Shown here piece after piece: positions 1 to 64,000 of a stretch of 64,000 nt of DNA. The position numbers and the translations under genes were made by a program. The stretch is taken from NCBI RefSeq assembly GCF_030028105.1, contig NC_092382.1:99898699-99962698 (forward strand), given 5' to 3'. Below the pieces are notes generated by a model that had not been told where the DNA came from, did not search any database, and was given only the letters and a program-made list of their open reading frames with translations. The DNA is from Mobula birostris. Taxonomy: Eukaryota. Each line of letters begins with the position of its first letter. The stretch's first letter is position 1.

Positions 1-52
1 GGCTGGTCTTGAACGGCGCTCCACCCAAAACCCGCCAGTAGCCACTCTGTGA

Positions 53-503
53 ATGATGGTGCGAGGACAATATTGTCTTCCGCTGATTGTGGCATTGATC
101 CCGCGTAAGTAAGGATAACAATTGTTCTGGGGAAGGTAACTCAGGTTCAGAGAACGGGCTACCATTTGCTGAGAGAAATTAGGCTCTAATGGAATTTCTC
201 CCTTGCAGGGATTCTGGCCGTGGACGTGGAGCAGTCACCCCCCTTCCCTGTCAGTTGGATTGGGAGAGTCAATCACCGTCCAATGCACGCTGCTGAATTC
301 GGACTATAATCATATGTACTGGTACAGACAGCGACCGGACGGCACAGTAGAAGCTCTTTTCTATTCTACTGGGAAAGATTTAGTCAACAGTTACACGTCG
401 GAATCCTACGCGGCAACAAGATCCAGCAGTACTTTCTTTCAACTGGAACTAAAGAACGCCTCGCACTCTCACTCAGCCGTTTATTTCTGCGCCTGTAGTA
501 GCG
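53..503 (+). pseudogene. TCR V segment V1 (TCR-beta-like, 'CACSS' family); leader exon 53-104, V exon 209-503; +1 frameshift in a C6 run
   Basis: Leader MMVRGQYCLPLIVALIP with phase-1 GTAAGT donor at 105 and ttgcAG acceptor at 207-208. Exon reads RILAVDVEQSPP, then needs a -1 shift at C238-C243 to continue SLSVGLGESITVQC...MYWYRQ...SAVYFCACSS. 23-RSS follows. Confidence 0.85.
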
Positions 504-542
504 CACAGAGGTTGAGAAGTCGAGCCGCCTCTGACAAAAACT
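504..542 (+). other. 23-RSS of V1
   Basis: CACAGAG (504-510) + 23 nt + ACAAAAACT (534-542). Confidence 0.9.
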
Positions 543-584
543 GTTCTGCACAATCGCTGAAGGCTCAGAACCCGCTCTTCGCCA

Positions 585-600
585 CCAGTAGGGGTCGCTG
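585..600 (+). promoter_or_regulatory. CTCF-like motif about 42 bp 3' of the V1 RSS
   Basis: CCAGTAGGGGTCGCTG vs consensus CCASYAGRKGGCRS; one core mismatch; positional homolog at V2. Confidence 0.5.
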
Positions 601-959
601 CACATTGAGCTTCACTGTCCGAGTATCGTCCAGCATAACACTATAATTGCCTTTTGATTCTTCCCATCCGCACAACCCAGTACGTAATATCAGGAACTCA
701 GATTCGGAGGAAAAGGCAAGGATGCCTGAAGTAATTCAGAAACACTCCACACAAAAGAAAAACAGTGACCGCCTCGAATTTCATACGAAGCTAAAGAAAT
801 TTGGCAAGTCCCCTTTAAGCCACAGCAAAATTTACAACTGAAGTGCTTAAATTATTTGCAGGGATGGCGTTCAAAGCAATCTTCATTTTGTTATCTGGCG
901 ATAATAACAGATGTATGATGTGTTTGTATAAATGACTTATTGGTAGATTAATAACCCTC

Positions 960-1090
960 CTGAACACCTTCAGCAAAACTGCCAGGAAGCGAATTTGTTC
1001 ACCCTCGCGCTCATGTGCAGCCCGTCTCTGTTGTACAGGGCGCACCTTCCCCAGAACAGATACCAGTGAGGTTTCAACCCATAAACGGAA
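960..1090 (-). mobile_element. CR1 ORF1 esterase-domain relic
   Basis: Minus-strand HWYLFWGRCALYNRDGLHM resembles the CR1 ORF1 SGNH-esterase motif (HWDLFWGRxDLYKRDGLHL). Confidence 0.55.
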
Positions 1091-1148
1091 ACTAGAATTG
1101 CAGTTATATAATAGAATGGTAGAGAGATCGATTGATACATGGATGCAT

Positions 1149-1149
<1 letters not shown>

Positions 1150-1186
<37 letters not shown>
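1150..1186. repeat. (GA)n microsatellite
   Basis: Direct reading. Confidence 0.95.
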
Positions 1187-1190
<4 letters not shown>

Positions 1191-2124
1191 GCAGGAAATA
1201 ATACACAGCTGGAAACTCATAATTATGTTTTTACTGGTGGTAGTTCCTGAATCTCTGATTACTTACCCAATTAAAAACAAGTGTCTTTCCTACTCATGTT
1301 TGCTCAGCAAATAATGAAGCTCTCGTTCAACGCCAACTGCACTTCCAACTTCGCTCTTCTTCTGGCCTTTGATTTGAAATGTTGCTCGGGGTATGACGCG
1401 CAGGAAGTGACGAAGCCACCGGACAGTAGCATAGCCGCAGTCCAAACAGACAACGCAAAGTGCTTCTCCTGAATGCTGGCATTCTGCTACACTTGATACC
1501 AAAGCGGCTGGTGTCTCTCTGGGGCGGATGTTGGCATGTGGGACACGTTGAATGCTGTTGATTCCCAGTAAGTCAAAACATCATAGAACCAGGGAGAGGG
1601 CTGGTGTTCTTGGCAGAGTTACGTATCGCGACGTTGGCTGTGGTTTATCTTGATCGAGGGTCGTAAATTCGAATCCTCCTTTATTACTCATGTCCCTCAA
1701 CTGCAAGATCAGACCATCAATGTGCACGGTCGTCCCAGGTCCCTTTATGTTTTGTCATTGAAATGATACGTCCTATCCGGCGGACGGGATTAAACTTGAA
1801 AGAGTGCTTTTGTACGTTTATCGGAGATACCGCAAAGGGGGTTGACGTCCGGATCCTAGCGGTGATCAAATTCGAGTAAGTTGTCAGATATCCCGGGGTA
1901 ATTTTTCATTCTGCTCTAAGTTTGCCTGACTTGGCCCACGGCGCGTTTCCTTGCTATGGTGTTTTTCACGTGATGTTCATGAGTCCAATGGATGATATCC
2001 CGTTGGGGTTTCCTAAGGATGGCCGGTAATTTTTATGGGCACGTGTTCCTTCTCTCTGACTTTGCAGAATACCTGGTCGATTATTGAGAGAAAGTAATAG
2101 TCTAATAGATTTTCCACTTTGCAG

Positions 2125-2417
2125 GCGTTCTGGCCGTGTACGTGGAACATGTGCCTCCCGCCTTGTCAACTGGAGTTGGCGAGTCAGTCGACGTCACATC
2201 CACGCTGCTCAATACTGACGGTAGCAATATGTTTTGTACAGACAGAGACACGGCTGGGCAACAGAAGCTCTTATCTTCTCCACTGGGCAAGGCATCGACA
2301 CGAAGTCCACAACCGAGTCCTACACGGCCACGAGAACGAGCAGCACACTGTTCAATCTGGAAGTGAAAGACGTCTCGCCCTCTCACTTCGATGTCTTCTT
2401 CTGCCCCGGTATCAGCG
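2125..2417 (+). pseudogene. TCR V segment V2 pseudogene (paralog of V1)
   Basis: ttgcAG acceptor at 2123-2124. VLAVYVEHVPPALSTGVGESVDVTS has the first Cys replaced by Ser; 1-nt deletion at the W of WYRQ; ends DVFFCPGIS. 23-RSS follows. Confidence 0.85.
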
Positions 2418-2456
2418 CACAGAGCTCGACAAGCCGAATCTGGTGTGACATAAACC
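2418..2456 (+). other. 23-RSS of V2
   Basis: CACAGAG + 23 nt + ACATAAACC. Confidence 0.85.
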
Positions 2457-2495
2457 TTCTGCCCTATTACTGGGAGATTCATAAGAAGATTCGCA

Positions 2496-2511
2496 CCACT
2501 AGGGGTCAGTA
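2496..2511 (+). promoter_or_regulatory. CTCF-like motif about 40 bp 3' of the V2 RSS
   Basis: CCACTAGGGGTCAGTA. Confidence 0.5.
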
Positions 2512-2856
2512 GCAGATTGCGTTTCTCAACTCATTTTGCATCTGGCATAGGATCCATTTTACTCTGGTCAGGTATTGCTCAGCTCCGAGGCACAGGACCG
2601 TGCCTTTTATACACCTTTCCTTGCACTACACACCTTCGCGTGTTTCAGCCTTCTTCAATTATCTCTGATCCATTGATAATCACACAGGACCAAAGTGAAG
2701 GCTGAGTCACAGTAGACTGTGCGACGTGGGAAACAGTTGACAACCTCGACTTCATCCATCGGAGCTTTTATAGAGCTGGGATGTGTCACGGGCTTGCAGA
2801 ACAAGAAGAAAAATAGAGTGCTATGACTAAACGTTTATATTCAGTCATTTTAGATT

Positions 2857-3000
2857 ATTTATCTGCCTATCTAACTGTACATCTATCTATCTAACTGCCT
2901 ACCTGTCTATCTATCAATCAATCAATCTATCTACCTATCCAACAATCAATAAATCTATCTATCTATCTATCTACCTATCTCACTGTCTATCGATCTATCT
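2857..3000. repeat. Degenerate (TATC)n/(ATCA)n tetranucleotide tract
   Basis: Direct reading. Confidence 0.85.
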
Positions 3001-3448
3001 GTACAGACAGAATCGTCATGGTCGTTGACGTTCCATGTAGATGGGACAAATAAAGTAAATCATCGATCATAGCTTGCGAAATGAGAGGTGTGATCACCAG
3101 TAAGAACAATAGTCGGAGGGGGCGGGGAGCGAAAAGGGAGAGAGAGAGAGAGAGAGAGAGAGAGCAAGAAAGAGAGATAAGGAAGAAGAGAATGCGACGA
3201 GTCATTCAACACTTGTCTATCGATGGGAGACGGATATGGGAAGTCAAGAAGGGAAAATGATATTTCGGTAAAGTATAACTCCGCAAGCCTCGATTCTGGT
3301 TGGTCAAAAGGAGCAGAGGGCGCGCCCATCCGTATGACCAATGACCATTTAGGTCAATGAGTTACGTGACAAGCGGGACTGAAGTGAGTGGATTCATTGC
3401 TCCTGGAGACAACAGTTTCACTTGGGAGGGCATTATCCTCCAGAGAAG

Positions 3449-4041
3449 ATGTTTCTGTTTCTGCAACTGATCGTCTCCTTCCACTATGAGGGAAAAATTT
3501 GCTTATACTTTTTCCTCTGTTTTCCCTATTGTAATCCTCGCTTCCGCCAATTCTGTGCCTTTTCTGTCTCATTCTGCGCTTTTCTTCGCCCATTTCCATC
3601 CTCCCTCTGATATTTTTTCGTCGGAACCTCTCCATACCGACCGTCGCCCGAAAATAACCCAACTTCAATCCTCCCCCTTCTCTACACCGTCGTTCTCCCC
3701 GTCCGCATGCTCTCCTTTTTTCACTCCCACTCTCTTCTTCAGACGTGACCCCGGTGACGATCCAGCAGATTCCAGCTTTCTCCGGTCCCACCGGCCGGGC
3801 TGTGACGCTGAACTGTACTGTCGAGGGGCGCAGCAACGCGGCTGATAGAATGTTCTGGTACGGAGAACACCCGGTACAGGGGCTCGAGAACTTGTTCTAC
3901 TCTACGGTTGCCGGTAACGTGCAACCAAGGGGGTCGCTGTACGGCTTTACCGCAGAGAGACCGAGCAGCTACATCTTCAGGCTGAGCTCTGTCGCCTTGC
4001 AGGCGATTTCGCCAGCCGTGTACTTCTGTGCCTGGCGTGAT
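3449..4041 (+). pseudogene. TCR V segment V3 (TRBV30-like family); leader 3449-3485 with mutated donor, open V exon 3743-4041
   Basis: Leader MFLFLQLIVSFH is followed by ATGAGG instead of GTGAGT. V exon is open: VTIQQIP..VTLNCTVEGRSN..MFWYGEH..LFYS..AERPSSYIFRLSS..AVYFCAWRD. 23-RSS follows. Confidence 0.8.
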
Positions 4042-4080
4042 CACAGCGACTGAATCAGTCGGAGGAGCTGAACAAAAAAC
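4042..4080 (+). other. 23-RSS of V3
   Basis: CACAGCG + 23 nt + ACAAAAAAC. Confidence 0.9.
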
Positions 4081-5510
4081 GCACCGCCTTGATGTCAATC
4101 GAAGCGCGGGTGTGAGCCTGTCCGACAGATGGCGCTGCGATGCTGCCACTGAGAGAAATAACAGGGCGAAGATATCGCACCTGCACCTGTCATGCATTTC
4201 CCTTGTTACGGATTAAAATGGCTGTAGCGATTCTACACAGATATCTTTGCACCCGTTTTGTTTTTTTTGTTTCGGTGAAAGCCTTCCTCCGATGATCAGA
4301 CTGGTGTGTACTCAGACTGCATGGTGGTTCTTCGTTACATGACCGTTTTGATCAGAACTTCCGAGTGAGGGTTGAGACTTCCAACTATATGCAGTCTCCC
4401 TACACCTACATCCTGCACATTCATCGCTTTGTGCATCATTCTGGGCAATACGTCAGCTGTGCCTGAGTCAAGCCTTTCTCTGACGTAACGCCCCTTCTCC
4501 CTAATGTTTCGTTGAGGCTGCCTGACAAGACGAAGTCATTCTGCAAACAAAGTACTAAACATAAAATAAATAGGTAATATCTAGACATGAATATAACTAG
4601 ATAGATGGATTAATAAATAGACAGACAGAAAGAAAGGCAGACAGATAGATATAAAGATATATTTTTAGCTAGATGATGGACAGAGAGAGAGAGAGAGAGA
4701 GAACAGTAGATAGGGAGAGGGCTGGAGTGATAGTGAGACAGACATAGAAGGAGATAGTCAATGCGCCCGGCAAACAACTTCAGCTTATTTGTGACTGAGA
4801 GGCGTTCATGAAGATGTAGGGGAAGAGAATAATCTTCAGTGAGAGAGAGTGGGAGAAAGAGAGAATTCCGCTGGGGAGAGAGTTAGGAGGGCATTCGGCT
4901 AATTTGGATCGAACGTATGCATTCGTTCCAACCGGCTCAGAGAAGAACGAAGCGGAGCTTAAACCGAGTATGACGATGGGAGGCGGTGTTTGGGAGACGT
5001 TACTCTATTTCCAACAAACAAGAAACGCTGGAGGTACACATCACGTCAAGTAGTATCTACGGAATGGAAAAACCAGTCAATGTTTAGTACCGAGACATCA
5101 CATCGGAACTGGAAGGGAATCTAGAATAATAAAGTGCGGAAGGAGAAGGACCTCAAGACCGCAGGTGACAATTGAGGTCAGTTGAGGGGGCAGTTGTTCG
5201 CGTAGCGGCGATGTCACATTTTATGGAAAGTTGGAAGGGGGTAGCTGGAAAACATAGACGGTGGAAGAAGATTTCCGATATGAGAGCTGAGGTGACCACG
5301 GAAGAAAGGGGACGGAGAGTGGAACCAGAGAGAGGACATGGTCGGTGAAAAACAAAAGAAGGGAAGGCATATACTATAAAAAAGTACAGACTGACATAGA
5401 ATGGGAAGAGGGAAAAACAGGGAAGTAAGTGATATGGACAGAGAGCGAAAGTGTTGGGTGGTCAAACTCGTGAAACGGAGGCAACGCATCCCTCGAACGC
5501 AAGGCTCATA

Positions 5511-5648
5511 GAAGGGGCGTGGCTGATCGCTACTTCCGCAAATCCACCTACGTCACTGGGATACGTAACAAGCGGGGATGAAGTGAATGGATTCGTCTCT
5601 GATGCACGCAGCACTTTCATCGCTGAGAGAATAAACCCGCCAAGGAAG
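5511..5648 (+). promoter_or_regulatory. V4 promoter module (GC box, ETS site, CRE-like decamer)
   Basis: GGGGCGTGGC 5514-5523, ACTTCCG 5532-5538, TACGTCACT 5549-5557; same block upstream of leaders at 7555, 11448 and 13122. Confidence 0.7.
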
Positions 5649-6266
5649 ATGTTTCTGGTTCTGCAGGTCATCCTCGCCTTCCGTTGTGAGTGAATTTGAA
5701 CAAAAAATATTCTTTTCATTTCTTTGCTACTGTCTTACTTTCATATTCCCTCCAGTAGCCTCTTAATCTTTCTGTATTTAGTTACGAATCGTCGCATCCT
5801 CACACTATCTTCATTCACCCGCCGCCTTTGAATTCCGTCCACCTCTCGAGCTCTCCCGACATCAGTTCTTCTCTTTTCCCTCAATGCTCCCTCTTTTTCC
5901 TCCTCCCTGTTGACCAGGGTCTCCCTGTTCGTTCACCGCATTTTGCCACCTCCGTCTCTTTTTCCAGACGCGACCTCAGTAACAATTCACCAGACTCCGG
6001 CTGTCTCAGGAACTCCCGGCCAGAACGTAACCCTGCGTTGCACAGTGGATGGTATTACCAGTAATACTAACTGGTTGTACTGGTACCGACAGTACCCGGG
6101 AAAGGGCCCGGAGAACATGATTTACTCGAACGCAGCTAAGTACGTCCAACCGGGGGGAATGGTCGACGGTTTTAAGGCAGAGAGACCAAAGAACAACGAG
6201 TTCCTCCTGAAGTCGAACAAACTAGAGGCGAATTCGTCGGCCGTGTATTTCTGCGCCTGGAGTATT
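5649..6266 (+). CDS. TCR V segment V4, apparently functional (TCR-beta, TRBV30/Trbv31-like); leader 5649-5685, V exon 5968-6266
   Basis: MFLVLQVILAFR/YATSVTIHQTP..VTLRCTVDG..LYWYRQ..FKAERP..FLLKSNKL..AVYFCAWS. GT/AG intact, frame open, both Cys and the Trp present, 23-RSS follows. Confidence 0.9.
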
Positions 6267-6305
6267 CACGGCGGCTCAGAGTGACGAGGCAGCCGAACAA
6301 AAACC
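6267..6305 (+). other. 23-RSS of V4
   Basis: CACGGCG + 23 nt + ACAAAAACC. Confidence 0.9.
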
Positions 6306-7250
6306 TCACCGTCAGAAGGGTCTGTGCTTTCAGCAAAACAGGAAATACGACTCCTGTCAATCATGGGGTGGGAGGAGGGTCTATCTGGCAGGCGCTGCGC
6401 CGTTGCGGCCAATCAGTGAACTATGGGGCGGAGGTATTATGCCATGGCGTTTCATTTCCTCCTCTTCTTAAACATTCAGATGGGGGAATATGATCCTCAC
6501 CGCTCTTCCCCACCCCCCACTCCATCTTTCGTTGATTCTGCAGCCTAGGGTAGAGGACAGCCGGATAGTTAAGAAACAGGGCGAGACTGGAGAACGGCTG
6601 TAGGATACACCCGGTGAATGGCAGAACAGGGCGTCCCTGGAAGGAACAGAGGGATATTGATGATCACCAATCACTGAAGATGACAGAATATGAGGGTGTT
6701 GGCGGATCTTGGGGGTTCAAGCAGAAATAGTTTTCTCAGGCGGAATTTGGGGTGCGCGTGGATTTGGGGTTGTTGGCGTATTCGGGTTGCTAGCCAATTT
6801 GCTGGCGTGTGCAGACTTGAAAATTTTGGCGTATGTGAGCGTGCCAGCCGATATGTAGGGGACCTGCTCCATGCAAACACGGGGTATTTCACGGGGTTTA
6901 GCTGCGATCTGGAAGGGCTTAGAATACAGATTCCAAATGCTTAATCTGACGAGATAGCGGAGTCAACATGTTCCCGGTGTACTCCGGATTTCTCCGGCTT
7001 TCTGAGACAGGAGCTCTCCGGCATGGAAAAGGCTGACAATGGGAGTTACACACGGACTAAAATGCCACATGTGGTTTGGAGTGCGGTGATTATTCAGAGA
7101 GATTCTTGTATTCAATAAAAACTTGGTCAATTATGGCCCTTCTTCCCGCAACGGATCTCTAGTATTGCGGAAATCCGAAGACGAAGGAGCAATAAAAAAC
7201 AGCAAGAGAGAGATGTCGGGCGCGGAGAGGGCGACGGAGTTGAGCAGAGA

Positions 7251-7386
7251 GNNNNNNNNNNNNNNNNNNNNNNNNNNNNNNNNNNNNNNNNNNNNNNNNN
7301 NNNNNNNNNNNNNNNNNNNNNNNNNNNNNNNNNNNNNNNNNNNNNNNNNNNNNNNNNNNNNNNNNNNNNNNNNNNNNNNNNNNNNN
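7251..7386. other. Assembly gap (136 N)
   Basis: N run beginning in a GA-rich tract. Confidence 1.
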
Positions 7387-7427
7387 GGAGCGTAACAACA
7401 CATCCCTGAGATCGGATAGGTTCATGG

Positions 7428-7597
7428 AAGGGGCGTGGCAGATCGCTACTTCCGCAAGTCCACCGACGTCACTGATATCAGTAACAAGTGAATGGACTCG
7501 TCTCTGCTGCCACACAACACTTTCATCACTGAGAGAATAAACCCTCCAAGGAAGATACTTTTATTTCTGTGGTTTCTCCTCGCCTTCCACTGTGAGT
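7428..7597 (+). pseudogene. Orphan V promoter + leader exon (7555-7591, start codon ATA); no V exon follows
   Basis: Promoter block homologous to V4; 37-nt leader with GTGAGT donor; about 130 bp of intron then the downstream minisatellite-type repeat. Confidence 0.8.
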
Positions 7598-8289
7598 GAT
7601 GTTGACAAACAATATTAATTTTTATTTCTTTGCTTCTCTCTTCCTTTCAGATTCCTTTCACGTGCTTTACCTTCAAGTAGTCTCGGAATATTTCTAAATT
7701 TATTTACGAAACCTTGCGTCGGCGCACCGTGAATGGTGGGGAATGTCGAGGCACAAATGTCCTCGGTGTCGAAGAGCAGTAGACAAACCGAGAACGCTGG
7801 GAAATGTCGAGGGACAGATGGACCCCGGAGTACAGGGCAGGACTCACGGCGTGAATTGTGGGAGTGTGAAGGGACAGAGGGTTCTCAGTGTACGAAGATT
7901 GGAGAGGACCGGATAATAGTGATTGTTAAGAGACGGGGGGCGACATGATAACAAGGATGGCGCACACACCGTGAAGGGTAGAGTACTTTGGAGGGACGAC
8001 GGGATATTGATGGACATGCTAACCGATTAATGAAGGTGACAGGATCTGGGGGTGCCGGCTGATCTGGCGATTTTAAACAGAAGAGAATCGTCAGATGCAG
8101 GAAACCCGCAAAATACGCAGGGCATGCAAAATCTCCGCGCACAGAATGCCACCTTGGAAAGGACTGCATGTTTACGAAATAGTTGGATTGATCTTTGAGT
8201 AGTGTTGGGCTCTCAGTAACACTAGACGGACTGTTAAATGTTAATCGCTTATTACCAAAATGGCTTCTCTGAGGTGTTGTATTAAAATT

Positions 8290-8815
8290 AGTCATAGTCA
8301 CACTTTATTGATCCCGAGGGCAACTGATTTTCGTTACAGTTGCACCAACCAAGAATAGAGAATAAATATCGAAACATAAAACCATAAATAAATAAATAGT
8401 ACCATGTAAATTATGCCAGGAAATAAATCCAGGACCAGCCTATTGGCTCAGGGTGTCTGACCCTCCAGGGAGGAGTTGTAAAGTTTAATGGCCACAGGCA
8501 GGAATGACTTCCTATGACGCTCTGTGCTGCATCTCGGTGGAATGAGTCTCTGGCTGAATGTACTCCTGTGCCCAACCAATACATTATGCAGTGGATGGGA
8601 GACATTGTCCAAGATGACATGCAACTTGGACAGCATCCTCTTTTCAGACACCACCGTCAGAGAGTCCAGTTACATCCCCACAACATCACTGGTCTTACGA
8701 ATGAGTTTGTTGATTCTATTGGTGCCTGCTACCCTCAGCCTGCTGCCCCAGCACACAACAGCAAACATGATAGCATTCGCCACCACAGACTCGTAGAATA
8801 TCCTCAGCATCAGTA
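8290..8815 (-). mobile_element. Rex/Babar- or L2-like LINE 3' fragment
   Basis: HPLHNVL..RSTFSQRLIPPRCSTERHRKSFLPVAIKLYNSS is a typical RT C-terminal tail, followed by an AT-rich 3' tail. Confidence 0.7.
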
Positions 8816-8827
8816 CCTGTAGGTACT

Positions 8828-9370
8828 GTTACCTGCTGAGAGAGGGGGTCTTTGTAACAACAATGTTTGTGTAATACAATGTGATAATGGAAATAGTATA
8901 CATTTGTTAACCAATGTTCTGCTGTCTTGGATATGTGTGCTGAGTTGAGGAGCACAGGCTTTTTCGGGAGACGAGCAGAGAGGACAGACGTGTGAGGAAC
9001 GGACAGCCGTTCCAGGGCGGCTGTACCGGACCTCTGGGGTTCGGAGGGTGGCCGGAGTCTCCGAAAGACACTGTGGATGGAATCGGAGACGTAGGCTCCA
9101 ACGTATTAAAATATTATGTGCACAGGACTGATAAGTTACTTATGTGGCGCCCTCTCTTTTAGTTGTTGCTACTAACCCATCATCAAAATTTGCTATAAAG
9201 TATAATTCTTTACTCGCACTTAGTATATTGTTTCATATTATTGTCGTGGCTGATTATTGGGCGACTCACACCTTCTCCGCACCAAAGCATTTGCACTGCT
9301 TGGCGGGGTCGAGAGCTATTACCCGAGAAACGGGATTCAGCTGGGGCAAAGGCCGTTGCAGTAGATTATA
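8828..9370 (+). mobile_element. Solo-LTR-like repeat (related to the LTR-like block at about 29.1 and 46.6 kb)
   Basis: Shared blocks ttttcgggag, gctccaacg and ctgataagtt..ggcgcc; boundaries approximate. Confidence 0.4.
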
Positions 9371-10176
9371 AGGTCGGCAGAAGATGGAAGACAAAACAGC
9401 CCGAATTGTACTGGTCTACCATACGTCGCATGTTCTATGCTGTTTGTAACCTAATCCTAAGTTAGCGGATAAGAGAAAGGACAGCTACTTTTAAGAAAAC
9501 ACGGAATCTGCAGAAGGACACAACCTAGATGGCGAAGAGGCAAATAAATGGCAGTCTCGGGAAGTATATTGTCATGCATTTTGGTAGAAGAATTAGAAAT
9601 ATTGACGATTTTCAAAATGGAGAGAAAATTGAAAAAAAAAATCTGAGATCCAAGGGGACTTGGAAGTCCTCATGAAAGGTTCTGTGGGGTGGGTGGCAAA
9701 CACAATGTTATCATTGATTTCGGGGAACTAGAATCTAAAATCAAGAATGTGACGATGAGACTTTATGAAGCACTGGTGAGGGTTTGATTTGTGCTGCTGT
9801 GAGCTGTTTTGGGACCCGCACCTGAGAATGGAAGAGCTGAAATTGGGGAGAATCAAAGGACTTGAACGAGAATGATTCCGACGTTTCGGAACGAACCCCT
9901 TCATCAGGAGAGGTCTGCTGTCAATCAGCGAGAGGATGTCGGATTAACGGCATGACAGATCAGACAACGGGCGTCTACACGAGTTCACATCTTCGCAGTT
10001 CATGCCTGTGCTTCCTTAGGGATTCAAGTCACTGAAATCAACCTTCTTACAAATTCGACCATTGAATAGAGAGAGTTAAATTTGATTCATGCCTAGTATA
10101 TCTCGTCTTGCTTACAGATCTGCTCTCTCTACCTCTCTGCCTTTGAGCTTGATCGGAGGGCGACGTGCGGCTGCTA

Positions 10177-10190
10177 CCACTAGGGGGCGG
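10177..10190 (+). promoter_or_regulatory. CTCF consensus motif
   Basis: CCACTAGGGGGCGG, inside a block of about 80 bp duplicated at 10835-10919. Confidence 0.65.
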
Positions 10191-10901
10191 AAATGCACTG
10201 CAGTAAAATGTATGTTATATTTTTCGAGGAGTATGAAAAGCGACAAGTTATTGGTGGAAGTTGAATTTTCTGCTTGGCTCCTCATTATGAGAAAATAGAG
10301 AGTCAGAGACTTTAAAGAGTGAAATAAAGGAGGGACACACGCAACATGACCCAATGTTGCTCCTATTTGTTTTAGCCTTCGGTTCCATGGTCTATGTAAG
10401 ATAATCCAATTTCCAATCACATGGCCCATAGAATTCAGAAGATAGATAAAGAACGAAGGGAAGTGTTTGTATGAAATGGTCAGATTGATCGCTGATTAGG
10501 TTCAAAATTTGGCACAAGTTCGAGTGGATGCCGGATAGTCGGATCAAATGACGAAGAAATACGGGACATCGCAAATTCGCAATTCTTGCCTTTGGTTGCT
10601 TTGGGATTCATCTCACTGAACCCCACCAGCGCCCAAATCTTCACATCCGACCCTGACAGGAAAGAGTTAAATCTACTTCATGCTTGGTCTATCTACCAAT
10701 GAGAGTATCACAGAATAGCAGTTTGTAATAAAAATGATTTTAGCCTGGAACCTGGTAAAAGCATCAAGATGTACAGGGACACATATCCTTTCGGTTAGAT
10801 ACATGAGGAAAATCTACTCTTCTTTCTAGGCCTCCTCTCTCTACCTCTCTGCTATTGAGCTCGATTGGAGGCTGAGCGACATGTGAAGGCACAGCCTGCT
10901 A

Positions 10902-10915
10902 CCACTAGGGGGCGG
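10902..10915 (+). promoter_or_regulatory. CTCF consensus motif
   Basis: CCACTAGGGGGCGG. Confidence 0.65.
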
Positions 10916-11310
10916 AAAACGATTAAAGGCAACAAATTGTTTGTGTAAAGTGACCTTCCCTTTCGGCAGGGTCGCGACAATCGCTACGAGCCAGAGATGC
11001 AAAGAAGGACATGGATAGAGAGAATGACAGCCTGAGAAAGAGAGAGATTTTCTGCGGAGGCTGACCTTGTAGGATACAAAGTAGTTTAGATGGTACAGTG
11101 TGCGGTCCTCAGAACGACAGAACGTGAGCTGTGATCCGCCGTCTTTCACCGGTTTGTGTAAATCTCCGAAAAACACACACACACGGTGATCTAAACGGGG
11201 AGAGGAATAAAGAGACAGGGTGGGAAGGGGACAGAGACAGAGCGAGTCGGTTGTGTGGCCAAGCTTTTATACCGGAAGCAGAACACCCCACGAATCGGGT
11301 TGGAGTATGG

Positions 11311-11490
11311 AAGGGGCGTGGCCAATTGCTACGTCCTCACATCCACCTGCGTCACTGGGTTATGTAACAAACCGGATGGAAGTGAATGAATTCGTCTCTG
11401 CCGCCCGCACCACTTTCATCACTGAGAGAGCAAACCCTCCAAGGAAGATGTTCCTGTTTCTGCAATTCATCCTCGCCTTCCGCTGTGAGT
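11311..11490 (+). pseudogene. Orphan V promoter + intact leader exon (11448-11484); V exon absent
   Basis: MFLFLQFILAFR + GTGAGT; intron homologous to that of V5 up to about 11.76 kb, then a CR1 fragment and V 3'-flank-like sequence. Confidence 0.8.
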
Positions 11491-11797
11491 GAAAGTTCCC
11501 AAATATTATTATTTTTATCATTCTCCACTTGTGTCTTTCTTTCACGTTCGTTCCACTTGCTTTCCCCTCCCGTCCTCTCGGACTTATTCTGTACTTATTT
11601 ACGAACCCTCGCGTCCGCAGACTACCGGCCCTCTGCCGCCGCCATTAAATTCCGATCTCCTCTCGAAATGTCCCCTTGTTCAGTCATCTTTTTTGCTTCC
11701 TTCAATGCACCCTGTATATCCCCATCCCCATTTATCTGTCTCTCCCCTTCACTTCGCACAATTACCTTTCCACTCCATTATTCCTTGTTATGTGCGT

Positions 11798-12173
11798 GAT
11801 AGATGTGTTTAAGATAGTGAGGGGGATAGATAGAGTTGACGTGGATAGGCTTTTTTTCCATTAAGAGTGGGGGAGATTCAAACAAGAGGACATGAGTTGA
11901 GAGTTAAAGGCCAGAAGTTTAGGGGTAACATGAGGGGGAACAACTTCACTCTGAGAGTGGTAGCCGTGTGGAACGAGCTTCCAGCAGAAGTGGCTAGTCA
12001 GGTTGGACGTTGTCGTTTCAAGTTAAATTGGAGAGCTAATTGGACAGGAAGGGAAAGGAGGGTTATGAGCTGAGTGCACGTCGGTGGGACTAGGTGAGAG
12101 AAAGAATTCGTGACGGACTAGAAGGTCCGAGATGGCCTGTTTCCTTGCTGTAATGGTTATATGGTTATATGTT
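11798..12173 (+). mobile_element. CR1 LINE 3' end fragment
   Basis: RGHELRVKGQKFRGNMRGNNFTLRVVAVWNELP; (TGGTTATA)n-type tail. Confidence 0.85.
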
Positions 12174-12519
12174 CGGTCTGAGACGATCGGAACCTTTCAG
12201 TGCGCCGATAACGTTCAGTCCCCAAGATCAATTTCAGGCTCGTAATTTTCTTTGTCAATTGGTGGAAACACAGAATGCGAGGAGTGCCGGACGGTTCAGG
12301 AACAGAGGAAGCAAAGGGCATAAGGGTTTGACAAGCACACCGTGAACGGTGGGGACTGTCGAGGCACAGAGGGGACTCGGTGCACGAAGATCAGGGAGTG
12401 CCGGATAATGGGGATTGTTATGAGACGTGGAGGGATAGGATAACAAGGATAGGATACACACCGCGAATATGAAGTTTCGCCCAATACAATCGAGCTGTGT
12501 CTGAAAGCTCAGTTTGCCT

Positions 12520-12533
12520 CCACTAGGGGGCAC
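12520..12533 (+). promoter_or_regulatory. CTCF consensus motif
   Basis: CCACTAGGGGGCAC. Confidence 0.65.
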
Positions 12534-13121
12534 AAAATCTCTGTGGTAAAATTTATGCTGGATATTTCTGGGATATTTAAAGGGACGTATTATTTCTGTA
12601 AAGGTGAATGTTCCCTTGCTCCCTTAACTAGTGCTAAGAACCAGAGATCTAGGTTCAGGCAGGGACAGAAAGAGAGAGATTGGATGCTAAAGACTGCTCT
12701 ATGCAGGCAGCAAGGTATTTCATAAGGTTCATCGTATGACACTCATTATGAGTCTCTTGGCTTCAGCGGGAGGGAGGTGAAGTCTGGCCCGTCTCCTTAC
12801 AGCTGTTGTGTAGCTTTCCGAAATTACGAAGACTTGGGAGCTGAAATAAATCGGACACAGTGAGATAAGCGGGGGAGATGAAGAAAGAGATAAGGAGGGA
12901 CGAGGAGAGCGTCAGAAAGGGAGAGTGTTGTCTGGGGAACTTGGTAGCAGCGAGGAACCACACCCCTCGAATCGTGTTGGAGCAGATAAGGGGCGCGGCC
13001 AATCGATACTTCCGCAAACCCACCTACGTCACAGATGTAATAACAAAGGGGGTTGAAGTGAATCGATTATTTCTCTGCTGCACGCACTAACATGACTGAG
13101 AGAATAAATCCTCCAAGAAGG

Positions 13122-13806
13122 ATGTTTCTGTTTCTGCACTTCATTCTCGCCTTGCCCTGTGAGTGAAATTTGACAAATACATATTTTTTATTTCTCTGAT
13201 TCTGCCCTCCTTTTCACATTCCCGTCACTTGTCGTCTTGGACTCATTAGTTATTTAGTTACGAGCCGTCGCGTCCGCGCACGATCTGCCCTCAGTCGCAG
13301 CCCCTAAATTCCGATCTCCTCTGGAGCTTTCCCGACTTCAGTACTCCTCTCTGCTTCTGTCAGTGCACCCTCTTTCTCCCCTTTCCCAGTGACCAGTGTC
13401 TCCGTTTTCGTTCACCCCGTTCTGCCTCCACCGTCTCTTATTTCCTCATTGATCCGCGTCTCCGCTTCCTTTCTGCCCGTTCAGCCAAGCCCGACTCTTG
13501 TTTCCAGACGCGACCTCGGTGACGATCCACCAGACGCCGGATTTCTCCGGAACTACCGGCCAGAAGGTGACCCTGAGTTGTAAGATAGAGGGTAGCACCA
13601 GTGCTAGTAATTGGTTGTACTGGTACCGACAATACCCGGGAAGGGGTCCGGAGAACATGTTTTACTCGATGATCGCTAAATTCGTGCAGCCAAAGGCAAT
13701 GGTCGGCGGTTTTATGGCGGAGAGACCGCAGACAAACGAGTTCCTCTTGAAGTCCGACAAACTGGAGGCAAATTCGTCGGCCGTTAATTTCTGCGCCTGG
13801 AGTATT
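13122..13806 (+). CDS. TCR V segment V5 (close paralog of V4); leader 13122-13158, V exon 13508-13806; open frame, YFC>NFC
   Basis: MFLFLHFILALP/YATSVTIHQTPDFSGTTGQKVTLSCKIEG..LYWYRQ..AVNFCAWS; GT/AG intact; promoter block at 12990-13033. Confidence 0.85.
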
Positions 13807-13845
13807 CACGGCGGCTCAGAGTGACGGGGCAGCCGAACAAAATCT
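13807..13845 (+). other. 23-RSS of V5
   Basis: CACGGCG + 23 nt + ACAAAATCT. Confidence 0.85.
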
Positions 13846-14379
13846 CTCACAGTCAGCAGGGTCGCTGTTAGCAGCTGAACAGGAAATGCGACGTCTGTCA
13901 ATCAGCGCGTGGTGCGGGGAGGGTCTATCAGTCAGGCGCTGCACCCCAGCGACCAATCAGTGAGATAAGGGGCGGAACCATTGGATTTAATGTCCTCCCC
14001 TTATTATACGCTCATATGGGTGAAGATAATCCGCGCACTGATCTCTCCACTCCATTTCTTCCTTTCCATGTGCAGTCCTCCGGCATACCTCCAGTGCCAG
14101 AGGCTGGTAACATTTGAAGGTGACTGGACATCGCTCATCATGTGCCGTCCGCAGAATCAAATTTACCACTCTTTATCCCATTTGTTCATTCGCTGGAGCA
14201 CAGACGTTCGGGACTGTTGAGGAACAGAGGAACCCCGGTGTACAGGGGCAGGACGTAAACGTTTTGAATGGCGGGGAGTGTCGAGGCACAGTGGGTGTAT
14301 AAGGGTATGACTAACGAACCGGCGGTGTTGAGGAGCGCCCAGCGATAAATGATGCACAATACTCTTTGAAGAAGTACAG

Positions 14380-14650
14380 GCTGGAAGGTGATAGAAAACA
14401 TTAGTCGAGCGGACCCATGGGTGGATGGGGCTGTGAGGGTTTCTGTATGAGATGCTGGGAGGAAACAGCTGGAGTAGATAAAGAGAATAAAGAGAACTAA
14501 CCTGAGTCTGGAGAACGGTGGATCATGGGGAAAGGCGGCAGGAGGAGCGGAACCAGAAGGACATGATGGACAGGTGAGATTATAAGAGGTAGGCAGGCAT
14601 CCACAACAGGGAATGGAAAGAATAAGGGGTGGGGAACAAATTAGCAAAAC
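14380..14650. mobile_element. Penelope-like element-derived fragment
   Basis: Purine-rich sequence resembling the PLE-derived inserts at 44.9 and 58.9 kb; approximate limits. Confidence 0.4.
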
Positions 14651-15039
14651 ACAAAGAGATGAGCCGCTAATGTCAGCGAATCAGGAAAGAAGACGCCTGT
14701 AAATCATAGGCTGGGTGGAAAGACTATCAGTAGGGCGGTGCGCCCGAGCGGCGAATCAGAGAAATAAGGGGCGGAGCTATTGCACCCTGGCCTTTAATTT
14801 CCTCCCCTTCTCAATGGTAAAGGTGTCTCCGCACCGATCATCGCACTCTATCTACCCTTGCTTTGTACAATCTTCCAACACATCATCGGTCCGGGAGGAT
14901 CGTAACCTTTGAGGGCGCCAATGATATCCAGCCTCCAAGATCAATCCCCCGCCAGTTATTTCCTTCTACATCCGTGGAAATTCAGAATGCAGGGACTCTC
15001 GGACAGTGGAGAAACAAAGGGACTAGGCTTTATAAGGGT

Positions 15040-15420
15040 GGAACCTAAGGGGAGAGTCGAGGGATCTCGGAGTACAAGGTTAGAACCCACCATCTGATCG
15101 GTGCGGAGTGTCGAGCGAAAGAGGAACCTCGGTGTAGGAGGGTAGGATACACACACTCAAAATGTTGGGGAGTGTCGAGAGACAGAGGACCCAAGGTGTA
15201 CACCGGTCGGACACTCACCGTGAATTGTAGGGAGTATTAAGGGACAGAGAGTTGATTGTGTTCCAGTAGGACAAACACCGTGAATGGTGCCGAGAATCGA
15301 GGGGCAGAGGAACTTCGGAGTACTAGGGAACAGCCGGATATGTTAAAAGTCGTGAGAAATCGGGTAACACACACCGTGGGCGGTAGAACACGCCGTACTT
15401 TGAAGGAACCGCGGGTTATT
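15040..15420. repeat. Degenerate minisatellite of about 60 bp (gggagtgtcgaggcacagagg..ggtgta..caccgtgaat)
   Basis: About 6 degenerate units here; smaller arrays at about 6.56-6.66, 7.72-8.0, 12.3-12.47 and 14.2-14.33 kb. Confidence 0.65.
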
Positions 15421-15712
15421 GATAGACACTTTCAACGATCACTGAATTTGACAGACTTCACAGGATTGGGGAGTAGGTGCCGGATCTGGGGATGCGTGCG
15501 GATTTGTGTGTATCGGCGCAGGTAGGCTTGAGAGACTTCAGTGTGAGAATTGGTGTTGTCCCACTGGACCCCGTCCTCCACATGGTCCTGTTTGTGCACT
15601 CTCGTGCCGATCAGATTATTTCTTCTCCAGCCCCTGACCTTTCCCACCCAACTGGCTCCGTCCGTCATCTCAAAAGGTAGCATGGATTGATGCCGGAATG
15701 GGAATGGTCGCA

Positions 15713-15728
15713 ACACTAGAGGGCGCTA
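15713..15728 (+). promoter_or_regulatory. CTCF-like motif
   Basis: ACACTAGAGGGCGCTA. Confidence 0.55.
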
Positions 15729-16069
15729 GAAGAAGCTGGATCTCACAGGGGTCATCCATTTTAATTCCAGGACGTAATTAATTGACAACTAAACAGGAAG
15801 ATGGAAAATCGGTTAGCAAAAATAGACAAACTGAACAACCTCAAGCAGAGCGAAGGATTAGAAGAATTAAGTAAATACAAAAAATAACAGTGATAACATG
15901 ATTTGTAGAAATCGTGAAATTAGGTCATGGGGTTTGACATAGTTCAGTGTTGAGCTGATTCGGGAGCCCGAACCTTCTTGGATAACTTAACTTTCCTCAG
16001 CACTGAAGAGAACATGATGGCAGTTACATCCCACCTTGCTATGAGGTTATAACGAAGAGCGAGAACTTG

Positions 16070-16108
16070 CACGGCGGCTAAGAGTGACGGAGCAGCTGAA
16101 CAAAAACT
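16070..16108 (+). other. Orphan 23-RSS of the V4/V5 family with no V exon
   Basis: CACGGCG + GCTAAGAGTGACGGAGCAGCTGA (23) + ACAAAAACT; 3' flank homologous to V4/V5 up to about 16.45 kb. Confidence 0.85.
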
Positions 16109-16619
16109 CTCACTGTCAGAAGGGTCGCCGCCGTCAACAAAACATGGAAAGAGACTGATGTCAGTTACAGTGTGGGAGGAGGGTTCCATCAGTCAGTCAG
16201 TGCGCCGAGCGACCAATCAGTGAAAGAAGGGGAGGTGCTATTGCTTTTCAGGTTCTCCCCATAAGCATTGAGATGGGTGAAGATAATCCGCGCACTGCTC
16301 TTCTCGCCTCATTCTTCTTTGTCATGTGCAGTCTTCCAACAGATCTTCTGTACGGGATGGATCGTAACTTCTGGGTGTGTCCGAACAGCGCTCATGATGT
16401 GCAGTCCCCAGGATCAATTCTCCCGCTCCGTATCTTGTTCAGTCACCTCGTCAAAGCACAAGGGACATTCGGGGCAAACTACTGCAGGAGATCAGCAGAC
16501 AAATCTACATCGATGACAAAGAGTACAACCGACCTTTCCTGCCGAAAACCAAAGAACTTTACAGCACAGAAACAAGCCTTTTGGTCCTTCTTCGCTGTGC
16601 CGAATTATTTTTCTGCCTA

Positions 16620-19600
16620 GTCTCACTGACCTGCAGCTGGAACATATCCCTCCATACAACTCTCATCCATGTACCTGTCCAAGTTCTTCTTAAATGTTAA
16701 AAGTGAGCCCGCATTTACCACTTCATCTGGCAGCTCATTCCACACTCCCACCACTCTCTGTCTGAAGAAGCCCCCCTTAATGTTCAGTTTAAACTTTTCC
16801 CCCTTCACCCTTAACCCGTGTCCTCTGTTTTGTTCTTCCCCAGCCTCAATGGAAAAAGCCTGCTTGTATTCACTCTTTCTGCACCCATCATAATTTTATA
16901 TACCTCTATCAAATCTCCCCTCACTCTTCTGTGCTCCAGGGAATAAAGTCCTGACCTATTCAAACTTTCTCTGTAACTGAGTTTCTCAAGTCCCGGCCAT
17001 ATCCTTGTAAACCTTCTCTGCACTCTTTCAACCTTATTAATATCCTTCCTGTAATTTTGTGACCAAAACTGAACACAATACTTCAGATTCGTCCTCACCA
17101 ATGCCTGACACAACCTCATCATAACATTCCAGCTCTTATACTCAATATTTTGATTAATAAAGGCCAATGTACCCAAAGCTCTGTTTACGACCCTATCTTC
17201 CTGTGACGCCACTTTTAGGGAATTTTGTATCTGTATTCCCAGATCCCTCTGTTCTACTGCACTCCTCAGTGCCTTACCATTTACCTTGTATGTTCTACCT
17301 TGGTTTGTCCTCCCAAAGTGCCATACCTCACACTTGTCTGTATTAAACTCAATTTGCCATTTTCAGCCCATTTTTCCAGCCGGTCCAAATCCATCTGCAA
17401 GCTTTGAAAACTTTCCTTACTGTCCACTACACCTCCAACCTTTGTATCATTAGCAAATTTGCTGATCCAATTTACCACATTATCATCCAGATCATTGATA
17501 TAGATGACAGATAACAATGGACCCAGCACTGATCCCTGTGGCACACCACTAGTCACAGGCCTCCACTCTGAGAAACATTCCTCTACTACCACTCGTTGGC
17601 TTTTTCCATTGAGCCAATGTCTAATCGAATTTACCACCTCTCCATGTATAACTAGCGACTGAATTTTCCTAACTAATCTCCCATGCGGTACCTTGCCAAA
17701 GGCCTTACTGAGGTCCATGTCGACAACAGCCACTGACTTCCCTTCATTCACTTTGCTGGTAACCTCCTCGAAAAACTCCAATGGATTGGTCAACCATGAC
17801 CTACAACGCACAAAGCCATGTTGACTCTCCCTAATAAGCCCCTGTCTATCCAAATGCTTGCAGGTCCTGTCTGTTAGCACTTCCTCCAATAACTTACCCA
17901 CTACCGACGTCAAATTTACCGGCCTATAATTTCCCGGAGTAATTTTCCATCTTTTTTAAACAACGGAACAAGATGAGCCATTATCCATCACTCTGGCACC
18001 TCCCGCGTAGACACCGGCATTGAACTATATCTGCCAGGGCCCCTGCAATTTCAACAGTAGTCTCCTTTATCTTCCGAGGGAATACCCTGTCAGGTCCTGG
18101 GAATTTAACCACTTTAATTTGCCTCAAGATAGAAAACACCTCTCCCTTTTCAATCTGTAGAATTTCCATAATCTCACTACTTGTTTCCCTTAATTCCGTA
18201 AACTTCACGCCAGTTTCCTTCGTAAATACACTTGCAAAAAAAAAAAAAAAAAAAAATTAAGATCTCCCCCATTTCTTTTGGTTCCACACGTAGCCGGCCA
18301 CACTGATCTTCAAGAGGACCAATCTTATCCCTTACAATCCCTTTACTCTTGATCTACCTGTCAATGCTCTTTGGATTATCCTTCAGTTTGACTGCCAAGG
18401 CAAACTCATGTCTTCATTTAGCCCTCCTGATTACCTTCTTAAGCATTTTATTGCACTTTTAATACTCCTCAAGCACCTTATTTACTCCCCGTTTCCTATA
18501 CATGTCATTCAACTCTATCCTATTCTTTATCAGAGTTGCAGTATGCCTTGAGAACCAAGGTTCCTTATTCCTATTCATTTTGCCGTTAATGCTGACAGGA
18601 ACATACAAGTTCTGCACTCTCAAAATTTCTCCTTTGAAGGCTTCCCACTGACCGATCACGTCCTTACCAGAGAACAGCCTGTCCCAATCCACGCTTTTTA
18701 GTTCCTTTCCCATTTCTTCAAATTTGGCCTTCTTCCAGTTTAGAACCTCAACCCTAGAACCAGATCTATCTTTATCCATGATCAAGTTGAAACTAATGGT
18801 GTTATTATCACTGGATCCAGAGTGCTCCCCGTCACACACTTCCGTCACTTGTCCTAACTCATTTCCTAATAGGAGATACAACTTTGCATATATAGAGCTA
18901 CCAACATTTCGAGTTGGTAGCTCTATATATTGAATTAGAAAACTTTCCTGAACACATTTTACAAACTCGAACCCATCTAGACCCCTAAAAGTATGGGAGA
19001 CCCAATGAATATATGGAAAATTAAGATCCACTACCACCACAACTTTATGTTCCCTGCTGTTGCCTGCTATCTCTCTGCAGATTTGCTCCTCCAATTCTCG
19101 CTGACTATTGGGTGGTCTATAATACAACCCCACTAATGTGGCCATACCTTTCCTGTTTCTCAGCTCCACCCATAAGGACTCAGTAAACAAGCCCTCTAAT
19201 CTAACCTGCCTGAGCACTGCTGTAACATTTTCCCTGACAAGCAATTGTACCTCCCCGCCCCCACCTCCCCCCACCATCTTTCATTCCTCTGCATCTATCA
19301 CACCTGAGAAATCGGAACTCTGGAATATTCAGCAGCGAGTCCTGCCCCTCCTGTAACCAAGTTTCACTAATTGCTATAACGTCATAATTCCACATGTCAA
19401 TCCACGCCCTCAACTCATCTGCCTTTCCCGCAATACTCCCAGCAATGAAATATATACACCCAGAAGATTTTAACCACCACTCACAACCTTTCTATTTGCG
19501 GCTTTGCTCGAACATTTAACATCATTATTTTCACCCCAGACTAACTGTCAGCTCAATTGTAATCCATCTCTCTTGTACACGTCCCACCTGCCCTAGAAGA

Positions 19601-20600
19601 GGTCCCAATGATCCTGAAATCTGAAACCCTGCCCCCTACACCAGTTTCTCAGCCACTTGTTCATCCTCCAGATCCTCCAGAAACCTGCTAATCTGGAAAC
19701 TCTTCCTGTTTCCGGCCTCCCAAGCACGTGGGGCAGGCGGCAAATCCTGGAGGTTCTGCCTTTGAAATTCGCTCTTAACTCCCGTACTGGCAGTGCAGAA
19801 TAGCTTCACTCATCATAGCCATGTCATTGGAAACTCAATGGACCACTATTTCGAGCTGTTCACACTCCCACTTATGAATGCTGAGGACTCGATCCGAGAT
19901 ATCGCGACAATGTCGCGACAGAACCACCTGTCCGTCCTACTATCGAATATCCTATCACCACATCGTGACTTGCACGCTACAGCCCCCGCAAACACCCTCT
20001 CTACCCCCCCCACACACACAGTCACCTCTCAACGCCCACTTCTGTGTAACAGAGGCAAACTAAGCGCCTGAGACCGAGCACTGTGTCCGACCACTCTCAG
20101 CTGATTCTCCCGCCCCCACCCCGCAAACTCCGCGACGGTATCCAAAATGTTAAAGGAGATGGCCAGCGGGGAAATCTGCCCTGGCCGCTTCAGCCGTTTC
20201 GCCCTCATGACTGTCACACAGTCTCCTGTGCCCCGCGCCCTGGGTGTCACTGCCTCTCTATATGTCTGGTCCGTCACCACTTCAGGCTCTCGAATGATCT
20301 GGAGCTCATCCAGTTCCATCTCCACCTCCTTAACGCGGATTGTCAGAAGCTGAAGCTGAACGCAGCTCTCGCAGCTGTCGTCGTCAGGGTTACTGGAGTT
20401 CTCTATGCCTTCCCAGACTCCGCAAGAGAAGCATTCAACTATCATGCCTGGCTTCTCTTGCCTACTTTGTCTGAAGCCTCCCTGAGCTGACGCCTCGGCG
20501 AACAGAAGCCTGAATATCTCCTGCTTGACGGTCCATTCAGACGATGGCTACTGCATCTGCCCCTGCCAGGCTCTTGCAGATGAACGAGAAACGCCTCCCG
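16620..20600 (-). mobile_element. Near-full-length degenerate CR1 LINE (ORF1 Zn-finger/esterase + ORF2 APE-RT)
   Basis: ORF1 20029-20445 (ECFSCGVWE..CESCVQLQLL); APE 18459-19277 (GLYYRPPNS..VVVDLNFP..SSDNN); RT 17281-17913 (QHGF..GVPQGSVLGPLL..YINDLD..FANDTK); C-terminus 16811-17212; 3' tail near 16.62 kb; many frameshifts. Confidence 0.9.
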
Positions 20601-20778
20601 GTCGCTGGTCAAAGCTGCTTTTCACTGTGAGATCCCGATGTCCTCTTTTGTACCCGTGGTGATTGAAGTCTTGTCCTCCTAAATCACCTGAAGACCCGAT
20701 TGGCCGCTTGTCAAAACTCTTCTTCAGAAAATCATTATTTCGGAAATATCAAACTCGATAGCATTTTCAATCTAGCTA

Positions 20779-21854
20779 CAGTGATATGCAAATGTTCGGG
20801 CACACCTGGTCAACATTTCTGCAACCGTGAATAGTAGAAGTGAGTAGAAGTTGAACTGATCTCACGAAGTCATAAAGTGAAAGATGAAACACTCTTTTCA
20901 ATATTTGAAGCAAGATTAGTATATTTTTGTACCATTTTAGAGTGAACAAAAATGGAAATGACCACCATGCAAAAGTTTGGGCACCCCAAGAACTTTGAGC
21001 ACGTTGGTAACTGTTACCAAGGTCTCAGACCTTAATATGCTTGAGAGGGCGATGGCTTTCTCGCGGCCATCGTCAGGGAAGGCCAGGTGATGCAAATTTG
21101 AAAGCTTTATAAATGCCCACACGCCTCAAACCTTATCCCAACAATCAACAGCCATGGTCTCCTGTGAGCTTTGTGGATGCCCACAAATCAGCAGAAGTCT
21201 AAAAGTGTGACTCGGGGAAGATTTCACTTGTGGAGGGAGGAATGAATTCCATTAAATACCAGCAAATTATGGAAGCAAACATCACACAGTCTGTAAAAAA
21301 AAAGCTGAAGGTGAAAAGAGGATGGCTTCTGCGATGGGATAATGATTATAAACACACCTCAAATTCCACAATAGACGACCTTAAGCGGCGCAAGCTGAAG
21401 ATTTTACCATGGTCCTCATAGTCGCGCGACCTAAACATCATCGAAAAACTGCGGAAAAAACTCCAAAGAGCAGTGCATGTAAGACAGCCCAATGATGTCA
21501 CAGAACTAGAAGACTTTTACAAGGAAGAATGGGCGAAAATCGCAGCAAAAAATAATTGGAAAACTGTTAGCTGCCTACAGAAAGGGTTTACAAGCTGTGT
21601 TACTTCCCAAAGTGGGTGTTGCTAAGTACTAACCATGCAGGGTGCCCAAACGTTTGCTTCGGGCCACTTTCCTTCTTTGTTATTTTCAAACTGTAAAAGA
21701 TGGAAATTATAATGTAATCTTGCTTAGACTATTAAAAAAATGTGTCATCTTTATCTTTTCACCTTTTGGAAATCAGGTCATCTTTTTTCTTGATCAGCGA
21801 TTTACAGTAACAGAAATTTTTTGACCTGAATGACGAAATCTTTGCATGCCACTT
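20779..21854 (+). mobile_element. Internally deleted Tc1/mariner DNA transposon
   Basis: TA|CAGTGATATGCAAATGTTCGGGCAC 5' TIR and 3' TIR remnant; transposase remnant GGMNSIKYQQI..DNDYKHTS..WSS*SRDLNIIE (DD34E region). Confidence 0.85.
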
Positions 21855-22332
21855 CTGCAGCTATAATTGTTAGAACTATCTTTGCAATAATTATTTTTTA
21901 ATCTCTGTATATGTTAATTGTGTTTTTTCTTTATTTACTGCGTGTAGCTTCCTTTACATACCGGTTGTACATCAGTGTCCAGCTGTGTGTCAATAAGTTT
22001 CTCAATCTTGTGTCCATTCGCAGACACGGCACGCATCCGTGGACAGCCGACTGCTGGGAGTATTCGATACACTTCAAGTCTGCTTTTGTATCGCTTCTCT
22101 GACGACCTGCAAATAAAGGGTTAAATACACCCATCATTCCGTCGAACTTAATGCAGGGAGTATCCGTGGGGATTGTCGACGTCACCGCGGAGGTGCGGCT
22201 CTGGTTACCTGGTCTTATAACAGGTCGCCCTCACAACGACAGTTTCAGTGAGAGCCGCCAGTCAACGCTATCAGAGACCAGCGGCTGCAGGCAGAGGCTG
22301 GGTCGCGAACAGATATCTGTCCGATCGCAGCA

Positions 22333-24919
22333 ATGGATTATAATCTGCGAAATGCACCGCCCAATGCTACGGGAACTGTGATAAATATTTTCGGGCATAT
22401 TCAATATCTTTTTGAAAATTACGAATGGCTGACGTTGGACACTCGAATCAGTGCTGTGCTTATGGCATTCGAACTGGTTTACTACCCTATACTCGCCATG
22501 GTAGTTCTTCCTGGTAGGCGTTTCGTCTCCCCTTCATGATTAACGTTGAAATATATAAGTCAGCTTCTCTTTTATACCTGTCCTCCAACGATTCGCTAAT
22601 TGCAAGTCAGGTCTTTCCAACCAGTATCTCTTCAGCAAATATCGTCTGAGTGTATTTGATAAGGCACCCCATGCAATGTCTATTCTGAAGGTAAAGAGGT
22701 ATCTGATCCAAGGGAAAATTGCTATGTGGAGCCAGAAATGGCTGACCCACAGAAGGCAAAGCGTTCTTCTGGAATGTCATATTCTGCGTTGAGGTTGTTG
22801 ACCAGTGGTGTGCCTCAGGGATCTGTTCTGGCACCCCTACTTTCTGTGATTTTTTATAAATGACCTGGATGAGGAAGTGGAGCGATGGGTTAGTAAATTT
22901 GGTGATGAAAAATGTTGGATGTGTTGTGGATAGTGTGGTGGGCTGACAGAGGTTACGCAGGGACATTGATAGGATGCAAAACTGCGCTATGAAGAGGCAG
23001 ATGAAATTCAACACAGAGAAGTGTGATGTCGTTCACTTTAGAAGGTCAAATGTGATTGCAGGATATAGTGTTAACGAAATTAAATACATAAATTAACAAA
23101 TAGCTCCGACACCTGACCATTTAAGAAGCATGAGGCCACGTGGGCATCATCACTGACATGATCTATCGCCGACTCAAAGAGCGTAGAGGAAACTAACGGC
23201 ATGCAGAGGGATATTAAGTTCAGAGAATGAACCAGCGACAGGCAGATGGACTGAAAAGTTGGTAAATGCGAGTTCATCCACCTGGGAAGGACAATTGTAA
23301 GAACAGAATATTATTTACGTGGTAAACGATTGCAGTATGCTGCTGTGCGGAGGGGCTTTGGAGTACTTGTGCTTGAATCACAAAAGTTTGGTTTGCAGGT
23401 GCAGCAGACTGTCAAGAAAGCAAACGGGATGTTCGCCTTAGTTGCCAGAGGGATTGAGTTTAACAGCAGGGTGGTGATGCTGCATCTGTACAACGTACTG
23501 TTGAGGATGCATTTGCAGTACTGGGCAGTTCAGGGCTTCCGACTTGAGGATGGATAAACTGGCTGTGCAGGCGGTTCACCAGTTGACTGCAGAGCTGAGG
23601 TGCTTCGACTATGAGGGGAAATTGTGTCGATTGGGATCGTAGTCGCTGGAACTCAGAAGAATGAGAGCACATCTTGTAGAAGCATATACAATTATCGAAT
23701 GCATAGATAAAATAGTCGCAGGAAAGTTGTCTCCACTGGTAGGTGAAATTAGAACTACGGGACATGGCCTGAGGATTCTGGGGAGTAAACTTAGGATCGT
23801 GATGAGGAGGAATTTCTTCTCTCAGAGCCGGTACATTGTACTCACTACCAATTTAATAATGATCCTGGTAATCTCCTTCATAGTTACATTAATTCCATGT
23901 TCATCTCTGCTCTTGGGAGGGGTATCGATTAAAATAACTGCTTTCAGAGAAAGTGTCCATCCGAAAGTGTATTAATCTTCTATATTTCCGTCCGCACAGT
24001 GAACGTGGTGACAATCGTCATCCTGTCTCGGGGAAAGTGCGGTCTCTCCAAAGGCGTCACAAGGTACCTGGTTGCCATGGTAGCAGCGGATCAGCTCGTC
24101 GTTCTCTTCGATCTGGTATTGAACAAGATTCCAGTGACTTATTGGCCAACACAGTTTGACTACTGGTCAATTCGTCTTCCCGTGTGTAATATACACGCCG
24201 TTCTGTTCTACGCCGCCACGGACTGTTCTGTCTGGTTCACCGTCACTTTCACCTTTGATCGGTTTGTCGCCATTTGTTTTCAGGAGCTGAAACGAAGATA
24301 CTGCACCGGGAGAGCGGCGGCTCTGGTTCTGGGGACAGTGACTGTGCTGAGCTGCGTAAAGAACATATTCTGGTACTTTATGCTCGATGAGTTATATTCG
24401 TCATTAAATAGTTCCTTGCTCTGCCTTACTAGTAACCGTTCATTTTCTCAGCTGTCAACATTTCGACTGATTCATTTCCTCCTCACCCCAATATTCCCCT
24501 TTGTCCTGATACTCCTGCTCAATAGTTTAACCATCAGACACGTCTTCCTCGCCAGCCGAGCCCGGAGGAGACTCCGTGGTTCGCGGGTTGGCGAAATGCC
24601 CGCCGACCCGGAGATGAAGAACCGCAGGCAATCTCTCCTCTTACTGCTGGTTATGTCGGGGAATTTCATCCTGCTGTGGGCGCTGCTGACGGTGGATTCC
24701 ATATGGGAAAGCATGTATTTTCACTTCCATTCTTTTCCCCCGAGTTCTCTGCGGGAGCTGGGCTACATGCTGCAGCTTCTCAGCTGCTGCACCAACACGG
24801 CCCTTTACGCCGTGGTCCAGGCCAGGTTCAGGGTGCAGCTGAAGGAGACGGTGAAATCGCCCTTCTGTCTCATGGCAAAGTTCATTCGGCGTTGTCAGGA
24901 TTGCATTAATCCTCGGTGA
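22333..24919 (+). CDS. Two-exon class-A GPCR, GPR139-like chondrichthyan family, copy 1 (exons 22333-22513 and 24000-24919; 366 aa)
   Basis: Exon 1 ends YYPILAMVVLP + G|GTAGGC; acceptor ccgcacAG|TG AAC. 7TM with ILSRGKCGLSK, TFDRFVAIC (DRF) and LQLLSCCTNTALY; no stops. Confidence 0.9.
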
Positions 24920-25999
24920 CACTTCTCCCATACCGCCCAAGATATCCCATTGCATCTGGTAGGTTAATTGGTCATTATAAATTGAAAGGCCACTGGGACC
25001 GTGGTGCATTGCGTTAGCCAAGGCCCGACAGTTGGGAACCTACTGGAAGTAGGTTTTTTGAGACTAACCTCTTCCGGTAGGCTGATGCGCGACACCGAGC
25101 TGCATTGGATAGCATGGATTCCAGTTTGTCCTGGACATAGAGGACAGAGCTTAGGGGTGGAGGGCAGCCATTCTGCATGTCACAAGTGTTGGAGATGTAA
25201 TGGCGTTTAATTTGGATGAAAATTGTGCTGATTCATTAATATGCCTCCAAGTGACACAAAACGTGATGGAGTTGGAGAGTTGAAGGTGCTCGGTAAAAGT
25301 GCAGATAGGTTGAAAATGTGGTCATAGAAATCATAACTGTGTTAAAGTAATACGACAGTTCGGTGTCTGTTGCTTCGAAACGATAGAGAAATACGGGAAT
25401 ATCTCCCCGGCGTGTAAATCTATGACTATGACCCCTCTGCTGTTTGATACACTATGCAAAAATAAAAGAAAAGTAGATTCGTATGCCGCCAGAAGATGGC
25501 AGTCGACAATGCAGAGATTTCAATGTGTCACCCGGGAATCGCATTTTAACTACAATGGAGAAATAACAGTCTGTAGATAAAGTTCGACAGTGAGCTGTTC
25601 TAGGATTTGTGATATTTATAAATGACTCGGATGCATGTAAATGAGTTGACTAATAATGTTACAGACGACCCAAAATTTAATTTGAAACATACACAAGGCA
25701 CTGGAAGATCTTCGGGTGGTAATTTCAAATGAACTCTAAAGAGCAAGACCTTTACACAGAGAGTAGTGGGTGCATGGGATGCACTTCCTGGTGTGGTGGA
25801 AGGGACACAAGGAGGGGAGACATTGAGGAGCTGCTGAGACAGACATGTGCCTCTGAGGAAAATGGAAGGACATGCTGATAATTCAAGCAGATAAGATTGG
25901 TTAGTCATTAGGTTACTTATCTAACTGGTACAGCGGGACTTTGTGGGCCGACGGGACTGCTCTGGTGCTGTCATGTTCCAATGAAGAGAATGAACAGCT

Positions 26000-27000
26000 G
26001 ACACTTTGGAGAGACTTTTTCTGGATTGGAAAGGTCAAGGGGCTGGCTGAGGGGACGATGAGGTGGATTACCTACTGACGGGGGGGGGGGTGAAAATAAG
26101 TGATGGACAGTGTAGGATCAGGTGGGGTATGTAAAAAACTGAGCGGTGATCGGCGGAAACTGTGCGAGAACGTAGATGTGGGAACCTGAGGACACCGGCT
26201 AGTATACGAAAGCGAGGAAGGGGGTTCACCGGGGGAGAAGATGGGTAAGTGAGCTGAGAACAAGAAACGACAGAGGAACCAGGAACGTGGATGGAACTGG
26301 AGAAAATAGTGAGAGGGGACAAAGGAGTTGGTGCTGGAGAAATCGATGTTCATACACGTAGGTAGTAAACTACCCAGACAGAATACGAACTGTTTCCCCT
26401 AAAAAATATCATTCCAGCCACAAAGACCGTGGTCAGGCCCTTAGCCTAACGGTTAGGGTCGGAGATCTGAGATCATTTGTAGTGTCCTCAGTAAGGACAA
26501 TCTGTATGTCCCACTCGTTCAATGTGCTCGTGTTCACCATCTGTCTTTTCACACTTAAAAGAGCTGTCCGGTTGGTTAATTACTTTTTGCAAATTGTTCC
26601 CTGATTAATTTAGGGTGAAATCGCATTCTCTGATATTTGTTGGGGCGGCGCTCGATTTGTAATTATAATAAATATTTCAGGAATAAACTCTCAGTATGGG
26701 AATAGGAAGATGGAGTAGATTTGCTGACCAGAGGCAGTTCTAACTATTGCGAACGACGGTGCCGAGGGACTCGCAGAAACGTTCCCCTGTAATCATTCGG
26801 ATCTCACCGAAGAGGTGGAGGCCGCGCTGCACTGGCAACTCCGGGTACAGCAGGCGAAACCGGCAGACTGGCAGGTGGAGTGTCACCTCAGCAGAAAGGC
26901 ACCTGAACGTGGGTGCGGGAGTCCCTGCGGGCCGGCGCAGCACAGGTCCCGCATGCAGGGTTCAGCGCCAGGAGGCAGATCAGTGAGGAGTCATTGAAAG
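26000..27000. mobile_element. Penelope-like relics (also about 42.9-43.9 kb and 57.0-57.95 kb)
   Basis: Degenerate GIY-YIG-like peptide (GLHLFGEIRMITGERFCE) and PLE-type purine-rich sequence; approximate limits. Confidence 0.45.
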
Positions 27001-27431
27001 CTGCTGGAGCGGCATCGGAACCCGTACTGAGGTCACGGTTATGCAACCAGTGTATGGGTTCCTGTACCGGCTGTAAAGAAAATGTTCTTTTAAAGTAATG
27101 TGAATACATCCCAGTCCATCACGGGGAAAACCTTCCTCATTATTGAATACATCTACAAGTTTCGTAGTCGCAGGGAAGCAAAATCCACGATCAGTGATCG
27201 CCATGACCCAGGCCATGCTCTCTTCACGCTGCTGCCACCTGGACGGAGATACAGGGGCGTTAGCACTCACACGACCACGATCATAGCAGTTAATACAGCT
27301 CAAAATTTCAAACCCCGACAATGTCCTGCACCATGACAGATTTCCTCGTGTTTCTATGACATACAGACTGATTTTCAAGGGCTCCTGATCGGATAGCCTC
27401 GACAGTCATTGCTGTTGATACATATACATAT

Positions 27432-27433
<2 letters not shown>

Positions 27434-27505
<72 letters not shown>
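27434..27505. repeat. (GT)n microsatellite (homologs at 44341-44394 and 58387-58455)
   Basis: Direct reading. Confidence 0.95.
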
Positions 27506-27507
<2 letters not shown>

Positions 27508-29064
27508 AAATCTCAGCTGAGGGAGTCATGTGTCAATTACTCGGATCATAGAGCTTAAGAATACCCAAGCACTCATCAGTCCTACATCAGCAATTTTAAT
27601 ATCCTCCATCTTCTTACATCCTTATGACTATCCAGACGTCTCAAAAATCATCTGATGTACTTGACTCCACGTCCATACCAGGCAGCGCATTCCAGGCATC
27701 CACGCTCTCAGAGTGAAAAAAAAAAACAACTATTCCTCACATCCCGCTTGAAACTACTCCTCTCATTTTCGAGGCATAGCCTCTTCTCTTAGATATTTGA
27801 ACACTGGGGTACAGATACTCTCTATTTCTCTATCTATGCCTCTCATAAGCTTATGCATCTCTGATAAATCTCCTCTGAACCTCCGGCGCTTCAGAGAAAA
27901 CGACCCGTCATAAGATATGTTGTATAAACCGGGCAGCGTTCCGATGTGGCCTGACCAGAATTTTCATAATTTGGAACAAATTTTGAACATAACGTCTTGA
28001 TTTGAGATCGTTGCTTCGACTGATAAAATTAGGCAATCTAAAAGTCTCTTAATCACCTTGTTGACCTGCGTAGTCACTTTCAAGAGGCTGTGACCTTAGA
28101 TCCCAGGGTAGCTCTGTTCAGCAACACTCTTCAGGAGCTTGCCCAAACACTGTACTGTTTCTTTATATTTACTTGATACCAGCGTGCTGCATACAGATTT
28201 ATCTGGGTTAATTTCCATCTGTCCTGTCGCTGTTAATATCTGCAACTCATCTGTGCTTTGCCAGTTTTCTACAGTGGCCACAACTCCATCAATCTTGGCA
28301 TCATCCGCAAATGTACGAGCCAGCCCACCTAGATTTTCATCCAGGTAATTTATATACATCACAAGCAGCAGGAATCCCTGCATAGATCACTGCCGAGCAT
28401 CACTAATTGCAGATCTCCATCTCGGATAAGTCCATTCGGTCATCTCACTCTGCCGTCTATGCGCAAATATGTTCTGAGTCCAGCAGCCAATTTGCCGCCG
28501 TTCCCTTTGCCTCTCCCCTTGAGCGAGTATGTCAAACGTCTGACTTATACTATGTAGACAGCATCCACTGCATACCCTCGTCAATCCCTGTCGTCACCTT
28601 GTTAAAATACTTTTTCAAGTTGTAAGACAAGATCTGCCCCGAACAGAGCCATGCTAGTTCTCATAAATCTGGCTGAGTTTTCTAATCTCGTAAATCCTGT
28701 ACATAAAAAATTTACCTCCAATGTCCATATACTGAAATCAGTCTCACGTATCCATAGTTTTAAAAAGAGATAAAACATTATCATTGGCCAGTCCTGCGGG
28801 AATTCGCCTGCAGCTGAAGTGGACATGAGCAAGTTAATTACGGCCCTAGCAATATTACGTCTTCCCTCTTGCAATTGTAACTGGGTTTTGTTTACACTGG
28901 CTGCTGAGGTGTCTAAAATGTCTTCTTTGTATGTCATATAAAATGGTTTTCCTGTAATAATAACTGCGAAATATAGAGTTCTCTATCCCCCTGCTTGCTT
29001 GTTTTAATATTATTGAAAAGGAGACGAACGAACCCATGAGTGCCAATGCTATTCTATCTGCATG

Positions 29065-29560
29065 TGTGGGAACCCGGGTGAGTTCCCGGGTTTTTCGGGA
29101 GGAGAACCGAAGGGGAAGGACGTGCTGTACGCGCTGTGGTCGACCACTGTCTTTGGTCCCAGGGGCGGGTCGAGGAGGTCGGAGGAGATCGCGTGGTGAA
29201 AAGAAGACCCCGTTAATTGAGCTCCAACGGTTGTGCGTGAAGTGGTTGAACTCTGATAAGTTTGGCGCCATTTACTTTCTTTTATATTATATCTCTATTA
29301 ATTCCATAGTTCCAGTAAGTTCTATAAAGTGTAATCTGCAAATCGTGATGTCTGATATTGCATGTGTGAGTTTAAACCAGGGTGTATTACACAGCAACTA
29401 CGCAATCATGAGGTTTGGTGGGCGGACGTGGTTTCCCCTCGATAAACACGAGAGGTTAGCATTCAGCGTTACATTTGTGGGGCTCGTTCGGGATTTGAAC
29501 CCGGGACCTCTCGCACTAGCACTTCTTCCGAAGTGCGAAAATTCACCCAACTTAACTCCT
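29065..29560 (+). mobile_element. LTR-like sequence ending TTACA (29473), followed by a tRNA-Pro PBS and extended tRNA-Pro-complementary tract
   Basis: 29478-29516 is the reverse complement of the 3' about 39 nt of tRNA-Pro (GTGCGAGAGGTCCCGGGTTCAAATCCCGRACGAGCCC); homologs at 46650-47140 and (partly deleted) 60410-60480. Confidence 0.7.
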
Positions 29561-30869
29561 GCACATGATTAACCGGTACTTCCTGGGACTCACACCAGTT
29601 GGAATCTTCTCCAGATCCATCTCCGCACTGACTTAACGGGCGGTTTACACAGCTTACACATAATCCAAATCCAGGACGATTTTGCCTTCCTCCCTTTGTA
29701 AAGAGCGGTGTGACCTTTGTAATCTTCCAGTCCTGCGGGACATGCCAGAATCAAGTCATTCTTGAAAGGAGATGACCATTATATCCATTATCTCTTCTGC
29801 AAACCCTCTCAGAACTCTAGGTGTAGTCCACCTGGCCCAGTTAACATTTTCACCTGAAGACTTTTGTGTTTGCCAAGCACTTCTTCATTTGTAATAACAA
29901 TGTCACTCAATCCCGATCCCTGGCACTCTCGGGACTCTGGCACACTGATCGCGCCTTCCACAGCAAACACAGAAGCAAAGAACCCTTTAAGTTAATAGGT
30001 AATTTCTTAGCCCCCATTGCTACCTCTGGTCATAAATAAGGTCATTAGTTTTCAACTGTTCCATTCCTTGTGGCCCCAAGCGGATTAGAAAGGAGAACAT
30101 GGAGTTATACCGACCACATTACCAATTATTCGACGAGGAGCATTTTGGGTACAGTGCCCATAATCGTAGATGTGTAAAGGTCGTTATAGGTTATGATCAG
30201 ACTAGTCTTCACGGGGGGAGCTCCGAATATAAATGCATTGGGCTGGAACTGGGAAACTTTTATTATGAATCCCCGCCGGGGCTAAGTTCACACTTCAGAG
30301 GTGGATATTTTATCATTTGTATCTCAGTATCAGCATGTTTCTTTTTTATCTGAGGGTGAAGCTAAGTATGAAGCAGGACAAGGCGAGGCTCGGAAATATA
30401 TATGAAGCGAAGCATTGCAAATATCGGCAGGAGAAAATAAATGAAGTTTAATGTTTAGCCGTCTTAATTCGAGCCAGAAATGCGGAGGTTATTAAACAAA
30501 ACGCGAATGTTGAAAGAAGGGATGTCCAAAAGGAAAATGAGGAGCAAATGGGGAGCGAGGAGAATGGTTGGCCTTTTATTTAAGAAAGCAGCGTATCTGG
30601 AGACAGGAAGTGCTGAAAATCCTTCATGATTACCTAAAACCGGCATTCACCACGGAAACGGATATACAATATACAAGGTCATGAGGCTAACGATATTATT
30701 GCAGGGAATGATGATATTGTGTCAAAAGTGTTGAGACATTTTAGTGAACCCAACTCTGCATTGGATCAGGATCCCGCTGCCCCCATATCACGGCCTTTTT
30801 CCCCTCCATCTAGGTGTCTCCACTGAACCTCCTGTCTGCTCCTCCAACTATTTAATCCCCTGTAACTCC

Positions 30870-32520
30870 TGCTCTCTCCCTTCCATTCTGAGTCACAGCG
30901 TTGAAATCAAAGGCAGTGATCACACTATGATTGACTTCAAATTGACATGCGACAAGAAAAATTTAAAGTCTGACGCAGTAGTATTTCAGTGCAGTAAACG
31001 AGATTACAGTGGTATCTGAAAGTCTCGGCCGAAGGAATTTAAAGGAGATGCTTTCAGCGTTGTTTGCAGTGCAGAAATGGAGTGAGTTTCTGGTAAAACC
31101 GGGGAACGTGCAGAATAGATCTATTGTAAAAACAAAGAAAGAGGCAAAAAGCAAAATAGTACAATCGTGGCTGACAAGGGAAGTCAAACCGAACGCCAAA
31201 GTAAATGTAACCTCCGCAGTAACATAAAAGACGAAACCCCCTTACACTAAGGAGAGAGCATAGAACAGCGCAAAGATGAAGATTAAACATACGGAGAGCA
31301 GCCGAACGATCCATTAGAAGGAAAAGATGAAATTCGAAGCAAGATGACAAAAAAATTTCCAAGTGGATAGTAACAGCAATTTCAACTACATAAAATTAAA
31401 TGAGGAATGAAAGGGGATATAGGACCGCTAGAAAATGAGGCAAGAGAAAAAACAACGGGGAACAATGAGATGGCAGTTGAGATATATGAGTATGTAGCAT
31501 CAGTCTTCACTGTGGGAGACTCCAGCAGTTTGCCTGATGTTGTCGTGTGTGAAGGAAGAGAGGTGGGCTCGCTTTCTGTTACAAGAGAGAAGGTGCTCAA
31601 TCACCTGAAAGACTTAAGGGTACATAAGTCACCCGGGCCTGATGAACTACACCTTTGGGTTGGAAAATAATGAGCGATGGAGATGCTGAGGCATTTTTAA
31701 TGATCTTTCTGAAACCATTGGATTCTGGCACAGTGTCAGAGGACTGAAACATTGTAACTGCCACCAGATTCTTTAGGAAAGGAGGAAGGTAGCAGAAAGG
31801 GAAATATGTATCAGATAGCCTGACCTTAGTGGTTGGGAAGATATTGGATTCAATTGTTAAGCATGAGGACAAGAGAGGACAAAGTCAGCACGTTCCTCTG
31901 CTGTCTCGCTCGGTATCCTACGCAGATATCATCAGGCCGAAGGGACATACATATCTCAGAAATTGTGATAAAATCCTGACTGATCTGCTGGATTTGGTTG
32001 AGGAGAATCCATGTAGATAGATAAGGAGGGTGCACAGATGTTGTCTATTGGGACTCTCAAAAGACCTTTGACAAGGTGCCACGCATGAGGCTGCTTAGCA
32101 AATTAAGAGTCCATTGTATTACAAGAAATACGAGGAGCATTGGGTGAATGGTCGGAGGCAGCGAGTGGGAAAAAAAAGGATCCGTTGCTGGCTGTTTGCC
32201 AGTGACAAACGGTGTTCCGCAGGTGTCGGTGCAGGGAACAGTGTTTTATGTTCTATGTTAATGATATAGATGATGGAATCGTTTTTATTTCTGCGAATTT
32301 TTGAGACAGTACGAATATTGTTGTAGGGGCAGGTACTGTTGAGGAAAGACGTCGTTTGCAGAGTACCTTACACAGGTTAGTAGAATTGGGACGAAATTGT
32401 AATGTGAAATACAATGTTGGATAATGCATGGTCATGCACTTTGGTAGCAGAATTAAATGTGCAGACGAATTGCTAATCGTGCAGACCTGACTGCGCTGCA
32501 AAGAAAATTGGGAGTCCTCG
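30870..32520 (+). mobile_element. Degenerate CR1 ORF2 relic (homologs at about 48.47-50.1 kb and 61.8-63.4 kb)
   Basis: GSDHTMIDF, KSPGPDELH, VGKILDSI, FDKVPH, GVPQVSV motifs across shifting frames. Confidence 0.8.
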
Positions 32521-34874
32521 TGCAGAACACCTAATATGTTCCGAATGACTATATCTATTAAATAAGTTGTTGTTCTTTGTCTATCCTGTGTTATTTTATC
32601 CGGACAGTTATTAAGAATTTTCACATCTGTAGTAACTGACCAATTGGCATGTAATTTGTAGGAATCTAACTTGTATTGATAGTAAATTGTTGTGTCTTTT
32701 CTGTTTCTCAGCAGCTGGTCCGGACATGGCCAGCACATCCATTTCTCAGTTGCTGGGAACTTTCAGACTATATTGGTTGTGCTTAATATTGTTGAATTAA
32801 TAATTACATATTACAATTATAATTACATATTAGTTATGAGGATATTTTATGATATAGCAGTGAGGTCAGTGTTTGATGGTAGTAATGATTATAAATAGCT
32901 ATATAGTAAACCCCAAAGTTCCAGAATGTTCTTTCCATTTTCAGTTTCAGCAAATATATTTAAATCACAATGGCTATTATGTTTTCATGTCTTAGGTAAA
33001 ATAGGACAGGATGTTGTGATAGTAGATGCTTTTTCCCCATAAACAATTTTTTCTCTGTAAACTACACTCTGCTTGCCCTTTAAAACATTAATATAGGATG
33101 AATCACCCAGTTATTCATGTCCAATGGTGTATCTGTACATTGTAAAACGATCTGTCGTTCAAAAGTTGGTACAGGAACTTGTTATGAGGGGATTCTTGGG
33201 CCGGGTCAATCTTGTCTCGGACCATACTGTGAAGGTATAGAATATGAACAGTGTGTAAGGGTGAATTCAGCAGATTGCTGTGTTTTGCAAGCACTAATTT
33301 ATCTATGTTTAGTGTGAATGCAATGGCTTTATCTATTGAATAAGCTGTTGTTCTTTGTCTGTCCTGTGTTACTATATCCGGACGGTTACTGTGGATTGGC
33401 CCACCGAGAATTACTGCTCGGTAGTTATATAGTTCGTTGCCATCTGACTCTTGTATTTATAGTAAGTTGTTGTGTCTTTTCAGTATCTCAGCAGCTGGTG
33501 AAACCTGATATCCGGACATAGCCAAGCACGCTCATTTCTCATTTGCTGGGAACTTTCAGACTATCTTGGTGGTGTTTAATATTGTGGCCTTCTGGAGATG
33601 TCCATAAACATTACGGCGTAGGTCATTTTCTGATCAGACAGCGGTAATCAGTGGAGTTCCGCAGCAATCGGTGTTGGGACCCCTTCTTATCGTGTTGTCC
33701 GTCAATGATTTGGATGAAGGATTTTATGGTTTTCTGACAGGGTTTCAGACCCATGCGAAGGTAGATGGAAGGGCAGGTAGAGATTAGGAAGCATAGTGTT
33801 TGCAAAAGGAATTAACAAACAGGACCACAGGCAAAGAATTGGCAGCAAGAACTTGATGTCGGGAAGTGCCCAGTCTTACTCTTTGGCAGAGGGAATAAAG
33901 TCGTGGACTATTTCGTAATTGGAAAGAATATTTGAATTGAAAATAAGAGTGCAGAGCCACAGGAAAATCTGCAGTTTGAGTCAGTGCTAAGGGAGCCGAA
34001 TTCATGTTCCAATCCACTTTCAGAGGACTGGTGTTTGAAAACAACTCCTTCCCCATACCATAAACTGTATATAATTTGTTTATGCCTGTTCTATTTTAAC
34101 AATGGAGAAATAAGCAGAGGTGCAGAGCCTTTTGAGAGGATTCCATACAGGAAAATTTGCAGAAAGGTGAGGAAGACAAATGCAATTTTAGCATCCATTT
34201 CCAGAGGACTAGGATGTAAAAGGAACTCTTTAGAAACCTATTAATCTGGAAGCCTTTCCTGTTTCCGGCCTCACAGGCACGTGGAACGGGCAGCAGATCC
34301 TGGTGGTTCTCCCTTTTAAATTCGCTCTGAACTCCCGTACTGGCAGTGCAGAACAGCATCGTTCATCACACACATGTCATTGGTAACTCAATAGGCTACA
34401 ATTTCGGCAGATCACACTCCCACTTAAGAGTGGTGAGGACTGGATCCGAGATATCCTGATGTTGTCGCGACAGAACCACCTGTCCGCACCACTATCGAAT
34501 ATCCTATCACCATATCGTGACTTCTACGCTTCCGCCCCCCCCCCCGCAACCCCACACACACAGACAGTCACCGCTCAACGCACCCTTCCCTTCTGAGTCA
34601 CAGAGGCAACTAAGCGCCTGCGACCGACGACTGTGATTGAGCACTGTTAGTTGATTCTCCTGCTCCACAAACTCTGCGACGGTATCCAAAATGTTTAGCG
34701 AGATGTCGAGAAGAGAACTCTGCCCTGTCCCCTTCAGCCGTTTTTCCTTCATGAATGTCAGATAGTCTCCTGTGCCCTGCACCCTGGGTGTAACTGCCTC
34801 TCTATATGTCTTGTCCATCACCACTTCAGCCTCTCGAATGATCTGCAGCTCGTCCAGTTCTAGCTCCACCTCCT

Positions 34875-35685
34875 GAATGGCAGATGGAGTTCAACCCGGA
34901 AAGTGTGAGGTGGTTCACTGTGGAAGGACAAACTCCAAGGCACAGTACAAAGTAAATAGCAGGATACATGGTAGTGTAGAGGGGCAGAGGGATCTGGGGG
35001 TACACGTACCCAGATCCCTGAAAACTGCCTCACAGGTAGAAAGGGTATTTAAGAAAGCTTATGGGGTGTTATCTTTCAAAAGTCGGGGGATGGAGTTTAA
35101 GAGTCGTGATGTAACGGTGCAGGTCTATAAATCTCTGGTTAGTCCACACTTGGAGTACTGTGTCCAGTTCTGGTCGCCTCACTATAGGAAGGATGTGGAA
35201 GCAATGTAAAGGGTACCGAGGAGATTTGCCAGGATGCTGGCTGGTTTAGAATGTATGCATTATGATCAGAGATTAAGGGAGCTAGGGCTTTACTCTTTGG
35301 AGAGAAGGAGGGTGAGAGGAGACATGATAGAGCTGTACAAGGTAATACGAGGAATAGATAGAGTGGATAGCCAGAGCTTCTTCCCCAGGGCACCACTGCT
35401 CAATACAAGAGGACATGGCTTTTAGGTAAGAGGTGGGAAGTTCAAGAGCGATACGATAGGAAGGGTTTTCACTCAGAGAGATTTTGGTGCGTGGAATGCA
35501 CTGCCTGAGTCAGTGTTGGAGGCAGATACACTAGTGAAGTTTAAGAGACGACTAGACAGGTATATGGAGGAATTTAAGGTGGGGGGTTATATGGGAGGCA
35601 GGGTTTGAGGGTCGGCACAACATTGTGTGCCGAAGGGCCTGTACTGTACTGTACTATACTACGTTCTATATTCTATATTCTATGT
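34875..35685 (+). mobile_element. 5'-truncated CR1 insertion specific to unit 2
   Basis: Interrupts cctcct|taacgcgg, which is contiguous in unit 1 (about 20330). YKSLVSPHLEYCVQFWSPHYRKDVE; (TACTG)n/(TTCTA)n tail. Confidence 0.9.
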
Positions 35686-36181
35686 TAACGCGGATTGTCA
35701 GAAGCTGCAGCTGAATGCAGCTCTCGCAGCTGTCGTCGTCAGGGTTACTCTATGCCTCCCCAGATTCCGCAAGAGGAGCATTTAACTATCCTGCCTGGCT
35801 TCTCTGTTATCCTATCTGATCAGATATATAGAAGGGAAGGAACACAAGACTTAACCAAGTGCTTTCCTTCTCTTTGCCTGCTTTGTATCCTGAGCTGACG
35901 CCTCGGCGAGCAGAAGCCTGAAGATCACCTGCTTCACGGCCCATTCAGACGATGGCCACTGCATATGACCCTGCCTTCCTCTTGCAGCTCAACCACAAAC
36001 GCCTGCTGGTCGCTAGTCAAAGCTGCTTCTCAATCTAAGGACCCGCTGTTGCCTTTTATACCTGTGCTGTCCCCTCCTCCTAAATCACAGGGAGACCCGA
36101 TTGGCCGCTGGCAAAAACTCTTTTTTCTAAAAAATCATTATTTTGAAATTATCAAACTCGATATCATTTTCAATCTAGCTA

Positions 36182-37803
36182 CACTGGTAGGCAAATATTT
36201 GAGGACCCCGGTCAAAATTTCCGCTAGAGTGGAACGTTCAGTGAGTCGAAGATGAACTGATCTCCAGAATTCATAAAGTTACAGATGAATCATTCTTTTC
36301 AACATTTGAAGCAAGGTTCGTGTATTTTTTGCTTTGATCAATTTTCGAGTGAAGATAAAGGAAAAGAGCACCATGCAGAAGTTTGGGTACACCTAGAGAT
36401 TTGAGCTCTTTGAACACTTTTACCAAGGTCTCACACCGTAATTATCTTGTTAGGGCTCTGGTTTGTTCACGGTTATCGTTAGGAAAGGCCAGGGAATGCA
36501 AATTTCAAAGCCTTTGAAATAACCCGACTCCTCAAACATTGTCCAAACAATCAGCAGCCATTGTCACCTCTAAGCAGCTGCCAAGCCCTCCGAAAATGAA
36601 AATAAATGATGCCCTCAAAGCAGGAGAAGGCTAAAATTGGATAGCAAAGCATGTTCATGTAGCCGTTTCCTCAGTTCGTAATGCAATTAAGAAGCGGCAG
36701 TTAACAGAAACGGTGGAGGTCAAGTTGAGGTCTGGAAGAACAAGATGACTATGTCAGAGACTGCTCGTAGGGTTGCGAAAAAAAAACAAATTAAATTCCC
36801 CAGTTGACTGCAAAAGACCTTCAGGAAGATTTCGCGGACTCTGCAGTGGGGGTGCACTGTTCTTCCGTGCAGCAACACATGCACACATGTGACCTTCATG
36901 GAAGAGTCAGCAGAAAAAAAAACTTTCCTGCGTCCTCACCACGAAACTCAGCGTGAGAAGTTTGCAAAGGCACATCTAAACAAGCCTGATGCATTTTGGA
37001 AACAAGTCCTTTGGACTGATGATGTTAAAATTTAACTTACCGGTCGCAATGAGCAAAGGTATGTTTGGAGATAAAGGGAGTGAGGAATTTCATGAAAATA
37101 ACACCACTGCAACCGTTAAGCACGGGGGTGAGTCAAACATGATTTGGGATTTTGATGCAGCAATAGCACGGGCAACATTTCACTGGTAGAGGGAGGAATG
37201 AATTCAATTAAATACCAGCAAATTCTGGAAGCAAACATCACACCGTCTATTCAAAAGCTGCAAATCAAAAAAGGATGACTTCTGCAACACGATAATGATC
37301 CGAAACACACCTCAAACTCCACAATAGACAACCTCAAGAGGCGCAAGCTGAAGGTTTTACCATGCCCCTTGCAGTCCGCCGACCACAATATCATCGAAAA
37401 TCTTTAGATAAACCTCAAAAAAACAGTGCATACAAGACGGCGCAAGAGTCTCACAGAACTAGAAGCCTTTTACAAGGAAGAGTAGGCGAAAATCCCCAAA
37501 CATCATTGAAAGACACTTGTCCGGCTACGAAAAGCGTTCACAAGTTTTGATACTTGCCAAAGGGGGAGTACCAAGTACTGACCATGCAGAGTGCGCAAAC
37601 TTTTGCTTCAGAACCTTTTCCATGTTTGTTATTTTGTAACAGTAAAGGATGGAAAAAAGTATAAAGTAATCCTGCTTCAGTTATTAAAGAAATCTGTCAT
37701 CTTTAACTTTAAGCTTTTTTGGAAATCAGGACACCTTTTACTCGCTGAGCTATTACAGGTACACAAATTTTGACCAGGGTGCCCAAACCATTGCATGCCA
37801 CTG
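36182..37803 (+). mobile_element. Full-length (about 1.62 kb) decayed Tc1 transposon with TIRs and TA TSD
   Basis: TA|CACTGGTAGGCAAATATTTGAGGACCCCGGTCAAAATT ... AATTTTGACCAGGGTGCCCAAACCATTGCATGCCACTG|TA; FWKQVLWTDD, TVKHGG, QHDNDPKHTS; stops and frameshifts. Confidence 0.9.
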
Positions 37804-38282
37804 TATACAGCTATAATTTTTAAGAACTATCTATGCAATAATTATTTTAAACTGTGTATATCACTATAGTTTTCTTTTTATTTGCTGCGTGTACCTTCCT
37901 TTTCAGTCTGGTTGCATATCAGTGTCCAGCTGTGTGTCAAAAAGTTTCTTAGTTTTGTGTCCATTTACAGACAGGGCACGCATCTGTGGACAGCCGACTG
38001 GTGGGATTATTGTATACACTTGCAATCTGCTTTGGTATTGCTTCTCTGACAGCCTTCAGATAAAGGGTTAATTGCACCTGTCATTCCAGAGAGTTTAATG
38101 AAGGGAGTTTCCGTGGGGATTGTCGTCGTCACCGCGGAGGTGTGGCTGCTGGTTACCTTTTCTATTAATATGTCTCTCTCACAACGTCAGTTTCAGAGAG
38201 AGCCACCAGTCTACGCTATCAGAGACTAGAGGCTGCAGGCAGAGAGAAGACAGAGGCTGGATCGGGAACACGAATCCCAGCA

Positions 38283-41200
38283 ATGGATTATAACCCTGGA
38301 ACTACATCGCCCAATGCTACGGAAATTGCGAAGTACGTTTTCTTGCTGTATCCACATCTTGTTGATGATTACCAATGGCTGATTTTGGACACCCGAATCA
38401 GTCTCCTCCTTCGGAGAGTCAAAGAGTTTTACTACCCTGCACTCGCAATCGTAGCTCTTCTTGGTAAGTGTTTCGTCTCTTCCTCATGATTATGTTGAAA
38501 AATAGAATTTAGCTTCTCATTCATCCTGTATTGTAACGACTCGCTAATTGCAAGGCAGGTCTTTCCAACCGGTATCGCTTCAGCAAACATCGGCTGAGTG
38601 TATTTGATAAGGTACCCCATGCAAGTCTTATTGTGAAATTTAGGAGGCATTTCATCCAAGGGGACATTGCTATGCCGATACAGAAATGGCTTATCCACAG
38701 AAGGCAAAGTGTTGTTGTAGACTGTCATATTCTGCATTGAGGTTGTTGACCAGTGGTGTGGTTCAGGAATCTGTTCTGACACTCCTACTCTTGCTGATTT
38801 TTATAAATGACCTGGATGAGGAAGTGGAGCGATGGGTCAGTACATTTGGTAATGAAAGAAGATTGGGGGCGCTGTGGACAGTGTGGAGGGCTGTCAGAGG
38901 TTACAGCTGGAGTTTGAGAGGATGCAAAACTGCGTTAAGAAGAGCCAGTTGGAGTTCAACATGAGAGACGTTCTTTTAGGTAGGGTAAATATGTTGGCAG
39001 AATAGAGTATTAGCGGAATTAATTTAAAAATAAATTAATAAACAAACAAATAGCTTATGTCACGTCACTCGCAACACAAATATATAATTGTGTCAGATTT
39101 TACAAACAAACAAACAAACATGTAATACATTCTGGTCAGCAATAGCGAAAACTATTCAAGTGACTAACTTAACCAGCAGTTAACTGCTATGCGACAACCC
39201 CGGAACAGTTCTTAAAGTGGTAAATTCGAACACAGTATTAAAATGGTAACTTCGAAAGCCCAAGTGATTTACACAGTCAATCAGGAGAGATGTCTCTGGA
39301 AACGGCTGTCTTCGAGACGTGACGTTACTTCTGATTCTGTCCAATAGATTCACAGCGAAGGAAATCAAATGGTTTAAATAAACTGACCTTGTCCTGGCGA
39401 ATGAACATTGCACAAACCTTCCTAATCTTACAAGGTACTGAACGACATCATGGTCACAAGACTGTCACAAGATACCCACCAGTTATGTAATACTCCAACG
39501 TCTCACCAGTTAAAAAGCATAAGGGTACGTGGGCATCATCACTGCCATGATCTATCGACGCCACAAAGAGTGCAGAGGAAACTGACAACATGCAGAGGGA
39601 TATTAATATGTTCAGCGAATGTAGCAGCGTCTGGCAGATGGAGTGCAAAGTTGGTAAATGCGAGGTTATCGAATGGGAAGGACAATTGTAAGAACAGAAT
39701 ATTATTTACGTGGTAAACGATTGCAGTATGCTGCTGTGCGGAGGGGCTTTGGAGTACTTGTGCTTGAATCACAAAAGTTTGGTTTGCAGGTGCAGCAGAC
39801 TGTCAAGAAAGTAAATAGGATGTTAGCCTTTGTTGTCAGAGGAATTGAGTTTAAGAGTAGGGAGGATGTGCTGCAGCTGGACAAGGAACTATTGAGGAGG
39901 CATTTGGAGTACTGTGCAGTTCTGGTCTCCCGACTTGAGGATGGGTAAGCTGGCTGTGCAGGCGGTTCACCAGTTGATTGCAGAGCTGAGGTGGTTCGGC
40001 TATGTGGGGAAATTGTTTCGATTGGCATCGTACTCGCTGGAACTCAGAAGAATGAAAGGAAGTCGCTAGAAACATCTAAAATTATGGAATGGATAGATAA
40101 GATAGCCGTCGGAAAGTTGTTTCCACTGGTAGGCGAGGTTAGAACTACGGGGCATAGCCTGAAGATTCTGCGGACTGAACTTAGGACCGTGTTGAGGAGG
40201 AATTTCTTCTCTCAGAGGCCGGTGAATTGTGGAATTCTCTGCTCAGTGCAGCACTGGAGGCAACTTCGATAAATATATTTCAGACCGGCTGCCACTGATT
40301 TTGCATAGTAGACGAATTAAGGGCTATGAGGAAAAGGTAGGTATGCGGCGATGAGTCCATGGTCAGATCAGCCATGATCTTCTTCATTGTCAGATCATGC
40401 CAGTCCGAACAGATGGACTATTCCTGATCCTACTATTAATGTTCTTATATTCTCACTTTCTCTCATGTTTACAGCTGAGGGGAGTTGAATTTCTGTCACC
40501 GTGGTACTTGGTACATTAATTCGTTCATTACTCTCCTAACACTTCCCGTTTGCAACTCGTTCTCCTGGTGCTAAAGATCAGAATACGTTTCAGGCATCGA
40601 TTGCTATCACTGCTTTGCCCATAAAGCTCAGAAGTTAAATTCGACCAGCCGAGCACGTGCTTTCGCCGCCATTCCGTGTAGCTGATTCATTATCGCACTC
40701 AACCACATTCTGGCGCCCAGCCCCGTAGCCATCGGCAGCCTGATGAATAAAGCACCCAGCACTCTCCTCTGCCAATGGTTCCAATGAACCGTCTGTGCCG
40801 CTGAATTACACACATTCACCTGTCTCGGTCTGAAGAAATTAGGACCCATCTCCGTTCTAAAGGGATGTCTTTTTATTGTGAAGCCTCGTCTTCAGGTTGT
40901 AGACTCCCCCACGACAGAAGCAACCCTCTCCGCGTCCACGATATCTCTGCCTTTCAATGTTCAATAAGTTTCAATGAGACTCCTCTCATCCTTCTGAACT
41001 TCAGCAGGTGCATTGTACTCACTGCCAATTTAATAATGATCCTGATAATCTCCTTCATAGTTACATTAATTCCATGTTCATCTCTGCTCTTGGGAGGGCT
41101 ATCGATTAAAATAATTGCTTTCAGAGAAAGTGTCCATCCGAAAGTGTATTAATCTTCTACATTTCCGTCCGCACAGTGAACCTGGTGACAATCGTCATCC

Positions 41201-42090
41201 TGTCTCGGGGAAAGTGCGGTCTCTCCAAAGGCGTCACAAGGTACCTGGTTGCCATGGTAGCAGCGGATCAGCTCGTCGTTCTCTTCGATCTGGTATTGAA
41301 CAAGATTCCGATGACTAACGTGCCAATGGAGTTTCTCTACTGGTCACATCGTGCTCCCGTGTGTAATATCCACGCCGTTCTGTTCTACGCCGCCACGGAC
41401 TGTTCTGTCTGGTTCACCGTCACTTTCACCTTTGATCGATTTGTCGCCATTTGTTTTCAGGAGCTGAAACGAAGATACTGCACCGGGAGAGCGGCGGCTC
41501 TGGTTCTGGGGACAGTGACTGTGCTGAGCTGCGTAAAGAACATATTCTGGTACTTTATGCTCGATGAGTCATATTCCGCATTAGATAGTTCCTTGCTCTG
41601 CCTTACTAGTAGCCGTTCATTTTCCCGATCTCAGCTGGCAACATTTCGACTGATTCATTCCCTCCTCACCCCAATATTCCCCTTTGTCCTGATACTCCTG
41701 CTAAATAGTTTAACCATCAGATACGTCTTCCTCGCCAGCCGAGCCCGGAGGAGACTCCGTGGTTCGCGGAATGGCGAAACGCCCGCCGATACGGAGTTGA
41801 AGAACCGGAGGCAAGCCCTCCTCTTACTGCTGGTTATGTCCGGGAATTTCATCCTGCTGTGGGCGCTGCTGACGGTGTATTCCATATGGGAGAGCTTTGA
41901 TTCGATTCCCCCGAGTTCTCTGCGGGAGCTGGGCTACATGCTGCAGCTCCTCAGCTGCTGCACCAACACGGCCCTTTACGCCGTGGTCCAGGCCAGGTTT
42001 AGGGTGCAGCTGAAGGAGACTGTGAAATCGCCCTTACGCCTCATGGCAAAGTTCATTTGGCGTTGTCAGGATTGCATTAATCCTCGGTGA
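38283..42090 (+). CDS. GPR139-like GPCR copy 2 (exons 38283-38463 and 41177-42090; 364 aa)
   Basis: Exon 1 MDYNPGTT..YYPALAIVALL + G|GTAAGT; same acceptor as copy 1; open 7TM exon. Confidence 0.9.
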
Positions 42091-44339
42091 CACTTCTCCC
42101 ATACCGCCCAATATGTATCATTTTATCTGGTAGGTTATTATAAATTGAAGGGCTACTGGGACCACTGGTTATTATAAATTGAAGGGCGAATGGGACGTGA
42201 TGGAATTGGAGATTTTGAAGGAGGCTGGTAAAAGTGCAGATGGGTTGAAACTGTGGTCACAGAAATCATAACTGTGTCAAAGTAATACGGTAGTTCAGTG
42301 TCTGTTGCTTCGAAACGGTTGAGAAATAGGGGAATATCTCCCAGGCAGGTAAGTCTATGACTATGACGCCTCTGGTTTTTGATAACACTATGCAAACATA
42401 AAAGAAAAGTAGATTCGTGTGCCAGCAGAAGATGGCAGTCGACAATGCCGAGATTTCAATGTTGTCACCCGGGAATCGCATTTTAATTACAAAGGAGAAA
42501 TAACAGTCTGTAGAATAAGTTCGACAGTGAGTTGTTCCGGGATTTGTGAGACATATAAATAACTTGGATGCATGTGAATGAGTTGACTAATAATCTTGCG
42601 GACGACACAAACAATTTAACTTACGCAAGGCGCCGGAGGATCTTCGGGCGGTAATTTCAAATGAACTCGAAAGAGCAAGACCTTTACACAGAGAGTAGTG
42701 GGTGCATGGGATGCACTTCCTGGTGTGGTGGTGGGGACACAAGGAGGGGAGACATTGAGGAGCTGCTGATACAGACATGTGCCTCTGAGGAAAATGGAAG
42801 GACATGCTGATAATTCAAGCAGATAAGATTGGTTAGTCATTAGGTTACTTATCTAACTGGTACAGTGCGACTTTGTGGGCCGACGGGACTGCTCTGGTGC
42901 TGTCATGTTCCAATGAAGAGAATGAACAGCTGACACTTTGGAGAGACTTTTTCTGGATTGGAAAGGTCAAGGGGCCGGCTCAGGGTACGATGAGGTGCAT
43001 TAACAACTGACGGGGGGGGCGGCGCGGTGTGAAAATAAGTGATGGACAGTGTAGGATCGGGCGGGGTGATGTAGGAAACTGAGCGGTGATCGGCGGAAAC
43101 TGTACGAGAACATAGATGTGGGAACCTGAGGACACTGGCTAGTACACGAAAGCGAGGAAGGGGGTTCACCGGGGGAGAAGATGGGTAAGTGAGCTGAGAA
43201 CAAGAAACGAGAGAGGAACCAGGAACGTGATGGAACAGGAGAGAGTAGTGAGTGAGGACAAAGGAGTTGGTGCTGGAGAAATCGCTGTTCATACCCGTTG
43301 GTAGTAAACTACCCAGACAGAATACGAACTGTTTCCCCTAAAAATATCATTCCAGCAGCAAAGACCGTGGTCAGGCTCTTAACCTAACGGTTAGGGTCGG
43401 AGTTCTGAGATCAATTGCAGTGTTCTCGGTAAGGACAATCTGTGTGTCCCACTCGTTCAATGCGCTCGTATTCACCATCTGTCTTTCCACACTTAAAAGA
43501 GCTGTCCGGTTGGTTAATTACTTTTTGTAAATTGTTCCTTGATTAATTTACGGTTAAAGTGCATTCTCTGATATTTGTTGGGGCGGCGCTCGATTTGTAA
43601 GTATAATAAATATTTAAGGAATAAACTCTCAGTATGGGAATAGGAAGATGGAGTAGATTTGCTGACCAGAGGCAGTTCTAACTATTGCGCACGACGGCCG
43701 AGGGACTCGCAGAAACGTTCCCCTATAATCATTCGGATCTCACCGAAGAGGTGGAGGCCTCACTGCACTGGCAACACCGGGTACATCAGGCGAAACCGGG
43801 TACATCAGGCGAAACAGATGGTGTGTCACCTCATCAGAGAGGCAGCTGAACGTGGGTGCGGGAGACGCTGTGCGGGCCGGCGCAGCACAGGTCCCGCATG
43901 CAGGGTTCAGCGGCAGGAGGAGATCAGTGCGGAGTCATTTTAAGCTGCTGAAGCGGCAGCGGAACCCGCACTGAAGTCACGGTTATGCAACCATTGTATG
44001 GGTTCCTGTACCAGCTGTAAAGAAAATATTCTTTTAAAGTAATGTGAATACAGCCCAGTCCATCAGGGGTAAAACCCGTCTCATTATTGACTGCATCTAC
44101 AAGGAACGCAGTAGCAGAAAAGCAAAGTCCATCATCAGTGCTCTCCATCACCCAGGCCATGCTCTCTTCATCCTCTGGAAGGTGATACAGGGGCGTTAGC
44201 ACTGACAGGACCGCCATCAAAGCAATTAATACACCTGAAAAATTCTAATCCCGACGTTGCCCTGCACCATGACGTATGGATTGATTTTCAAGGGCTCCTC
44301 ATCGGATGGCCTCGACAGTCATTGCTTGTTTATACATAT

Positions 44340-44396
<57 letters not shown>

Positions 44397-44866
44397 CGCG
44401 TGTGTATAGATGTTTTAAAAATGTCCGCTGAGGGAGTCATTTGTCAATTACTTGGAACATAGAAGTTCGGAACCAGCTATAAATTAAATGAAAAATACCC
44501 AAGCACTCAACAGTCCTACCTCGGCAATCTCAATATCCTCCACCGTCTTACATTCTTATGACTATCCAGGCGTCTCTTAAAATCTTCTAACGTATTTGCC
44601 TCCACGTCAATACCAGGCAGCGCATTCCAGGCATCCACGGTCTCAGAGTGAAAAAAAAACAACTATTCCTCACATCCAGCTTGAAACTACTTCCTCTCAT
44701 TTTCCATGCATAGCCTCTGCTCTTACATATTTGAACACTGGAGTACAGATACTCCCTATTTCTCTATCTATGCCTCTCATAAGCTTATAAACATCTGCCA
44801 AATCTCCCCTGAGACTCAGGCGCTTCAGAGAAAACGACCCGTTTGTCCAGCCTCTCGTCATAAGAC

Positions 44867-45487
44867 AAGCAACACACATAACAGTTGCTGGTGAACGCAG
44901 CAGGCCAGGCAGCATCTCTAGGAAGAGGCGCAGTCGACGTTTCAGGCCAAGACCCTTCGTCAGGACTAACTGAAGGAAGAGTGAGTAAGGAATTTGAAAG
45001 TTGGAGGTGGGGGGGAGATCCAAAATGATAGGAGAAGACAAGAGGGGGAGGGATGGAGCCAAGAGCTGGACAGGTGATAGGCAAAAGGGATACGAGAGGA
45101 TCATGGGACAGGAGGTCCGGGAAGAAAGATGAGGTGGGGGGGGGGGACCCAGAGGATGGGCAAGGGGTATATTCAGAGGGACAGACGGAGAAAAAGGAGA
45201 GTGAGAGAAAGAATGTGTGTATAAAAAAAAGTAACAGATGGGGTACGAGGGGGAGGTGGGACATTAGCGGAAGTTAGAGAAGTCGATGTTCATGCCATCA
45301 GGTTGGAGGCTACCCAGAGGGAATATAAGGTGTTGTTCCTCCAACCTGAGGATGTGGAACTAAAATGTGTGGCCACTGGGAGATCCTGCTTTACTGGCGG
45401 ACAGAGTGCAGGTGTTCAGCAAAGCGGTGTCCCAGTCTGCGTCGGGTCTCGCCAATATATAAAAGGCCACATCGGGAGCACCGGACG
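44867..45487 (-). mobile_element. Penelope-like element fragment with 8-bp TSD (CATAAGAC)
   Basis: CVRCSRCGLLYIGETRRRLGHRFAEH (GIY-YIG); TSD at 44859-44866 and 45488-45495; empty site in unit 1 near 27910. Confidence 0.85.
44931..44968 (-). ncRNA. Minimal type-I hammerhead ribozyme motif in the PLE terminus
   Basis: Minus strand UAGUC-CUGACGA-AGGGUCUUGGCCU-GAAA-C-GUC/GACUG: intact core, 5-bp stem I, palindromic ACGU stem III. Confidence 0.65.
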
Positions 45488-48400
45488 CATAAGACATGTT
45501 GTCTAATCCGAGCAGTGTTCCGACGTGCCCTGACTAGAGTTTTCATAATTTGCAACATAATGTCTTGATTTAAGATCCCTGCATTGACTGATAATATTAG
45601 GCATTCTAAAAGTCTCTTAATCACCTTGTTGACCTGCGTAGCCACTTTCAAGAGGCTGGGACCTTAGATCCCAGGGTAGCTCTGTTCAGCAACGCTCTTC
45701 ACGAGCTTGCCCAAACACTGTACTGTTTCTTTAAATTTACTTGTTATCAGCGTGCTGCATCGCGGATTTATCTGGGTTAATTTCCATCTGTCCTGTCGCT
45801 GTTAATATCTGCAACTCATCTGTGCCTCATTGTATTCTTTGCCAGACTTCTATAGTGGCCACAACTCCATCAACCTTGGCATCATCCGCAAACCTACCAG
45901 CCCACCCATCTAGTCGTTCATCCAGGTCATTTATATACATCACAAGCATCAGGCATCTCAGCACAGATCACTGCCGAGCATCACTAATTGCAGATCTCCA
46001 TCTCGGATAAGTCGCTTCGGTCACCTTACTCTGCCGTCTATGCGCAAATATGTTCTGAGTCCAGGGAGGCAATTGGCCGCCCATCCCTTTGTTTCTCCTC
46101 TTGAGCGAGTATGTCAAACGCCTGACTGAAGGCATGTAGACAGCATCCACTGCTCTACGCTCATCAATCCCTGTCGTCACCTTGTTAAAATACTCTTTCA
46201 AGTTGTAAGACCAGACCTGCCCCGAACAGAGCCATGCTAGCTCTCCCTAACCTGGCTGGGTTTTTTTTAATCTCGTAAATCCTGTACATACGAATTTTTA
46301 CCTCCTATCTCCATATAACTGAAATGAGTCTCATTTACCCATAGTTTTAAAAAGAGATAAAACATTATCACTGGCCAGTCCTGCGGGACTTCGCCTGCAG
46401 CTGGAGTGGACATGAGCAAGTCCATTAAGGCCCTAGTAATATTACGTCTTCCCTCTTGCAATTGTAACTGGGTCTTGGTTACACTGGCTGCTGAGGTGTC
46501 TAAAATGTCTTCTTTGTATGTCATATAAAATGGCTTCCTGTAATAATAACTGCGAAATAAAGAGTTCTCTATCCCCTGCTTGTTTGGGTTAATATTATTC
46601 AAAAGGAGACGAACGAACCCATGAGTGCCAATGCTATTCTATCTGTATGTGTGGGAACCTGGGTGAGTTCCCGGGTTTTTCGGGAGGAGAACCGAAGGGG
46701 AAGGACGTGCTGTACGCGCTGTGGTCGACCATCGTCTTTGGTCCCAGGGGCGGGTCGAGGAGGTCGGAGGAGATCGCGTGGTGAAAAGAAGACCCCGTTA
46801 ATTGAGCTCCAACGGTTGTGCGTGAAGTGGTTGAACTCTGATAAGTTTGGCGCCATTTACTTTCTTTTATATTATATCTCTATTAATTCCATAGTTCCAG
46901 TAAGTTCTATAATGTGTAATCTGCAAATCGTGATGTCTGATATTTCATGTGTGAGTTTAAACCAGGGTGTATTACACAGCAACTACGCAATCGTGAGGTT
47001 TGGTGGGCGGACGTGGTTTCCCCTCGATAAACACGAGAGGTTAGCAATCAGCGTTACATTTGTGGGGCTCGTTCCGGATTTGAACCCGGGACCACTCGCA
47101 CTAGCACTTATTCCGAAGTGCGAAAATTCACCCAACTTAACTCCTACACATGATCAACCGGTACTTCCTCGGACTCACACCAGTTGGAATCTTCTCCAGA
47201 TCCATCTCCGCACTGACTTAACGGGCGGTTTACACATCTTCCACATAATCCAAATCCCGGACGATTTTGCCTTCCTCCCTTTGTAAAGAGCGGTTTGACG
47301 TTTGTAATCTTCCAGTCCTGCGGGACATGGCAGAATCAAGTCATTCTTGAAAGGAGATGACCATTATATCCATTATCTCTTCTGCAAACCCTCTCAGAAC
47401 TCTAGGTGTAGTCCACCTGGCCCAGTTAACATTTTCACCTGAAGACTTTTGTGTTTGCCGAGCACGTCTTCATTGGTAATAACAATGTCACTCAATCCCG
47501 ATGCCTGGCACTCTCGGGACTCTGGCACACTGATCGCGCCTTCCACAGCAAACACAGAAGCAAAGAACCCTTTAAGTTAATAGGTAATTTCTTAGCCCCC
47601 ATTCCTGCCTCTGGTCATAAATAAGCAGCATTAGTTTTCAACTGTTCCATTCCCTGAGGCTCCAAGTGGATTAGAAAAGAGAATATGGAGTTATACCGAC
47701 CACATTACCAATTATTCGATGGGGAAAATTTTGGGTACAGTGCCCATAATCGCAGATGTGTAAAGGTCGTTATAGGTTATGATCAGACTGGTCTTCACGG
47801 AGGGAGCTCCGAATATAAATGCATTGGGCTGGAACTGGGAAACTTTTATTATGAATCCCCGCCGGGGCTAAGTCCACATTTCAGAGGTGGATATTTTATC
47901 GTTTGGATCTCAGTATCAGCATGTTTCTTTTTTATCTGAGGGTGAAGCTAAGTATGAAGCAGGACAAGGCGAGGCTCGGAAATATATATGAAGCGAAGCA
48001 TTGCAAATATCGGCAGGAGAAAATAAATGAAGTTTAATGTTTCGCCGTTTTAATTCGAGCCAGAAATGCGGAGGTTATTAAACAAAACGCGATTGTTGCA
48101 ACAAGGGATATCCAAAAGGAAAATGAGGAGCAAATGGGGAGCGAGGAGAATGGTGGGCCTTTTAATGAAGAAAGCAGCGTATCTGGAGACAGGAAGTGCT
48201 GAAAATCCTTCATGATTACCTCAAACCGGCATTCACCACGGAAACGGATATACAATATACAAGATCATGAGGCTAACGATATTATTGCAGGGAATGATGA
48301 TATTGTGTCAAAAGTGTTGAGACATTTTAGTGAACCCAACTCTGCATTGGATCAGTATCCCGCTGCCCCCATATCACGGCCTTTTTTCTCCTCCATCTAG

Positions 48401-51400
48401 GTGTCTCCACTGAACCTCCTGTCTGCTCATCCAACTATTTAATCCCCTGTAACTCCTGCTCTCTCCCTTCCATTCTGAGTCACAGCGTTGAAATCAAAGG
48501 CAGTGATCACACTATGATTGACTTCAAATTGACATGCGACAAGAAGAATTTAAAGTCTGACGCAGTAGTATTTCAGTGCAGTAAACGAGATGACAGTGCT
48601 ATGTGAAAGTCTCGGCCGAAGGAATTTAAAGGAGATGCTTTCAGCGTTGTTTGCAGTGCAGAAATGGAGTGAGTTTCTGGTAAAACCGGGGAACGTGCAG
48701 AATAGATCTATTGTAAAAACAAAGAAAGAGGCAAAAAGCAAAATAGTACAATCGTGGCTGACAAGGGAAGTCAAACCGAACGCCAAAGCAAATGTAGCCT
48801 CCGCAGTAACATAAAAGACGAAACCCCCTTACACTAAGGAGAGAGCATAGAACAGCGCAAAGATGAAGATTAAACATACGGAGAGCAACTGAACGATCCA
48901 TTAGAAGGAAAAGATGAAATTCGAAGCAAGATGACAAAAAAATTTCTAAGTGGATAGTAACAGCATTTTCAAGTACATAAAATTAAATGAGGAATGAAAG
49001 GGGATATAGGACCGCTAGAAAATGAGGCAAGAGAAAAAACAACAGGGAATAATGAGATGGCAGTTGAGCTATATGAGTATGTAGCATCAGTCTTCACTGT
49101 GGGAGACTCCAGCAGTTTGCCTGATGTTGTCGTGTGTGAAGGAAGAGAGGTGGGCTCGCTTTCTGTTACAAGAGAGAAGGTGCTCAATCACCTGAAAGAC
49201 CTAAGGGTACATAAGTCACCCGGGCCTGATGAACTACACCTTTGGGTTGCAAAAGAATGAGCGATGGAGATGCTGAGGCAACTTTAATGATCTTTCTGAA
49301 AACCATTGGATTCTGGCACAGTGTCAGAGGACTGAAAGAATGTAACTGCCACCAGATTCTTTAGGAAAGGAGGAAGGTAGCAGAAAGGGAAATATGTATC
49401 AGATAGCCTGACCTTAGTGGTTGGGAAGATATTGGATTCAATTGTTAAGCATGAGGACAAGAGAGGACAAAGTCATCACGTTCCTCTGCTGTCTCGCTCG
49501 GTATCCTACGCAGATATCATCAGGCCGAAGGGACATACATATCTCAGAAATTGTGATAAAATCCTGACTGATCTGCTGGATTTGGTTGAGGAGAATCCAT
49601 GTAGATAGATAAGGAGGGTGCACAGATGTTGTCTATTGGAACTCTCAAAAGACCTTTGACAAGGTGCCACGCATGAGGCTGCTTAGCAAATTAAGAGTCC
49701 ATTGTATTACAAGAAATACGAGGAGCATTGGGTGAATGGTCGGAGGCAGCGAGTGGGAAAAAAAGGATCCGTTGCTGGCTGTTTGCCAGTGACAAACGGT
49801 GTTCCGCAGGTGTCGGTGCAGGGAACACTTTTTTGTGTTCTATGTTAATGATATAGATGATGGAACCGCTTTTTTTTCCTGCGAATTTTGAAGACAGTAC
49901 GAATATTGGTGTAGGGGCAGGTACTGTTGAGGAAAGTCGTCGTTTGCAGAGTACCTTACACAGGTTAGTAGAATTGGGACGAAATTGTAATGTGAAATAC
50001 AATGTTGGATAATGCATGGTCATGCACTTTGGTAGCAGAATTAAATGTGCAGACGAATTGCTAATCGTGCAGACCTGACTGCGCTGCAAAGAAAATTGGG
50101 AGTCCTCGTGCAGAACACCTAATATGTTCCGAATGACTGTATCTATTAAATAAGTTGTTGTTCTTTGTCTATCCTGTGTTATTTTATCCGGACAGTTATT
50201 AAGGATTTTCACATCTGTAGTAACTGACCAATTGGCATGTAATTTGTAGGAATCTAACTCTTGTATTGATAGTAAATTGTTGTGTCTTTTCTGTTTCTCA
50301 GCAGCTGGTCCGGACATGGCCAGCACATACATTTCTCAGTTGCTGGAACTTTCTGACTATATTGGTTGTGCTTAATATTGTTGAATTAATAATTACATAT
50401 TACAATTATAATTATAATTACATATCAGTTATGAGGATATTTTATGATATAGCAGTGAGGTCAGTGTTTGATGGTAGTAATGGTTATAAATAGCTATATA
50501 ATAAACCCCAAAGTTCCAGAATGTTCTTTCCATTTTCAGTTTCAGCAAATATATTTAAATCACAATGGTTATTATGTTTTCATGTCTGAGGTAAAATAGG
50601 ACTGGATGTTGTGATAGTAGATGCTTTTTCCCCATAAACGATTTTTTCTCTGTAAACTACACTCTGCTTGCCCTCTAAAACATTAATAAAGGATGAATCA
50701 CCCAGTTATTCATGTCCAATGGTGTATCTGTACATTGTAAAACGATCTGTGGTTCAGAAGCTGGTACAGGAACTTGTTATGAGGGGATTCTTGGGCCGGG
50801 TCAATCTTGTCTCGGACCATACTGTGAAGTTATAGAATATGAACAGTGTGTAAGGGTGAATTCAGCAGATTGCTGTGTTTTTCAAGCACTGATTTATGTA
50901 TCTTTAGTGCGCATGCAATGGCTTTATCTGTTGAATAAGCTGTTCTTCTTTGTCTATCCTGTGTTACTATATCCGGACGGTTACTGTGGATTGGCCCACC
51001 TATAATTACTGCTCGGTAGTTATATAGTGCGTTGTCATCTGACTCTTGTATTTATAGTAAGTTGTTGTGTCTTTTCAGTTTCTCAGCAGCTGGTGAAACC
51101 TGATGTCCGGACATAGCCAAGCACGCTCATTTCTCATTTGCCGGGAACTTTCAGACTATCTTGGTGTGTTTAATATTGCGGCCTTCTGGAGATGTCCATA
51201 AACATTACGGCGTAGGTCATTTTCTGATCGGACAGCGGTAATCAGTGGAGTTCCGCAGCAATCGGTGTTGGGACCGCTTCTTATGGTGTTGACCGTCAAT
51301 GATTTGGATGAAGGATTTTACGGCTTTGTGACAGGGTTTCAGACCCATGTGAAGGTAAATGGAAAGGCAGGTAGCGTTGAGGAAGAACGGTGCTTGCAGT

Positions 51401-52808
51401 AAGAATTAGACAGACTGGAGAAGAGGCAAAGAATTATGAAGGAATATTTTGTAGGGAAGTGCCCAGACTTACTCTTTGGCAGAGGGAATGAATGCGTGAA
51501 ATATTTCGTAAATGGGAAGATCACATGAATTCAAAAAGCAGAGTTGCAGAGCTACCAGACATTCTGCAGATTGAGTCAGTAGCGAGGGAGACAAATGCAT
51601 GTTCTAATTCATTTTCAGAGGATTGGTATATAAAGAGAACTCCTTCGCCATGCCATAAACTGTATACTCTCTGTATTGGCCTGGACTATTTTAACAATGG
51701 GGAGAATATTGAAACAAGCAGAGGTGCAGAGCATTTTGGGAAAATTCCCTGCAGGATAATTTGCAGAAATGCGAAGAAGCCAAATGCAGTGTTAGCATCC
51801 ATTTCCAGAGGACTGGGACATAAAAGCGAATCTTTCGCAACCTATTAATGTGCATAATCTTCCTAGTTTCCACCTCACAAGCACGTAGCACGGGCAGCAA
51901 ATCCTGGAGGTCCTGACTTCTAAATTAGCTCTTAACTCCTGGAACTGGCAGTGCAGAACTTCGTCACTCATCGTACCCATGTTATTGGTAACCCAATGGG
52001 CCACGATTTCCAGCTTTTCACACTCTCAGTTAAGAATACTGACGACTCGATTCCGAGATATCCCTGACGTTGTCGCCGATAGAACTACCTGTCAGCACCA
52101 CTAACAAATATCCTTTCACAACACCGTGAATTTCACCCTACCGGACCACCCCCCCCCACGCCCCCGCCACCTCGCACACACTTAGACACCGCTCAACGTC
52201 CACTTCCTTTCTGAGTCACAGAGGCAATCCAAGTGCCTGAGACCCGAACACTGTGACTGAACACTGTCAGTTGATTCTTCCCGTGCGCGCCCCATCCCAA
52301 TACTCCGCGACGGCATCCAAAATATTAAAGAACAATCTATGCAATAATTATTTTAATCTCTTTATATCATCATTATTGTTTGTTTGTTTTTTTTTTTTTG
52401 CGTGCACCTTCCTTTCCAGACTGGTTGTATATCAGTGTCTGGCTGTGTGTCAATAAGTTTCCCAATTGTGTGTCCTTTTACAAACACGGCAGGCATCCGT
52501 GGACAGCCGACTGCTGGGATTATTACATACACTTCCAATCTGCTATTGTATCGCTTCTCTGACGGTCTGCAGACAAAGGGTTAAACGTACCTGTCATTCC
52601 GTAGAACCTAATTAAGAATGTGCCCGTAGGGATTGTCAACGTCACCGCGGAGGTGTGGCTGCTGGTTACCTGGTCTATTAATATGTACGGTATACCTCAC
52701 AACGACAGTTTCAGTGAGAGCCAACAGTCTACGCTGTCAGAGACCAGCGGCTGCAGACCTAGAGAAGACAGAGGCTGGATCGGGAACAGGAATCTGACTA
52801 TCCCAGCA

Positions 52809-55800
52809 ATGGATCATAATCTGCGAAATATATCGCGGAATGCTCCTGGAGTTGAGCAGAATAATTTCTGGGCGTATCAATATCTTGTTGAAAATTATGA
52901 ATGGTTAACGTTGGACTCACGTATCTTTTATGCGCTTATGACATTCAGACTGGTTTACTACCCTGTACTCGCCATTGTAGCTCTTCCTGGTAAGTCTCTC
53001 GTCTCTTCCTCATGATTTACGTGGAAAAATATAAGTCAGCTTCTCTTTCATACCTGTCTTCTTACGACTCGCCAATTGAAAGGCAGGTCTTTCCAACTGG
53101 TATCGTTTCAGCAAACATCGGCTGAGTGTATTTGATAAGATATACCATGCAAGGCTTATCGTGAAAATAATCAGGAATGTGACCCAAGGGGCTGTTGCTA
53201 TGTATATCCAGAAATGGCTTGCAGACATTCATATTCTGCATTGAGGGCGTTGACCAGGGGTATGCCTCAGGGATTTGTTCTGGAACCCGTACACTTCGTC
53301 ATCTTTATAAATGACCTGGGGAAAGAAGTGCAGCGATGGGTCAGTAAATTTTCTCATCACCCAAAATTGGGGTGTTTTGGATAGTGTTGATGGGATGCAA
53401 AACTGCGGTAAGAAGAGGCAGATGGAGTTCAACACAGATAAGTGTGAGGCCATTCATTTTGTCAGGTTAAATATGATGGAAGAATATGGGACGAACGGAA
53501 TTAAACGAATAAATAAATACGTCCAACGGCTCCCCAGTTAAACAAGCAAAAGGTCACGTGGGCATCATCACTGCCGTGATCACTCGCCGACACGAAGAAT
53601 GCAGAGGAAACTGACGGCATGCAGTAGGATATTAGTATATTCAGCGAATGTACCAGCGCCTGGCCGTGGAGTGAAAATTTGGTAACTGTGAGGTTATCCA
53701 CTTGGGGAAGGCAAATGTAAGAACAGAATATTAATGAAGTGGTGAACGATTGCGCTATGCTGCTCTGCGGAGGGGCTTGGGAGTGCATGTGCTTGAATCA
53801 CAGAAGGTTAGTTTGCAGGTGCAGCGGGCTATCAAGAATACAAATACCATGTTTATGGAGGTTATGTGGCAACTGCACAAGGTACTGGTGAGGTGGCATT
53901 TGGAGTACTGTGCTGTTCCGGTCTCCCGACTTGAAGATGGATAAACTGGCTGTGAAGGCGTATCTCCAGTTGATTCCAGAGATGAGGTGGTTGGACTATG
54001 AATGGAAATCGAGTCGACTGGAATCGTACTAGCTGGAACTCAGAAGAATGAGAGGAAATATTCTAGAAACATATAAAATTATGGAATGGATAGATAAGAT
54101 AGTGGCAGGAAAGCTGTTTCCAGTGGTAAGTGAGACTGGAACTACGGGACATAGCCTGAGGATTCTGCGGAGTAAATTTAGGACTGTGATTAGGAAGGAA
54201 CTTCTTCTCTCAGAGGGGGGTGAATCTGTGGAATTCTCTGCTCAGTGAAGCAGTGGAGGCAACCTCAATAAATATATTTAAGACTGGCTGCCATAATTTT
54301 TGCATAGTAGTCGAATTAATAGTCATGAGGAAAAGGTAGGTATGCGGCGATGAGTCCATAGTCAGATCAGCCAAGATCATCATCACTGTCAGATCATGCC
54401 TGATCGAAAGCATGGACTGTTCCTGCTCCAATTATTAATCTTCTTATGTTCTCGTTTTCTCTCGTGTATACAGTTGAGTGAAGTTGAATTTCTGTCACCT
54501 TGGTATTTAGTACATTAATTAGTTCATTACTCTCTCAACAATTCCCGTTTGCAACTCGTTCTTCGGGTGCCAAAGATCAGAATACATTCCAGCCATCGGT
54601 TGCTATGACAGCTTTGCCCACAAGGCTCGGAAGCTAAATTCGGACATTCGAGCACCGAGCCTTCCCCGCCATTCGACCGTAACTGATTCATTATCGCTCT
54701 CAACCACATTCTGGCGCCCATCCTGTAGCCGTCGACGACCCGATGAGTCAAGAGCCTATCTCTCTCCTCAACAAAGGTTCAAATGACCTGCCTCCCACAG
54801 CCGTCTGCCGCGATGGATTCCACACACTCGTCTGTCTCGGTCTGAAGAAGTTACTCCCCATCTCCGTTCTAAATAGATGTCTTTCTATTGTGAAGCCTCG
54901 TCTTCAGGTTGTCGACTCCCCCACGACAGAAGCAACCCTCTCCACGTCCACGATATCAGGGCCATTCAATGTTCGATAGGTTTCAGTGAGGTTCCCCTCA
55001 TTCCCCTGAACTTCAGCAGGTACATTATAATCACTACCGATTTAATAACAGCTCCCAATAATCTCCTCAGCAGATACATTAATTCCATGTTCCTCTCTGC
55101 TCTCGGAAGTGCTGCAGATTAAAATAATTGTTTTCAGAGAATGCTTCCATCCAAATCTGTGTCAATGGTCTTTATTTCCCTCCGCACAGTGAACGTGGTG
55201 ACAATCGTCATCCTGTCGCGGGGAAAGTGCGGTCTCTCCAAAGGCGTCACAAGGTACCTGGTTGCCATGGTAGCAGCGGATCAGCTCGTCGTTCTCTTCG
55301 ATCTGGTATTGAACAAGATTCCGGTGACTAACGTGTCAATGGAGTTTCTCTACTGGTCACGTAGTGCTCCCGTGTGTAATATCCACGCCGTTGTGTTCTA
55401 CGCCGCCACGGACTGTTCTGTCTGGTTCACCGTCACTTTCACCTTTGATCGGTTTGTCGCCATTTGTTTTCAGGAGCTGAAACGAAGATACTGCACCGGG
55501 AGAGCGGCGGCTCTGGTTCTGGGGACAGTGACTGTGCTGAGCTGCGTAAAGAACATATTCTGGTACTTTATGCTCGATGAGTCATATTCGGCATTAAATA
55601 GTTCCTTGCTCTGCCTTAATACTAACCGTTTATTTTCCATTTCTCAGCTGGCAACATTTCGACTGATTCATTCCCTCCTCACCCCAATATTCCCCTTTGT
55701 CCTGATACTCCTGCTCAATAGTTTAACCATCAGACACGTCTTCCTCGCCAGCCGAGCCCGGAGGAGACTCCGTGGTTCGCGGGATGGCGAAATGCCCGCC

Positions 55801-56103
55801 GACCCGGAGTTGAAGAACCGGAGGCAAGCCCTCCTCTTACTGCTGGTTATGTCGGGGAATTTCATCCTGCTGTGGGCGCTGCTGACGGTGTATTCCATAT
55901 GGGACAGCTTTGATTCGATTCCCCCGAGTTCTCTGCGGGAACTGGGCTACATGCTGCAGCTCCTCAGCTGCTGCACCAACACGGCCCTTTACGCCGTGGT
56001 CCAGGCCAGGTTCAGGGTGCAGCTGAAGGAGACTGTGAAATCGCCCTTACGCCTCATGGCAAAGTTCATTCGGCGTTGTCAGGATTGCATTAATCCTCGG
56101 TGA
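52809..56103 (+). CDS. GPR139-like GPCR copy 3 (exons 52809-52989 and 55190-56103; 364 aa)
   Basis: Exon 1 MDHNLRNIS..YYPVLAIVALP + G|GTAAGT; acceptor ccgcacAG at 55188-55189; open 7TM exon. Confidence 0.9.
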
Positions 56104-58385
56104 CACTTCTCCCATACCGCCCAATATGTCCCATTTTATCTGGTAGGTTATTATAAATTGAAGGGCAACTGGGACCACTGGTTATTATAAATTGAAGGGC
56201 TACTGGGACCACTGGTTATTATAAATTGAAGGGCGAATGGGACGTGATGGAGTTGGAGATTTTGAAGGAGGCTGGTAAAAGTGCAGATGGGTTGAAACTG
56301 TGGTCACAGAAATCATAACTGTGTCAAAGTAATACGGCAGTTCAGTGTCTGTTGCTTCGAAACGGTTGAGAAATAGGGGAATATCTCCCAGGCAGGTAAG
56401 TCTATGACTATGACGCCTCTGGTTTTTGATAACACTATGCAAACATAAAAGAAAAGTAGATTCGTGTGCCAGCAGAAGATGGCAGTCGACAATGCCGAGA
56501 TTTCAATGTTGTCACCCGGGAATCGCATTTTAATTACAAAGGAGAAATAACAGTCTGTAGAATAAGTTCGACAGTGAGTTGTTCCGGGATTTGTGACACA
56601 TATAAATAACTTGGATGCATGTGAATGAGTTGACTAATAATCTTGCGGACGACACAAACAATTTAACTTACGCAAGGCGCCGGAGGATCTTCGGGCGGTA
56701 ATTTCAAATGAACTCGAAAGAGCAAGACCTTTACACAGAGAGTAGTGGGTGCATGGGATGCACTTCCTGGTGTGGTGGTGGGGACACAAGGAGGGGAGAC
56801 ATTGAGGAGCTGCTGATACAGACATGTGCCTCTGAGGAAAATGGAAGGACATGCTGATAATTCAAGCAGATAAGATTGGTTAGTCATTAGGTTACTTATA
56901 TAACTGGTACAGTGCGACTTTGTGGGGCGACGGGACTGCTCTGGTGCTGTCATGTTCCAATGAAGAGAATGAACAGCTGACACTTTGGAGAGACTTTTTC
57001 TGGATTGGAAAGGTCAAGGGGCCGGCTCAGGGTACGATGAGGTGGATTAACTACTGACGGGGGGAGAGGTGGTGAAAATAAGTGATGGACAGTGTAGGAT
57101 CGGGCGGGGTGATGTAGGAAACTGAGCGGTGATCGGCGGAAACTGTACGAGAACATGGATGTGGGAACCTGAGGACACTGGCTAGTACACGAAAGCGAGG
57201 AAGGGGGTTCACCGGGGGAGAAGATGGGTAAGTGAGCTGAGAACAAGAAACGAGAGGGGAACCAGGAAAGTTGATGGAACAGGAGAGAGTAGTGAGTGGG
57301 GACAAAGGATTTGGATGCTGGAGAAATCGCTGTTCATACCCGTAGGTAGTAAACTACCCAGACAGAATACGAACTGTTTCCCCTAAAAATATCATTCCAG
57401 CAGCAAAGACCGTGGTCAGGCTCTTAACCTAACGGTTAGGGTCGGAGTCCTGAGATCAATTGCAATGTTCTCGGTAAGGACAGTCTGTGTGTCCCACTGG
57501 TTCAATGTGCTCGTATTCACCATCTGTCTTTCCACACTTTAAAGAGCTGTCCGGTTGGTTAATTACTTTTTGTAAATTGTTCCTTGATTAATTTACGGTT
57601 AAAGCGCATTCTCTGATATTTGTTGGGGCGGCGCTCGATTTGTAAGTATAATAAATATTTAAGGAATAAACTCTCAGTATGGGAATAGGAAGATGGAGTA
57701 GATTTGCTGACCAGAGGCAGTTCTAACTATTGCGCACGACGGTGCCGAGGGACTCGCAGAAACGTTCCCCTATAATCATTCGGATCTCACCGAAGAGGTG
57801 CAGCCTCACTGCACTGGCAACACCGGGTACAGCAGGCGAAACCGGGTACATCAGGCGAAACAGATGGTGTGTCACCTCATCAGAGAGGCACCTGAACGTG
57901 GGTGCGGGAGACGCTGTGCGGGCCGGCGCAGCACAGGTCCCGCATGCAGGGTTCAGCGGCAGGAGGAGATCAGTGCGGAGTCATTTTAAGCTGCTGAAGC
58001 GGCAGCGGAACCCGTACTGAGGTCACGGTTATGCAACCATTGTATGGGTTCCTGTACCAGCTGTAAAGAAAATATTCTTTTAAAGTAATATGAATACAGC
58101 CCAGTCCATCAGGGGTAAAACCCTTCTCATTATTGACTGCATCTACAAGGAACGCAGTAGCCGAAAAGCAAAATCCATCATCAGTGCTCTCCATCACCCA
58201 GACCATGCTCTCTTCATTCTCTGGAAGGTGATACAGGGGCGTTAGCACTGACAGGACCGCCATCAAAGCAATTAATACACCTGAAAAATTCTAATCCCGA
58301 CGTTGCCCTGCACCATGACGTATGGATTGATTTTCAAGGGCTCCTCATCGGATGGCCTCGACAGTCATTGCTTGTTTATACATAT

Positions 58386-58445
<60 letters not shown>

Positions 58446-58928
58446 GTCTGTGTGTGGGCGCGTGTGTATAGATGTTTTAAAAATGTCCGCTGAGGGAGTC
58501 ATTTGTCAATTACTTGGAACATAGAAGTTCGGAACCAGCTATAAATTAAATGAAAAATACCCAAGCACTCATCAGTCCTACCTCGGCAATCTCAATATCC
58601 TCCACCGTCTTACATTCTTATGACTATCCAGGCGTCTCTTAAAATCTTCTAACGTATTTGCCTCCACGTCAATACCAGGCAGCGCATTCCAGGCATCCAC
58701 GGTCTCAGAGTGAAAAAAAAAACAACTATTCCTCACATCCAGCTTGAAACTACTTCCTCTCATTTTCGACGCATAGCCTCTGCTCTTACATATTTGAACA
58801 CTGGGGACAGATACTCCCTATTTCTCTATCTATGCCTCTCATAAGCTTATAAATATCTGCCAAATCTCCCCTGAGACTCAGGCGCTTCAGAGAAAACGAC
58901 CCGTTTGTCCAGCCTCTCGACATAAGAC

Positions 58929-59551
58929 AAGCAACACACATAACAGTTGCTGGTGAACGCAGCAGGCCAGGCAGCATCTCTAGGAAGAGGCGCAGTCGAC
59001 ATTTCAGGCCAAGACCCTCCGTCAGGACTAACTGAAGGAAGAGTGAGTAAGGGATTTGAAAGTTGGAGGTGGTGGGGGAGATCCAAAATGATAGGAGAAG
59101 ACAGGAGGGGGAGGGATGGAGCCAAGAGCTGGACAGGTGATAGGCAAAAGGGATACGAGAGGATCATGGGACAGGAGGTCCGGGAAGAAAGATGAGGTCG
59201 GGGGGGGGACCCAGAGGATGGGCAAGGGGTATATTCAGAGGGACAGACAGAGAAAAAGGAGAGTGAGAGAAAGAATGTGTGTATAAAAAAAAAGTAACAG
59301 ATGGGGTACGAGTGGGAGGTGGGACATTAGCGGAAGTTAGAGAAGTCGATGTTCATGCCATCAGGTTGGAGGCTACCCAGACGGAATATAAGGTGTTGTT
59401 CCTCCAACCTGAGGATGTGGAATTAAAATGTGTGGCCACTGGGAGATCCTGCTTTCTCTGGCGGACAGAGTGCAGGTGTTCAGCAAAGCGGTGTCCCAGT
59501 CTGCGTCGGGTCTCGCCAATATATAAAAGGCCACATCGGGAGCACCGGACG
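58929..59551 (-). mobile_element. Penelope-like element fragment, duplicate of 44867-45487
   Basis: Same TSD CATAAGAC at 58921-58928 and 59552-59559; GIY-YIG peptide. Confidence 0.85.
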
Positions 59552-62500
59552 CATAAGACATGTTGTCTGATCCGAGCAGTGTTCCGACGTGCCCTGACTA
59601 GAGTTTTCATAATTTGCAACATAATGTCTTGATTTAAGATCCCTGCGTTGACTGATAATATTAGGCATTCTAAAAGTCTCTTAATCACCTTGTTGACCTG
59701 CGTAGCCACTTTCAAGAGGCTGGGACCTTAGATCCCAGGGTAGCTCTGTTCAGCAACTCTCTTCAGGAGCTTGCCCAAACACTGTACTGTTTCTTTAAAT
59801 TTACTTGTTATCAGCGTGCTGCATCGCGGATTTATCTGGGTTAATTTCTATCTGTCCTGTCGATGTTAATATCTGCAACTCATTTGTGCCTCATTGTATT
59901 CTTTGCCAGACTTCTACAGTGGCCACAACTCCATCAACCTTGGCATCATCCGCAAACCTACCAGCCCACCCATCTAGTCGTTCATGCAGGTCATTTATAT
60001 AAATCACAAGCATCAGGCATCTCAGCACAGATCACTGCCGAGCATCACTAATTGCAGATCTCCATCTCGGATAAGTCGCTTCGGTCACCTTACTCTGCCG
60101 TCTATGCGCAAATATGTTCTGAGTCCAGGGAGGCAATTGGCCGCCCATCCCTTTGTTTCTCCTCTTGAGCGAGTATGTCAAACGCCTGACTGAAGGCATG
60201 TAGACAGCATCCACTGCTCTACACTCATCAATCCCTGTCGTCACCTTGTTAAAATACTCTTTCAAGTTGTAAGACCAGACCTGCCCCGAACAGAGTCATG
60301 CTAGCTCTCCTCAACCTGGCTGGGTGTTTTAATCTCGTAAATCCTGTACATACGAATTTTTACCTCCTATGTCTATATAACTGAAATGAGTCCTACGAGC
60401 CGGTAGTACTCAGCGTTACATTTGAACCCGGGACTTGTCGCACTAGCACTTATTCCGAAGTGCGAAAATTCACCCAACTTAACGCCTACAGATGATATAC
60501 CGGTACTTCCTCGGACTCACACCAGTTGCAATCTTATCCAGATCAATTTCTGCACTGACTTAACGGGCAGTTTACACAGCTTCCACATAATCCAAATCCC
60601 GGACGATTTTCCCTTCCTCCCTTTGTAAAGAGCGGTCTGACGTTTGTAATCTTTCAGTGCTGCGGGACATGCCAGAATCAAGTCATTCTTGAAAGGAGAT
60701 GACCATTATATCCATTATCTCTTCTGCAAACCCTCTCAGAACTCTAGGTGTAGTCCGCCTGGCCCAGTTAACATTTTCACCTGAAGACTTTTGTGTTTGC
60801 CGAGCACGTCTTCATTGGTAATAACAATGTCACTCAATCCCGATGCCTGGCACTCTCGGGACTCTGGCACACTGATCGCGCCTTCCACAGCAAACACAGA
60901 AGCAAAGAACCCTTTAAGTTAATAGGTAATTTCATAATAAGCAGCATTAGTTTTCAACTGTTCCATTCCCTGAGGCTCCAAGTGGATTAGAAAAGAGAAT
61001 ATGGAGTTATACCGACCACATTACCAATTATTCGATGGGGAAAATTTTGGGTACAGTGCCCATAATCGCAGATGTGTAAAGGTCGTTATAGGTTATGATC
61101 AGACTGGTCTTCACGGAGGGAGCTCCGAATATAAATGCATTGGGCTGGAACTGGGAAACTTTTATTATGAATCCCCGCCGGGGCTAAGTCCACATTTCAG
61201 AGGTGGATATTTTATCGTTTGGATCTCAGTATCAGCATGTTTCTTTTTTATCTGAGGGTGAAGCTAAGTATGAAGCAGGACAAGGCGAGGCTCGGAAATA
61301 TATATGAAGCGAAGCATTGCAAATGTCGGCAGGAGAAAATAAATGAAGTTTAATGTTTAGCCGTCTTAATTCGAGCCAGAAATGCGGAGGTTATTAAACA
61401 AAACGCGATTGTTGCAACAAGGGATATCCAAAAGGAAAATGAGGAGTAAATGGGGAGCGAGGAGAATGGTGGGCCTTTTAATGAAGAAAGCAGCGTATCT
61501 GGAGACAGGAAGTGCTGAAAATCCTTCATGATTACCTCAAACCGGCATTCACCACGGAAACGGATATACAATATACAAGATCATGAGGCTAACGATATTA
61601 TTGCAGGGAATGATGATATTGTGTCAAAAGTGTTGAGACATTTTAGTGAACCCAACTCTGCATTGGATCAGTATCCCGCTGCCCCCATATCACGGCCTTT
61701 TTTCTCCTCCATCTAGGTGTCTCCACTGAACCCCCTGTCTGCTCATCCAACTATTTAATCCCCTGTAACTCCTGCTCTCTCGCCTTCCATTCTGAGTCAC
61801 AGCGTTGAAATCAAAGGCAGTGATCACACTATGATTGACTTCAAATTGACATGCGACAAGAAGAATTTAAAGTCTGACGCAGTAGTGTTTCAGTGCAGTA
61901 AACGAGATTACAGTGGTATGTGAAAGTCTCGGCCGAAGGAATTTAAAGGAGATGCTTTCAGCGTTGTTTGCAGTGCAGAAATGGAGTGAGTTTCTGGTAA
62001 AACCGGGGAACGTGCAGAATAGATCTATTGTAAAAACAAAGAAAGAGGCAAAAAGCAAAATAGTACAATCGTGGCTGACAAGGGAAGTCAAACCGAACGC
62101 CAAAGCAAATGTAGCCTCCGCAGTAACATAAAAGACGAAACCCCCTTACACTAAGGAGAGAGCATAGAACAGCGCAAAGATGAAGATTAAACATACGGAG
62201 AGCAACTGAAGGATCCATTAGAAGGAAAAGATGAAATTCGAAGCAAGATGACAAAAAAATTTCTAAGTGGATAGTAACAGCATTATCAAGTACATAAAAT
62301 TAAATGAGGAATGAAAGGGGATATAGGACCGCGAGAAAATGAGGCAAGAGAAAAAACAACGGGGAACAATGAGATGGCAGTTGAGCTATATGAGTATGTA
62401 GCATCAGTCTTCACTGTGGGAGACTCCAGCAGTTTGCCTGATGTTGTCGTGTGTGAAGGAAGAGAGGTGGGCTCGCTTTCTGTTACAAGAGAGAAGGTGC

Positions 62501-64000
62501 TCAATCACCTGAAAGACCTAAGGGTACATAAGTCACCCGGGCCTGATGAACTACACCTTTGGGTTGGAAAAGAATGAGCGATGGAGATGCTGAGGCATTT
62601 TTAATGATCTTTCTGAAAACCATTGGATTCTGGCACAGTGTCAGAGGACTGAAAGAATGTAACTGCCACCAGATTCTTTAGGAAAGGAGGAAGGTAGCAG
62701 AAAGGGAAATATGTATCAGATAGCCAGACCTTAGTGGTTGGGAAGATATTGGATTCAATTGTTAAGCATGAGGACAAAGGAGGACAAAGTCAGCACGTTC
62801 CTCTGCTGTCTCGCTCGGTATCCTACGCAGATATCATCAGGCCGAAGGGACATACATATTTCAGAAATTGTGATAAAATCCTGACTGATCTGCTGGATTT
62901 GGTTGAGGAGAATCCATGTAGATAGATAAGGAGGGTGCACAGATGTTGTCTATTGGGACTCTCAAAAGACCTTTGACAAGGTGCCACGCATGAGGCTGCT
63001 TAGCAAATTAAGAGTCCATTGTATTACAAGAAATACGAGGAGCATTGGGTGAATGGTCGGAGGCAGCGAGTGGGAAAAAAAAGGATCCGTTGCTGGCTGT
63101 TTGCCAGTGACAAACGGTGTTCCGCAGGTGTCGGTGCAGGGAACACTTATTTGTGTTCTATGTTAATGATATAGATGATGGAACCGCTTTTTTTTTCTGC
63201 GAATTTTTGAGACAGTACGAATATTGGTGTAGGGGCAGGTACTGTTGAGGAAAGACGTCGTTTGCAGAGTGCCTTACACAGGTTAGTAGAATTGGGACGA
63301 AATTGTAATGTGAAATACAATGTTGGATAATGCATGGTCATGCACTTTGGTTGTAGAATTAAATGTGCAGCCGAATTGCTAATCGTGCAGACCTGACTGC
63401 GCTGCAAAGAAAATTGGGAGTCCTCGTGCAGAACACCTAATATGTTCCGAATGACTATATCTATTAAATAAGTTGTTGTTCTTTGTCTATCCTGTGTTAT
63501 TTTATCCGGACAGTTATTAAGGATTTTCACATCTGTAGTAACTGACCAATTGGCATGTAATTTGTAGGAATCTAACGTGTATTGATAGTAAATTGTTGTG
63601 TCTTTTCTGTTTCTCAGCAGCTGGTCCGGACATGGCCAGCACATACATTTCTCAGTTGCTGGGAACTTTCAGACTATATTGGTTGTGCTTAATATTGTTG
63701 AATTAATAATTACATATTACAATTATAATTACATATCAGTTATGAGGATATTTTATGATATAGCAGTGAGGTCAGTGTTTGATGGTAGTAATGATTATAA
63801 ATAGCTATATAATTAACTCCAAAGTTCCAGAATGTTCTTTCCATTTTCAGTTTCAGCAAATATATTTAAATCACAATGGCTATTATGTTTTCATGTCTTA
63901 GGTAAAATAGGACAGGATGTTGAGATAGTAGATGCTTTTTCCCCATAAACGATTTTTTTTTTCTCTGTAAACTACACTCTGCTTGCCCTCTAAAACATTA

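What the first reader, a model, noticed from the sequence alone, without database searches (positions are those of the whole stretch)
22333..56103. Tandem GPCRs with a hypervariable N-terminal exon on a near-constant 7TM exon
Hand counts for exon 1 (60 aa): copy1/2 27/60, copy2/3 27/60, copy1/3 38/60 identical. Exon 2 of copies 2/3 differs at only 18 of 304 aa. Exon-1 length, phase-1 donor, the W-L-x-L-D-x-R-I and YYP motifs and open frames are all kept, so it is diversifying, not decaying. This variable-head/constant-core design suggests a receptor repertoire with distinct ligand specificities. The many 'GPR139-like' genes of sharks and rays are, to my knowledge, functionally uncharacterised. 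With the small OR repertoire reported for cartilaginous fish, an unrecognised chemosensory or immune-sensing family is plausible (inference).
Basis: partly seen in the sequence, partly recalled or inferred. Interest (0 to 1): 0.8.

Follow-up and report, generated by a model that had tools for sequence, protein, structure and literature searches.

The report
Mosaic tandem orphan GPCR genes in a ray
Three neighbouring, intact receptor genes of a large uncharacterised shark-and-ray GPCR family differ mainly in their outward-facing parts, but the variable first exon against a constant second exon is mostly a recombination effect: the gene's 5' and 3' halves have different ages.

Summary
There are three intact two-exon class-A GPCR genes on the + strand, each with a 181-nt exon 1 and a phase-1 GT..AG intron. 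Exon-1 identity is 27/60, 38/60 and 27/60. Exon 2 of copies 2 and 3 differs at 18 residues.

Exon 1 lies in a block of about 2 kb shared by all three copies (upstream DNA and most of the intron), and about 4 kb between copies 1 and 2. That block is 75-85% identical in its noncoding DNA too. Exon-1 dS is 0.23-0.49 against 0.04-0.08 in exon 2, and exon-1 dN/dS is about 1 (0.74-1.5). Site patterns show different genealogies along the unit (chi2 = 264, p = 1e-52). Copy 2 switches nearest relative at the intron/exon-2 junction. So the contrast mainly reflects recombination or gene conversion that made the 3' half younger.

Exon 1 is still maintained. P(all three intact under neutrality) is about 0.005, there are no indels, and family-conserved positions are kept. 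Within exon 2, nearly all changes fall in ECL1-3, where dN/dS is about 1 and divergence exceeds the 3' flank. The transmembrane and intracellular parts are almost invariant. The same pattern holds family-wide.

No expression or splicing evidence was obtainable. 'GPR139' is a weak name (21-22% identity). The scan's first readers noted the same family at seven other places in this genome.

The parts
22333..22513 (+). Copy 1 exon 1. It has 60 codons plus 1 base and encodes the N-terminal tail, a short helix and the outer half of TM1.
   Evidence: ORF, ATG and GT donor. All 14 copy-specific changes are nonsynonymous, and its rate equals that of the flanks.
22514..23999 (+). Copy 1 intron (1486 bp). 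It holds a LINE reverse-transcriptase fragment at about 22684-23025.
   Evidence: GT..AG ends. There is an RT-like ORF and very deep repeat coverage in the run contigs.
24000..24919 (+). Copy 1 exon 2, from the inner half of TM1 to the C-terminus. ECL1 is 24131-24181, ECL2 24386-24463, ECL3 24707-24760.
   Evidence: Pfam 7tm_1, E = 1.5e-18. Segment mapping.
38283..38463 (+). Copy 2 exon 1, the most diverged of the three. It has 30 copy-specific substitutions (23 N, 7 S), 2.5-3 times its noncoding flanks.
38464..41176 (+). Copy 2 intron (2713 bp). Its last 174 bp (41003-41176) are about 96% identical to copy 1 but only about 80% identical to copy 3.
41177..42090 (+). Copy 2 exon 2. ECL1 is 41308-41358, ECL2 41563-41646, ECL3 41890-41931. 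From its first bases onward copy 2 is closest to copy 3.
52809..52989 (+). Copy 3 exon 1, the copy closest to the family consensus. It is 32/60 identical to the Hypanus sabinus homologue but only 27/60 to copy 2.
52990..55189 (+). Copy 3 intron (2200 bp).
55190..56103 (+). Copy 3 exon 2. ECL1 is 55321-55371, ECL2 55576-55659, ECL3 55903-55944.
21860..23825 (.). The 'old' 5' block of unit 1: about 470 bp upstream, exon 1 and most of the intron. Its counterparts lie at roughly 37810-40260 and 52310-54260. It is 75-85% identical in all pairs, noncoding DNA included. Between copies 1 and 2 the low-identity homology extends further upstream, to about 19680.
   Evidence: Self-BLAST, sliding windows, branch counts.
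42133..46330 (.). The 'young' 3' flank of unit 2. It is 97.6% identical to 56180-60392 (unit 3) and about 88% identical to 25261-27908 (unit 1). Further downstream blocks are 93-98% identical.
17281..19277 (-). LINE remnant (reverse transcriptase and endonuclease) between the V-segment cluster and the GPCR array.
   Evidence: Pfam RVT_1 and Exo_endo_phos_2.

Best explanation
The window holds three functional-looking paralogues of an elasmobranch-expanded class-A orphan GPCR family. The family is auto-named 'GPR139-like' and is only distantly related to GPR139. The copies sit in a tandem array of 14-18 kb units.

The units are mosaics. A 5' block (upstream DNA, exon 1 and nearly all of the intron) kept an old divergence of about 15-20% in all three copies. 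The 3' part (exon 2 and roughly 10 kb of downstream DNA) was made similar much later. This happened by unequal crossing-over or gene conversion, with exchange points at or just before the start of exon 2, where conserved coding sequence supplies the homology. That is why exon 1 looks hypervariable next to a near-constant exon 2.

Selection acts on top of this mosaic. The exon-1 reading frame, its family-conserved positions and the transmembrane and intracellular core are under purifying selection. The extracellular face (N-terminus, ECL1, ECL2, ECL3) changes at or above the local neutral rate.

Inferred function: a receptor repertoire that shares one signalling core and differs in what it recognises at the extracellular surface. 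Because the variation lies in the N-terminus and loops rather than in the transmembrane segments, the ligands are more likely peptide- or protein-like than small odorants bound in the helix bundle.

Shown: the gene structures, the block-wise genealogies and where the variation lies.
Inferred: the recombination mechanism, diversity-favouring selection and ligand diversity.
For: - Intact models with conserved splice sites. Pfam 7tm_1.
- Noncoding DNA around exon 1 is 75-85% identical in all pairs. Identity jumps to 94-98% at exon 2. The 3' flank is 98-99% identical for c2/c3 and about 88-93% for c1 against the others.
- dS is 0.25/0.23/0.49 in exon 1 against 0.083/0.058/0.042 in exon 2.
- Counts of which copy is the odd one out, given as c1:c2:c3, differ by block: 5' noncoding 117:91:150, the 174 bp before exon 2 4:3:33, exon 2 33:15:8, 3' flank 210:18:16. 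Heterogeneity chi2 = 264, p = 1.5e-52.
- Dense c2/c3 differences stop within 10 bp of the exon-2 acceptor, while c2 matches c1 in the 174 bp before it.
- Exon 1 is maintained: P(intact | neutral) = 0.005, and invariant residues sit at family-conserved columns (p = 0.002). There are no indels.
- Variable amino-acid columns number 55/105 in N-terminus plus ECLs against 23/263 elsewhere (p = 1e-18). TM2, ICL2 and TM4 have zero nucleotide differences.
- ECL pN is 0.15/0.17/0.087 against 3' flank divergence of 0.090/0.089/0.015 (p = 0.03, 0.005, 3e-6).
- Entropy across 30 shark, skate and ray members is 1.5-2.2 bits in N-terminus and ECLs, against 0.3-0.8 bits in TM2-7 and the intracellular loops; TM1 and the helix-8/C-tail are intermediate at about 1.0.
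- Exon 1 and exon 2 similarities are also decoupled among Heptranchias perlo paralogues. Examples are exon 1 100% with exon 2 90%, and exon 1 75% with exon 2 93%. One exon 1 looks like a chimera of two exon-1 types.
- The Hypanus homologue is annotated with the same 60-aa first exon and spans 3.3 kb.
Against: - There are only three sequences, and no outgroup DNA could be fetched. The direction of exchange cannot be resolved: either the 3' half was homogenised or the 5' blocks were imported.
- dN/dS of about 1 in exon 1 and the ECLs fits relaxed constraint as well as diversifying selection.
- Silent changes are also enriched in ECL codons (5/36 against 5/151 in TM, p = 0.02), and in c2's exon 1. 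So part of the excess may be older or imported sequence rather than selection.
- Counts are small and several tests were run.
- Noncoding alignments may understate divergence.
- There is no evidence of transcription or of the exon 1-exon 2 splice in this species.
- The function is pure inference.
Confidence: 0.68

Rival explanations
1. Exon 1 is a dedicated hypervariable 'head', driven by diversifying selection on the N-terminus, attached to a 7TM exon held constant by purifying selection.
For: - The exon-1 frame, length, donor and motifs are kept despite 37-55% amino-acid divergence.
- All 14 c1-specific changes are nonsynonymous (P = 0.024).
- Replacement-site change in exon 1 exceeds the nearest noncoding flanks overall (50/138 against 211/905, p = 0.0015).
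Against: - Exon-1 dS (0.23-0.49) and the flanking noncoding divergence are as high as dN, so overall dN/dS is 0.74-1.5.
- The excess over the flanks comes from c2 alone and disappears for c1 plus c3 (p = 0.40). In c2, silent sites are equally elevated.
- Exon 2's constancy extends to silent sites and to about 10 kb of noncoding 3' flank, which purifying selection cannot explain.
- Other family pairs with similar exon 2 have 70-100% identical exon 1.
Confidence: 0.15
2. Neutral drift in redundant young duplicates. The N-terminus and loops are weakly constrained in any GPCR, the copies have no distinct ligand specificities, and the array is ordinary birth-and-death turnover with no adaptive diversity.
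For: - dN/dS is about 1 in exon 1 and the ECLs.
- The number of invariant exon-1 residues (22) equals the neutral expectation of 23.6 +/- 2.8.
- No expression was detected in the three available runs.
- Loops and N-termini are generally the least conserved GPCR parts (established knowledge).
Against: - ECL replacement divergence exceeds the adjacent neutral flank 1.7- to 6-fold.
- All three genes are fully intact, with P = 0.005 for exon 1 alone.
- The extracellular-variable, core-constant pattern persists across the whole family in sharks, skates and rays. This argues for long-term maintenance of many distinct receptors.
Confidence: 0.15
3. Assembly artefact. The near-identical 3' halves of units 2 and 3 are a falsely duplicated or collapsed haplotype rather than real paralogues.
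For: The c2/c3 3' flanks are 98-99% identical over more than 4 kb.
Against: - The same units differ by 15-20% in their 5' blocks, with different intron lengths.
- Their exon 2 copies differ at 28 nt.
- The only N run (7252-7386) lies far outside the array.
- Related tandem arrays are annotated in other elasmobranch genomes.
Confidence: 0.02

Closest known systems
GPR139 / GPR142 (vertebrate class-A orphan receptors activated by aromatic amino acids and some peptides)
   Same: It is the nearest reviewed relative by structure search. Rat, mouse and human GPR139 are ranks 1-3 in Swiss-Prot models (E = 1e-7), and GPR142 is rank 7. The GPR139 cryo-EM structure is the nominal top PDB hit. NCBI names the whole elasmobranch family 'probable GPR139'.
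   Different: - Identity is only 21-22%.
- By sequence, GPR139 scores no better than the muscarinic M4 receptor (E about 1e-5).
- By fold, it is barely separated from peptide and opioid receptors.
- The family has its own 60-aa first exon, a phase-1 intron in TM1, NTxxY instead of NPxxY, and a near-invariant ICL1. It is expanded to about 100 clusters at 50% identity.
- The closest non-elasmobranch relatives are 'GPR139-like' genes of coelacanth (33%), salamanders and teleosts (28-30%), not canonical GPR139.
Vertebrate chemosensory GPCR multigene families (OR, TAAR, V1R/ORA, T2R) evolving by tandem duplication, birth-and-death and gene conversion
   Same: Large lineage-specific tandem arrays, many intact paralogues, recombination between neighbours, and one conserved signalling side with a variable recognition side.
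   Different: - Those families are mostly single-exon.
- In ORs, variability is concentrated in TM3-TM6 pocket residues (my own knowledge).
- Here the transmembrane helices are nearly invariant and the variation lies in the N-terminus and extracellular loops.
- Sensory-neuron expression is untested.
Mosaic concerted evolution with diversity retained at recognition sites (for example MHC peptide-binding exons, KIR/Ly49, plant NLR LRRs)
   Same: Block-wise discordant genealogies, homogenised framework segments, and recognition-surface segments that stay diverged at both replacement and silent sites.
   Different: The protein class is different (a 7TM receptor). The evidence here rests on three paralogues, and no population or trans-species DNA data are available.

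Membership tests
Class A (rhodopsin-like) GPCR | Match to the 7tm_1 profile above the curated threshold | tested here: met
   PF00001 at 67.6-72.8 bits against a cut-off of 30.5, for all three exon 2 products.
Class A (rhodopsin-like) GPCR | Seven-helix bundle plus helix 8 | tested here: met
   AF2 model of the 72%-identical Hypanus homologue: pLDDT 74, pTM 0.67, seven long helices and a C-terminal helix. At least 500 PDB GPCR chains match it.
Class A (rhodopsin-like) GPCR | Signature residues: N1.50, D2.50, the C3.25-ECL2 cysteine pair, D/ERY, W6.48, NPxxY | tested here: inconclusive
   Read from the sequence and family alignment. VN in TM1, AAD in TM2, C123 and the ECL2 Cys, DRF, and LLW in TM6 are all present. 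TM7 has NTxxY rather than NPxxY. Generic numbering was assigned by eye, not by a structural alignment.
GPR139 orthologue | Sequence similarity specific to GPR139 over other class-A receptors | tested here: not met
   phmmer against PDB gives GPR139 E = 1.7e-5 and muscarinic M4 E = 4.9e-6. Identity is 21-22%.
GPR139 orthologue | Nearest reviewed protein by fold search is GPR139 | tested here: met
   Ranks 1-3 in Swiss-Prot AlphaFold models, at E = 1-2e-7 against 2e-6 or weaker for other receptors. This supports a distant relationship only.
GPR139 orthologue | Activation by L-Trp, L-Phe or related ligands | not testable with these tools
   This needs a cell-based assay.
Elasmobranch 'GPR139-like' expansion | A 60-aa first exon with the F-W..Y-L..N-Y..L-x-L-x-x-R-I..Y-Y-P module, joined to V-N-x-V-T-I-V-I-L-S-R-G | tested here: met
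   All three copies have it, as do 40 of the 120 family proteins fetched, from sharks, skates and rays; 35 of them have the full 60 aa upstream of the junction.
Elasmobranch 'GPR139-like' expansion | High similarity of the 7TM core to annotated members | tested here: met
   Identity is 84% to Mobula hypostoma, 70% to Hypanus sabinus and 55-60% to shark and skate members. 98 clusters at 50% identity score E <= 1e-30.
Chemosensory receptor repertoire | Expression in sensory cells, one receptor per cell | not testable with these tools
   Three same-species runs of unknown tissue gave no contig on exon 1 or on the unique parts of c1 and c3.
Chemosensory receptor repertoire | Variable residues line the ligand site | tested here: inconclusive
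   Variation is extracellular (N-terminus, ECL1-3) while the TM helices are constant. The ligand site is unknown.
Gene conversion / unequal crossing-over mosaic | Different genealogies in adjacent blocks, with sharp transitions | tested here: met
   chi2 = 264, p = 1.5e-52 across blocks. The transition lies within 10 bp of the exon-2 acceptor for c2/c3.
Gene conversion / unequal crossing-over mosaic | Homogenisation visible at silent and noncoding sites | tested here: met
   Exon-2 dS is 0.04-0.08 against 0.23-0.49 in exon 1. The c2/c3 3' flank differs by 1.5%.

The most novel reading that the evidence does not exclude
These genes belong to an unrecognised, elasmobranch-wide multigene receptor family with hundreds of genes per genome. 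It has an invariant transmembrane and intracellular core and a hypervariable extracellular face. Recombination plus diversity-favouring selection keep the extracellular face varied. On this reading it is a new vertebrate chemosensory or immune-surveillance repertoire, probably for peptide- or protein-like ligands, in animals that have almost no classical odorant receptors.
Probability: 0.25. Interest if true: 0.8.

Novelty: new member of a known kind. Interest (0 to 1): 0.5.

Why it matters
Cartilaginous fishes have very few OR, TAAR and ORA genes (stated in PMC11979771). A GPCR family with about 100 clusters at 50% identity, spread across sharks, skates and rays, did not turn up in any paper I could find under the name GPR139.

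This window gives a clean worked example of how the family evolves. Recombination at the intron/exon-2 boundary decouples the N-terminal exon from the 7TM exon, and nearly all protein differences fall on the extracellular face. That tells future work two things. Selection analyses must be recombination-aware and partitioned. The N-terminus and ECLs are the parts to swap when testing ligand specificity.

It also warns against reading 'variable exon next to constant exon' as exon-specific hypervariability.

Tried and rejected
- Outgroup DNA. I tried to fetch the loci of the closest Mobula and Hypanus genes. All three look-ups returned no DNA because the files were too large. Exon-wise trees with outgroups and codon site models could therefore not be run.
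- Splice and expression evidence. Only three same-species runs of unknown tissue were listed, and they may not all be RNA. Laid on c1 and c3, they covered only intronic repeats and 30-90-nt scraps of the most conserved motif from other paralogues. There were no exon 1-exon 2 joints.
- A Logan contig encoding a family member (L001) proved to be unspliced genomic DNA.
- Literature searches found nothing on this family: GPR139 with shark, elasmobranch or cartilaginous, 'GPR139-like', 'coupled receptor 139', and GPCR repertoire with cartilaginous fish.
- Intergenic ORFs of 150-220 aa inside the repeat units have no Pfam match and were dropped as probably spurious.
- c2's exon 1 as a decaying pseudo-exon was rejected. 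It is intact and matches family-conserved columns about as well as the others (16/33 against 18-20/33).
- The invariant-column test was wrong because it counted leading gap columns. It was redone.
- Two strict regular-expression scans for V-domain motifs found nothing. A stop-to-stop frame listing then showed the V segments.
Full report
**What is there**

The window contains three tandem genes on the + strand and no further copies or fragments.
- Each gene has a 181-nt first exon (ATG plus 60 codons plus one base).
- Each has a GT..AG phase-1 intron of 1486, 2713 or 2200 bp.
- Each has a second exon of 914-920 nt.
- The proteins are intact and 364-366 aa long.

Coordinates:
- c1: 22333-22513 and 24000-24919.
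- c2: 38283-38463 and 41177-42090.
- c3: 52809-52989 and 55190-56103.

The exon-2 products match Pfam 7tm_1 well above threshold. Exon-1 identity is 27/60, 38/60 and 27/60. Exon 2 of c2/c3 differs at 18 residues.

**Family**

The closest proteins are all elasmobranch genes auto-named 'probable GPR139'. Identity is 84% to Mobula hypostoma, 70% to Hypanus sabinus and 55-60% to many shark and skate genes.
- An exhaustive search against 50%-identity representatives finds 98 clusters at E <= 1e-30.
- After those comes a drop to coelacanth (33%), salamander and teleost 'GPR139-like' genes at 28-30%.
- Canonical GPR139 is only 21-22% identical. By sequence it scores no better than the muscarinic M4 receptor. 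It is nevertheless the top reviewed hit by fold.

So the name marks a distant relationship, not orthology.

The 60-aa first-exon module is found in shark, skate and ray members, often at exactly 60 aa. It has an N-glycosylation sequon, F-W, Y-L, N-Y, L-x-L-x-x-R-I and Y-Y-P, and it joins to V-N-x-V-T-I-V-I-L-S-R-G. NCBI's Hypanus model uses the same junction and spans 3.3 kb. This is indirect support for the splice.

An AF2 model of that homologue gives its highest confidence (pLDDT about 90) to residues 21-60. These form a short helix followed by a long TM1 that starts near residue 35.

I found no paper on this family.

**Why exon 1 looks hypervariable**

A self-comparison shows 14-18 kb repeat units whose identity depends on position.
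- About 470 bp upstream of the ATG, exon 1 and nearly the whole intron are 75-85% identical in every pair. Between c1 and c2 this low identity runs a further 2 kb upstream.
- Exon 2 is 94-98% identical.
- The 3' flank is 98-99% identical for c2/c3 and about 88-93% for c1 against the others.
- More distal intergenic DNA is 93-98% identical.

Nei-Gojobori estimates:

| Region | dS | dN | dN/dS |
|---|---|---|---|
| Exon 1 | 0.25 / 0.23 / 0.49 | 0.38 / 0.26 / 0.37 | 1.5 / 1.1 / 0.74 |
| Exon 2 | 0.083 / 0.058 / 0.042 | 0.049 / 0.046 / 0.028 | 0.6-0.8 |

Assigning each variable site to the copy that is the odd one out gives per-site branch rates:

| Region | c1 | c2 | c3 |
|---|---|---|---|
| 5' noncoding DNA | 0.074 | 0.057 | 0.095 |
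| Exon 1 | 0.077 | 0.166 | 0.105 |

Exon 1 of c1 and c3 therefore changes exactly as fast as its noncoding surroundings. Only c2 exceeds them (p = 1e-6), and it does so at silent sites (7/42) as much as at replacement sites (23/138).

**Recombination**

The odd-one-out proportions (c1:c2:c3) change drastically along the unit:
- 117:91:150 in the 5' noncoding block.
- 4:3:33 in the 174 bp before exon 2.
- 33:15:8 in exon 2.
- 210:18:16 in the 3' flank.

Heterogeneity is chi2 = 264, p = 1.5e-52. Dense c2/c3 differences run up to 10 bp before the exon-2 acceptor and then almost stop. In the 174 bp before that point c2 is about 96% identical to c1. Copy 2 is therefore a chimera that switches nearest relative at the intron/exon-2 junction.

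The simplest reading is unequal crossing-over or gene conversion between neighbouring paralogues. The exchange points fall where conserved coding sequence provides homology. I cannot tell the direction of exchange without outgroup DNA, which was not retrievable.

Three further observations fit this reading.
- c3's exon 1 is closer to the Hypanus (32/60) and skate (29-30/60) homologues than to c2 (27/60). Yet their exon 2 products are 94% identical to each other, against 72% and 60% to those homologues.
- Among family pairs with 90-95% identical exon 2, exon-1 identity is 70-100%. The window's pairs are the outliers.
- In Heptranchias perlo, exon 1 and exon 2 similarity are also decoupled, and one exon 1 looks like a chimera of two types.

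**Exon 1 is nevertheless maintained**

- With the observed numbers of substitutions placed at random, all three copies keep ATG, frame and donor in 0.5% of simulations.
- The flanks show 20 gap runs per kb, and exon 1 shows none (P = 0.027).
- The 22 invariant residues are enriched at family-conserved columns (odds ratio 6, p = 0.002).
- The number of invariant residues equals the neutral expectation (23.6 +/- 2.8). All 14 c1-specific changes are nonsynonymous (P = 0.024).

Conserved positions are therefore constrained and the rest change freely or faster. The data cannot separate relaxed constraint from positive selection.

**The variable part is the extracellular face, not exon 1 alone**

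Exon-2 differences by segment:

| Segment | Variable columns |
|---|---|
| ECL1-3 | 27 of 63 |
| Transmembrane (exon-2 part) | 4 of 163 |
| Intracellular loops and tail | 8 of 81 |

- TM2, ICL2 and TM4 have no nucleotide difference at all among the three copies.
- ECL pN/pS is 0.9-1.25, against 0.3-0.5 elsewhere.
- ECL replacement divergence exceeds the adjoining 3' flank in all pairs (p = 0.03, 0.005, 3e-6).
- ECL1 of c1 differs from c2 at 14 positions within 45 nt, inside a stretch that is otherwise identical. Most are multi-nucleotide codon replacements.
- Silent changes are also somewhat enriched in ECL codons (5/36 against 5/151 in TM, p = 0.02). Older or imported patches may therefore contribute alongside selection.
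- Some motif states are shared with different Mobula paralogues in conflicting patterns. The ECL1 'YW' of c1 is shared with one Mobula gene, the C-tail 'FC' of c1 with two others, and the 'LR' of c2/c3 with the first. This again suggests shuffling of old variants.

Counting all columns, N-terminus plus ECLs hold 55 of 105 variable columns, against 23 of 263 elsewhere (p = 1e-18). The same pattern holds across 30 family members from sharks, skates and rays. Entropy is 1.5-2.2 bits in the N-terminus and ECLs, against 0.3-0.8 bits in TM2-7 and the intracellular loops, ICL3 included; TM1 and the helix-8/C-tail are intermediate at about 1.0 bit.

**Function**

The invariant intracellular side implies one shared signalling or trafficking partner. 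Variation confined to the N-terminus and loops, rather than the helices, suggests recognition at the receptor surface. That is more typical of peptide or protein ligands than of OR-like odorant binding. This is inference.

No transcript evidence could be obtained. The three listed same-species runs gave no contig on exon 1 or on the unique parts of c1 and c3. They gave only intronic repeats and short pieces of the most conserved motif that continue into other paralogues.

**Verdict**

The genes are intact, and the family is large and apparently undescribed. The headline contrast between the exons is mainly a recombination mosaic, not exon-targeted hypervariability. The more accurate and more general statement is a constant core with a variable extracellular face.

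First readers of this scan noted GPR139-like arrays at seven other places in this genome. One of those notes describes 'hypervariable extracellular faces', which agrees with what I measured here.

**Caveats**

- There are only three sequences.
- Branch assignment is by parsimony.
- Counts are small and several tests were run.
- Noncoding alignments may understate divergence.
- Topology segments were assigned from motifs and the AF2 model, not from an experimental structure.

Noticed in passing
window 173-13821 (+): There are at least four open V-type immunoglobulin-superfamily exons, at 173-643, 3658-4050, 5832-6281 and 13453-13821. They carry W-Y-R-Q and Y/F-C-A motifs typical of T-cell receptor V segments. 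One apparently degraded copy lies near 2225-2509. The GPCR array starts about 8.5 kb downstream of the last one.
   Followed up: partly
window 17281-19277 (-): A LINE remnant lies between the V cluster and the GPCR array. Its ORFs match reverse transcriptase (RVT_1) and, below Pfam's own score cut-off (23.3 bits against 27.4), the endonuclease family Exo_endo_phos_2.
   Followed up: yes
window 22684-23025 (intron of copy 1): A LINE reverse-transcriptase fragment attracts extremely deep contig coverage in all three same-species runs. It is a highly repeated, possibly transcribed element.
   Followed up: no
window 55405-55466 (copy 3 exon 2, TM3/DRF motif): Contigs from the three runs match only this 30-60-nt conserved stretch. 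They then continue into sequence typical of other family members (reading ..CQKVKTKYC..). If the runs are RNA, other paralogues of the family are transcribed in those samples.
   Followed up: no
window 40261-41002 and 54260-55014: Copies 2 and 3 share about 740 bp of intron sequence, 79-87% identical to each other, that copy 1 lacks. The edge of this indel coincides with the start of the c1/c2 high-identity tract at 23826 / 41003.
   Followed up: partly
Family proteins P0001-P0003 (Mobula): The NCBI models of the closest Mobula genes lack the 60-aa first exon. They start instead at in-frame Met codons inside the intron just upstream of exon 2, as the 320-aa ORF at window 55141-56103 also would. 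These are probably mis-annotated 5' ends.
   Followed up: partly
Family proteins from Heptranchias perlo (for example P0024 against P0021 and P0012): One protein's first-exon segment looks like a chimera. Its first half matches one exon-1 type and its second half another, which suggests recombination within exon 1 as well.
   Followed up: no
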